47,069 nt of DNA. Origin: Candidatus Omnitrophota bacterium. GTDB lineage: Bacteria; Ratteibacteria; UBA8468; MWAK01. Positions 1 to 47,069 of this stretch are shown in pieces. Each line of letters starts with the position of its first letter. Position 1 is the first letter of the stretch. Below the pieces are notes generated by a model. It saw only the letters and a list, made by a program, of their open reading frames with translations, was not told the DNA's origin and did no database searches. Made by a program: the position numbers and the translations under genes. The DNA lies in the NCBI GenBank assembly GCA_043797665.1, contig JAZDPL010000047.1, forward strand, positions 1 through 47,069. The letters are read 5' to 3'.

Positions 1-2
1 AG

Positions 3-52
3 GTAGGGGCTTGATTTATCAAGCCCGCGGGTCGGATAAATCCGACCCCTAC
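3..52. repeat. GTAG-tagged REP doublet
   Basis: GTAGGGGCTTGATTTATCAAGCCC-G-CGGGTCGGATAAATCCGACCCCTAC; differs by 1 nt from the copy at 28088-28137. Confidence 0.9.
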
Positions 53-93
53 AATTTTGATTGCAAAACAACTCCAAAAGGAAACCCTTTCCT

Positions 94-117
94 CCCCGTG
101 CTGCCGCACGGGGTATC
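94..117. repeat. GC-rich hairpin resembling an IS200/IS605 end (PATE-like)
   Basis: CCCCGTGC-TGCC-GCACGGGG followed by TATC. Confidence 0.45.
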
Positions 118-146
118 CAGGGTTTATTTTTCATGAAAGAGAGCGG

Positions 147-2648
147 ATGCTGAAGTCTAAAAAGATATTTGTCGTGCCGTACTGCCATGCGGACTGGGCC
201 TGGACCCATACCAGGTTGTGGCATGAGAAGCGTTACGACCTGGTCTTTAACGAAGTCCTGGACTTAATCAAAAAACACCCGGAATTCCGCTGGTATCTTG
301 ATAATTATATCTGTGAATTGAAGCCTTTTTTGAAATACTCACCGGAACGGATTCCCGAGTTGAAGAGGCGAATTGAAGAGGGTAAGGTTGGTGTCTGCGG
401 CGGGTTTGCCAATGTACGGACCAATATGGTAGGCGAGGAGACTTTTATCCGGAATCTGATTCTGGGACGGGAACGCTTTCAAGAACTCTTTCCCGGAGTG
501 GATTTATCGGTTCATGCGGACACTGTTGATGTGGCGGTGGGACATCCGCAGTTGCCTCAAATTCTGACGTTGGCTGGTTATAAATACTTTCGGTTCTGGC
601 GGCCGTTTGCCGCTCTTTCGGCCAAAAAGGTTCCTCTGGAATTTGTCTGGAGAGGTCTGGACGGCAGTAAGATTATTACCAGCCGCGGTTCCTATTCTGG
701 TTTAGGGTACCATAAAGCAATATTTAAGAATTTCCAAAAAGAGGTTGACTATGCCGCGGAACTTTCCCCGACCGGTGTCCGATGGCTAAGTCAGGGTACG
801 GATGACTGCCGTCCCCTGAGAACACCCTATACTGATTTCGAAATTCCCGTATTTGAACTTTTTCCGGAGTGGCGAAAGAAAAGAGGCGGTTCTATTTCGT
901 TTGGAACGCCGTTAGAATACTTTCAGGCGATTGAAAAAGAGCGGATGCCGGAAGTTTCCGGGACACTTGACCCCTGTGATGTCTGCTACAACGCTGCTTT
1001 TGGCGGGAGTAGAGGACTGTGGCGGTTAAGGTCTGAGATTGACCGGTCTTTACGGGAAGCGGAAACGTGGAGTGGGATTGCCCGCAATGACACATTATTT
1101 CAAAACCTCTGGGAAAAGTTGTTTATCGTCTGCAGCCACGCCACCCAGTGGCTATTTCAGAATGACTTTGATGAAATCTACTCTCTGGCAATTAACACAA
1201 AATATCACGCGGAGCAGATAAGGGATACGGCAATTCAGAGATTAAGTCAGGAAGTTTCCTTTCCTGAGGATACGGTCTGCCTGGTCTTCAACCACCTTCC
1301 GTTTGCCACAAGACGACAGGTCTCCTTTTTAATCGCCTCACCGGTAAAACTTCCCGGTTCGTTTAAGCTTAAAGACGGGAGGGGCAAGGAGATTCCCTGT
1401 CAGGTGTCTGACCGGCTCTGCGGGTTTGAAGCGGAAGTACTGGCGGAAGTTGATTTGCCGGCGGTCGGTTATAATATAGTGAGGATGGTGCCAGGGAAAA
1501 GAGCCTCCGGGAGGGAAAAAGACGAAACGAAAGCATGGAAACAGGCTAACGGGATTGGATTGGAGAACCGGAGTCTTAGACTGAAATTCCAGGCTCAGGA
1601 ATTGGTCCGGGTTGAGGAGAAAATAATCGGGAATAGTTATACCGCAAGTTCTGGAATCTCTTTTGGTCAGCCAATTCTCTTTGAGGTTGACCCTTCGGGT
1701 ATTTTGCACGTGGGTAAAATCCGTAAGAGGAGCCAACCCGAATGGTTTTCCGGCCGGGTTGTTACGGAAGGGCCCCTTAGGTCTACTTACCGCCGGGAAG
1801 GTAAATCCGGACATCACCCGATTAGTCAGGATATCTCCATTTTTACCGATAGACCGCTGGTTGAGTTTAAGACTCGGATAGACTGGCAGGGTATGGACGG
1901 ATTTCTGGCGTTGTTTAATCCGTTACCTTTCAAGAATGGTAAGATATTTGGTGATATTCCTTTTGGGGTGGAAGAAAAGAAGATTGACGCCGAACCGTAT
2001 GGAGATATGCCGGGTTTAAACTGGGATAACATCGAAAGATTAAGAACAGGGATGTTCTTTGCCAAAAGTTTTGTAGATTATACGGATGGCTTTAAAGGTA
2101 TGGCGCTTATCAGTAAAGACGGTGACCGTTACTTCCTTTTTGACCGGGAAACTCTCAGCCTGGGCCAGATTCTGGTAAATGGTATCCTGGACCAGTCCGG
2201 CTGGGAAAAGTACGTTAATTACCAGAGGAAGGCAATCGGTGAACATACCTTTACCGATTATCTCTATTTTCATTCCGGAGATTGGAAAAAAGGTAAGGTA
2301 TATCAAGAAGCGGAGGTTATCCGCTCAGAACCGTCGGTAATTTATTCTGGAGGGTCCAACCAAAAAACGAATAAAAGATATTTGCCATACCACTCGTTCC
2401 TTACGTTAAAACCGGACAATTTAATCCTGACCGCATTTTACCGGGAAGATGACCATTTTATCTGCCGTTTTTATGAGACCGGTGGAAGAGCAAGTCAGGG
2501 GAGATTAACACTTCCTTTTTTGGCCCGGCGGGCAATTCCGATAAATCTGTTGGGTGAGGAGGTCAAGGGGAGGGTAGAGGTGAAGAAGAGGGTGGTCAAT
2601 TTAAGGGTAAGACCCTGGCAGGTTCTTACTTTAAAGATATGGATATAA
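147..2648 (+). CDS. Glycoside hydrolase family 38 (alpha-mannosidase-like)
   Basis: N-terminal HADWAW metal motif, GEETFIRNL, HPQLPQIL, C-terminal RFYETGG and VRPWQVLT; start moved to ATG 147 because the ORF-track extension from 57 runs through a hairpin. Confidence 0.85.
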   Translation: MLKSKKIFVVPYCHADWAWTHTRLWHEKRYDLVFNEVLDLIKKHPEFRWYLDNYICELKPFLKYSPERIPELKRRIEEGKVGVCGGFANVRTNMVGEETFIRNLILGRERFQELFPGVDLSVHADTVDVAVGHPQLPQILTLAGYKYFRFWRPFAALSAKKVPLEFVWRGLDGSKIITSRGSYSGLGYHKAIFKNFQKEVDYAAELSPTGVRWLSQGTDDCRPLRTPYTDFEIPVFELFPEWRKKRGGSISFGTPLEYFQAIEKERMPEVSGTLDPCDVCYNAAFGGSRGLWRLRSEIDRSLREAETWSGIARNDTLFQNLWEKLFIVCSHATQWLFQNDFDEIYSLAINTKYHAEQIRDTAIQRLSQEVSFPEDTVCLVFNHLPFATRRQVSFLIASPVKLPGSFKLKDGRGKEIPCQVSDRLCGFEAEVLAEVDLPAVGYNIVRMVPGKRASGREKDETKAWKQANGIGLENRSLRLKFQAQELVRVEEKIIGNSYTASSGISFGQPILFEVDPSGILHVGKIRKRSQPEWFSGRVVTEGPLRSTYRREGKSGHHPISQDISIFTDRPLVEFKTRIDWQGMDGFLALFNPLPFKNGKIFGDIPFGVEEKKIDAEPYGDMPGLNWDNIERLRTGMFFAKSFVDYTDGFKGMALISKDGDRYFLFDRETLSLGQILVNGILDQSGWEKYVNYQRKAIGEHTFTDYLYFHSGDWKKGKVYQEAEVIRSEPSVIYSGGSNQKTNKRYLPYHSFLTLKPDNLILTAFYREDDHFICRFYETGGRASQGRLTLPFLARRAIPINLLGEEVKGRVEVKKRVVNLRVRPWQVLTLKIWI

Positions 2649-2666
2649 GGGGCAACCCCTAAGATG
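2646..2666 (+). repeat. GGGGCAACCCC mini-hairpin spacer
   Basis: TAAGGGGCAACCCCTAAGATG fills the stop-to-start gap; near-identical to 9824-9844 on the minus strand. Confidence 0.7.
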
Positions 2667-3125
2667 AAGATTAAATGGGTCAGAGAAATTGCGGAAAAAG
2701 AAGCGGTTGTTACCAGAGCCAAAAGAATAATCGGAGAATGGGGACTTGCGATGCCGGAAGAGGTGGTATTGGCGATGGACTTTGGTCTGGGAGATTTCTA
2801 CCAAACGGGCGAAATTGAGTTCTGGGTGGCTAACGAGACAAAAAACGGTTATTGCGGTAAGTTTCTTTTCCTTTTTGACCGCCAGACCTGTCCGGCTCAC
2901 CACCACAAAAAGAAACACGAGACCTTTTATATCGTGAAAGGTAGAGTCCGGATGAATGCGGGCAGGAAAAGTCTTGAGATGGCTCCGGGTGATTGTTACG
3001 CAATGTCACCAGGGGTGGTCCATACCTTTACCGCATCTGATGGTCCGGCTTTAATCCTTGAGGTTTCCAAACCCTGTGAACCAAAAGATAGTATCTTTGT
3101 CGATAAAAGAATCGGGAGGATATAA
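2664..3125 (+). CDS. D-lyxose/D-mannose-family sugar isomerase (cupin)
   Basis: DFGLGDF, YCGKFLFL, QTCPAHHHKKKHETF and EVS motifs. Confidence 0.85.
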   Translation: MKIKWVREIAEKEAVVTRAKRIIGEWGLAMPEEVVLAMDFGLGDFYQTGEIEFWVANETKNGYCGKFLFLFDRQTCPAHHHKKKHETFYIVKGRVRMNAGRKSLEMAPGDCYAMSPGVVHTFTASDGPALILEVSKPCEPKDSIFVDKRIGRI

Positions 3126-3220
3126 AAATGTCTATTTATTTCCCTGCACCAGCCGGGACACCGGTGAAAAGTGCTGTCAGGCGATAATAGATAATCTGGC
3201 GGAGTTTTTGAAAGAATATT

Positions 3221-4351
3221 ATGGGAAAGATATATAATGTGGGGATAATTGGTTTTGGATTTATCGGCAAGGTTCATGCCTATGCCTACCAGAACCTTAA
3301 ATTTTATTACCAGCCGGTTCCGCTGAAGACCAGGCTCTTTGGTGTTTGCACCGGCCATGCCGAAACAGCCCGGAGAGCAAAAGAAGAGTTTGGATTTGAA
3401 TTTGCCACCGACGATTTTCGACAATTGGTGGAACACCCGGAGATTGATATTGTCAATATCTGTTCGCCGAATATCTTTCACCGGGACCAGGTTTTGGCAA
3501 CAATAGCAACGGGAAAGCATATCTATTGTGATAAACCTCTGGTTTGCAGCAGTGTTGAAGCCGGGGAAGTGGAACAGGTTTTGAAAAGATATTCCGGTGT
3601 CCATCAAGTTACCTTTCATCTCCGTTTTTACCCGGCTACCCTGAAAGCGAAGGTTTTGATTGACCAGGGCTCTCTGGGACAGCCCATCTCTTTCCGTATC
3701 TCCTATTACCACTCCGGAAGTGTGGACCCCAAAAAGACGATGGGCTGGAAACAGGAGAAGGAGATGGGTGGAGGAGTGCTGACCGATTTGGGAAGCCACG
3801 CGGTTGACTTAGCCTGTTTTTTCTCAGGTGAGATGGAACAGGTACTTGGTTTTAGCCGGATACTTTATCCGGAACGTCCCACGAAAGAAGGAAAACGGAA
3901 GTCTGTGGAAGCGGAAGATTTAGCGATTATCAACGTTAAGATGAAGAATGGAAGTGTCGGCGTAATTGAAGTCTCTAAGGTCGCTACCGGTGCCCAGGAT
4001 GAGGTTCGTTTTGAAATTTACGGTACCGGCGGCGCTTTACGCTTCAATTCAATGGACCCCAACTTTCTTGAATTCTATGATCAGGCTGACCCGGATGAAC
4101 CGATGGGCGGGGAAGCCGGCTTTAAGAGGCTGGTTACCGTAGGCCGTTATCCCGCACCATCAAATGCTTTTCCGGGTCCGAAATTCAGTACCGGCTGGCT
4201 CAGGGGACATATTCATTGCCTGGAAAATTTTCTGGAATGTATCCGGGATAAACGTCAGGCAGTCCCTTCCTTTTATGACGGTATCTACAACGCCCGCCTC
4301 CTGGATAAGATAAGGCTTTCCGAAGCAAAATCTGCCTGGATTAAGGTATAA
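3221..4351 (+). CDS. Gfo/Idh/MocA family oxidoreductase
   Basis: GIIGFGFIG Rossmann motif, CDKPL, GGVLTDLGSH. Confidence 0.9.
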   Translation: MGKIYNVGIIGFGFIGKVHAYAYQNLKFYYQPVPLKTRLFGVCTGHAETARRAKEEFGFEFATDDFRQLVEHPEIDIVNICSPNIFHRDQVLATIATGKHIYCDKPLVCSSVEAGEVEQVLKRYSGVHQVTFHLRFYPATLKAKVLIDQGSLGQPISFRISYYHSGSVDPKKTMGWKQEKEMGGGVLTDLGSHAVDLACFFSGEMEQVLGFSRILYPERPTKEGKRKSVEAEDLAIINVKMKNGSVGVIEVSKVATGAQDEVRFEIYGTGGALRFNSMDPNFLEFYDQADPDEPMGGEAGFKRLVTVGRYPAPSNAFPGPKFSTGWLRGHIHCLENFLECIRDKRQAVPSFYDGIYNARLLDKIRLSEAKSAWIKV

Positions 4352-4368
4352 CTTCCTCCCACCGGGAT

Positions 4369-4398
4369 TTGACCGCAAGCCGAGAAAAACGCTATACT
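4369..4398 (+). promoter_or_regulatory. Putative sigma70 promoter for oppD operon
   Basis: TTGACC-N18-TATACT. Confidence 0.55.
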
Positions 4399-4409
4399 CT
4401 TCATTCAAT

Positions 4410-4497
4410 GTCATTCTGAACGCGGGTATCCTTACCGTTGAATCGGTAAGGGAGTGAAGAATCTGAAAGATAGATTCTTCGTTTCACTCAGAATGAC
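4410..4497. repeat. GTCATTCTGA-type (CGTC-tagged) REP doublet interrupted by a 30-bp element
   Basis: GTCATTCTGAACG...AGTGAAGAATCT / AGATTCTTCG...CTCAGAATGAC. Confidence 0.9.
4423..4452 (+). mobile_element. 30-bp micro-element, type A
   Basis: CGGGTA-TCCTTACCG-TTGAAT-CGGTAAGGG. Confidence 0.8.
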
Positions 4498-4527
4498 AGA
4501 AAAGGTAGTTTAGATTTTTATTCATAT

Positions 4528-5493
4528 ATGGTTTTAAGGGTTTCAGACCTGTACCTCTCTTCAGTCGAAGAAGGGAAAGAAAGAGAGATTTTACGCGGGG
4601 TGGATGTGAATATCGAGCCTGCAGAAACAATAGGATTGGTCGGCGAATCCGGAGCCGGTAAGTCTATGCTTACCCTTGCGATTATGGGACTTTTGCCTCC
4701 AACCGTAAAGGTTAAAAAGGGCCGGATTGAATTTTTAGGGAGAGAAATTCTGGATAAGCCGGAGGAACAGGCTGATATCCGGGGCCGCCGGATAGGGATT
4801 GTTTTTCAGGATCCCACCGCTTCCCTGGACCCTCTTTACCGGGTAGGCTGCCAGGTCGCTGAAGCTATGAAAGGCAAGGGAAGGAAAGGATGGAGAGAAA
4901 GAGTCCGTGACCTCTTTAGCCGGGTAGAATTTAAGGAACCGGAAACAATTCTTTACCGTTATCCGCATCAGCTTTCCGGCGGTGAGAAACAACGAATTAT
5001 GATTGCGATTGCCCTCAGTCAGGAACCCGCGTTACTTTTAGCGGACGAGCCGACCGCCTCCCTTGATATCAGAACCGGTCAAGGGATTATTTCCCTTTTG
5101 GGCCGGATTCAGGAAGAGATGCGTCTGGCGATACTCTTTATCAGTCATAATCTGCCGTTGGTGTCCCAGGTAGCCAGAAGGATTGCGATAATGTATGCGG
5201 GTCAAATTCTGGAGACCGGGTTTACCCGGGACGTTATGGAACATCCTTTACATCCTTACACCCGATTACTCTATGCCGCTCTTCCGGACCCCAAAAAGAA
5301 AGGGAGTCCTTTGGCTGCCGTACCCGGTTATCCGGAAAAAGGAAGAGTTTACCCCTGCATGCACCAGGCAGGGGTGGGGGCAGACATTTGTGTTTTTTAC
5401 CACCGGTGTCCGGAAAGAGATATTCGCTGTCAAGAGGGAATCCCTTCTCTGACCGAATTGACCCCGGGTCATTGGACCGCCTGTTTGAGATGA
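4528..5493 (+). CDS. Oligopeptide/dipeptide ABC transporter ATP-binding protein (OppD/DppD-like)
   Basis: GESGAGKS, LSGGEKQR, ADEPT, HPLHPYT, C-terminal Cys motif. Confidence 0.92.
   Translation: MVLRVSDLYLSSVEEGKEREILRGVDVNIEPAETIGLVGESGAGKSMLTLAIMGLLPPTVKVKKGRIEFLGREILDKPEEQADIRGRRIGIVFQDPTASLDPLYRVGCQVAEAMKGKGRKGWRERVRDLFSRVEFKEPETILYRYPHQLSGGEKQRIMIAIALSQEPALLLADEPTASLDIRTGQGIISLLGRIQEEMRLAILFISHNLPLVSQVARRIAIMYAGQILETGFTRDVMEHPLHPYTRLLYAALPDPKKKGSPLAAVPGYPEKGRVYPCMHQAGVGADICVFYHRCPERDIRCQEGIPSLTELTPGHWTACLR
5353..5382 (-). mobile_element. 30-bp micro-element, type B (degenerate), in frame in oppD
   Basis: CCCTGCATGCACCAGGCAGGGGTGGGGGCA encodes PCMHQAGVGA; compare PCLLHAGAGP in coaX. 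Confidence 0.65.
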
Positions 5494-7220
5494 AGATTAG
5501 AATAGAAGGGGTAGTAACCGCCGGCTTGTTCTTTCTTTTGAGTGTATTTACTTTCCGGGGTGCCTACGACTATACGCTTGCCAGACTTCTGGCGGTGGAT
5601 TTTATTGTTTGTATTTTAGCGCTCTTTTTTCTTATCCGGCGTCAGTCCTTTAGATTGCCTCTTCCGGTTCTTTTATCTTTTACCGCGTTCGTTTTCTCCA
5701 TTACCGTTGCCGTTGCTTTTTCTACGTTTCCGGCTGCCACCCAACGGGAATTGCCCCATGTCCTGATATATTTCTTCCTCTTTTTGCTTGGCAGCCAGAT
5801 GTCTTTTTCTTCTTTTTCGTTGACCGCCTGGTTTCTTGCCGTACTCACTCTCTGTGGGATTGCTTTAAAGGATTATTTTGGCCGCGGTACGATAGTTACA
5901 CCGTTGGGAAACAAGAATTTCTTTGCGGGCTATCTGCTTTTGATTCTACCTTTGGCAATAACTCTTTTCGGCGCCGGTTTATTGAATTGGAAGCCGGCAA
6001 ACAAGAGACATAAGACTGGAGGCACGGGCAAAAAATCCCCTTTTGCTGCTTCGCAACGACGGATTATTCTTTCCCGAGTGCTTACAGTCCTTTTATTCTG
6101 TATCGTTATCCTTTTTGTTGTTTTGCTCTTTCTGGCTGATTCTCAGGCATCCCAGGCCGGTCTGTTCTTTTCTCTTTTATTCCTGGCGGTTGTCTGGTTT
6201 ATCGATTTTCTCTTACCCCGCTTTAGTCTAAAAATACGCCGGGTTTTTTGGGTAATTGCCATTCTGGGTTTGCTTACCGCAGGTCTGTTAGGAGTTAAAA
6301 AGGGGGTTCCCTATATCCGCCAGAACGTTCGTTTTCCACTCTGGCAGGGAAGCGCGGCGATGCTCAAAGAGAAGCCCTGGTCCGGATTCGGACCGGGTAC
6401 TTTTTTAGCGGGTTTTCAACGGTTCAGGCCAAACAGTTACTATAACTTCGATGTTGCCGCACCCCTTTCTGACCACAGTCATAGTGAGTACCTGGAGTTA
6501 GGTTCGGAATGCGGTGTTCCGGTTTTGCTGACCTTTGTAATTTTCTTAGGGGTTATCTTCTGGATGTCATTCAAGCGGAGGAGACTGGATTACAGCCGCT
6601 GGCCCTTTAGCATGGGATTACTTGGCGGCGTCGCAGCCATTTTGTTTGATGGATTTTTTTCCACAAACTTGCGCACTTTTTCGGTGGTATCCCTTTTCTG
6701 GTTCCTCTTAGGGATTTGTGTGTCGGAACCGTCGCTGGATGTCGGAAGGGTTAAAGGTGGTGAAGGAAAGAAGATAAATGCAAAAGTGAGGAAGGCAGGA
6801 ATAAGCGAGGCGGTTTGGATAACCGTAATTTTAGGCGGTATCTTTTCGGGAGCGGTTCTCTTTCAGGAAATAAGGGGACAGGTATACTATAAAAGAGGCA
6901 TCGCCGCACGGGAAGCAGAGAACTGGTCCGAGGCCATCTTAAATTACCGGAAAGCGGTGCAGATGGACCCGGCTAACCTGCAGGCTTTTTATAAAATGGC
7001 TTTTGTTTATGCGAGCGCCGGTGATGCCAAAAACGCCATCAGGGTTTACCACGATATTTTACGCGTCAGTCCCAACTTTGCCAAGACATATTACAACTTG
7101 GCCCTTCTTTCTATCCGGTTGGGTAATAAGGAAGATGCCCTTAACTACCTGATTCTGAGTCTCAAATATAACTCTTACGATACAGACAGTCAGAATTTAC
7201 TCAAGTTTATTGGAGAATAG
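5490..7220 (+). CDS. O-antigen ligase (Wzy_C)-family membrane protein with C-terminal TPRs
   Basis: Many TM helices, GNKNFFAGYL, R..LW...PWSGFGPGTF, HSHSEYLE, TPR tail; ATGA overlap with oppD stop. Confidence 0.85.
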   Translation: MKIRIEGVVTAGLFFLLSVFTFRGAYDYTLARLLAVDFIVCILALFFLIRRQSFRLPLPVLLSFTAFVFSITVAVAFSTFPAATQRELPHVLIYFFLFLLGSQMSFSSFSLTAWFLAVLTLCGIALKDYFGRGTIVTPLGNKNFFAGYLLLILPLAITLFGAGLLNWKPANKRHKTGGTGKKSPFAASQRRIILSRVLTVLLFCIVILFVVLLFLADSQASQAGLFFSLLFLAVVWFIDFLLPRFSLKIRRVFWVIAILGLLTAGLLGVKKGVPYIRQNVRFPLWQGSAAMLKEKPWSGFGPGTFLAGFQRFRPNSYYNFDVAAPLSDHSHSEYLELGSECGVPVLLTFVIFLGVIFWMSFKRRRLDYSRWPFSMGLLGGVAAILFDGFFSTNLRTFSVVSLFWFLLGICVSEPSLDVGRVKGGEGKKINAKVRKAGISEAVWITVILGGIFSGAVLFQEIRGQVYYKRGIAAREAENWSEAILNYRKAVQMDPANLQAFYKMAFVYASAGDAKNAIRVYHDILRVSPNFAKTYYNLALLSIRLGNKEDALNYLILSLKYNSYDTDSQNLLKFIGE

Positions 7221-7223
7221 AAT

Positions 7224-7472
7224 ATGGGAAAAAAGTGTGCCGTTTGCGGGAAGAGCAGAAAACCGGGAATGCTGCTGAGCCATTCTCACCACCGGACCAA
7301 GAAATTTTTTGGAGCCAATCTTCAGAAGGTCCGGACAAAAGATGGTTCTGTTCTGGTTTGCTCCCGGTGTCTGAAGAGCGGGAAAGTAATTAAGAGGCCC
7401 TTAAACAAAAGGGGGTTAGGGGCAACTTCCTTAGCTACCCCTATGGTTAACCGCTCTCCCGTAAACTCTTGA
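7224..7472 (+). CDS. rpmB: 50S ribosomal protein L28 (Zn-binding form) with C-terminal extension
   Basis: CAVCGK..SHSHHRTKKFF.ANLQKV..VCSRCLKSG. Confidence 0.92.
   Translation: MGKKCAVCGKSRKPGMLLSHSHHRTKKFFGANLQKVRTKDGSVLVCSRCLKSGKVIKRPLNKRGLGATSLATPMVNRSPVNS
7417..7443 (-). repeat. GGGG-CAAC-family hairpin just 3' of recJ (possible terminator)
   Basis: Minus strand TAGGGGTAGCT-AAGGA-AGTTGCCCCTA pairs with two G-U. Confidence 0.5.
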
Positions 7473-9132
7473 TTGTTAATTCAATCTGGGATAGGCCTTC
7501 GTTAACGGCGAGTTTTGAGGTATAGGCAGCGTCAACCTGTAAACCAGCCGGCAGCGCAGTCTGAAGTCTACTTAACCCGAACCCGATCGCCTGCCGGAAA
7601 GTCTTTTCATCGCGCAGCCATAATTTCAGATGCTTGTTGCCCACTATCTGGCTATATCGTTGAACCTCTAAGTTTAAACTGGCTAAAATCGGCGCCGGGT
7701 TGTCCTGACCGTATGGTGCCAGCATCTCCATTTCCCGGACCAGTTCCGGGGTAACTTCCGCCAATGGCAATAAAACCTCAATTCTAACTTTTTCCTTCAG
7801 GGTCTCCGGCGTTATCCTTTTCTCCGCAAAATTCATAAGCGATTTCCTGAAGGCTTCCATATTTTGGAGGTCGAGAGTAACCCCGACCGCCTTATGATGA
7901 CCGCCATAGTTTATTAAAAGAGAACGGGATGCCTGGACCGCTTCAAAGAGGTTAAATCCCGGTATGGAACGACCGCTTCCTTTTGCGGCGTGCCCTGTAA
8001 GGGTAAAGACAATAGTGGGGCGGTTATAGCGTTCGGCAATCTTTCCGGCTACGATGCCTAATATTCCCTGGTGCCAGTCCTCTTTTCCCAGAATGATTAT
8101 CGGACATTCGTTCAGATTACCTTCTTCAATTTCCCGGCAGGCTTCGGTGAGAACTTTTTTTTCTATGCGCTGGCGTTCGCGGTTGTTTCGTTCTAATCTT
8201 TCCGCAATGGACATTCTTTCGCTGTCGTCCTCGGTAAGGAAAATCTGGAGAGCCAAATCAGCGTCTGAGATTCGTCCGGCGGCGTTGATACGTGGACCAA
8301 AGATGTAACTTATCGCGTAAGTATCAACACTTTCCGGTCGGAGACCCGCCTGGGCAGACAATTGACGAAAGGCCGGTCGGTTAAGAGCCTGCAACGTTTT
8401 TAAACCCAAAAAAGAAAGGGTCCGGCTTTCGCCCAAAAGAGGTACCCGGTCGGCAATAGTACCGGTCGCCACCAGGTCCAGGTATTCCTGTATTGACTCA
8501 TCATCGGAAGCAATTGCCCGGACCAGTTCAAATGCTACACCTACTCCGGAAAGAGACTTCATCTCTTCTTTCCATCCTAAATGAGGATTTACCAGAGGGA
8601 TTTCTTCCGGCAGGTCGTCACCGGGCAGGTGGTGGTCGGTTACGATTAAATCTAATCCGATTTCCCGGGCTTTTTTTACGACACTTCCCGCGCTGGTTCC
8701 GCAGTCCACCGTAATTACCAGTTTTATTCCCTGTTTTTTTGCCTCAATCAGCGGATTAAGATGGAGACCGTATCCTTCTTCAATCCGGCGGGGCAGGTAG
8801 GTAAAGACCGGGCACCCTTTTTTACGTAAAAAGAGGGTAAGAAGCGCGGTTGCAGTTACTCCGTCGGCATCGTAGTCACCGTAGATTAAGACCGGTTCTT
8901 TTTCTTTCCGGGCTTTTTTGATTCTTATTACCGCTTCTTCCATCCCGGGCAGGTCAAAGGGGTCGTTCAAGGTTTTCCAGTCCGGCTGGAGGAAAGAACG
9001 TCCGTTCCGGACTTCGTTAATGCCCCGGTTGATTAACAGTGCGGCTAAAAAGGGGGAGACCGATAATTTTTTTGCCAGTTCTAATTTGAGGTCTTCATCC
9101 TGAGCGATAAATTCCCATACCTTATTGTCCAT
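7447..9132 (-). CDS. recJ: ssDNA-specific exonuclease RecJ
   Basis: GDYDADG, TVDCG, TDHH, GPRINAAGR, GSGRS, GGH motifs. Confidence 0.97.
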   Translation of the reverse strand: MDNKVWEFIAQDEDLKLELAKKLSVSPFLAALLINRGINEVRNGRSFLQPDWKTLNDPFDLPGMEEAVIRIKKARKEKEPVLIYGDYDADGVTATALLTLFLRKKGCPVFTYLPRRIEEGYGLHLNPLIEAKKQGIKLVITVDCGTSAGSVVKKAREIGLDLIVTDHHLPGDDLPEEIPLVNPHLGWKEEMKSLSGVGVAFELVRAIASDDESIQEYLDLVATGTIADRVPLLGESRTLSFLGLKTLQALNRPAFRQLSAQAGLRPESVDTYAISYIFGPRINAAGRISDADLALQIFLTEDDSERMSIAERLERNNRERQRIEKKVLTEACREIEEGNLNECPIIILGKEDWHQGILGIVAGKIAERYNRPTIVFTLTGHAAKGSGRSIPGFNLFEAVQASRSLLINYGGHHKAVGVTLDLQNMEAFRKSLMNFAEKRITPETLKEKVRIEVLLPLAEVTPELVREMEMLAPYGQDNPAPILASLNLEVQRYSQIVGNKHLKLWLRDEKTFRQAIGFGLSRLQTALPAGLQVDAAYTSKLAVNEGLSQIELTIKSLRESG

Positions 9133-9358
9133 CGAAAATCTTCTTCAATTCCTCCGAAGTGATTTCAGAAGGGTTGACTTCTTCGAAAGCGGTCTCTCCG
9201 ATTACCAGGGCGGGAATACGTCCGACGTTGTGATAAGCCATTTCCATCAGTCCTTCAGTCGTCTCAGTATCATAATAGGTGAAAGGAAGGGAAAGAGCGT
9301 CCAGTTTTCTTTTCCACCCTTCACAAAGGGAACAGCCTTTTTTCCCGAACAAAATCAT
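9122..9358 (-). CDS. Small thioredoxin/glutaredoxin-like protein
   Basis: CSLC motif near N terminus, IPALVI cis-Pro region. Confidence 0.75.
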   Translation of the reverse strand: MILFGKKGCSLCEGWKRKLDALSLPFTYYDTETTEGLMEMAYHNVGRIPALVIGETAFEEVNPSEITSEELKKIFDGQ

Positions 9359-9373
9359 TTTTTATCCACCCTT

Positions 9374-9826
9374 TTATTTTCTTTCGTATCTAATGCCGGA
9401 TTCGGCTAACATCTTCCGGGCAAATTCGTCCGGATATTCATGGTGCGTTACGATGCGGGCAATTTTACAGTTGATGAGCATCTTAACGCAGGTGATGCAG
9501 GGCTGACAGGTAACGTACATCGTACTTCCCGCGATGGGGACACCGTAAAGAGCCGCCTGGATGACGGCATTCTGTTCCGCATGTAGACCCCGGCACAACT
9601 CCTGACGTTCCCCGGAAGGGATTTTCATCTTTTCCCGGAGACAGCCTGAGTCTAGACAATGCTTTAGATTGCAGGGAGCGCCGTTGTATCCGGTGGTCAA
9701 TATCCGTTTATCGCCGACCAGTACCGCTCCGACCCGGCGCCGGCGGCAGGTGGACCGGGTAGCCACCAGAGAAGCGATTTCCAGAAAATAGCTGTCCCAA
9801 TCCGGCCGTTTCTTTTTCTCCATCAT
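9374..9826 (-). CDS. dCMP/cytidine deaminase family (ComEB-like)
   Basis: [27 protein letters not shown]. Confidence 0.93.
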
Positions 9827-9844
9827 CTTAGGGTTGTCCCTTTA
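9824..9844 (-). repeat. GGG(A)CAACCC mini-hairpin before start codon
   Basis: Minus strand TAAAGGGACAACCCTAAGATG. Confidence 0.65.
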
Positions 9845-9876
9845 TCTTAACCCAATTTGCATTTTTTCGTCAACCA

Positions 9877-9906
9877 TTGACAAAAATATTGTTTGCAGGG
9901 CATAAT
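9877..9906 (+). promoter_or_regulatory. Putative sigma70 promoter for PqqD-like operon
   Basis: TTGACA-N18-CATAAT. Confidence 0.6.
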
Positions 9907-9932
9907 ATAGGGGTTGCCGGATAAAGAACCTA

Positions 9933-10319
9933 ATGTGGAAAAAGAGGGCCCTTTCCTGGGAGGAGGTTCTGGGTGCGCAGGTTATGGTGAACGAAGCCGC
10001 CCGCACCGAAGAACGGAAAAACGAGTTGCTCATTGTTATCCCGAGAAGGAAAACTTTCTGGATAAATGTGCTCTCTTTTTTTCTGGTGGTTCCCCGGGAA
10101 AAGAAAATGGTCCTTGATGAATTGGGTGCCGAAGTTTACCGTTCCTGTCAGAAGGGTCTGGCTGTTTCTGAAATCATTCAGGGTTTTGAAAAACAGCATA
10201 ACCTTTCCCAGGATTACAGCCGGCAGAGTGTTTTATTGTATCTGAAGAACCTTGCCCAGCGGGGTATCATCGGTTTTGTGGTTAAGGGGGTTGCTCCCGA
10301 AGGACGCAAAGATGGCTAA
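9933..10319 (+). CDS. PqqD/RRE-like protein
   Basis: LDELGAEVYRSC...VSEII..F.......Q..V.LYL..L...GII pattern typical of the PqqD-family winged helix. Confidence 0.7.
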   Translation: MWKKRALSWEEVLGAQVMVNEAARTEERKNELLIVIPRRKTFWINVLSFFLVVPREKKMVLDELGAEVYRSCQKGLAVSEIIQGFEKQHNLSQDYSRQSVLLYLKNLAQRGIIGFVVKGVAPEGRKDG

Positions 10320-10947
10320 CCAGGTCAGCAAGCAGGTGGTTCTTCCCAAAAAAGAGGCGTTCAAGATGAGCGTGCGCAATATCCGGATTCGTTTTGGAAG
10401 GGCAATTATCGTTTCCTCAAGTGTTTTCCTCGGCGTGGCATTTTTGAGTTCCATCTTTACCGGCAACCTTATTAATAATGTGTTGATTAAAAATGGTCCG
10501 GAGGTGATTCGGATGAATCTGTTAGCCACCGCTTCCGATTCCCTTGCCCGCAGTATCTGGCTGGTAAGTCTTTCCCTGCTGGTATGTATCGTCGGTATTA
10601 CCAACGCTATGTTAATGTCGGTAAACGAGCGAAGCCGGGAAATCGGCACGATGAAATGTTTGGGTGCTCTCAACCGGTTCATTATGGAAATCTTTTTGAT
10701 TGAATCGGCGCTCCAGGGCCTCATCGGTTCCATCGCCGGCAGTTTGATCGGTGCGTTATCCATCATCTTTACGTATTTTTTCAAATACGGAGGGTTAATC
10801 TTTTCTTATATCCCTTATTTGTCATTGTTTAAATTCCTATTTGCCTCGGTTCTTTTAGGAACCGCTATCGCCATTATCGGTGCTATTTACCCGACCTATC
10901 TTTCCGCCCGGTTAGAACCGGCGGAAGCGATCAGAAGAGAGGTATAA
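10312..10947 (+). CDS. FtsX/MacB-like ABC permease with minimal periplasmic domain
   Basis: GITNAMLMSVNERSREIGTMKCLGA, FLIES, PAEAIR; ATG 10312 overlaps the upstream stop. Confidence 0.88.
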   Translation: MANQVSKQVVLPKKEAFKMSVRNIRIRFGRAIIVSSSVFLGVAFLSSIFTGNLINNVLIKNGPEVIRMNLLATASDSLARSIWLVSLSLLVCIVGITNAMLMSVNERSREIGTMKCLGALNRFIMEIFLIESALQGLIGSIAGSLIGALSIIFTYFFKYGGLIFSYIPYLSLFKFLFASVLLGTAIAIIGAIYPTYLSARLEPAEAIRREV

Positions 10948-10969
10948 ATAGCGGATTATAGGGGGAAGT

Positions 10970-11710
10970 ATGCCAAAAGAAGTAGTGGTACGAACGATTG
11001 GCGTTGAAAAAAACTATATGCTGGGCCGTGTCGAACTTAAGGTTCTCAGGGGTGTTGACCTGGAAGTGAACCGGGGAGAGTACATCTCTATTATGGGCCC
11101 TTCCGGTTCCGGTAAGACCACTTTTTTCAATATGATCGGCGGTCTTGATAAACCCAGTAGCGGCCGGGTTTACATTGACGAAGTGGATATTGCCCAGTTG
11201 GATGCCTACGAACTTGCCTGGCTGCGCTGTCGGAAGATAGGCTATATTTTTCAGACCTTTAATCTCATTCCGGTGATGACCGCCCTGGAAAACGTAACCC
11301 TTCCGATGGTCTTTGCCGGTACCGGACATGATGAATCGGTGGAAAAAGGAATTAAACTTCTGGAGAAGGTGGGTCTGGGTGACCGTATTCAGCATAAACC
11401 GTTTGAACTTTCCGGCGGGCAGCAACAGCGGGTAGCGATTGCCCGCGCTTTTGCCAATGACCCGGCCATCATCCTGGCTGACGAACCTACCGGGAACCTT
11501 GACCTGAAAACCGGCAAGGATATTATCCGGTTGCTGAAAGAGATGAATTCCAATCAGGGTGTTTCGGTGGTTACCGCAACCCACGACTTGAAGATGCTGG
11601 ACGTTTCCGACCGGGTGGTCTGGATTCGGGACGGTCAGATTGAGCGGATTGAGGAGCGTGCCAATCTGGACATTAAATTGGGTGCGGTAGAAGGTGAAGA
11701 ATCCGGTTAA
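10970..11710 (+). CDS. ABC transporter ATP-binding protein (LolD/MacB-like)
   Basis: [26 protein letters not shown]. Confidence 0.95.
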
Positions 11711-11715
11711 TAATC

Positions 11716-11730
11716 AAGGGGCAACCCCTA
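11716..11730 (+). repeat. GGGGCAACCCC mini-hairpin before proC start
   Basis: AAGGGGCAACCCCTA. Confidence 0.65.
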
Positions 11731-11737
11731 TACCTCC

Positions 11738-12526
11738 ATGCTGGGAATCATTGGTGTCGGCAGGATGGGTTCGGCCATCGTTGCCGGACTCTTACAAAAA
11801 AAGGTATTCTCACCGGAAGAAATAGTCATTTGTGACCAGGACTTCCTTCGTACCAAATCTTTAACCACCCGTTTTTCGGTTAAATCTGCCGATTTATCAG
11901 AACTGGTTGCCCTCTCTGACGCAGTCGTTCTGGCGGTTAAGCCCCAGGACATAGAGTCCGTTGTTACTCCAATAAAAGGTCATTTCCCGGACAAACTTCT
12001 CATTTCTATTCTCGCGGGAGTTTCCACCTCATATTTTGAAGATAAATTAGGAGAGGTTCCGGTAGTACGGGTAATGCCCAATTTAGGTATTAAGGTCGGT
12101 GCGGGAATGAGTTTCTATGCCCCGGGCCGTTTTGCCCGGCCCAGCGACAGGGAATTAGTGTCAGGTATCTTTGGGAGTTTAGGAGAAATAGCGGAGATAC
12201 AGGAAGATAAGATGGATATAATTACCGGTCTTTCCGGAAGTGGTCCCGCCTATTTCTTTCTTCTCATGGAGATTCTGGCCGGATATGCCCAAAAATCCGG
12301 AATTTCTGAGGAACTTTCCGTAAAATTGGCGAAACAAACCGCAAGAGCCGCCGCTTTTCTGGTGGAAGAAGAATCTCCGTCTTCTTTACGTGCTGCGGTC
12401 ACTTCAAAAGGAGGAACTACCGAAGCGGCGATAAAGATCCTGGAAGAAAAACAGGTAAGGGAAATTTTTACCCAGGCGTTTGACTCCGCCCTGAAGAGAG
12501 CCCGCGAACTCTCCGCAGTAAAGTAA
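11738..12526 (+). CDS. proC: Pyrroline-5-carboxylate reductase
   Basis: GVGRMG, LAVKPQ, RVMPN, SGSGPAY, VTSKGGTT. Confidence 0.96.
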   Translation: MLGIIGVGRMGSAIVAGLLQKKVFSPEEIVICDQDFLRTKSLTTRFSVKSADLSELVALSDAVVLAVKPQDIESVVTPIKGHFPDKLLISILAGVSTSYFEDKLGEVPVVRVMPNLGIKVGAGMSFYAPGRFARPSDRELVSGIFGSLGEIAEIQEDKMDIITGLSGSGPAYFFLLMEILAGYAQKSGISEELSVKLAKQTARAAAFLVEEESPSSLRAAVTSKGGTTEAAIKILEEKQVREIFTQAFDSALKRARELSAVK

Positions 12527-12530
12527 TCTG

Positions 12531-12589
12531 CCCTATCCCATCCCTTACCGATTCAACGGTAAGGGGACCCGTAAGGGATAGGGGACCCG
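12531..12589 (-). mobile_element. 30-bp element type A (outer), split by a second copy
   Basis: CCCTATCCCAT + inner + TAAGGGATAGGGGACCCG; matches the 40425-40454 copy. Confidence 0.8.
12542..12571 (-). mobile_element. 30-bp element type A (inner)
   Basis: Reverse complement CGGGTC-CCCTTACCG-TTGAAT-CGGTAAGGG; 28/30 identical to 4423-4452. Confidence 0.85.
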
Positions 12590-12688
12590 TATTCCGGCGG
12601 ATAGTAAGCCGGAATCCATTATCTGGTTCATTGGATTCCCGCTAAAAGCATGCGGGAATGACAAGAAATTAAATGCGTTTGTATTAGT

Positions 12689-13591
12689 ATGAGCATACTG
12701 GTGGTGGGTTCAGTTGCCCTGGATTCGGTGAAAACCCCTTTCGGTGAATCAAAAGAGGTGTTGGGCGGCTCGGCCGTCTATTTTTCCTGCGCGGCCAGTA
12801 TTTTTGCACCGGTCCGCATCCTGGGCGTCGTGGGAACTGATTTCCCACGGAAATATGTTGCCTTACTGAAGAGAAGGGGGATAGATACCGCAGGACTCCA
12901 GGTGCGTGAAGGGAAGACATTTCGCTGGTGCGGCCGTTACGGTGCGGCCCTTAAAGAAGCCAGGACCGTATCCGTCTCGCTCAACGTGATGGATGGGTTT
13001 TCGCCCCGGATTCCTTTCCGTTATCAAGACTCCAAGTATATTTTTCTGGCAAACATAGACCCGGATACTCAGATGAAGACCCTGGAACAGGTGAAAACGC
13101 CGGTTCTGGTCGTATGTGACACGATGAATCTGTGGATAGAGACCAAACGCGCCGATTTGCTGAATTTGCTGAAAAGGGTGGATATCCTTTTGCTTAACGA
13201 TGAGGAGGCGAGGATGCTTACCGGAGCGAAGAATTTAGTCGACGCTTGCAATAAGATTCTTCGTCTGGGTCCCAAAGCGGTGGTGGTTAAAAAGGGGGAG
13301 CACGGAGCGATTCTGGCCACGGAGAACCGGGGGTTTTTTCTTACCCCTGCCTACCCCACCAGTAAAGTGGTGGACCCTACCGGCGCCGGAGATAGTTTTG
13401 GCGGGGGATTTCTGGGTCATCTGGCTTCTACGGAAAACGTTTCCGAATCCAATATACGCCGGGCAATGGTCTACGGTGCGGTGGTGGCATCCTTTACCGT
13501 AGAGGATTTTAGCCTGAGAAGGTTAATGAAGGTTGGCGGTCCTGCCGTTAGAGAGAGATTTGCCAGAATCAGACAAATGGTGCAATTTTAA
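12689..13591 (+). CDS. PfkB family carbohydrate/nucleoside kinase
   Basis: LGGSAVYF, NDEEA, KKGEHG, DPTGAGDSFGGG. Confidence 0.93.
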   Translation: MSILVVGSVALDSVKTPFGESKEVLGGSAVYFSCAASIFAPVRILGVVGTDFPRKYVALLKRRGIDTAGLQVREGKTFRWCGRYGAALKEARTVSVSLNVMDGFSPRIPFRYQDSKYIFLANIDPDTQMKTLEQVKTPVLVVCDTMNLWIETKRADLLNLLKRVDILLLNDEEARMLTGAKNLVDACNKILRLGPKAVVVKKGEHGAILATENRGFFLTPAYPTSKVVDPTGAGDSFGGGFLGHLASTENVSESNIRRAMVYGAVVASFTVEDFSLRRLMKVGGPAVRERFARIRQMVQF

Positions 13592-14343
13592 TGTATTTGC
13601 GGAATTACCCGGAGCAATAATTTCTTGACATTTTCAACATTCCGGGCAAAGACGGACATGACTTCTGCAATATCCACCGGCGGTTCGTCCGTCTTCCAGC
13701 AGTCGTAATCGGTAGAGAGGGCTACGGCCGCATAGGGAATTTGAGCCTCATTTGCCAGAATCACTTCCGGTGCCACGGACATATTGATGACGTCCGCTCC
13801 CCAGAGCCGGAACATCCTGGATTCTGCCCGGGTGGAAAACCTCGGACCCTCAATAGTGACAACAGTTCCTTTTTCATGTATTCTTAAACCTAATTCTTTT
13901 CCGGTCGCGATGAGTTTGTTCCGCAATTCTTCCGAAAATGGTTCCGCCATAGGAGTGTGTTTCAGGTTTTCCATGCCCGGTTCAAAGTGTTCGAAAAAGG
14001 TGACTTTTCGGTGCCGGGTAAAGTCGATGAACTGGTCCAGGATTACGAAATCCCCCCGTTGAATCTCTTTCTTTAAAGAACCGCAGGCGATTGTGGTTAA
14101 TATGTGCGTACAACCCTGTTTTTTCAAGGCATAAATATTGGCGCGGTAGTTTACTTGAGTAGGAGGAATGGTGTGCTGTTTTCCGTGCCGGGAAAGGAAG
14201 ACGACCTCAGACTTCCCGATTGTCCCGACCGAAAGGGAAGAGGAGGGTTCGCCGTAAGGAGTTTGTAGGGTGATTTCCCTGATATCTTTCAATATCCGGG
14301 GGTCTTCCAGGCCGGAGCCTCCGATAATTCCGATTTTTACCAT
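13588..14343 (-). CDS. mtnP: S-methyl-5'-thioadenosine phosphorylase
   Basis: GIIGGSGL, TPYGEPS, RHG, EGPRFSTRAES, INMS, TDYDCW. Confidence 0.95.
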   Translation of the reverse strand: MVKIGIIGGSGLEDPRILKDIREITLQTPYGEPSSSLSVGTIGKSEVVFLSRHGKQHTIPPTQVNYRANIYALKKQGCTHILTTIACGSLKKEIQRGDFVILDQFIDFTRHRKVTFFEHFEPGMENLKHTPMAEPFSEELRNKLIATGKELGLRIHEKGTVVTIEGPRFSTRAESRMFRLWGADVINMSVAPEVILANEAQIPYAAVALSTDYDCWKTDEPPVDIAEVMSVFARNVENVKKLLLRVIPQIH

Positions 14344-15122
14344 TATTTACTCCTTTTGGCACGTTTGTTCTTACTGAGGAAGATTCCCTTCAGGGACAGG
14401 TGAGGGTCAAAGATGAACGCGGGAGAAAGATGGGGTAACAATAAAGGAAAACCGCCACCAGTACCCACCACCGTGAATTTTGGTTCCCATTCTTTTTCCA
14501 GCCGGCGAAGAAGGCCGGTGATTAAATCGGCAAAGCCCAGGATCAGTCCGGCCCTTAGGCATTCCACGGTATTTTTTCCCACCACAGACTTTGGGGTTTT
14601 CAGTTCAATCCTGGGTAGTAGTGCGGTTCGGTCTGCCAGGGAATCCCGGGCCAATTCCGGTGACAGGGTGATGATACCGCCGGCATAGTTTCCCTCACGG
14701 GTGACCAGGTCGAAAGTGAGTGCGGTTCCGCAATCGACCACTACCACCGGCTTGCGATAAAGTGAACCGGCCGCCAGAGTATTGAGTAATCGGTCGATGC
14801 CCACTTCCTGCGGTTTGGTAACCGTCACCTTAAGGGGAAGGTTTTCCCGTTTCAGGATTTTTACCGGCAGGTCCAAGAGGCGGCTCAGGTGACGCTGTAC
14901 TTTTTTCGTCAGGTCAGGGACCACCGAGGCTAACCGGACTTCGGTAATTTCTTCCGGCCAGAAATCTTTTTTAGACGGGCCTGCCCCTGCATGCAGTAGG
15001 CAGGGGTTCAGGAAAAGAGAAGAGTGGTGATGTTTGATATGGGTTTCCCAGCGTACTTCTCCTGTCTCCGAGAGTAAACCCGCTTTTAAAGAGGTATTTC
15101 CCAGGTCAAGCGCCAGTAACAT
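14343..15122 (-). CDS. coaX: Type III pantothenate kinase
   Basis: LDLGNT, SVVP, GIDR, VDCGTALTFD, TGG. Confidence 0.93.
   Translation of the reverse strand: MLLALDLGNTSLKAGLLSETGEVRWETHIKHHHSSLFLNPCLLHAGAGPSKKDFWPEEITEVRLASVVPDLTKKVQRHLSRLLDLPVKILKRENLPLKVTVTKPQEVGIDRLLNTLAAGSLYRKPVVVVDCGTALTFDLVTREGNYAGGIITLSPELARDSLADRTALLPRIELKTPKSVVGKNTVECLRAGLILGFADLITGLLRRLEKEWEPKFTVVGTGGGFPLLLPHLSPAFIFDPHLSLKGIFLSKNKRAKRSK
14976..15005 (+). mobile_element. 30-bp element type B, in frame in coaX
   Basis: CGGGCCTGC-CCCTGCATGCAGTAGGCAGGG; read on the minus strand as PCLLHAGAGP. Confidence 0.8.
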
Positions 15123-15129
15123 AAATTAT

Positions 15130-15164
15130 GGGGTTGCTAAACAAAAGAATTGTTTAGCAACCCC
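15130..15164. repeat. Perfect 15-bp inverted repeat between rpoD and coaX
   Basis: GGGGTTGCTAAACAA-AAGAA-TTGTTTAGCAACCCC; ends share the GCAACCCC motif. Confidence 0.8.
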
Positions 15165-15165
15165 T

Positions 15166-16323
15166 CTAGATGGAATTGCGATACCACTTCAGGAAAGAGT
15201 CCAGACGGCGGTTTAAGTGATTTGAAGCCCGCAGTTTTTCCAAAGCCTTATTTTCAATCTGGCGGATTCTTTCCCGTGTAAGATTAAAGACCTGCCCCAC
15301 CTCTTCCAGTGTTCTGGGATAGCCCACGCCGATTCCGAAGCGCAGTTTCAAAATTCTTTCTTCCCGCTCGTCCAGATGCTTAAAGACTTTTTCCAGTTCA
15401 TCCTGAAGAAGGGCGTAGGTAGCGGCACTGGCCGGGGTTTCGGTTTCCCGGTCCTCGATGAAATCTCCGAAGGTGGTCTTTTCATCGTCACCCACCGGCG
15501 TCTCAAGCGAGATGGGTTCCCTCTGCATGCTTTTGATTATCATCCGTACCTTGTCCGGAGGAATTTGCAGTTTTTTGGCAAGTTCTTCCGCGGTTGGTTC
15601 CCGACCCAATTCGTGCATTAAGGACCGGGAGGTTTTATTTACTTTGTTGCTCTTTTCTCTCATATGAACCGGAATCCGGATGGTCGAAGAACAATCCGCA
15701 ATCGCCCGGGTGATGGCCTGGCGAATCCACCAGGTGGCGTAAGTGGAAAACTTGTATCCTTCCCGGAAACGGAATTTTTCCACCGCTTTCATTAAACCGA
15801 TATTCCCTTCCTGGATCAAATCGCGTAAGGTAAGTTTGGGGTTGGAATATTTTTTGGCAATGTTGATAACCAGACGGAGATTTGCCTGAATCAATTGCGC
15901 CTTCAGTTCGTCCAGTTTCTTCTCCACGGTGGCTATTTTTCTGGAATTATGTTTCGGACTGTCTCTGGTGTCCTGAAATTTCTTTTTCACCTCTTCAATC
16001 CCTCTGGCGATAGTCACTTCCTGCTCGTGAGTCAGGAGAGACGTTTCACCGGCCTCTTTTAAATAGGACCTCAGGGGATTGCGCACTTCCTCCAGGGCTT
16101 GCCGTTCTTCCTCCATTTCCTCTTCGTGAAGAAGAAGAACATCCGCTTCTTCTTCCTCCACCGAAATGTGCAATTCCTCAAGTTGGGTAAAGATGCCCTC
16201 GATCTCTTCGGTGGCGTAAACGTCGTCCGGCAAAACCTCGTTTATCTCTTCGTAAGAGAGGTGTTTCTGCCGTTTCCCTTTTTCAATCAGTCCTTCAATC
16301 TTTTTCTTTGTGTCCTTACCCAT
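15166..16323 (-). CDS. rpoD: Primary RNA polymerase sigma factor
   Basis: Region 1.1, [45 protein letters not shown]; follows dnaG. Confidence 0.95.
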
Positions 16324-18072
16324 TTAGTCTGTTCCTCCATTAGGTTCCCTTAGGTGCCGTTTTGCGATTAGTTCCTGGAAATTACGGATTGCGTTCATAT
16401 CCACCTCGTCGCTCGATTTAATCCTTTGACGGAAAAGAGGTTTCACCTCCCGGTCTTCCCTGTATCGGGTAATAAGCCGGTGCAGGGTATCAAAGAAGAC
16501 CTTTTCCGCTTCTTTATCATCATACTGTTCCACCTGAATTATTGATTGTGAAAGCGTCTCCATCGTTTTCGGGTTTTCCTCCAGTTTTTCCCACACCTTC
16601 TCTTCTTCGTCACCCTGCTTATGGTGAACCAGGGACTGGAAAATGATTTTGTGGTTTGGTTCTTCAAATCCGTCTTCCGATAATCCATCCTGGAGTGCTT
16701 TACGTAAAAAAGGTCTGGTCAGCGCCAGGGCTAAAAGTAACTGTTCCGCTTTCACAATTCCCTGAACCGGTTGGGCAATATCCATTCCTTCTCCGGGTTT
16801 TTCTTTGAGTTTTTCTTTTTTGGGGAGTTTTTGAAATTCCGAGCGCAGAGCCTCTTCGTTTAATTGCAGGGTTTCCGCCAGGGTGGATAAGTATTCCGAA
16901 CGCTTCAGGGGGCTTGCGATTGAAAGTAAGAGGGGCAAAGTTTTTCTGGCCGCCGCAATCCGGTCCGCACCCCGTTCCGGGATTTGGTCTCCCGCAGACA
17001 TTCGAAGGTAAAATAGAACGGGACTTTCTCTCTTTTTCAACAATTCGGTCAGACTGGCTGCGCCATATCGGTCAAGGAAAGAATCCGGGTCATTACCTTC
17101 CGGCAGTAAAACCACTTCCACCTGAAGGTCCTGGGTTAAGAGGACCTCCATATTCCTGAAAGCGGCATTTTTTCCTGCGGTGTCGCCGTCATAGAGCAGA
17201 ACGACCCGTTCGGTAAAACGGCGAAAGAGCCGGGCCTGATTGGGGGTGAGAGCCGTTCCCAGAGTGGCAGCGGCGTTGGTGAACCCGGCCTGGAAAGTTT
17301 TAATCATGTCCAGATATCCTTCAACCAGAATGACTTCACCTTTGTCCTGGATTGCCCGACGGCTCAAATGTAATCCGTAGAGGGTGCTCCCCTTGCTGAA
17401 AGCAGGGGTTTCCGCGGTATTAAGGTATTTCGGTTCTGCTCCGTTGATGCTTCGTCCTCCAAAGCCGACGCATTCTCCGGAAAGATTGAAAATGGGAAAA
17501 GTAATGCGCTGATAAAATTTCAGGCCGGCTTTTTCCATTTCATCCCTGGTGAAACCTTCTTCCTGTAAAAACTTTTCCGTCTGGAGAGAGGAGGGTGCAA
17601 AACCTAACAAAAATTGGTCAATCGTTTCCGGTTGAAGTCCTCGTTCTTTTAAGTATGTCCTGGCTGTTTCTGTCTCCGGTCCTTTTTTAAGATAACGGTG
17701 AAAGAAAGAGGCGGTCTGATAATTTAACTGGAGAAGCCTGGTTCGGAACTGGTTTTCGGGGTGGTCTTCCCGGGAAAATTCCAATTGGATGCCCGTTTTT
17801 TTTGCCAGGGAGGCGACCGCTTCGGAAAAAGTAAGACTCTCCATCCGCATCAAAAAGGTTATGACGTCTCCTCCGGTTCCACAGCCGAAACAGTGGAAGA
17901 TGCCTTTTTCCGGAGTCACGATGAAAGAAGGTGTCTTCTCGCTGTGAAAAGGGCAGAGGGCTTTGTAGTACCGCCCCGTTTTTTTTAAAGTAAGGTAACC
18001 GGAAATTATTTCAATGATATCATTCGCTTCCCTTATCCGGTCAAGTATTTCCCGGTTGATTTGATACCCCAT
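16324..18072 (-). CDS. dnaG: DNA primase
   Basis: CPFHSEKTPSF..CFGC zinc finger, PKYLNT, VEGYLD, DGD, DPD; ATG 18072 preferred to TTG 18087. Confidence 0.97.
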   Translation of the reverse strand: MGYQINREILDRIREANDIIEIISGYLTLKKTGRYYKALCPFHSEKTPSFIVTPEKGIFHCFGCGTGGDVITFLMRMESLTFSEAVASLAKKTGIQLEFSREDHPENQFRTRLLQLNYQTASFFHRYLKKGPETETARTYLKERGLQPETIDQFLLGFAPSSLQTEKFLQEEGFTRDEMEKAGLKFYQRITFPIFNLSGECVGFGGRSINGAEPKYLNTAETPAFSKGSTLYGLHLSRRAIQDKGEVILVEGYLDMIKTFQAGFTNAAATLGTALTPNQARLFRRFTERVVLLYDGDTAGKNAAFRNMEVLLTQDLQVEVVLLPEGNDPDSFLDRYGAASLTELLKKRESPVLFYLRMSAGDQIPERGADRIAAARKTLPLLLSIASPLKRSEYLSTLAETLQLNEEALRSEFQKLPKKEKLKEKPGEGMDIAQPVQGIVKAEQLLLALALTRPFLRKALQDGLSEDGFEEPNHKIIFQSLVHHKQGDEEEKVWEKLEENPKTMETLSQSIIQVEQYDDKEAEKVFFDTLHRLITRYREDREVKPLFRQRIKSSDEVDMNAIRNFQELIAKRHLREPNGGTD

Positions 18073-18099
18073 TTTATTTTGCGCCAACCCCTTATATAT

Positions 18100-18128
18100 G
18101 TTATACCGATAATATGGTAAAATGTCAA
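18100..18128 (-). promoter_or_regulatory. Putative sigma70 promoter for dnaG-rpoD
   Basis: Minus strand TTGACA-N17-TATAAC; overlaps a divergent TGGTAAAAT extended -10 at 18115-18123. Confidence 0.65.
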
Positions 18129-18132
18129 GTAT

Positions 18133-18807
18133 ATGGTAGTATCAGAAACCGATATTATCAAAGAATTCTTTGAGTGCCAGGAGGTTCCCTTATGGGGGGT
18201 GGCGGACTTATCTGACGCCGGATTTGTTTATCTCCCGGCGGATGCGGTAAAGAGGTTTCGTGTCGGAATCGTCTACGGTTTCCCTTTATCGGACGGCGTT
18301 ATCAATATCCTTTCCGAGAGTCCTGGGGTAACCCCTAACCTTCTTTATCTCCATCATTACCGCCAGGTGAACTATTTTCTGGACCGGGTTGGGCTGTTGC
18401 TTTCCATATTTTTGCAGTCAAAAGGGTATGAATCTTTGCCGGTACCGGCCAGTCAGATGGTTGACTGGGAAAAACAGGCCGGGCATCTTTCGCACAAACG
18501 TCTGGCAGTATCGGCCGGTTCAGGTTGGATTGGACGTAATAATCTTTTGGTAACGCCGGGATTCGGGAGTCGCATACGTCTGGCGACCGTTTTAACCGCC
18601 GCGTCCTTGCCGGCAGGCGTTCCCATGTCATTCGGATGCGGGGATTGCTATAAATGTCTTACCCGTTGTCCGGCCGGTGCGATTAAAGAAAAGCCTGATA
18701 GTTTTGACCACCATGCCTGTTTTGGTTTTATTAAAAAGATTTGTCGCCAGAATAATCTCAGCCAGCATATCTGCGGACTCTGTCTCTGTCCCTGGGTAAA
18801 TCAGTGA
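18133..18807 (+). CDS. Epoxyqueuosine reductase-like (QueG/RdhA-like) 4Fe-4S protein
   Basis: SHKRLA..AG.GWIGRNNL, RLATVLT, CGDCYKCLTRCPAGA, CGLC. Confidence 0.8.
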   Translation: MVVSETDIIKEFFECQEVPLWGVADLSDAGFVYLPADAVKRFRVGIVYGFPLSDGVINILSESPGVTPNLLYLHHYRQVNYFLDRVGLLLSIFLQSKGYESLPVPASQMVDWEKQAGHLSHKRLAVSAGSGWIGRNNLLVTPGFGSRIRLATVLTAASLPAGVPMSFGCGDCYKCLTRCPAGAIKEKPDSFDHHACFGFIKKICRQNNLSQHICGLCLCPWVNQ

Positions 18808-18818
18808 ATACCGTTAGT

Positions 18819-18877
18819 GTAGGGGTCGGATTCATCCGACCCGCATATCTCTCGGGCTCAATAAATTGAGCCCCTAC
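18819..18877. repeat. GTAG-tagged REP doublet
   Basis: GTAGGGGTCGGATTCATCCGACCCG...CGGGCTCAATAAATTGAGCCCCTAC. Confidence 0.9.
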
Positions 18878-18887
18878 ATTTTTCCCT

Positions 18888-19436
18888 ATGGGTAGGCCCG
18901 GAAGACCTGAACGGTCTGCTCTCTTTGTCGGAATGCTCAGCGGCTATCCGGAATTATTTGACGCGGTAACCCGGATTTTAGTGCGAAAGTTTGGGCCGGT
19001 TGACCTGGAGAGTGAGGTTATTCCTTTCGATTTTACCGACTATTACACTTCGGAAATGGGAGCGGGTCTGCAAAGAAAGTTTGTGGCTTTTCAGCGTCCG
19101 ATTCTTCCAGACATGATTTCTGAAATTAAGGTATTTACCAACAGATTAGAGCGGAAGTACAGTCAGGGAGAGAAACGCCGGATTAATCTTGACCCGGGTT
19201 ACCTTACATCGGCTAAGATTGTCCTGGTTTCTACCAAGAATTTCAGCCATCGTATCTATTTGGGAAGAGGTATTTATGCTGAAATAACGTTTATCTGTCA
19301 CAAAGACCGGCTTGAACCACTTCCCTGGACCTATCCGGATTATCGTACCGAAGCCTACCTCAGGTTTTTTCAAGACCTGCGCAAACTTGCGAAAACTATC
19401 AATCATAAAGTAAAATATAGTAATAATATTCAGTGA
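18888..19436 (+). CDS. DUF4416 family protein
   Basis: FDFTDYY..EMG, RRINLDPGYL, STKNFSHRIYLG.GIYAE, WTYPDY. Confidence 0.88.
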   Translation: MGRPGRPERSALFVGMLSGYPELFDAVTRILVRKFGPVDLESEVIPFDFTDYYTSEMGAGLQRKFVAFQRPILPDMISEIKVFTNRLERKYSQGEKRRINLDPGYLTSAKIVLVSTKNFSHRIYLGRGIYAEITFICHKDRLEPLPWTYPDYRTEAYLRFFQDLRKLAKTINHKVKYSNNIQ

Positions 19437-19443
19437 ACCACGT

Positions 19444-19474
19444 GTCATTCCTGCTTACTATCCGCAGGAATGAC
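19444..19474. repeat. Single-hairpin GTCATTCC REP
   Basis: GTCATTCCTGC-TTACTATCC-GCAGGAATGAC. Confidence 0.85.
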
Positions 19475-19521
19475 AAGGAGCGGTACGGTGTTTACTGAAT
19501 ATTTACAGTTTTGTTTTTCAC

Positions 19522-19605
19522 GCCGGAGTGGTGGAAATGGCAGACGCGCTGCGTTCAGGGCGCAGTGGGGGTAACCCCATGGGGGTTCAAATCCCCCCTT
19601 CGGCA
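19522..19605 (+). tRNA. tRNA-Leu (anticodon CAG), CCA not encoded
   Basis: Acceptor GCCGGAG/CTTCGGC, anticodon arm CTGCG-TTCAGGG-CGCAG, long variable arm, GGGGG-TTCAAAT-CCCCC. Confidence 0.95.
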
Positions 19606-19779
19606 CATCCTGACAGGGGGATTTGAAGGGAGCGAAGTCAGGAATTGCGACGAATAGGCAGCAATTCCAGCGGGTGGCCGACCCGGAGCGTAGTGGAGCG
19701 GAGGGCGCCAAATCCCCTTTCCCATCCGAGGGAAAGGGAACCCGCCCCTTCGGCACATCCTGATAAAAGGAGATTTGAA
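19588..19779 (+). repeat. Direct duplication of tRNA 3' end with ~95-bp spacer
   Basis: CAAATCCCCCCTTCGGCACATCCTGA (19588-19613) recurs at 19709-19763, split by a 30-bp element; each copy is followed by GG(G/A)GATTTGAA. Confidence 0.85.
19715..19744 (-). mobile_element. 30-bp element type A in the tRNA duplicate
   Basis: Reverse complement CGGGTT-CCCTTTCCC-TCGGAT-GGGAAAGGG. Confidence 0.85.
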
Positions 19780-19783
19780 ATAT

Positions 19784-20239
19784 ATGAAGAACAAACGAGG
19801 GCCTGTCCCTGCATGTCTTAAACAGGGATTTACGTTACTGGAGTTAATGGTGGTTTTGGTTATCCTTTCCCTTCTGGCGTTGATAGCCTTGCCGCGATTT
19901 TTCAACCGGATTGACGACGCAAAGATAACCACCGCCCGGGTTCAGATACAAAACCTTGAGACCGCGCTGCGTCTTTTCTATTTAGATAACGGTCTTTATC
20001 CTAACACGGACCAGGGATTAAAGGCTCTGGTGGAACGTCCCGGTGATGTCAAAAACTGGCGGGAAGGTGGGTATCTGGAAAAAGGCGCTGTGCCTAAAGA
20101 CCCCTGGACTAATGATTATATATATCGTTCACCGGGCAATGAAAGCCGGGAGTACGATATTATCTGTTGGGGCCGGGACGGAAAAGAAGGCGGGAGCGGA
20201 GTTGATGCGGACATCAAGAGTTGGGAAGAATCGAAGTAG
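19784..20239 (+). CDS. gspG: T2SS major pseudopilin
   Basis: G|FTLLELMVV, YPNTDQGLKALV, GGYL..VPKDPW, GRDGKEGG. Confidence 0.95.
   Translation: MKNKRGPVPACLKQGFTLLELMVVLVILSLLALIALPRFFNRIDDAKITTARVQIQNLETALRLFYLDNGLYPNTDQGLKALVERPGDVKNWREGGYLEKGAVPKDPWTNDYIYRSPGNESREYDIICWGRDGKEGGSGVDADIKSWEESK
19798..19827 (+). mobile_element. 30-bp element type B in gspG leader
   Basis: AGGGCCTGT-CCCTGCATGTCTTAAACAGGG. Confidence 0.75.
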
Positions 20240-20615
20240 GCAGGGGCCTGCCCCTGCATGCTTTAGGCAGGGATTCACTTTAATTGAGATTATGGTGAGT
20301 CTCTTCATTCTTGCCACCGGGTTTATATTTCTTTTGGTCACCGTCCGCCGGGGTTTAACCCTTTCGGAAATGTCTCGGACGGAATTCCAATCTTCTCTTG
20401 CCGGAGAGACAATGCTCAGCGGGTTACCTTATTATGGAATCAGCCCTGATTCCGGTACGGCATGGAAAAGCGAGGAGGTTATGCTTCGTCCCGGACTGAA
20501 GGTGATTCTTTTGTCTGATGAGGGCAGGAAGCCAGGTACAAAACTATGGGTAAGCAGACTGGAGGTAGAAGAACCGGGCCAGTCCCTGCAAGAAGTAGGC
20601 AGGGATTCACCCTGA
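20205..20615 (+). CDS. Minor pseudopilin (GspI-like)
   Basis: G|FTLIEIMVSL; ATG 20205 with GGAG upstream, overlapping the gspG end. Confidence 0.75.
   Translation: MRTSRVGKNRSRQGPAPACFRQGFTLIEIMVSLFILATGFIFLLVTVRRGLTLSEMSRTEFQSSLAGETMLSGLPYYGISPDSGTAWKSEEVMLRPGLKVILLSDEGRKPGTKLWVSRLEVEEPGQSLQEVGRDSP
20243..20272 (+). mobile_element. 30-bp element type B in GspI-like leader
   Basis: GGGGCCTGC-CCCTGCATGCTTTAGGCAGGG, preceded by a partial AAGTAGGCAGGG. Confidence 0.8.
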
Positions 20616-21208
20616 TTGAAGTCCTCCTTACCACCTTTTTAGTACTTCTCATTTCCGGTCTCATCTTCAGCAGTTTTTTTATACCGACGCGGGCGGTTCG
20701 TTCCGCCAAGTCAAACCTGAAAAATACCGAAGAACCGGCGGTTTTCCTCAGCCGGATTTCCGAAGAAATTGCGGCGGCTTACCCTGATGATTACTCTTTT
20801 TCCGGTACCGAAGATTCTTTGTGGTTTCTCTCGGCGGCCGGCACAAATTTAGGTTTAGAGAAGGTAAAGTACGTTGTGGAAAGGGCGCCGGCAGAAGAAA
20901 GAGTGATTGTGTACCGCCGGTCCGGCCCTCCTTATTCTGCGGAAGATTCCAAAAACAAAGTACCGGTGACAGAAGAAAAGGGAAGTCCGGTCCTGCAGGC
21001 GGAGAGTTTAAAATTCAGTTATTATGACGGCAAAGAGTGGCAGAAAGAGTGGACCGGAAAGAGGATGCCTCCCCTGGTTTCGGTTGACCTCTTCCGGAAA
21101 GGACAGGGGTTCCAGGTCTTTTGCCGGCCGCGGGCAGGTATTAGTTCTGATATTAGTTCTGATAGCAGTCCTGGCAGTGGTTACGGTGGAACTTCTTCTC
21201 TTCCTTAA
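20546..21208 (+). CDS. Minor pseudopilin GspJ-like
   Basis: G|FTLIEVLL, C-terminal FSYYDGKEWQKEW...PPLV. Confidence 0.8.
   Translation: MGKQTGGRRTGPVPARSRQGFTLIEVLLTTFLVLLISGLIFSSFFIPTRAVRSAKSNLKNTEEPAVFLSRISEEIAAAYPDDYSFSGTEDSLWFLSAAGTNLGLEKVKYVVERAPAEERVIVYRRSGPPYSAEDSKNKVPVTEEKGSPVLQAESLKFSYYDGKEWQKEWTGKRMPPLVSVDLFRKGQGFQVFCRPRAGISSDISSDSSPGSGYGGTSSLP
20575..20604 (+). mobile_element. 30-bp element type B in GspJ-like leader
   Basis: CGGGCCAGT-CCCTGCAAGAAGTAGGCAGGG. Confidence 0.8.
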
Positions 21209-22127
21209 GCCCAGGCTGAAACTTTCTCATGAACTTCTTCAGCGGACGACCCTGGGAAGTGCTGCGGCTACCGGAATTGATTATGCCCGGGCGGTCCTGA
21301 TGGAAGATTATAAAAACGGTGAGGTAGATTCTTTGGAAGAAGAATGGTCAAAAGAGATTAACTACCAATTGGATACGGTTACCGTAAAAGTAAAGATTGA
21401 GGACGAAGAACGTAAGTTCCCGATTCTTTTTCTGGTGGAAGGGGTGGAAGCCGATTCCACGGTTAGACCGGGTGAGGAATCTTCGGAAGAAGGGGTATCA
21501 GAAATCGGCGTAAAGGGTTTAAAGATAAGTGAAGCGGGCTGTGCCGCATTTGAGGAACTACTCCATAAGGTAGGACTACCTCCGGGTTGGTCCAAGGAGG
21601 CGGTGGATTCTTTAGCCGACTGGATTGACGGTGATGATTCCAGCCGTTCGTTTGGTGCCGAAAAGGAATACTATCTTATTTCCGGTTATCAACCCCGGAA
21701 CGGTTTACCGCAGACACTGGGTGAACTTTATCTGATAAAAGGTTTTAGTCCTGAAGTAACTAAAGCGGTACTGCCTTATCTTTCCACCTTTTCCGGCAAA
21801 GTAAATATCAATACCGCTGACCCCAAGGTGTTAGAAGTCCTGAGTCCGGACGAAAGTCTGCCGGTCTATTTCCTGGTGAATAATCGCCCGTACAACTCGG
21901 TAAGCGAAGCGATTAAACTTGCTCAGTCTGCTCCAAAATCTTATAATAAATTGGAAAAGTATTTAGACGTAAAAAGTTCGTTCTTTTCGGTCTGGTCTAC
22001 CGCCTCTGATGTTGCCGGACATACCGAAACGGTCTACGCTGTTTTGAAAAGAGATGAAAAAGAAGTCAAGTCTATTTACTATCTTCAAACCAAAGCCGGT
22101 AGCCAGCCTGTTGCTGGAAGAGACTGA
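21024..22127 (+). CDS. gspK: T2SS minor pseudopilin GspK
   Basis: RG|QVLVLIL, DSLEEEW, IEDEERK, LADWIDGD, GKVNINTA; start uncertain (ATG 21024 or TTG 21084). Confidence 0.88.
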   Translation: MTAKSGRKSGPERGCLPWFRLTSSGKDRGSRSFAGRGQVLVLILVLIAVLAVVTVELLLFLKPRLKLSHELLQRTTLGSAAATGIDYARAVLMEDYKNGEVDSLEEEWSKEINYQLDTVTVKVKIEDEERKFPILFLVEGVEADSTVRPGEESSEEGVSEIGVKGLKISEAGCAAFEELLHKVGLPPGWSKEAVDSLADWIDGDDSSRSFGAEKEYYLISGYQPRNGLPQTLGELYLIKGFSPEVTKAVLPYLSTFSGKVNINTADPKVLEVLSPDESLPVYFLVNNRPYNSVSEAIKLAQSAPKSYNKLEKYLDVKSSFFSVWSTASDVAGHTETVYAVLKRDEKEVKSIYYLQTKAGSQPVAGRD

Positions 22128-23304
22128 AGCGTCGCTTACGCTGCGGTCAGGCTGGTTTACCCCCAGGGAAGTCCGTCAGGAGTTCCGGGCGGAGAATTTT
22201 GAAGACCTTCTGGGTAAAGTTAAGGAACGTCTTCAGGCAAATCCTCCCTGTCGTCTGACCGTTCTGCTGAACCATTCTTTTTTTCTGGAAAGGACGTTAT
22301 TCTTTCCATTCTCAAAGAAGAGACTGATCGCGCTGGTTTTGCCGGAAGAATTGGAATCCCTCCTGCCTTCACCCCTTTCCGAATATCTTTACGGATTTAT
22401 CGTCCCCGAAGAGCCGCATCTTCCGGTAACGGTTATTTTACTCCCGGTTAAAACCTGGCATCTGCTGAAAGAAACCTTTCAGCCTTTCCGGTGGAAGATC
22501 AGACCCGGTGACCTGCTTTTAAACCGGCACCCGGCGGTTAAAGGTAAGGGGAATGTCCTCATTTTAGTAAAACGAAGAAACCAGGCGAGAATTATTCTGT
22601 TTCAAAAAGGCAAATTTGTTACGGGCCGCAGTTTTCTGTTTACTCGCGAAAACTATGAACAACGTTTATCTGAAGAGAGCAGGTTCTTTCTTCGGTCCAA
22701 CCGGCTTCCCGAAGATTTAAAACCGGTTGAGGTCTATCCGGACGAAAGGTTAGCGTTATCCTTTGTTTTTCGGTCTCAGGATTTTTCTTTCCGGACTCAA
22801 TCGATAATCTCTTTCTGGTCAAGGACTTCTACGGTATACGCATTTTCCCTCGTGAGCCTGGCGATACTCGGGATTTTCTCTTTCCTTTCTTTTCACGCCA
22901 GGAATACCGCTTCCCTTTCCTATCAGAAGGTTAATGACGAACTGCGGCGGCAGGAAACCTTTTTCCCGGCGGGAGATATTCCCCTGAGTGATTTATTTTC
23001 CGACCGGACGATGCGCACAATGTTACAGGGTAACCTTTCACCGTTAGAAACGCTCAATGCCTTCACGGAATCCCTTCCCGCCGACCTTCCCCTGATTCTC
23101 AATTACCTGACGGTTGACCGGGAGAAGATGACCATTAACGGAACCCTCAACTCACCTTCTCAGGTTGACCGGCTGTTGGAAAGTTTGCTCTCCTCAGGAC
23201 ATTTCAAGGAACCGGTCCTGGGAGAATTGAAATTAGAAACCGGAACGGTAAAGTTCCCCCTGACCGTCAAAATACAGCCGGCAGAAGTTAAAGCCAATAA
23301 GTGA
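22054..23304 (+). CDS. GspL/PilN-like assembly platform protein
   Basis: Position after gspK, single TM, C-terminal PilN-like domain (MTING...L.SSGHFKEP). Confidence 0.65.
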   Translation: MKKKSSLFTIFKPKPVASLLLEETEASLTLRSGWFTPREVRQEFRAENFEDLLGKVKERLQANPPCRLTVLLNHSFFLERTLFFPFSKKRLIALVLPEELESLLPSPLSEYLYGFIVPEEPHLPVTVILLPVKTWHLLKETFQPFRWKIRPGDLLLNRHPAVKGKGNVLILVKRRNQARIILFQKGKFVTGRSFLFTRENYEQRLSEESRFFLRSNRLPEDLKPVEVYPDERLALSFVFRSQDFSFRTQSIISFWSRTSTVYAFSLVSLAILGIFSFLSFHARNTASLSYQKVNDELRRQETFFPAGDIPLSDLFSDRTMRTMLQGNLSPLETLNAFTESLPADLPLILNYLTVDREKMTINGTLNSPSQVDRLLESLLSSGHFKEPVLGELKLETGTVKFPLTVKIQPAEVKANK

Positions 23305-23328
23305 TAATACAAACGCAAAAAGTAATTT

Positions 23329-23414
23329 GTCATTCCCGTATGCATTAAACGGGAATCTACATCCTTGATTAAGTCTGTAAGACTGGATTCCCACTTACTA
23401 TCCGTGGGAATGAC
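23329..23414. repeat. GTCATTCC-type REP doublet
   Basis: GTCATTCCCGT...ACGGGAATCT / TGGATTCCCAC...GTGGGAATGAC. Confidence 0.9.
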
Positions 23415-23446
23415 AGAATAAAACATAGCAGCTTTTTTAGCCAATT

Positions 23447-23941
23447 ATGAAGAAGTTAGATAAGCGGGTCTATATTCTGGGCATAGTATTTCTTTATATT
23501 CTGGTGATACGTTTGGTAATTATGCCTAATTATAAAGCGGCGAAGAGATGGCAAAGGGAGACTTCCGTTTTAAACCAGAAGATGAACTCTCTGTCTATCC
23601 TGAATTCCCAATATCAACAAATCTACCCCTCTTTAAAAGCGGTCCTGCAGAAAGAAGACTTCACCGGTCTTCTTTCTAAGATTCAAAACCAGGCTCAGAA
23701 ATTAGGCCTTTCGGAAAATCTGAAAACTGCGGTACCGGTGGTTCGCGAACTGAATTCCCGGTTCCGGGCCGAAGGGTACGAGTTGCGTTTAGAGAGAGTA
23801 AACCTCAAGGAAATAATACTTCTTCTGAGTGTCCTTGAAAAGGAAGGAGGGATTTGTTTGGACCGGCTGGTTCTGGAAAAGAGTAAGGACGGTATGAGCC
23901 TTTCGGCACGGATTCGTCTTCTCACCATAAAAAGACTGTGA
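23447..23941 (+). CDS. GspM/PilO-like protein
   Basis: N-terminal TM, coiled coil, ELRLERVNLKEIILLL; follows GspL-like gene. Confidence 0.6.
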   Translation: MKKLDKRVYILGIVFLYILVIRLVIMPNYKAAKRWQRETSVLNQKMNSLSILNSQYQQIYPSLKAVLQKEDFTGLLSKIQNQAQKLGLSENLKTAVPVVRELNSRFRAEGYELRLERVNLKEIILLLSVLEKEGGICLDRLVLEKSKDGMSLSARIRLLTIKRL

Positions 23942-25041
23942 AGATTTTCATTTCTACGGCTGACCGTTCCGGAGATTTCCACGGTGCCTTGCTGGCGGCT
24001 GCCCTGAAAAAAGAAAATCCACAGGTTGACCTCTGTGGAGTGGGCGGTGAATTGATGGCAAAGGAGGGAGTCCGGATTCTGGTTAACCCGGTTTCCCGGG
24101 CGGTGATAGGTTTTTTTGAGGTTTTGCGTTCACTGCCTGACTGGAAAAAATTCCTCCAATCAGCGGTAGCCGGAGCAATTCAGGAACAACCGGACCGGAT
24201 TGTTTTAATCGATTCACCCGGTTTTAATTTTCGTTTGGCACGGAGATTGAAAAGCGAAAAATTTCATTTTGTTTACTACATCAGCCCCCAGGTCTGGGCG
24301 TGGGGAAAAGAGAGGGTGTCAGAAATCGCTTCCTTCTGTAAAAAAGTGATAGTAATATTCCCCTTTGAAAAAGAGATATACCAAAAGGCGGATGTTCCGT
24401 CTATTTTTGTCGGGCATCCCTTTTTAGATGTGGTAAAACCAACACTTAACCGTACCGAAGCCTGCCGTTTCTTCGGTCTTTCACCGGGAAGACCGGTATT
24501 ACTGCTTTTGCCGGGAAGCCGGCACTCAGAGGTAAAGAGTCTTTTTCCGTTAATGTCCGAAGTATCTCAGAGATTGGCGCAAAGATATCCGGTTCAGGTA
24601 GTTGCTTATTCAGCCAGTACTGAGATTGCGCAATATCTGTCAGCCGTAAAAGGGGTTCAAATAATAGACGGAGGCGATAAGTACAGCCTCTTTTCACTGG
24701 CTGACTGTGCCCTGGCTGCCTCCGGAAGTGTAACCCTGGAACTGACCCTTCTTTCGGTGCCGTTCGTGCTCCTGTACCGGCTTTCTGCGGCTACCTATTT
24801 ATTCTTGCGGCCGAGGGTTCACGTACCCTATGCCGGCATCACCAATATCTTAGCCGGTAAAGAGATAGTACCGGAATTCATCCAGTACCGTTGTCGTTCC
24901 GGACTCATCCTGCAAGAAGTCGGGAGTATCCTGAAAGACGAAAACCGCCGGGAATTGATGAAAAAGAATATGGAACAGGTAAAAGCCCTGTTAGGTGAAC
25001 CGGGCGCCCCGCTTCGCGCGGCACAAGAGATTCTAAACTGA
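23938..25041 (+). CDS. lpxB: Lipid-A-disaccharide synthase
   Basis: SGDFHGA, IDSPGFN, YISPQVWAW, FPFE, VGHP, LLPGSR, ASGSVTLE. Confidence 0.96.
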   Translation: MKIFISTADRSGDFHGALLAAALKKENPQVDLCGVGGELMAKEGVRILVNPVSRAVIGFFEVLRSLPDWKKFLQSAVAGAIQEQPDRIVLIDSPGFNFRLARRLKSEKFHFVYYISPQVWAWGKERVSEIASFCKKVIVIFPFEKEIYQKADVPSIFVGHPFLDVVKPTLNRTEACRFFGLSPGRPVLLLLPGSRHSEVKSLFPLMSEVSQRLAQRYPVQVVAYSASTEIAQYLSAVKGVQIIDGGDKYSLFSLADCALAASGSVTLELTLLSVPFVLLYRLSAATYLFLRPRVHVPYAGITNILAGKEIVPEFIQYRCRSGLILQEVGSILKDENRRELMKKNMEQVKALLGEPGAPLRAAQEILN

Positions 25042-25056
25042 CAGCCAACAATGGCT

Positions 25057-25132
25057 GTCATTCCTGCGGATTGTTAGCAGGAATCCAGTTTGTACAGAGA
25101 TTGGATTCCCGCTAAAGGCATGCGGGAATGAC
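25057..25132. repeat. GTCATTCC-type REP doublet
   Basis: GTCATTCCTGC...GCAGGAATCCA / TGGATTCCCGC...GCGGGAATGAC. Confidence 0.9.
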
Positions 25133-25147
25133 ATAATAAATAGTCAA

Positions 25148-26965
25148 ATGAGAGAGTTCTGGCAGAACCTGCGGCGGCTGAACCGGTACATCCAGGTGCC
25201 CTGGAAGTTATTATTGATAAGCGTCGTCTTGATGGCGGTAAATTCTTTATTAAGCGGTTTTTCCCTCACCACGATCGGACCTTTGCTGGACAGAGTATTT
25301 AATAAGGTCTCTTTTGAATTACCCGCGACTTTGCCCGGTTTTTTGCAGTCTCTTCTCTCCGGTCTGGTGGTTACCATTAACCGTCTGGAACCGCTGGTTC
25401 TTTTGCGAAATGTCCTGATAATTTTAGTCGTCATACTTCTGATTCGCAGTCTCTTTATGTATCAGGAATCTTATCTGACCAACAGATTCTCTTTACAAAT
25501 AATCAAACAGTTACGGGTCAGAATATTTGAAAAATACCTTTTGGTGCCGATTGCAGAAAGCCAGAAGAAACGGGTGGGTGAACGCCTGGCGCATTTCACT
25601 TATGACATCAGTTTGTTAAACGGGGCTTTAAGCAATTACCTGCCCAAGTTAATCTTTAATACTCTGCAGGCGGTGGTCTATTTCAGCATCCTTGTTCTGA
25701 TTAACTGGCGGCTGACGTTCCTTACCGTTTTTATCTTTCCTGCTTTTGCCCTGTCCTTATTCTTGATTGGCCGCCGTATCCGCAAATTGACCACCGAAGG
25801 ACAGGTTTCCATCGGCCGATTAAACAGTTTTATCCAGGAAGGTCTGACTAACCTGCCCGTGGTTAAAGCATTCGTGGCTGAGAAGCGGGAGAAAGAGCGT
25901 TTTGAAAAAGAGAATCGAAATTTCTTTAAAATTTCCTTAAAGAGTGTCCGGCGTTACGCGGCCCTTTCCCAGATTACTGAAATTATCGTTATGATTGCCG
26001 GTGTACTTCTGGTCTATTTTGGGGCACGGGAAGTAGTAGCCGGTATTTTGAAGAGCGGTTCATTTTTAGTTTTCATTGCCGCCCTGTTTTCCCTCTTTGC
26101 ACCGCTGAAGACCGTGGTCAATAACCTGGGTAGCCTTCAGCAGGCATCCGCGGTCTTTCCCAGAGTATACGGCGTTCTGGAAGAGAAAGAGGAAGAGGAT
26201 ACCGGTAAAAAAGTCCTTTCCGGTCTGCATTCTGAAATTCGTTTTGAGGACGTTTCCTTCGGTTACGGCAAACGAACAATCCTCAACCCTGTTTCTTTTT
26301 CCTTGGGTAAGGGTAAACGGGTGGGCGTGGTTGGTGAAAGCGGGGTAGGTAAAACCACCCTGATTAACCTCATTTTGCGTTTCTACCATCCCTCCCAGGG
26401 AAGAATTATCGTTGACGGTATTCCGATTTCGGAATTTACTCTTGCCAGTTACCGTAAAATATTCGGTCTGGTAACCCAGGAACCGCTTCTTTTTAATGAT
26501 ACGATGGCAAACAATATCACCTACGGTGAGCCTGCCGCTGCGATGGAAGATATTATCCGGGCGGCCCAGGTTGCCAACATCCATTCTTTTATTGAGAGCC
26601 TGCCGCATGGTTATCAGACCGTTATCGGCGAGCGGGGGGTTCTGCTTTCCGGCGGCGAGAGGCAGAGGCTGGCTTTAGCCCGGGCGGTTTTGACCAACCC
26701 TGAGGTTTTACTTCTGGACGAGGCGACCAGTAACCTTGACTCGGAATCCGAGAGGTTACTCCAGGAAGCGCTGGATAAAATAATGGTCGGCCGGACCTGT
26801 CTGGTAATTGCGCACCGGCTTTCCACTCTTCAGAACAGCGACTGGATAATCGTTCTGGAGAAAGGAAAGATTGCGGAAGAAGGTACCCACGCAGATTTGA
26901 TGACCCGGCAGGGACGATACTACTATTTCTACACCCTGCAGAAGAGTCCTTCTAAACCCGTTTGA
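25148..26965 (+). CDS. MsbA-like ABC exporter (TMD+NBD)
   Basis: TM domain, GESGVGKT, LSGGERQR, DEATS; adjacent to lpxB. Confidence 0.88.
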   Translation: MREFWQNLRRLNRYIQVPWKLLLISVVLMAVNSLLSGFSLTTIGPLLDRVFNKVSFELPATLPGFLQSLLSGLVVTINRLEPLVLLRNVLIILVVILLIRSLFMYQESYLTNRFSLQIIKQLRVRIFEKYLLVPIAESQKKRVGERLAHFTYDISLLNGALSNYLPKLIFNTLQAVVYFSILVLINWRLTFLTVFIFPAFALSLFLIGRRIRKLTTEGQVSIGRLNSFIQEGLTNLPVVKAFVAEKREKERFEKENRNFFKISLKSVRRYAALSQITEIIVMIAGVLLVYFGAREVVAGILKSGSFLVFIAALFSLFAPLKTVVNNLGSLQQASAVFPRVYGVLEEKEEEDTGKKVLSGLHSEIRFEDVSFGYGKRTILNPVSFSLGKGKRVGVVGESGVGKTTLINLILRFYHPSQGRIIVDGIPISEFTLASYRKIFGLVTQEPLLFNDTMANNITYGEPAAAMEDIIRAAQVANIHSFIESLPHGYQTVIGERGVLLSGGERQRLALARAVLTNPEVLLLDEATSNLDSESERLLQEALDKIMVGRTCLVIAHRLSTLQNSDWIIVLEKGKIAEEGTHADLMTRQGRYYYFYTLQKSPSKPV

Positions 26966-27002
26966 CATAAGGTTGGGTAGCCTGCGTGTGAAAACAGGAA
27001 CT

Positions 27003-27072
27003 GTAGGGTAAGGCTTCAGCTTTGCAAAATCTCCCTGTATCCCCCTTTTGCAAAGGGGGATTGAAAGGGATT
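27003..27072. repeat. GTAG single REP plus CCCCT/AAGGGG-type palindrome
   Basis: GTAGGGTAAGGCTTCAGCTTTGC (cf. 34383) then AAATCTCCCTGTATCCCCCTTTTGCAAAGGGGGATTGAAAGGGATT (cf. 37835). Confidence 0.8.
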
Positions 27073-27126
27073 AGAAGGTTTGCCCTACTGATTTTTAAAA
27101 TTTTTGTAACCTTGAAAGGAGCGGAG

Positions 27127-28047
27127 ATGGAGAAAGATATGCGGATTGGGATTGTCGGTTTTGACACCTCGCACGTACCGGCCTTTACCAGATTGCTGGG
27201 AGATTCTAATGCCCCGTTCTTTGTCCCGGGCGGAAAAGTAGTCGCGGGTTTTCCTTCTTTCAGCCCGGATTTAGAAGCCAGTGCTTCCCGGGTGGAGGGA
27301 TTTAAGAAAGAGATGACGGAAAATCTGGGCGTTAAACTGGTGAATTCGGTGGAAGAGTTAATCGCAGAGGTGGACGCCGTCCTCTTGGAAAGTGTAGATG
27401 GCCGCCGGCATCTCAAAGAAGCCGGGCCGGTGATTAAGGCGCACAAACCTCTTTTTATTGACAAGCCTCTATCTGCCAACTATCCGGAGGCCGCTGAGAT
27501 TGTGCGCCTGGCTAAAGAGAACTCCTGCCCTCTCTTTTCTTCTTCTTCCTTGCGTTTTGATGCCAATATAGCCAAGGTTAAGAAAGACCCGGAATTAGGT
27601 GAAGTTTTTGCCTGCGATGCCTTCAGCCCGGCCACTCTGGACCCTACCAATCCGGGTCTTTTCTGGTATGGAATTCACGGGGTAGAGATACTTTATACCT
27701 TTATGGGACCCGGCTGCCAGAGGATAACCTCTTACCAGACGGAGAATTATCATCTTGTCGTAGGACACTGGTCCAGGGGACGGATCGCCACCGTACGGGG
27801 CGGTCGTTGTGGGGCCCATGATTATGGTGCCACGGTCTTTGGAGCCAAAAAAGTGAGCCAGGCGCTCTATTCCCGGGAGATTCCACTTTATAGCCAGTTA
27901 TTGCGGGAAATCATTCCTTTTTTTAAAGGAGGACCGGCACCGGTTGCCCCTGAGGAGACCCTGGAGATTATGGCGTTTATGGAAGCGGCTCTGCTCAGCG
28001 AAAAGGAGCATCGGGAGGTTGCATTGAGCGAAGTAACGAGAAAGTAG
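27127..28047 (+). CDS. Gfo/Idh/MocA family oxidoreductase
   Basis: GIVGFDTSH, SVDGRRH, FIDKPL, SSSLRF, WYGIHGVE; ATG 27127 has AAGGAG upstream. Confidence 0.88.
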   Translation: MEKDMRIGIVGFDTSHVPAFTRLLGDSNAPFFVPGGKVVAGFPSFSPDLEASASRVEGFKKEMTENLGVKLVNSVEELIAEVDAVLLESVDGRRHLKEAGPVIKAHKPLFIDKPLSANYPEAAEIVRLAKENSCPLFSSSSLRFDANIAKVKKDPELGEVFACDAFSPATLDPTNPGLFWYGIHGVEILYTFMGPGCQRITSYQTENYHLVVGHWSRGRIATVRGGRCGAHDYGATVFGAKKVSQALYSREIPLYSQLLREIIPFFKGGPAPVAPEETLEIMAFMEAALLSEKEHREVALSEVTRK

Positions 28048-28137
28048 CGGTGCGATTTATCGCACAAATACGTGGTTTGTCAAAACTGTAGGGGCTTGAT
28101 TCATCAAGCCCGCGGGTCGGATAAATCCGACCCCTAC
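28044..28137. repeat. GTAG single REP (28044-28065, contains the stop codon) and GTAG doublet (28088-28137)
   Basis: GTAGCGGTGCGATTTATCGCAC; doublet nearly identical to 3-52. Confidence 0.9.
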
Positions 28138-28152
28138 TTTTGAGGGGGGAAT

Positions 28153-29055
28153 ATGGCACGAAAAATCAGGGTAGCGTCGGTATCTATGGCTTACGAATTT
28201 CGTAAAGTCCGGAAGAGGGAGGACAACCTCAATTATATCGCGGAAACAGTGGCGGAGATTGCCTCAATTAAGCCAGACCTTATCTGTCTGCCGGAAGCCT
28301 TCCCGATAGCGGGTCTGGATAAGGCGGAGAAGGTTTCGGAAAAAGACACGGAGTTACTGTGTAACCTGGCGAAGAAGTATTGTACCTATCTGGTAGGTTC
28401 CATCTATGAAATACGCGGAGGTGAAATTTACAATACCGCGCTGGTGGTGAACAGAAAGGGTGAAATCGTCGGCCGCTATGACAAAATCCATCCCACGGAA
28501 GGTGCGGTGGGTGAGTTGGGAAAAGGTATACTGCCGGGTAAGAAAGAGCAATTGCCGGTGAAGACCGATTTCGGTAAGGTTGGGATTCAGATATGTTTTG
28601 ACGCCAACTGGCCCCAGGAGTGGCAAGGTTTAGTGGAGAAGGGGGCCGACTTGATAGTTTTCTCTTCGGCTTTTCCGGCCGGGACAATTCTTAATTCCAT
28701 TGCGGTATTAAGCAAGGTCTATATTGTGCCGGCCATCTGGTCGCTCCATTCCGGCATTATTGACAATACCGGCCGGTGGGTGGTTCAGACGGACAGGTTT
28801 TCCTTCTGGGTCTGGGCAGCGATTGACCTGGAGAGAACGGTCTTCCACTGGGATTACCAGGAAGACAGGGTTAAAGAGATGCGCCGGAAGTATGGAGACA
28901 AACTGAAGATTGAAACCTTTGGACCGGAAGCCTGGTTTGTTTTGGAACCGACGGTTCCGGAGGTCTCCATTCCTGACATCGTCAGGGAGTTTAAACTGAT
29001 AACCTACCGCGACTACATCAAAAGAGCCACCGAAGCCCAGGACCGAAAACGGTGA
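28153..29055 (+). CDS. Carbon-nitrogen hydrolase (nitrilase superfamily)
   Basis: LPE, YNTA, YDKIH, QICFD catalytic Glu-Lys-Cys. Confidence 0.92.
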   Translation: MARKIRVASVSMAYEFRKVRKREDNLNYIAETVAEIASIKPDLICLPEAFPIAGLDKAEKVSEKDTELLCNLAKKYCTYLVGSIYEIRGGEIYNTALVVNRKGEIVGRYDKIHPTEGAVGELGKGILPGKKEQLPVKTDFGKVGIQICFDANWPQEWQGLVEKGADLIVFSSAFPAGTILNSIAVLSKVYIVPAIWSLHSGIIDNTGRWVVQTDRFSFWVWAAIDLERTVFHWDYQEDRVKEMRRKYGDKLKIETFGPEAWFVLEPTVPEVSIPDIVREFKLITYRDYIKRATEAQDRKR

Positions 29056-29369
29056 ATCCTAAAATTCCAACAATATGGAACGGATTACCCAAGAAAAATT
29101 AGCGCAGATTAAAAGATTTAACTATGTCCCAAACACCCAGGCAAAAGCCCTCCGCGGTGGAAAGACAAATTCAGGGAGACCGGAAACCGGAGTTGTACAA
29201 CCGAAAAACTGACCGTGCCGAACATAACAATGTTCTGAATTCCAACAAAGAGACGGCAGACGCGCTGGAATTATGTCTGCGTCGCTTCGCACAACATATG
29301 GATACGTTTAATGACTGAGTAACGAGGGTTAAAATTTAGGTAGTGTAAGAATATTGGTAAAGATAAGAC

Positions 29370-30932
29370 CTAAAGGGGTTCAGTGTGGTCTTTGAAAAGT
29401 TTGTAGTCGATACTGTCGACAAGGGCCTGAAGGCTGGCTTCAATGATGTTTTCCGAGAGCCCCACCGTATCCCAGGTTCCGTTGTGGTCGGTAGATTCAA
29501 TTAAGACCCTTACCCGGGCCGCAGTTGCGGCTTCCGGGTTGAGAACCCGGACCTTGTAGTCGGTAAGCCTCATTTCAACCAATGAAGGGTAGAAACGGAG
29601 AAGGGCTTTACGCAGTGCGGCGTCTAAGGCATTAACCGGGCCATCACCTTCGGCAATGGTGTGTTCTACCTTTTTGCCTACCTTAACCTTTACCGCGGAT
29701 TCGGAGACAATAAGGCCGTTCTTTCGCTCTACGATTACCCGGAATTCGCTTACCTGGAAGAAAGAAGGTCTTTTATCCAGGGCTTGGGCGGCTAAGAGTT
29801 GAAAAGAAGCCTCAGCACCTTCAAACTGATAACCTTCTTTTTCCAGACGGGTTAATTCAGATAGAATCTTTTTTGTTTCCGGACCTTTCTTTTTGATTCC
29901 GTACCTCTCCGCTTTAAAGAGGATGGTAGCACCCCCGGATAGTTCGGAAACCAGAATCCGGCGTTCGTTTCCCACTGACCTGGGGTCAACGTGTTCGTAA
30001 CTTTTCGGTTCTTTAAGGACTGCGTCGACGTGAATACCGCCCTTATGAGCAAAGGCTGAGGTACCGACAAACGGTTGATTGTTGGCGGGAATGAGGTTGG
30101 CTACCTCAGAGATATACCGGGAAAGACCGGTGATATGTTTCAGTCTTTCCGGCGCCAAACACGGGTATCCCATCTTCAACTGAAGGATAGGAATGGCAAC
30201 CAGAAGGTCGGCGTTACCGCACCGTTCACCCAGACCGTTGACGGTACCCTGAATTTGTATCGCACCGCCGGCTACCGCGGTTATGGTATTGGCAACCGCT
30301 AAACCACTGTCATTGTGGGTATGGATACCCAAGGGTGTTTTAATCGTATTTTTAACCTTGCGGAGCGCTTCTTTAATCTGGTCGGGAAGAGAACCGCCGT
30401 TGGTATCCGCCAGAATGATTCTTTCCGCACCGGCTTCAGCCGCGGTTTTGACACCCTTGAGAGCGTATTCCGGATTTGTCCGGTATCCGTCAAAGAAATG
30501 TTCGGCATCGAAGAAGACCCGGCGGCCCTTTTCTCTGAGGTATCTGATGGAATTGAAAATAAGGTCTAAATTTTCCTCGGGAGAGATGCGTAGTACTTTG
30601 GTTACGTGCAGGTCCCAGGATTTACCGAACAAGGTAATTATCTCTACTTCTGTCTCCAGAAGTTTCCGGAGGTTGATATCTTTTGGAGGCGGAGTTTTTG
30701 CCCGGCAGGTACTGCCAAAGGCGGTAATCCTGGTATGATTAAATTTCATCCGGCGGACTTGTTTGAAAAACTCTTCGTCTTTTTGATTACTGCCGGGCCA
30801 GCCGCCTTCCAGGTAGTCAAAACCGAACTCATCCAATTTTCTGGCTATCCGGAGTTTGTCTTCCAGGGAGAAGGAAACCTGTTCTCCCTGGCTGCCGTCC
30901 CGCAGCGTGGTATCGTAGACCTCTATCTTCAT
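29370..30932 (-). CDS. cimA: Citramalate synthase
   Basis: DTTLRDGSQGE, GGWPGSN, GKSWDLHV, FDAEHFFDG, HTHND, AHKGGIH, regulatory domain GPVNALD. Confidence 0.93.
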   Translation of the reverse strand: MKIEVYDTTLRDGSQGEQVSFSLEDKLRIARKLDEFGFDYLEGGWPGSNQKDEEFFKQVRRMKFNHTRITAFGSTCRAKTPPPKDINLRKLLETEVEIITLFGKSWDLHVTKVLRISPEENLDLIFNSIRYLREKGRRVFFDAEHFFDGYRTNPEYALKGVKTAAEAGAERIILADTNGGSLPDQIKEALRKVKNTIKTPLGIHTHNDSGLAVANTITAVAGGAIQIQGTVNGLGERCGNADLLVAIPILQLKMGYPCLAPERLKHITGLSRYISEVANLIPANNQPFVGTSAFAHKGGIHVDAVLKEPKSYEHVDPRSVGNERRILVSELSGGATILFKAERYGIKKKGPETKKILSELTRLEKEGYQFEGAEASFQLLAAQALDKRPSFFQVSEFRVIVERKNGLIVSESAVKVKVGKKVEHTIAEGDGPVNALDAALRKALLRFYPSLVEMRLTDYKVRVLNPEAATAARVRVLIESTDHNGTWDTVGLSENIIEASLQALVDSIDYKLFKDHTEPL

Positions 30933-30941
30933 AATTTTTAA

Positions 30942-30970
30942 ATTATACTCTCCGTTGATTTATTTGTAAA
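30942..30970 (-). promoter_or_regulatory. Putative sigma70 promoter for cimA
   Basis: Minus strand TTTACA-N17-TATAAT, 9 nt before ATG. Confidence 0.75.
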
Positions 30971-30987
30971 GCGAAACGCAGGTTTTA

Positions 30988-31016
30988 TTGCCTTTAGGCT
31001 CAGGTTAGGGTATAAT
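30988..31016 (+). promoter_or_regulatory. Putative sigma70 promoter for galK
   Basis: TTGCCT-N17-TATAAT. Confidence 0.7.
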
Positions 31017-31031
31017 ATCTGAATTTAGTAT

Positions 31032-32207
31032 ATGGTAGTGGCAGAAGCACCGGGTCGGGTGGAGGTTTTGGGAAACCATACCGACTATAATGAAGGTCTT
31101 GTCCTTCTTTCTACGGTAGGATTAAAGACTGCGGTTTCCGGACAAAAGGAAGACGGGAATAAGGTTTACCTCCTTTCCCGTAACCTGGATGCGACCGCAG
31201 AATTTGAAATAGACCATCTTCAGAAGGACCCTGCTTCTCCCTGGGCTGATTACCCGAAAGGGGTAATCCAGCAATTACAAAAGAAGGGGTATAAACTTAC
31301 CGGATTCCGGGCGGAAATATTCAGTACCATCCCTTTTGGAGTGGGCTTAAGCAGTTCGGCTGCTTTAGAGTTATCGGTGGCTCTTTTTTTGGAAGCACTT
31401 TTTGGATTTGAGATTTCCCGGCGTACCCTGGTTGAGTTGTGTCAGCGAGCGGAAAACGAATTCGTTGGCGTCGCCTGCGGGATATTGGACCAGTTTTCCA
31501 GTGCTTTTGGCCGCAAACAATCCCTGGTCTTCCTTGACTGTCGGGACCTCTCTTTTGAAACAATACCTCTTCCGGAAACCGTTTCACTGGTAATCTGTGA
31601 TTCCGGAACCCGACGTAATCTGGTTTCCTCTGATTATAACCGGCGCCGGACCGAATGCCAGTCTGCCCGGGACTTCTTTGCCGGTAAAAAGTCCGGAATT
31701 AAGGCTTTGCGGGATGTAACTACGGATGATTTTCAACGTTATGGTTCCGGAATTGAAGAACCAGCGCTCCGAAAACGAGCGGAGCACGTTATCTTTGAAA
31801 ATGAAAGGGTGGAAGCCGGCCGGGAGGCGTTACGTGAGGGTAGACTTGAGGAGTTGGGAAGTTTGATGTTTATGTCTCATCAGAGTTCCCGGACTCTTTT
31901 CGAAAACAGCCTGCCGGAGATTGATTTTCTGGTAGAGAAGGCATATTCCCTGTCCGGTATTATCGGTGCCAAACTCTCCGGTGCCGGTTGGGGCGGTGCC
32001 ACGGTCAATCTGGTATACGCAGATAAAGCCGAAGCGTTTTCCGGAGCATTAAAGGAGGCTTACCGGGAAAAGTTCAGTCACCAGGCCAAAACCTATATCT
32101 GTTCTATTCCTGACGGCGCCAGGATAATAAATGACACACAGTGCCCTTTCCAATCCTATGGAAAGGGAACCCGTATTCTGAGCGATAGCGAAGAATCTAA
32201 TGAATAA
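31032..32207 (+). CDS. galK: Galactokinase
   Basis: APGRVEVLGNHTDYN, GLSSSAA, CGILDQ, GAKLSGAGWGG. Confidence 0.93.
   Translation: MVVAEAPGRVEVLGNHTDYNEGLVLLSTVGLKTAVSGQKEDGNKVYLLSRNLDATAEFEIDHLQKDPASPWADYPKGVIQQLQKKGYKLTGFRAEIFSTIPFGVGLSSSAALELSVALFLEALFGFEISRRTLVELCQRAENEFVGVACGILDQFSSAFGRKQSLVFLDCRDLSFETIPLPETVSLVICDSGTRRNLVSSDYNRRRTECQSARDFFAGKKSGIKALRDVTTDDFQRYGSGIEEPALRKRAEHVIFENERVEAGREALREGRLEELGSLMFMSHQSSRTLFENSLPEIDFLVEKAYSLSGIIGAKLSGAGWGGATVNLVYADKAEAFSGALKEAYREKFSHQAKTYICSIPDGARIINDTQCPFQSYGKGTRILSDSEESNE
32142..32198. repeat. Half GTCATTCTGA REP with 30-bp type A element (32144-32173), translated as the galK tail
   Basis: TG[CCCTTTCCAATCCTATGGAAAGGGAACCCG]TATTCTGAGCGATAGCGAAGAATCT. 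Confidence 0.85.
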
Positions 32208-33327
32208 ACCGATAGTCTATCATATTTCACCCCGGTATACGCGTTACCGGTACGAAGACGGTCTTTTAGGAAAGTTTGAAAAAATACTTAAAGAGATAGA
32301 CCTGGGTCGATATATTAAAAAGGATGAGGTTGTGCCCATAAAAGTTCATCTGGGTAACCGGGGTGCTTTCCGAACCATCCGGCCCCAGTTTATAAGGTCG
32401 GTTGTAGAAGCGGTTAAAAGAGTTCCCGGCCGTCCTTTTGTGACCGATTCCGCCCGTCCGGCTCCGATAGACTATCTGGAAATTGCCAATGAATCAGGTT
32501 ATAATCACCTTACATTAGGGGCACCGGTAATAATCGCGGACGGAATTTATGGCCGGGACGCGGTTAAGGTTAAAGCCGGCCGCCTTCTGAAGGAGGTCTG
32601 CGTTCCTTCCGCAATCTTTGATGCCAACTCGATGATAGTACTTACTCATGTAAAAGGACATATCCAGGCGGTTTTAGGCGGAGCGATTAAGAACGTGGCG
32701 ATGGGCGGTATCGCCTCAACTCCCCGGGGAAGCGGATGGCACCAGGGCCGGGGGAAGATACACTTTCTGGCGGGTGAGATTATGTCCTGGGATAAAACCA
32801 GGTGCGTCCGATGTTATGATTGTGTAAAAATCTGTCCGGTTGAGGCGATTAGTTTCCCGGATAAGAAGACTTACACCGTTGACGCGGAAGAATGCTGGCG
32901 TTGCGGCCGGTGTTCCCGGATCTGTCCGACCGGGGCCATAACCGTACCGGGTAGCCACATTCGGTTTCTGGAGGCTTTGGCGGAAGGAGCGGCTGCGGTT
33001 CTCTCGACCTTCAAAAAGAAGAAAGTTTTCTACGTCAATTTCCTTTTAGAGATGCAGCCGGAGTGCGATTGTATGCCGGTGGCTGACCCTCCGGTGGCTC
33101 AGGACCAGGGGATTTTGCTTTCCGAAGACATCGTGGCGATTGATACCGCCACTTTGGATATTCTTTCCCGGGTAAAACCTTTGCCTGATTCCCGGGCCGA
33201 AGGTCTGAAGATGGAAAAGGGGAAGGATATCTTTTCGCTTCTTCATAAAAAAGATGCCAGGCTCCAGGTTAAGTTTGCGGAGAAATCCGGGTTAGGTTCT
33301 TCCGGATATCGCTTGATAAAAATTTAA
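32200..33327 (+). CDS. DUF362 family protein with 2x[4Fe-4S] ferredoxin domain
   Basis: IKVHLG, THVKGH..GGAIKNVAMG, two CxxCxxCxxxCP, CDC, DIVAID. Confidence 0.9.
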   Translation: MNKPIVYHISPRYTRYRYEDGLLGKFEKILKEIDLGRYIKKDEVVPIKVHLGNRGAFRTIRPQFIRSVVEAVKRVPGRPFVTDSARPAPIDYLEIANESGYNHLTLGAPVIIADGIYGRDAVKVKAGRLLKEVCVPSAIFDANSMIVLTHVKGHIQAVLGGAIKNVAMGGIASTPRGSGWHQGRGKIHFLAGEIMSWDKTRCVRCYDCVKICPVEAISFPDKKTYTVDAEECWRCGRCSRICPTGAITVPGSHIRFLEALAEGAAAVLSTFKKKKVFYVNFLLEMQPECDCMPVADPPVAQDQGILLSEDIVAIDTATLDILSRVKPLPDSRAEGLKMEKGKDIFSLLHKKDARLQVKFAEKSGLGSSGYRLIKI

Positions 33328-33337
33328 CACAAACTTT

Positions 33338-33412
33338 GTCATTCCCGCATGTTTTAAGCGGGAATCCATTGATTACAAGTATAGATTCCGGCTTACTATC
33401 CGCCGGAATGAC
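33338..33412. repeat. GTCATTCC-type REP doublet
   Basis: GTCATTCCCGC...GCGGGAATCCA / TAGATTCCGGC...GCCGGAATGAC. Confidence 0.9.
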
Positions 33413-33445
33413 AGATTATTTAAGACACTTGAATTTGGAGGAGGG

Positions 33446-34381
33446 ATGGCTTTTTATTTAGTAACTGGCGGCGCGGGTTTTATCGGAAGTCATATCGTCA
33501 GCCGGCTTTTGGAAGAAGGGCATCGCGTCCGGGTTCTGGATGATTTCAGCAGCGGGACTCGGGAAAATTTATCCGGTCTGAAATCTCCGGAATTGGAAAT
33601 AATGGAAGGGAGTATCTGCGACCGGAACGTTTGTAGTCGGGCTTGTTCCGGGATTGATTACATAATTCATGAAGCAGCCCTGCGCTCGGTTCCCAAGTCG
33701 TTGTCCGACCCATACAGCTATAACCGGGTAAACATTGACGGTACCCTGAATATTCTTAATTCTGCGAAGGAATCCGGCGTGAAGCAGGTAGCCTGTGCTT
33801 CTTCCAGTTCCATCTATGGAGAGACAGACCTTTTCCCCCAGAAGGAAGAACATTTACCGGCCCTGATTTCACCCTATGCTCTTTCAAAATTAGCGGGAGA
33901 ATATTACGGCCGTATCTTTACCAAAAACTTTGGCTTACCGGCTGCATTCCTGCGTTATTTCAACGTCTTCGGCGAGAGGCAGAGTCTGGAAGATGAGTAC
34001 GCGGTAGTCATCCCTAAATTTATTACCTGCATGTTGAAAAATCAACAACCGCCCATTCACGGAGATGGCAGACAGTCACGGGATTTTACTTATGTGGCTA
34101 ATGTGGTGGAAGCCACTCTTCTGGCGGTTCGTACCAAAGAGGCGGCCGGACTTGTTTTTAACGTCGGTTGCGGAAAAGATTATTCCATACTGGACCTGGT
34201 AGTAGTCCTGAACAAGATTCTGGGCACGAAATTGGAACCGGTCTTCACGCCTACGCGGCCGGGTGACGTACCGAGGACCCTGGCAGACATTAGCCGGGCA
34301 AAGAAGATTTTAGGGTATCAGCCAAAGACAGGATTTGAGGAAGGCTTAAGACGAGCGGTCAGTTATTTTAGGGATAAGTGA
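33446..34381 (+). CDS. NAD-dependent nucleotide-sugar epimerase/dehydratase (WbpP-like)
   Basis: TGGAGFIGS, ASSSSIYG, YALSK, RYFNVFG, GDGRQSRDF. Confidence 0.93.
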   Translation: MAFYLVTGGAGFIGSHIVSRLLEEGHRVRVLDDFSSGTRENLSGLKSPELEIMEGSICDRNVCSRACSGIDYIIHEAALRSVPKSLSDPYSYNRVNIDGTLNILNSAKESGVKQVACASSSSIYGETDLFPQKEEHLPALISPYALSKLAGEYYGRIFTKNFGLPAAFLRYFNVFGERQSLEDEYAVVIPKFITCMLKNQQPPIHGDGRQSRDFTYVANVVEATLLAVRTKEAAGLVFNVGCGKDYSILDLVVVLNKILGTKLEPVFTPTRPGDVPRTLADISRAKKILGYQPKTGFEEGLRRAVSYFRDK

Positions 34382-34382
34382 C

Positions 34383-34467
34383 GTAGGGCAAGGCTTTAGC
34401 CTTGCTTCCTATGTCATTCTGAGCGGAGCGAAGAATCCCATAGATCCTTCGTTACACTCAGGATGAC
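34383..34467. repeat. GTAG single REP (34383-34405) plus GTCATTCTGA REP doublet (34413-34467)
   Basis: GTAGGGCAAGGCTTTAGCCTTGC; GTCATTCTGAGCGGAGCGAAGAATC...GATCCTTCGTTACACTCAGGATGAC. Confidence 0.88.
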
Positions 34468-34485
34468 ACGACCAGAAGGAGGAGT

Positions 34486-35667
34486 ATGGGAATGTGGATT
34501 GGTCGGGGACGTAAAGCCCGACGTTGTTACGGATTCGATGAAGTGGCGCTGGTACCAGGCAGCCGAACCATAGACCCGATGGAAGCGGATACTTCCTGGA
34601 TATTGGGTGATAAAAAGTTCAGTATTCCTATTATCGCTGCGGCGATGGATGGTGTGGTTGACGTCCGGCTGGCCATCGAAATGAGCCGTCTGGGTGGAGT
34701 TGGGGTTCTAAATTTAGAAGGGGTTCAGACCCGTTATGAAGAACCGGCTGAGATTATCGGACAAATTATTAAGGCTCCGATTAAGGAAGCGACCAGTCTT
34801 ATCCAGTCATTCTATCGGGAACCGGTGAAAGAAGAACTGGTTTCCAGAAGAATTACCGAGATTAAAAAATCCGGTGCAATCTGTGCGGTTTCTTCAATTC
34901 CCCAAAAAGCAGAGCGTCTTGGCCCGATTGCCGTGGAAGCCGGTGCGGACTTTTTTGTAGTTCAATCTACCGTAGCCAGCGTTGCCCACATTTCATCCCG
35001 GTATAAGCCGTTAAATTTAACCGATTACTGCGGCCGGATGAAAATTCCGGTGATTTTTGGCAATTGCGTTACTTACGAAGTCGCTCTGCAACTGATGGGG
35101 ACCGGAACCAGTGCCATTCTGGTTGGAATCGGACCGGGTGCTGCCTGTACCACCAGAGAGGTACTGGGGATTGGAGTACCTCAGATTACCGCTACCTGTG
35201 ATTGTGCGGCGGCCCGGGACTTCTTTTATAAGACGGAGGGCCGGTACGTTCCGATAATTACCGACGGCGGAATGACCGGCAGCGGCGACATCTGTAAAGC
35301 GATTGCGGCCGGGGCTGATGCGGTGATGGTCGGTTCAATTCTGGCTCGGGCCCAGGAGGCTCCGGCTCAGGGGTTCCACTGGGGAATGGCTACTTCCGAC
35401 GAGAATTTGCCCCGGGGAACCCGTGTCAGCGTTGGCGTTACCGGGACACTGAAAGAGATTCTTTCCGGTCCGGCCCGGGTGGACGATGGAAGTCAGAATC
35501 TGGTCGGTGCTCTGCGGACCGCCATGGGAAGTTTAGGCTGTCGTTCGCTGAAAGAGATGCAGTTGGTGGAAATAGCGATTGCTCCGGCCATCAAGACCGA
35601 AGGCAAGATTTTTCAGAGCGCCCGGAAAGCCGCCAAACTTCTGCCGGATGCCAGCATTTCCGAATAA
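34486..35667 (+). CDS. GuaB3-family IMP dehydrogenase-related protein
   Basis: ARRCYGFDEVALVP, AAMDGVV, GIGPGAACTTREVLGIGVPQ, HWGMAT, LPRGTR. Confidence 0.93.
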   Translation: MGMWIGRGRKARRCYGFDEVALVPGSRTIDPMEADTSWILGDKKFSIPIIAAAMDGVVDVRLAIEMSRLGGVGVLNLEGVQTRYEEPAEIIGQIIKAPIKEATSLIQSFYREPVKEELVSRRITEIKKSGAICAVSSIPQKAERLGPIAVEAGADFFVVQSTVASVAHISSRYKPLNLTDYCGRMKIPVIFGNCVTYEVALQLMGTGTSAILVGIGPGAACTTREVLGIGVPQITATCDCAAARDFFYKTEGRYVPIITDGGMTGSGDICKAIAAGADAVMVGSILARAQEAPAQGFHWGMATSDENLPRGTRVSVGVTGTLKEILSGPARVDDGSQNLVGALRTAMGSLGCRSLKEMQLVEIAIAPAIKTEGKIFQSARKAAKLLPDASISE

Positions 35668-35671
35668 CAAA

Positions 35672-37492
35672 ATGAGGTCTTTTGTCATTCTGAACCCTAC
35701 GCTTCCTGTCTTTCTGAGGCGTAGTGTGCCGAAGAATCTCGCTCAGGACAGGCTCCGTGAAGGATCTAAAAGAGAGATTCTTCGTTGCACTCAGAATGAC
35801 ATTAAATATCATTTTGCATTTCGCACTTTGCATTTTTTAATTTGTTTTGTTTGTGTCTTTTTCTTAACCGGTTGTCGCCCCTCTTCCTTTGTTGATTTTA
35901 AAAAAGACACCTTAATTTTAGCCACCACCTCTGACCCCAAGACCTTCAATTCTATTTTAGCCAAAGAGACCAGTTCCACCATGGTAACCGGATTTCTATT
36001 TGAAGGTTTAACCCGGACCAACGGAGTTACCACCGAGGTGGAACCAAACTTGGCGGAAAGCTGGTCGGTAAAAGAAGGGGGGCGTGTCTGGGATTTTACG
36101 CTGCGGCCCGTCCGATGGTTTGACGGGCAACCTCTCAGCGCCGATGACGTGCTCTTCACATTTCAGAATTTGATTTACAATCCGCAGATTCCAACCAGCA
36201 GTCGTGATATCTTTACGGTTGCCGAGCAAGAAATTAAAACGATAAAATTGTCTTCCCATAAAGTACGATTCATTTTACCCGCTCCTTTTGCACCGTTCTT
36301 AAGACAATTAAGTCAGGAAATTTTACCCAGACATCTTCTCCTCTCTAAAGTAGACAATAATCAGTTTAATACCGCCTGGGGAGTGAATACACCGCCGGCC
36401 GGGATTATCGGTACCGGGCCCTTTCTCCTTTCCGGGTATCAAATAGGGGAAAAGGTGGTTTTAACAGCCAATCCGCGTTACTGGCGAAAAGATAAGGAGA
36501 ACCGCCCTTTACCCCGGCTGAAACGCATTGTTATTTTAATCGTTCCGGATCAGTCTGCCGAACTCTTACGCTTCCTCCAGGGGGAAATCGACGTAATCGG
36601 AGTGCGGGGGCAGGATTATAAGATTCTGAAGCCGCTGGAAAAGAAACGGAATTTTACCATTTATGACACCGGACCGGCTCTGGGCGAAAATTTTCTGGTC
36701 TTTAACCAAAATTCCAAAGCACCAATACCTTCCTATAAATCTGCCTGGTTTCAGAATAAACTCTTCCGTCAGGCAATTTCTTACGGAGTGGACCGGACCG
36801 GTATCATCCGCAACGTTTTCGCCGGTCTGGCTTATCCCGAGTGGGGACCCATGAATGAAAGCAGCGGATACTTTTATAATCCCGGAATTAAGCGGTATCC
36901 TTATAATCCCTCTGAGAGCCGGCGGATATTGTTAAAAGCCGGGTTTCGTTATCAGGGCGATGTTCTGTACGATAAAAATGGCAGCCGGGTGGAGTTCACG
37001 CTTCTTACAAATGGTGATAATTTAGAGCGGGTTCAGATGGCTACGGTTATCTCCGACGACCTCAAAAATCTGGGGATAAAGGTTCATTTTCTGCCGGTTG
37101 ACTTTAACAATATGGTAAACAGGCTGGATGTGAACTATGATTGGGAGGCGGTTATTATCGGTCTAACCGGAGGGATTGAGCCCCACAGCGGTCGTAACGT
37201 CTGGCATTCTTCCGGACAATTGCACTTGTGGAATCCGAAACAAAAAAGTCCCCAGACCGCCTGGGAGAAAGAGACCGACGAGATTTTTGAAAAAGGGGCG
37301 GTAGAACTTAATCCTGCCAAACGCAAAATCCTTTATGACCGATGGCAGGAGGTTATTGCGGAAGAAGTACCGGTGGTCCATCTGGTCAGTCCGGCTGCTC
37401 TGTATGGAGTGCGCAACCGATTCGGGAATATCAAACCCACCAGTTACGGCGGCATTTTGCATAATATAGCAGAAATTTATACAATTGAATGA
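35672..37492 (+). CDS. Peptide ABC transporter substrate-binding lipoprotein (family 5)
   Basis: Lipobox LTGC, SDPKTFN, PNLAESW, GTGPF, FRQAISY; only in-frame ATG before the lipobox is 35672, 4 nt after the upstream stop. Confidence 0.9.
   Translation: MRSFVILNPTLPVFLRRSVPKNLAQDRLREGSKREILRCTQNDIKYHFAFRTLHFLICFVCVFFLTGCRPSSFVDFKKDTLILATTSDPKTFNSILAKETSSTMVTGFLFEGLTRTNGVTTEVEPNLAESWSVKEGGRVWDFTLRPVRWFDGQPLSADDVLFTFQNLIYNPQIPTSSRDIFTVAEQEIKTIKLSSHKVRFILPAPFAPFLRQLSQEILPRHLLLSKVDNNQFNTAWGVNTPPAGIIGTGPFLLSGYQIGEKVVLTANPRYWRKDKENRPLPRLKRIVILIVPDQSAELLRFLQGEIDVIGVRGQDYKILKPLEKKRNFTIYDTGPALGENFLVFNQNSKAPIPSYKSAWFQNKLFRQAISYGVDRTGIIRNVFAGLAYPEWGPMNESSGYFYNPGIKRYPYNPSESRRILLKAGFRYQGDVLYDKNGSRVEFTLLTNGDNLERVQMATVISDDLKNLGIKVHFLPVDFNNMVNRLDVNYDWEAVIIGLTGGIEPHSGRNVWHSSGQLHLWNPKQKSPQTAWEKETDEIFEKGAVELNPAKRKILYDRWQEVIAEEVPVVHLVSPAALYGVRNRFGNIKPTSYGGILHNIAEIYTIE
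35684..35800. repeat. 117-bp nested REP composite inside the predicted signal peptide
   Basis: Outer GTCATTCTGAACC...GTGAAGGATCT/AGATTCTTCG...CTCAGAATGAC; inner ...CGCTCAGGACAGGCTCC; innermost GTCTTTCTGAGGCG...CGAAGAATCT. Confidence 0.85.
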
Positions 37493-38049
37493 AAATACTA
37501 ATCAGGTATCAGAAGAAAGGTCTGATGCGATTCGTTTCTCATCTTGACACCGAAAGGGTCTGGCGCCGGGCAATTCGCAGAGCAGATATTCCCGTGGTCA
37601 TAACCCAGGGTTTTTCCCCTAAAGAGAAATTGGAAATGGGTTATCCTCTTCCGGTCGGGTGTGAAAGTGAAGGAGAAGACCTGATTATTGACCTGGCAGA
37701 GCCTTTACCGGTTGATGAAATCAGAATGAGATTAATCGTGGTTTTGCCGGAGGGATTCGGGATTGTTTCGGTAACTCCGTATACTCACAGAGATTCCCTC
37801 TTCCAGCGAACCCGGGAAATTCTTTATCAGGTTCAAATCCCCCTCAATCCCCCTTTGTTAAAGGGGGAGACCCCCCTCTTTGGAAAAGAGGGGTTAGGGG
37901 AGATTTTTCGTGAACAGACAATAACGATCCCGGTAGTAGAAGGAAAGAGTAAGAACCTCTGGACGGTTCTGTGTGAGGATCTGGAAATTTCACCGGATGA
38001 GGCAAGACTACTCAAAGTAACCCGAATTGGGATACAATATAAAGAATGA
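37489..38049 (+). CDS. Radical SAM-associated DUF2344 (TIGR03936-like) protein
   Basis: RFVSHLD..R...RAIRRA.IP...TQGFSP, PLPVG.ESEGE; typical location before RNase E/G. Confidence 0.88.
   Translation: MKILIRYQKKGLMRFVSHLDTERVWRRAIRRADIPVVITQGFSPKEKLEMGYPLPVGCESEGEDLIIDLAEPLPVDEIRMRLIVVLPEGFGIVSVTPYTHRDSLFQRTREILYQVQIPLNPPLLKGETPLFGKEGLGEIFREQTITIPVVEGKSKNLWTVLCEDLEISPDEARLLKVTRIGIQYKE
37835..37906. repeat. 72-bp CCCCT/AAGGGG-type double hairpin, in frame in CDS
   Basis: AAATCCCCCTCAATCCCCCTTTGTTAAAGGGGGAGACCCCCCTCTTTGGAAAAGAGGGGTTAGGGGAGATTT. Confidence 0.88.
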
Positions 38050-38056
38050 GGAGCGT

Positions 38057-39553
38057 ATGACTAAGATACTGATTGATAGTGTGGGGTTTGAAACCCGGGC
38101 TGCGATTATCGCCAAGGGAAGAATGGAACATTTTGAGATTGAGCGTAAAGAAAATCTCAGTCTGGCCGGCAATATCTATAAAGGCAGGGTGGTCCGGGTA
38201 CTGCCGGCTTTAAATGCCGCTTTTTTAAACATCGGAGAGAGCCGGGAAGTATTTCTTCCTTTGACCGACATTTATGAATTTGCACCTTATCAGGAGGAGA
38301 TGGCTGAAGAGGTAACAAAAAAAGGTACCCATTCGTCCCGGCTTAAGGTTAAACCGAAAGAGGATGTTCTGGTTCAGGTGGTTAAGAATGCTATCGGGAC
38401 CAAAGCACCGAAAGTGACCGCGAATCATATTTCATTAGCCGGACACCTGCTGGTCCTGTTGCCTCAGGATGAAATAAGAAGAGCAATTTCCCGCCGTATC
38501 ACTTCGTCAACCGAAAGGGAACGTCTTTTAACTATCGTGAGCAGTTTCCTGCCGCCGGAATTCGGTTTTATTATCAGGACCTCGGCGGAAAGATGTTCGG
38601 AACGAGTGCTCAGGGCAGAAGCGGAAAGATTGCGGAAGACCTGGGAGGAGATAAGGTCTGAGTTTCAGAAGAAGGAGATACCAGCCTGTCTCTACGTTGA
38701 ACTCCCGCTTCCCCTCCGGATATTACGCGATTATTTCACCCCGGAGATAAGCGAGGTACTGGTCGATTCGCCGGAGATTCTCCGAAACAGCCGGCGTTAT
38801 CTGGTTCAGTTTGGTATTGACGGCAAGAAAGTACAGTTACATCAGGAGAAAGTGCCTCTCTTTACAAAATTAGGGGTGGATGATACGATTGAAAAGGCTT
38901 TAAACCGGACCGTTCCTCTTAAAGGGGGAGGGTATCTCGTTATCGAAGAGACAGAGGCTTTGTGTGCTGTTGACGTCAACAGCGGCCGTACCGGTGGTGA
39001 GGACTACCGGAGTATGATTTTGCGTACCAACCTTCTGGCAGCGGAAGAGATTGCCTGGCAGTTGCGGCTCCGTAATTTAGGAGGTCTGCTCGTGGTCGAT
39101 TTTATCGATATGGACCGCGGTGATGACCGCCGGAAAGTCTATCAGGCGTTCGAGAAAGCGCTGGAACCGGATAAAGCGAGGATTAAGGTTCTGAAAGTCT
39201 CCCGTTTAGGTTTGGTTGAAATGACCCGGCAGCGTACCCGTGAAAGTTTGCGCGATTATTTAGTTGACGATTGTCCTGCCTGCCGGGGTCAGGGAAAGAT
39301 TCTTTCTGCCGAAACAACGGTTGCCCAGATGCGCCGGAGTTTACAGATTGAATTTTCGGGCCGGCGTCGTTTCCTGGGACGATACTATCCCCGGAAGAAG
39401 ACGGACGTAAGGGTTTCCCCCCAGTTTGCCCAGTATCTTAAAGAAAATTTTAACCGGTTCTTTCCCGAACGTTTTTATCAGAATGGGATAAACCTGATAC
39501 CCGATCCTAATTTAGGTCCGAACCAGTTTAAAATAGAAGGCGAAAATCAATGA
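38057..39553 (+). CDS. Ribonuclease E/G family
   Basis: GNIYKGRV, VQVVK..IGTKAP, IIRTSA, DVNSG, LRNLGG..VVDFIDM, GLVEMTRQR, CPAC. Confidence 0.95.
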   Translation: MTKILIDSVGFETRAAIIAKGRMEHFEIERKENLSLAGNIYKGRVVRVLPALNAAFLNIGESREVFLPLTDIYEFAPYQEEMAEEVTKKGTHSSRLKVKPKEDVLVQVVKNAIGTKAPKVTANHISLAGHLLVLLPQDEIRRAISRRITSSTERERLLTIVSSFLPPEFGFIIRTSAERCSERVLRAEAERLRKTWEEIRSEFQKKEIPACLYVELPLPLRILRDYFTPEISEVLVDSPEILRNSRRYLVQFGIDGKKVQLHQEKVPLFTKLGVDDTIEKALNRTVPLKGGGYLVIEETEALCAVDVNSGRTGGEDYRSMILRTNLLAAEEIAWQLRLRNLGGLLVVDFIDMDRGDDRRKVYQAFEKALEPDKARIKVLKVSRLGLVEMTRQRTRESLRDYLVDDCPACRGQGKILSAETTVAQMRRSLQIEFSGRRRFLGRYYPRKKTDVRVSPQFAQYLKENFNRFFPERFYQNGINLIPDPNLGPNQFKIEGENQ

Positions 39554-40341
39554 CGAAGATTCAGAAACACTGCCGTCTGCAGAAAGGAGTGAATAGAATT
39601 CTTACCTCCGGCAGGATGGGATTATCATTTCTGGAATTGAAGATTATCATCCTGGAGGACGGTGAAAAATACCGGGAGAGGCCGAAAGACAAAGAAGGGG
39701 TTCTGGTGGTTCTTTCAGGAAGATGCCGGCTGGATGCACCATCTTTTTCCGGAGAATTGGGTTCACGCAAAGACGTTTTCAGCGGACCACCTGCCGGTGC
39801 TTACTTAGGTTCCGGTTCGCCTTTCATTCTTACCGGCCAGGACCGGGTGGAGGTAGCGCTCTTCCAGAGTCAGACGTCTTTTTCCCTGCCTTCCTATATC
39901 GTGAAAGAAGAGACGTTAAAATCGGAAATACGGGGTGGTACTTCCTTTACGCGGCAGGTGACCGACATAGTGGGAATCAACAGTCCGGCAGTCCGTCTAA
40001 TCGTCGGTGAGACCATCAACGAGGCAGGCAACTGGAGTAGTTATCCCTCCCATAAGCATGACCAGGACCGTATGCCGGAAGAGAGTTTACTGGAAGAGGT
40101 ATATCTCTTTAGGTTTAAACCCTCAGCCGGTTTTGGTCTGATGCGTATCTATACCGAAGACGGCAGTTTGGACAAACCGCTCTTGCTCCGTCACAACGAT
40201 TTGGTATCAATTCCCAAAGGATACCATCCGGTTGCAGCAGCGCCTGGCTACCATCTGTATTATCTCTGGGCTCTGGCCGGACCAAAGCGGGTAATGAAGA
40301 TTTATGAAGACCCGGAACACAGCTGGGTTAATCGGAAATAA
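39550..40341 (+). CDS. iolB: 5-deoxy-glucuronate isomerase (KduI/IolB family)
   Basis: GNWSSYPSHKHD, LEEVY, PKGYHPV.AAPGY..YYLW. Confidence 0.9.
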   Translation: MTKIQKHCRLQKGVNRILTSGRMGLSFLELKIIILEDGEKYRERPKDKEGVLVVLSGRCRLDAPSFSGELGSRKDVFSGPPAGAYLGSGSPFILTGQDRVEVALFQSQTSFSLPSYIVKEETLKSEIRGGTSFTRQVTDIVGINSPAVRLIVGETINEAGNWSSYPSHKHDQDRMPEESLLEEVYLFRFKPSAGFGLMRIYTEDGSLDKPLLLRHNDLVSIPKGYHPVAAAPGYHLYYLWALAGPKRVMKIYEDPEHSWVNRK

Positions 40342-40349
40342 CGTCCTTT

Positions 40350-40456
40350 GTCATCCTGAACCCCTGAATGCAATTATCAGGGGTGAAGGATCTAAGGGAT
40401 AGATTCTTCGCTGCGCTCAGAATACGGGTTTCCTATCTCTTGAATGGGATAGGGCA
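40350..40456. repeat. GTCATCCTGA REP doublet with two inserts
   Basis: Hairpin ACCCCTGAATGCAATTATCAGGGGT (40360-40384) in the left arm; 30-bp type A element in the right-arm GAATGAC. Confidence 0.85.
40425..40454 (+). mobile_element. 30-bp element type A
   Basis: CGGGTT-TCCTATCTC-TTGAAT-GGGATAGGG. Confidence 0.82.
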
Positions 40457-40474
40457 GCGAATTCTTCGAATATT

Positions 40475-41458
40475 ATGGAAAGACGATTAAGTACCAAGAA
40501 GGTAGGAGAGATACTTAAGGCTATCAAAGATAAGCGAATTCTGGTGGTGGGTGATTTGATGCTGGACAGGTATCTTTTTGGAAAAGTGGAGCGGATTTCT
40601 CCGGAAGCCCCGGTCCCAATCTTCCTTGCGGAAAAAGAAGAAATGCGGGTTGGGGGAGCGGGTAACGTTGCCAGTAATATTAAAGGATTGGGCGGACGGA
40701 GTACCGTCATTAGTTTTCTGGGAGATGATACGGAAGGTTCCCGTTTGAAACGGCTCCTGAAAAAACAGGGAGTAGAATTATTGACCATATCCGTCCCTTC
40801 GTTGCCTACGATTGCCAAAACACGGGTTATGGCGCGTAACCAGCAGTTGCTTCGTATTGACCAGGAAGATACCAGCCAGTTTTTCTCTGGCGAGGTCACC
40901 CAAGGATTCGCCACCTTAATAAAAGAAGCGTTGCCGAAGTTTGACGCACTCATTATTTCTGATTACGGGAAAGGGGTCATTAACCGGAGGGTTCTGAACA
41001 TAATTCTTCCGGTCCTCCGTAAAAGCAATAAGATAGTGACCGTTGACCCAAAGGTGGAGAATTTTTTGGAGTACCGGGGTGTGGATTCGTTAACGCCCAA
41101 TTTGGACGAAGCCAGTGCGGGAATAGGGTCAATAAAACCCAAATCCCAGAAAGATGTGGAAATTCTGGGCTTTCAAATCATTAAAAAACTGGAAGCAAAG
41201 AGTCTTTTGATTACCCAGGGCGCAGAGGGAATGACGCTCTTTCAGACAGGATACGCCGCCCATATTCCCACCGCCGCCCGGGAGGTTTTTGACGTCACCG
41301 GAGCCGGTGACACGGTAATTGCCGCCTTCACCTTGGCCCTTACCGCAGGTTTCTCTCTTTTGGATTCTGCAGAATTTGCAAATTTAGCCGCCGGTATTGT
41401 AATAAGTAAATTAGGTACCGCCACAGTCACTCCCCGGGAAATTTTAAAACAAATGTAA
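40475..41458 (+). CDS. D-glycero-beta-D-manno-heptose-7-phosphate kinase (RfaE/HldE domain I)
   Basis: GDLMLDRY, RISPEAPVP, GGAGNVA, SDYGKG, VDPK, TPN, DVTGAGDT. Confidence 0.93.
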   Translation: MERRLSTKKVGEILKAIKDKRILVVGDLMLDRYLFGKVERISPEAPVPIFLAEKEEMRVGGAGNVASNIKGLGGRSTVISFLGDDTEGSRLKRLLKKQGVELLTISVPSLPTIAKTRVMARNQQLLRIDQEDTSQFFSGEVTQGFATLIKEALPKFDALIISDYGKGVINRRVLNIILPVLRKSNKIVTVDPKVENFLEYRGVDSLTPNLDEASAGIGSIKPKSQKDVEILGFQIIKKLEAKSLLITQGAEGMTLFQTGYAAHIPTAAREVFDVTGAGDTVIAAFTLALTAGFSLLDSAEFANLAAGIVISKLGTATVTPREILKQM

Positions 41459-41482
41459 AATAATGACAACAACATACGTAAT

Positions 41483-41565
41483 GTCATACCCGCGGATTTT
41501 TAGCGGGTATCCAGACTTCCGCATAATTACTTCCTGGATTCCCGATAGAAACATTCGGGAATGAC
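41483..41565. repeat. GTCATTCC-type REP doublet
   Basis: GTCATACCCGC...GCGGGTATCCA / TGGATTCCCGA...TCGGGAATGAC. Confidence 0.88.
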
Positions 41566-41591
41566 ATACTATTTTATATTGAACTTATCCG

Positions 41592-42797
41592 ATGTGTGCA
41601 AAATTTAGCTGGCAGGAAGAAAAACCCGGCGGTTCCAAATGGACCTATGACGGCAGTAGTTCCATGCGCGAAAAACCGGACGCCAAGATAAAGCGAAAGG
41701 TATGGCTTCGGCGTTCTCTGATTCTGGCGGGCGTGGTTTTGTTAGCCGGGGTCACTATTGCGGGATCAGTTTTCCGGATACACAGGCGAGTAAAATCCAG
41801 CGGAGTGGTGGAACCTCTCCGTTACGATTACGTCAGAACGCCGACCAGCGGTACCATAGAACTCTTGCCTTTTGAGGAAGGTCAGTATGTAAAGAAGGAC
41901 CAGTCTCTGGCAGTAATTTTACCCGATGACCCTACTTTTTTCAGTGACATAGAAAACAGGGTTTTTGATCTCACCGGTATCCAGAAAGAATGCGAACGAA
42001 TCAATGAACGTATCGGAATTCTGACCGTCGAGTTGGAGCAATTAGAAATAGAACAAGAACTTTTTAAGAAAGATTTTTCCGAGGTTGAGGTTGGAAAGCA
42101 GAAGATTCAGGCTACAGAAGCGGAATACAATCAAAGCGTCAGGTCTGAAGAACGCGCCCGTAAACTGTATGAACAGGAAGCCATCAGTCAGGTTGAATAT
42201 GATAACACCGTAACCAAAAAAGAGGTGGCTCGGGCAAATCTGGCTATTGCCAGAGCCCAGTTGGAAAGTTCACAAAACAGCCGGTATCTTAAAGAGCAAC
42301 AACTGGGAAAAGATATCGCCGCGAAGCAAAAAGAGATTATTATGGAAAATATCTCCCTGGTCCAGAAGAGAACAGAATCACAGCAGACCAGTGGAATTAT
42401 TAAGAGGGTTCGCGGACGTTCGGGAAGACTGGAACTCTGCGCTCTGGAAGACAGCCAGATAGTCCGCCGGGAGAAATTACCCGGGGATCATCTGGAGACA
42501 GGAGAACTTATCTGTCTTCTCTCCCGGGGTGAAGAGCGGCGAATCCTGGTTAAGGTTACCCCCAGGAATGCGGTCCGGCTAAAGTTGGGCCAAAGAGTTC
42601 TTATCTATTCTAATATCTTTTATCACTGGAAATATGGTGTTGGCGAAGGCCGGATTTTTGAGATCGGGACATACGCCCGAACTACAGATGGACAAGGGAT
42701 AGCTAATTATATCCCGGTTAAGATAGCGGTTGAAAAGGCCCCATTTCCTCTGCCTTTTGGGACCACCGTAAGTGTAGTGCTCCTTACCCATGAGTGA
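41592..42797 (+). CDS. HlyD-family membrane fusion protein
   Basis: N-terminal TM, SGVVEP, lipoyl-like EGQYVKKDQ, long coiled coil, beta-barrel end; start may be 41664. Confidence 0.8.
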   Translation: MCAKFSWQEEKPGGSKWTYDGSSSMREKPDAKIKRKVWLRRSLILAGVVLLAGVTIAGSVFRIHRRVKSSGVVEPLRYDYVRTPTSGTIELLPFEEGQYVKKDQSLAVILPDDPTFFSDIENRVFDLTGIQKECERINERIGILTVELEQLEIEQELFKKDFSEVEVGKQKIQATEAEYNQSVRSEERARKLYEQEAISQVEYDNTVTKKEVARANLAIARAQLESSQNSRYLKEQQLGKDIAAKQKEIIMENISLVQKRTESQQTSGIIKRVRGRSGRLELCALEDSQIVRREKLPGDHLETGELICLLSRGEERRILVKVTPRNAVRLKLGQRVLIYSNIFYHWKYGVGEGRIFEIGTYARTTDGQGIANYIPVKIAVEKAPFPLPFGTTVSVVLLTHE

Positions 42798-45045
42798 GCC
42801 AGCCAGTAGTCAACAATATCCAGAGCCAATAGTCCTTGCCTCGGTTGATTTCATCCCGCGGGTTATTCTGGAAAGAATTAAGAATACCGCCATTGCATCC
42901 GAACCGATACTTCTGGCGGTTGAGGCTGATTTGGACGGCCGGGGAAACATTATGCCCATCTGGCTGCTGGCTACCGACCGACATATCGTGACCGTTCCGG
43001 CTGTTCCCGAGTATTCTCTCTGGGGTCCGTATACTTACCAGACGATTACTGATTTTGACCTCCGCACCACCGTGGGTTCCACTTCCTTACGGATATTTGT
43101 TAATTCCACACCCGTGGAACTGGTCCGCTTCAGCAACGAACACCGGGAACGGTTCCAGAGGGTTATTCACCAGTTAAAACGGCTTAAAGAAGGACAGCCT
43201 GTAGAAAGAGAAGCGGTCTTTGTGCCGGACCCGCAATACTGTCAGAAGTGTGGTTTGATTCTACCGGCTCCCGGAGCTCCCTGTCCCAAGTGTATCCAGC
43301 GTAGGGCTGCTTTTACCCGGATGTTTTCCATGCTGTTCCCTTACCGCTGGATAATGTCAGGGCTTTCTGTTCTGATGGTGGTTGGCATTGTTCTGGATAT
43401 GCTGCCTCCCTTTTTGACCCGCATCCTGGTGGATGATGTTTTAACCACCCATCAGCACGCCGATTGGCTTCTTGTCCTGGTTCTGGCTTTAGCCGGGGCA
43501 TCTCTTTTGAGAAGAGGCATTGATATCGTAATCAACTGGCTGGCACCCAAGGTAGGGACCGGCGTAACCGACGATATCCGGAAACGCCTCTTCCAAAAAC
43601 TACAGGAGATGTCGATTGCTTATTACGACCGGGCACAGGTGGGCAGTCTGATGAGCCGCATTATCAATGACGTTGAGATACTACACGGATTCGTCATTCA
43701 GGTAACCCAGGGCTTTCTGGTCAACGTCTTTCTGGTGATTGCCATCGGGATAATGCTCTTCTGGCTCAATGCAAAATTAGCCTTTTTTGTTCTAATTCCC
43801 ATTCCGGTCGTTTTATTGGGAACCATCTTCTTCTGGAAACGGGTCTATCCGAACTATTATAAATACTGGGACAGCAACTCCAAATTAGGCGGGATGCTTT
43901 ACAGTGTTCTTTCCGGTATCCGTTTGGTGAAGGTTTTCGGACAGGAACAGAGAGAAACCGAGCGTTTCCGCAAATCATCCGAGTATGTTAAGACCAGCCG
44001 GCAGTTGGTTGACACCCGGGTGGGAACGTTTTCACCTTTAATGGCTTTTGTGTTCGGTTTGGGTGGGCTGATTATCTGGTTTGTGGGCGGCAAGGACGTG
44101 CTGTCCGGAACCGGAATATCCCTGGGCACTCTGATGGCTTTTTTGGGCTATATCGGTATGTTCTATGCTCCCCTGACCAGTCTGGCGATGTTCTCCAACT
44201 GGGTAACCCAGTTTGCCACCGCCAGCCAGCGCATCTTTGAAATTCTGGATACCCCTTCCGATATGGTAACCAACCCCGATGCGCTCCCCTGTCCGGACAT
44301 CCGGGGTGACATTGAACTGGATAATGTCTGGTTCGGTTATGACCGGTACAAACCGGTGATTAAAGGAATATCGCTTAAAATCTCCGCGGGTGAAAAAATA
44401 GGCATTGTGGGCCGGAGCGGTTCCGGTAAGACCACCCTGGTCAATCTTATCTGCCGTTTCTATGATGCCCAGAGGGGTGCGGTTAATATTGACGGCACCG
44501 ACGTTACCCGTTATCGCCGGTCAGAAATGCTCCGTCATATCGGTCTGGTCCTTCAGGAACCTTTTCTCTTCCGTGGCCCGGTAAAAGACAATATCGCTTA
44601 CGGAAATCCCGGGGCAACGTTGGACGAGATAATCAATGCGGCCTATGCCGCTAACTGTCACGGGTTTATTATGAGGCTTGCCGAAGGATATGATACCCGT
44701 TTGGGTGAAGGTGGGGCAGGGCTTTCCGGCGGTGAGAAACAACGGGTTTCCATCGCCCGGGCTTTTTTGTGTAACCCTAAGGTTATTATTCTCGACGAGG
44801 CGACCTCCAGCGTTGATGCCGAAAGCGAACAGGAAATTCAGAGGGCGTTGGAAATCATTGGTCAGGGACGAACCGTAATTTCAATTGCGCACCGGCTTTC
44901 CACGCTTAAGAACGCCGACCGCATTTACGTAATTGAGGACGGGAAATTGATGGAGTTTGGTACGCACGAAGAATTATCGCAGAAGAAAGGGGTTTACGCC
45001 CGTCTGGTAATGATTCAGACCCAGTTAGCCAGACTGGAATTGTAG
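42790..45045 (+). CDS. ABC exporter with N-terminal extension and CxxC-x10-CxxC zinc ribbon
   Basis: ~170-aa extra N-domain ending CQKCGLILPAPGAPCPKC, TMD, GRSGSGKT, LSGGEKQR, DEATS. Confidence 0.9.
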   Translation: MSEPASSQQYPEPIVLASVDFIPRVILERIKNTAIASEPILLAVEADLDGRGNIMPIWLLATDRHIVTVPAVPEYSLWGPYTYQTITDFDLRTTVGSTSLRIFVNSTPVELVRFSNEHRERFQRVIHQLKRLKEGQPVEREAVFVPDPQYCQKCGLILPAPGAPCPKCIQRRAAFTRMFSMLFPYRWIMSGLSVLMVVGIVLDMLPPFLTRILVDDVLTTHQHADWLLVLVLALAGASLLRRGIDIVINWLAPKVGTGVTDDIRKRLFQKLQEMSIAYYDRAQVGSLMSRIINDVEILHGFVIQVTQGFLVNVFLVIAIGIMLFWLNAKLAFFVLIPIPVVLLGTIFFWKRVYPNYYKYWDSNSKLGGMLYSVLSGIRLVKVFGQEQRETERFRKSSEYVKTSRQLVDTRVGTFSPLMAFVFGLGGLIIWFVGGKDVLSGTGISLGTLMAFLGYIGMFYAPLTSLAMFSNWVTQFATASQRIFEILDTPSDMVTNPDALPCPDIRGDIELDNVWFGYDRYKPVIKGISLKISAGEKIGIVGRSGSGKTTLVNLICRFYDAQRGAVNIDGTDVTRYRRSEMLRHIGLVLQEPFLFRGPVKDNIAYGNPGATLDEIINAAYAANCHGFIMRLAEGYDTRLGEGGAGLSGGEKQRVSIARAFLCNPKVIILDEATSSVDAESEQEIQRALEIIGQGRTVISIAHRLSTLKNADRIYVIEDGKLMEFGTHEELSQKKGVYARLVMIQTQLARLEL

Positions 45046-45055
45046 CGGTCGCATT

Positions 45056-45628
45056 ATGGAAGACGGAACTGGAAAAAATAAGAAAGATTTCGCGGGCTTG
45101 GAGGGTTTAGGACTGACCTTCCTTATCCCTGAAAAAACCGAAATTATCTTTGGTTTCGATAATTTCTTGTACGCAACGGTAAAACCCGATAACGGAGGTG
45201 ACCCCAGGGTTTACCGCGGCATATTTGCGGTTTTATGTTTTCCGGTTATCTCTCCGCACCAGTTTGTTTCCCTGCGGTACTTTGACGAAAAAGGACTGGA
45301 GAGAGAGGTAGGCATAATCAAAGACCCGTCCGATTTTCCTCCGGAAGCCAGAAAATTACTGGCCGGCAGTCTGGCAAAGTACTACTTTGAGTTTGAGGTA
45401 ATCCGTGTTCTGGCGGTTACCCATTCTTACGGTCTTTTAATGTTCGACGTGCTAACTGACCACGGTCCCCGGCAATTTGAGATGCGCTGGAAAGGTGACC
45501 GGGCCCAGGATTACGGTGAAAAAGGGAAGGTACTCTTTGACGTTTTTGATTGCCGCTATATCATCCGGGACCTTGATAAACTGCCCCTCTTAGACCGGGA
45601 ACTCTTCACCCGTTACATCTACTGGTAG
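45056..45628 (+). CDS. DUF1854 domain protein
   Basis: CFPVISP..FVSL, EVGII, YYF, VLTDHGPRQF, DVFDCRYII.D..KL. Confidence 0.8.
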   Translation: MEDGTGKNKKDFAGLEGLGLTFLIPEKTEIIFGFDNFLYATVKPDNGGDPRVYRGIFAVLCFPVISPHQFVSLRYFDEKGLEREVGIIKDPSDFPPEARKLLAGSLAKYYFEFEVIRVLAVTHSYGLLMFDVLTDHGPRQFEMRWKGDRAQDYGEKGKVLFDVFDCRYIIRDLDKLPLLDRELFTRYIYW

Positions 45629-45635
45629 AAATTGA

Positions 45636-45701
45636 TTCCCTTCTTTGAAAAAGAGGCGGGTTCCCTACCAGTTGAATCTGGTAGGGGTGTAGGGGAGATT
45701 T
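45636..45701. repeat. CCCCT/AAGAGG-type palindrome interrupted by a 30-bp type A element (45657-45686)
   Basis: CCCTTCTTTGAAAAAGAGG[CGGGTT-CCCTACCAG-TTGAAT-CTGGTAGGG]GTGTAGGGGAGATTT; compare 37871-37906. Confidence 0.85.
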
Positions 45702-45711
45702 GGGATTCGAT

Positions 45712-45757
45712 TTGACAGGCTATCTTTATTGTGATATTATTGTTAACAGTTAACAAT
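45712..45757 (+). promoter_or_regulatory. sigma70 promoter with overlapping palindromic operator
   Basis: TTGACA-N17-TATTAT with TG extension; perfect ATTGTTAAC-A-GTTAACAAT at 45739-45757. Confidence 0.8.
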
Positions 45758-46436
45758 GGGTAAGAATAACTCTATCTCTCCGGTGAACCGGGCGTCTCTG
45801 ACCGACCAGGTTCTGAATAACCTTCGGCAGGCCATTCTGAATGGTAAACTCAAACCCGGACAACGAATTATTGAAGAAGACGTTGCCGCTATGATGCAAA
45901 CCAGCCGGGGACCGGTCCGTGATGCGTTGATTCAGATGGAACACGAAGGACTTGTCATTCGGAATCGAAATTGTGGTTCCGTGGTTGCCAATCCTTCTTC
46001 AGAGGACATGGAAGAGGTCTGGAGCCTACGGGTAGTCCTGGAAAACATGGCTCTTCGGTACGCTGTCCAACGGGCAACAGAAACTGATATCGCCAGACTG
46101 GAACAATGCGTGCAGAGGCTCGGAGGATGTTTAAGGAAAAACTTTTCCCTGAAAAGAGCGGTTGACTTAGACCTAAAAATTCACGAAGAGTTAATGAATA
46201 TTTCCAGGCACAAGCGGCTAATCTCTGTTTGGCAAGGACTGAAATCCCAGATCTGGTTTTTAATCTTTTCCAGAAATGTATTTGATGAGGCTGGTTTTCC
46301 GCGGGACTCGGACGTGGAACATAGGAAGTTAATTTCCGCTATTCGGAAAAAGAATCTGGCGCAAGGTACGGAACATCTCAAAACGCATCTGGGAAGCGCC
46401 TATACCAGGTTACTGAAAACCTACAAACGAAAGTAA
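45756..46436 (+). CDS. GntR family regulator (FCD/FadR type)
   Basis: LRQAILNG.LKPG.RI.E..VA....SRGPVRDAL..E.EGLV, LR..LE, H..L..AI. Confidence 0.93.
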   Translation: MGKNNSISPVNRASLTDQVLNNLRQAILNGKLKPGQRIIEEDVAAMMQTSRGPVRDALIQMEHEGLVIRNRNCGSVVANPSSEDMEEVWSLRVVLENMALRYAVQRATETDIARLEQCVQRLGGCLRKNFSLKRAVDLDLKIHEELMNISRHKRLISVWQGLKSQIWFLIFSRNVFDEAGFPRDSDVEHRKLISAIRKKNLAQGTEHLKTHLGSAYTRLLKTYKRK

Positions 46437-46465
46437 GAAGAAAACAGACCAAACATAAGGAGGGC

Positions 46466-46819
46466 ATGGTGGTACGGATAAGAAAAGCGGTACGTAATTT
46501 ATTAGCGAAAAATTATGCGTAAACAGGATATGTGCGTTACAGAATCTGAAAAGCGTGGACGCATTTTCTATGTATCCAAAGTGTGGAACACGGCAAATAT
46601 TTGCACGTTGATTTGGAAGATTGCACGCTGATGGGTTATAAGGTTTTTGGGGTACGGGTCCAGAAAGAGACAGAAGGTAGCCTTGGTTATACGACAAAAG
46701 GGGATGTGAAGGCGTATGTGCAGTTTCAACAGGTAGTACCCGCAGGATTTCACCGTCTTTCCCACTGGCCGGTGGAAGTGTTTAATAGTTTGTTACCGTC
46801 CTTACGCCCAATGAAATAG
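46466..46819 (+). pseudogene. Possible degenerate IS200-family transposase remnant
   Basis: AAGGAGG+ATG 46466 in frame with ORF 46583 across two stops; GSLGYTTKGDVKAYVQFQQ resembles the TnpA YxxxQ helix; no HUH motif found. Confidence 0.35.
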
Positions 46820-46893
46820 ACGAACTTACCTGGATGAACATCAAACGGGTAATTTACCCGGGGACGATGAAAGAATTTTTTGAATCGTGGTTT

Positions 46894-46924
46894 GCCATCC
46901 CCGGTGTTTTTGAACGGGGGATGG
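46894..46924. repeat. Degenerate GTCATCCCCG-type hairpin
   Basis: GCCATCCCCG-GTGTTTTTGAA-CGGGGGATGG. Confidence 0.5.
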
Positions 46925-46940
46925 AACAAGGAGGAACAAC

Positions 46941-47069
46941 ATGACGAGGAATGTAATTTTTGTGTGTTTGTGTCTGGGTATTGCCCTATCGCTCCGCGCG
47001 GCGGAGAAACGGGAATATCCCTGTTACCGGCTGGCGAAAGCGCCGGCGTTGGATGGCAACATAGATAAG
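46941..47069 (+). CDS. Secreted protein, 5' part only (CBM9/DOMON-like start); not in ORF track
   Basis: SD AAGGAGG, MTRNVIFVCLCLGIALSLRA signal peptide then APALDGNID; open to the window end. Confidence 0.7.
   Translation, partial: MTRNVIFVCLCLGIALSLRAAEKREYPCYRLAKAPALDGNIDK

What the first reader, a model, noticed from the sequence alone, without database searches (positions are those of the whole stretch)
4423..45686. A 30-bp micro-element with a covarying stem that inserts into other repeats
Seen: seven copies (4423, 12531 outer, 12542, 19715, 32144, 40425, 45657) in both orientations; the six uninterrupted ones are exactly 30 bp. Layout: CGGGT(T/A/C) tail, YCCT-N5, loop TNGRAT, N5'-AGGG. 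The N5 arms differ but always pair: TACCG/CGGTA (x2), ATCCC/GGGAT, ATCTC/GGGAT (one G-T), ACCAG/CTGGT, TTCCC/GGGAA, TTCCA/TGGAA. Every copy lies inside another repeat: three REP families, the loop of another copy, and a tRNA 3' duplicate. Inference: an ultra-small non-autonomous mobile element defined by hairpin structure, a one-sided tail and fixed length, with no terminal inverted repeats or target duplication, possibly handled as ssDNA by an HUH-type enzyme. I do not recognise it as a described family.
Basis: partly seen in the sequence, partly recalled or inferred. Interest (0 to 1): 0.88.

Follow-up and report, generated by a model that had tools for sequence, protein, structure and literature searches.

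The report
Tiny hairpin DNA reshuffles its target
A family of 25- to 31-base hairpin DNA units has inserted itself well over a hundred times into other repeats, into itself and into genes of an uncultured bacterium, each time rearranging two bases of the target in a way no known transposase is described to do; the enzyme responsible is still unknown.

Summary
The seven copies are real. They belong to a lineage-restricted family: 168 copies in this genome, 11 in a reversed control. The scan already met this family in another window (e1-6988505) and similar micro-elements elsewhere. New here: (1) insertion is not clean. A target step G-R becomes R-[unit]-G, so the net gain is the visible length minus one. 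This holds for 11 of 11 self-nested copies, 19 of 19 copies at one hotspot and most orthologous empty sites. (2) Length is not fixed. The forms whose net gain is a multiple of three sit in genes (30 of 64, against 8 of 128 30-mers). (3) There are three subfamilies, and in each the 5' tail mirrors the 3' end as canonical G·G-C, A·A-T and T·A-T triads. This suggests a base-triple clasp holding the two ends together (inferred from two covariation events only). No mover gene was found; the RAYT and Ssn genes are flanked by their own repeats. Closest known kind: cyanobacterial small dispersed repeats (paper not readable here). Verdict: new variant of a known kind, with an unexplained junction chemistry.

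The parts
4423..4452 (+). Subfamily A 30-mer; target-derived base G at 4422; host is a GTCATTCTGA-type hairpin repeat (about 4410-4498)
   Evidence: paralogous empty hosts carry a 2-base step here (GA 3, AG 2, AA 4, GG 2, GC 3); a relative lacks the whole host (joint 4401-4527)
12531..12589 (-). Outer 30-mer interrupted in its loop; base A at 12590; host is the tail of a GTCATTCC-type repeat
   Evidence: 59 nt = 30 + 29
12542..12571 (-). Inner 30-mer in the loop of the outer copy; the loop's GA step reads A...G (base A at 12572)
   Evidence: known target
19522..19606 (+). tRNA-Leu(CAG), whose 3' end is duplicated downstream
19715..19744 (-). 30-mer in the tRNA 3'-end duplicate (19710-19763); base G at 19745; the orthologous site in G001 is empty with GG
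32144..32173 (-). 30-mer at the GAAT|GA|CA hotspot of a repeat tail; repeat and unit together form the last codons of the GHMP-kinase ORF 31032-32207
40425..40454 (+). 30-mer at the GAAT|GA|CA hotspot; base A at 40424; one G-T pair
45657..45686 (+). 30-mer in a purine-run hairpin repeat; base G at 45656
41011..41030 (-). Empty target (GG) in the PfkB-family gene; the G001 ortholog carries a 25-mer there (+8 residues)
39732..39752 (-). Empty target in the KduI-family gene; the G001 ortholog carries a 25-mer there (+8 residues)

Best explanation
A non-autonomous mobile DNA unit of 24-30 net bases. It is read as a folded single strand: C + 4-base tail + one free base (N6) + a 7-9 bp hairpin ending in G. 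SHOWN: it lands at R-R-B|G-R steps, and the target's G-R reads R...G afterwards (the same as inserting the visible unit after R and losing the target G). R is set by the target at each event. Copies survive mostly in intergenic repeats; forms with a net gain of 24, 27 or 30 also survive in genes. INFERRED (about 0.7): it moves as a single-stranded hairpin, mobilised in trans by a single-strand nicking and joining enzyme that is not linked to it in the assemblies searched. INFERRED (about 0.35): the tail folds back into the major groove of the stem foot as reverse-Hoogsteen triples (2·30, 3·29, 4·28, 5·27). This would put the 5' junction beside the 3' junction so that one active site handles both, with N6 as an unpaired linker; the target G is lost or moved while docked at that foot. 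Enzyme class open: HUH-type about 0.3.
For: Junction rule: 11 of 11 copies nested in a known element (8 A/GA, 3 G/GG; gaps of 0-3 bases were all allowed; two of them may be one locus in two strains); 19 of 19 copies at GAAT|GA|CA read A...G, where empty tails read GACA in 260 of 303; in 17 gap-free empty alleles the first base is G in 17 and R matches in 13. Frame test: 30 of 64 25/28/31-mers against 8 of 128 30-mers lie inside ORFs, Fisher p 1.1e-10; exact +8-residue inserts and a 24-bp indel. R is target-set: the six commonest hairpin variants each occur with both A and G. Structure over sequence; loops of 3-7 bases in either orientation. Triples: tail/end pairs GGGT/AGGG 172, GGGG/GGGG 25, GAGG/GGAG 9 sites; among about 206 A-type sites, deviations are 1,1,1,1 at tail positions 2-5, 0,0,1,3 on the purine arm, but 3,12,7,0 on the pyrimidine arm. 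N6 avoids Watson-Crick pairing with the first right-flank base: 24 against 36.8 expected of 210, p 0.002; still p 0.005 without three hotspots and p 0.002 with one site per context. Non-canonical base interactions at a hairpin foot are essential in IS608 (PMC3201880, abstract).
Against: No mover found. No bias to either replication strand (51 of 115, p 0.26; G001 19 of 39) and only a weak gene-strand trend (48 of 78, p 0.054; G001 11 of 19); skew is weak in these contigs. Four of 17 empties do not match R (T/GG, A/GG twice in a multi-copy repeat, A/GC); one other T case is a later change (L093 has G). Orthologous empties for R = A in unique DNA are lacking; the A evidence comes from nested and repeat-hosted sites. 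R is not fully independent of variant (MI p 0.0007, a set that included some double-read strands). The triple idea rests on two covariation events; the order tail-pyrimidine-purine with a one-base linker is not a canonical purine-motif class (PMC4666352, passages) and fits class II only in a circular or permuted form. Left-arm changes may reflect host-templated conversion or deamination. No excision scars (0 of 303 tails lack GA). The ORF calls are naive and overcount.
Confidence: 0.55

Rival explanations
1. A parasite of the genome's RAYT (TnpA-REP, Y1 HUH): the tail acts as a guide like GTAG, and the enzyme pastes the single strand at a dinucleotide.
For: The tail lies 5' of the hairpin foot, as in REPs and IS200/IS605 ends; altered guides can redirect a RAYT to GA or GT (PMC8266576, passages); a RAYT is present in G000 and G001; target-left consensus RRBG resembles the unit's own 3' end.
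Against: The RAYT is flanked by GTAG repeats, not by the unit; the guide rule predicts an N6-R link and there is none (p 0.39); described chemistry neither loses nor moves a base (recalled); Y1 genes occur in 22 of 41 relatives, most without the unit; no strand bias.
Confidence: 0.2
2. An Ssn-type GIY-YIG nick, or another nick, at a hairpin is repaired by a polymerase that copies a donor hairpin and skips one template base.
For: Small GIY-YIG genes flanked by GTCATTC repeats are in G000; many copies sit in such repeats; a skip would explain a one-base loss.
Against: Ssn cuts upstream of its motif and needs its sequence (PMC11893778, section 8), whereas insertions fall inside the tag, in other repeat families, tRNA tails and genes; repair would be expected to give mixed junctions, yet the hotspot is 19 of 19 uniform; GIY-YIG hits occur in all 21 genomes searched.
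Confidence: 0.13
3. RNA copy and reverse transcription (a DGR or group II intron enzyme used in trans), with template jumps making the odd junction.
For: Reverse transcriptases in G000 (DGR-like, beside an accessory-type gene) and G001; template jumping can add or drop single bases (recalled).
Against: No unit-like sequence near these genes; none found in G003 or G006, which hold copies (incomplete genomes); no clear transcription-strand bias; precise ends with no truncation series.
Confidence: 0.08
4. Not independently mobile: copies spread only as passengers of host repeats, by gene conversion, or are assembly artefacts.
For: Some host-plus-unit composites did spread together, for example one variant in about ten copies of a long repeat; one identical tandem pair looks like slippage (L129).
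Against: Many different variants occupy the same hotspot; inserts in unique genes and tRNA tails with empty orthologs; the same variants in independent assemblies; triple nesting (L119).
Confidence: 0.04

Closest known systems
Small dispersed repeats SDR1-8 of Nostocaceae (Elhai et al. 2008, Genome Res 18:1484). Paper not held; I saw only citing passages in PMC4390886 and PMC5861425; other details are recalled.
   Same: Very small, gene-less, dispersed, lineage-restricted units that insert at precise steps inside other repeats; self-nesting and compensatory stems (recalled); mover unknown (recalled).
   Different: Different lineage (SDRs were not found outside Nostocaceae, PMC5861425 passage); sequence relation and SDR junction structure could not be compared; the G-R to R...G rule and the mirror tail are not known to me for SDRs.
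REP/REPIN with RAYT (TnpA-REP) (PMC8266576, PMC3116915, PMC3733652; passages)
   Same: Short tail 5' of a small hairpin; high copy number; mostly intergenic, with in-frame copies in genes.
   Different: No GTAG or CGTC tag; does not flank the RAYT; single hairpin rather than a doublet; target G-R with a one-base loss rather than a CT/CA cut.
IS200/IS605 ends such as IS608 (PMC3201880 abstract; PMC6006769 search listing)
   Same: No terminal inverted repeats or duplication; tail at a hairpin foot; non-canonical base interactions proposed; target resembles the unit's 3' end.
   Different: One hairpin only; no coding partner found; insertion not clean; no lagging-strand bias detected.
Ssn GIY-YIG nucleases with SRM hairpins (PMC11893778; passages and section 8)
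   Same: The commonest hosts here are SRM-like repeats, and Ssn-like genes are present.
   Different: The unit is not an SRM and does not flank those genes; it is a guest in their repeats.
Intrastrand triplex repeats (PMC4666352; passages)
   Same: Mirror purine tract plus hairpin; triads GGC, AAT, TAT.
   Different: Only 3-4 triads (their minimum is 6), a non-canonical strand order, and demonstrable insertion as a unit.

Membership tests
SDR-type very small mobile repeats | Multi-copy dispersed unit of a few tens of bases with compensatory stem changes | tested here: met
   (feature list partly recalled)
SDR-type very small mobile repeats | Precise insertion into other repeats and into itself; empty orthologous sites | tested here: met
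SDR1-8 proper | Sequence relation to SDR1-8 and the same junction structure | not testable with these tools
   paper not held
SDR1-8 proper | Occurrence in Nostocaceae | tested here: not met
   the one Nostoc pattern hit (L050) lacks the paired stem
REP/REPIN-RAYT | GTAG or CGTC tag at the hairpin foot | tested here: not met
   tails are C-GGGT, C-GGGG, C-GAGG
REP/REPIN-RAYT | Copies flank the RAYT gene | tested here: not met
REP/REPIN-RAYT | Tail-guided choice of the cut dinucleotide | tested here: not met
   N6 against R p 0.39; subfamilies with different tails use the same G-R target
REP/REPIN-RAYT | Cleavage by the RAYT protein | not testable with these tools
   needs a biochemical assay
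IS200/IS605 derivative | No target duplication | tested here: met
IS200/IS605 derivative | Insertion without loss or change of target bases (recalled) | tested here: not met
   net gain is length minus one
IS200/IS605 derivative | Lagging-strand orientation bias | tested here: inconclusive
   no bias seen, but GC skew is weak and contigs are short
IS200/IS605 derivative | Autonomous partner with the same ends | tested here: not met
   none in G000 (86% complete), 981 kb of G001 or the loci held
Ssn/SRM | SRM consensus and flanking of a small GIY-YIG gene | tested here: not met
   GIY-YIG genes of G000 are flanked by GTCATTC repeats
MITE (DDE) | Terminal inverted repeats and target duplication | tested here: not met
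   one-sided tail; no duplication
IS110/IS1111 derivative | Core dinucleotide on both sides (recalled) and matching ends beside an IS110 gene | tested here: not met
   junction reads R...G; no motif in five IS110 loci
CRISPR repeat or spacer | Array, Cas1, Rfam match | tested here: not met
   no Cas1 found in G000 or G001; no Rfam hit

The most novel reading that the evidence does not exclude
A superfamily of minimal mobile DNAs whose two ends are clasped by base triples, integrated by an undescribed chemistry that splits a G-R target step and leaves its two bases in reversed order around the unit. The mover would be an enzyme class, or a host enzyme, not yet known to mobilise DNA.
Probability: 0.3. 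Interest if true: 0.88.

Novelty: new variant of a known kind. Interest (0 to 1): 0.63.

Why it matters
Units this small have had no known mover since they were first reported. A strict, unusual junction signature, three covarying subfamilies and a defined target give a concrete in vitro assay with 30-base oligonucleotides, and a signature to look for in other micro-element families. The frame-preserving forms add 8-10 residues to working proteins, so the family is also a source of protein indels. If the chemistry is new, it would be a very compact single-strand integration system.

Tried and rejected
Mover hunt, all negative: Y1/RAYT, GIY-YIG, DUF559, IS110, reverse transcriptases, tyrosine recombinases (both Xer genes of G000 lie near copies, post hoc, not pursued), Cas1, recurring neighbour genes among 504 flanking ORFs, 79 small repeat-flanked ORFs read by eye without a family scan, orphan ends (output was cut; the one candidate on C36 runs into ordinary genes), and 42 window proteins against Pfam. 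A 31-base unit with donor-carried R: rejected because variants occur with both A and G. Covariation of position 7 with a target A at position 30: not seen. GNA-triloop readings of the loop or tail: fail for the 25-mers and for subfamilies B and C. Excision scars: none. Read-level polymorphism: not testable; the seven runs hold at most 0.10 of the words and are contigs of relatives at about 90% identity. Viral contigs: 0 hits for the 30-mer; 2 hits for the 25-mer hairpin without the tail; 17 hits for the B pattern, mostly without a hairpin. Plasmids: no match; phages: only partial matches at E 8. Five off-family genome hits (L050, L053, L058, L065, L072) lack the stem; four look like ketosynthase coding sequence (recalled motif). 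One search used a pattern of the wrong length and was redone. A degenerate search for further mirror subfamilies in 65 genomes was at background and uninformative. Searches were superseded by 20, 41, 48 and 106. Literature: nine searches, seen as listings, found no description of this family or junction; the library lacks most subscription papers and the SDR paper, whose text and supplements may bear on novelty. ISfinder was not available.
Full report
Observation. On 25 distinct variants all 225 stem cells pair, with two-sided changes at 5 of 9 pairs, and neither shuffles nor slid registers come close. The window otherwise holds ordinary genes (42 proteins scanned), a tRNA-Leu and several hairpin repeat families.

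Extent. The strict 30-mer pattern matches 68 times in G000, 32 times in G001 (same genus), 1-3 times in each of five genomes of a sister genus, and not in the other 34 of 41 genomes; the reversed control is 0 throughout. A scan of the genome collection gave 47 loci. All but five are within the family; record titles of relatives say Omnitrophota or Ratteibacteria. The five others lack the stem. Metagenomes gave 97 loci, 80 with flanks; viral contigs gave none.

The family is wider than the 30-mer. G000 holds 139 copies of subfamily A (97 of 30, 31 of 25, 2 of 28 and 9 of 31 bases), 21 of B and 8 of C; the reversed genome gives 11 in all. The 25-base A form and B were found in 2 of 65 genomes of the phylum, C in 3 of 65 with one hit lacking a hairpin. 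All share C + four-base tail + free base + hairpin ending in G. Loops differ in length, sequence and orientation.

Junction rule. The base before the unit is A or G in 76 of 77 near-strict copies. Where the target is known because a copy sits in another copy, removal leaves a two-base gap in 11 of 11 cases: GA when the base is A (8), GG when it is G (3). At the repeat tail GAAT|GA|CA all 19 copies read A-unit with G as the last base, while empty tails read GACA in 260 of 303. Of 283 sites queried against the other genome set, 17 had a gap-free empty allele: the first base was G in 17 and the second matched in 13. The misses were T/GG, two A/GG in a multi-copy repeat, and A/GC at a diverged site. 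Window site 19715 is empty with GG in G001. So G-R becomes R...G and the net gain is length minus one.

Independent check by reading frame. 25-, 28- and 31-mers (net 24, 27, 30) lie inside ORFs in 30 of 64 cases, 30-mers (net 29) in 8 of 128 (p 1.1e-10; naive ORF calls, G000 plus 981 kb of G001). G001 orthologs of the window's PfkB and KduI genes each carry exactly eight extra residues, and a unique gene on C92 differs from G001 by a 24-bp insert. R is set by the target: the six commonest variants each occur with both A and G, although R and variant are not wholly independent.

Target and hosts. The reconstructed target is R-R-B|G-R. Copies are repeat-hosted in at least 100 of 143 cases against 24% of background sites, but also sit in tRNA tails, unique spacers and genes. 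Survival outside genes may explain part of the preference (inference). No replication-strand bias and only a weak gene-strand trend were seen. No excision scars were found.

Mirror tail. Tail positions 2-5 mirror the last four bases in all three subfamilies: GGGT/AGGG, GGGG/GGGG, GAGG/GGAG (172, 25 and 9 sites). Read antiparallel, these are G·G-C, A·A-T and T·A-T, the purine-motif triads (PMC4666352, passages). In subfamily A the tail and the purine arm hardly vary while the pyrimidine arm does. The free base avoids Watson-Crick pairing with the first right-flank base (24 against 36.8, p 0.002; robust to removing hotspots), and that flank position shows the strongest link of 24 tested. A clasp of 3-4 triples would hold the two junctions side by side and need that base unpaired. 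Against it: only two covariation events; a non-canonical strand order unless the unit is circular or permuted; a Watson-Crick alternative for positions 2-4 with 7-9; no further subfamily found (uninformative). I put it at about 0.35.

Mover. None was found. The RAYT of G000 and G001 is flanked by GTAG repeats and the small GIY-YIG genes by GTCATTC repeats of the Ssn type (PMC11893778, section 8 and passages). IS110, reverse-transcriptase and Cas1 searches, neighbour clustering and orphan-end searches gave nothing. G000 is 86% complete and G001 70%, so a mover may be unassembled, lost or a host enzyme.

Mechanism. Shown: mobility as a unit, the target step, the junction rule, the frame filter. 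Inferred: a folded single-strand intermediate handled in trans (about 0.7); the triple clasp (about 0.35); an HUH enzyme (about 0.3). A conservative single-strand exchange gives a clean insertion on that strand, so it cannot by itself turn G-A into A...G (reasoning from established chemistry). Either the docked target G is lost during the reaction or its repair, or several transesterifications occur in one site.

Comparison. It works like the very small nested repeats of Nostocaceae (Elhai 2008; not held; seen through citing passages in PMC4390886 and PMC5861425; the lead came from e1-6988505). It resembles REP and IS200/IS605 ends in layout (PMC8266576 passages; PMC3201880 abstract; PMC3116915 and PMC3733652 passages) but fails their membership tests. 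The scan noted this family in another window of this genome as a 31-base repeat; my tests say the first base belongs to the target. Nine literature searches found no account of the family or of this junction.

Verdict. Real, mobile and lineage-restricted; a new variant of a known kind. Interest 0.63, resting on the junction rule and the testable clasp. The most novel reading, new integration chemistry, has probability 0.3 and interest 0.88.

Noticed in passing
window 19522-19763: tRNA-Leu is followed by a roughly 100-base insert and a duplicate of its 3' end. G001 has the same arrangement with a 30-mer at a different position (L001).
   Followed up: partly
window 31032-32207: The last codons and stop of the GHMP-kinase ORF are supplied by a repeat plus the 30-mer.
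   Followed up: partly
G000 C85:18889-19179, C89:10717-11214, C36:28897-29124; C47:11213-11641: Ssn-like GIY-YIG genes flanked by two different GTCATTC repeat types (the C36 one looks broken), and a RAYT flanked by GTAG repeats.
   Followed up: partly
L388 (G000 C50:7709-11332): A diversity-generating-retroelement-like cassette: small accessory-type gene, template-like repeat and reverse transcriptase (labels recalled).
   Followed up: no
L389 (G001 C204): A divergent reverse transcriptase of about 466 residues with a weak maturase domain hit.
   Followed up: no
G000 C12, C15, C45, C72, C75, C79, C89, C93; L020, L026: A repeat of about 300 bases in many copies that carries a 30-mer or a 25-mer at two fixed sites in some copies.
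   Followed up: partly
L119:576-660; G000 C3:4089-4150, C1:11438-11486: Triple nesting of subfamily A, and mixed nesting of A, B and C inside each other's loops and tails.
   Followed up: yes
G000 C17:9819-10846 and C79:58023-59018: Both Xer-like recombinase genes lie next to copies; probably chance, since no such link was seen in G001.
   Followed up: partly
window 8808-8837: A 29-base hairpin with a loosely similar start; weak model score, probably a terminator.
   Followed up: partly
G018, several contig ends: A 24-base sequence recurs about twenty times, often near contig ends; unrelated to this family.
   Followed up: no
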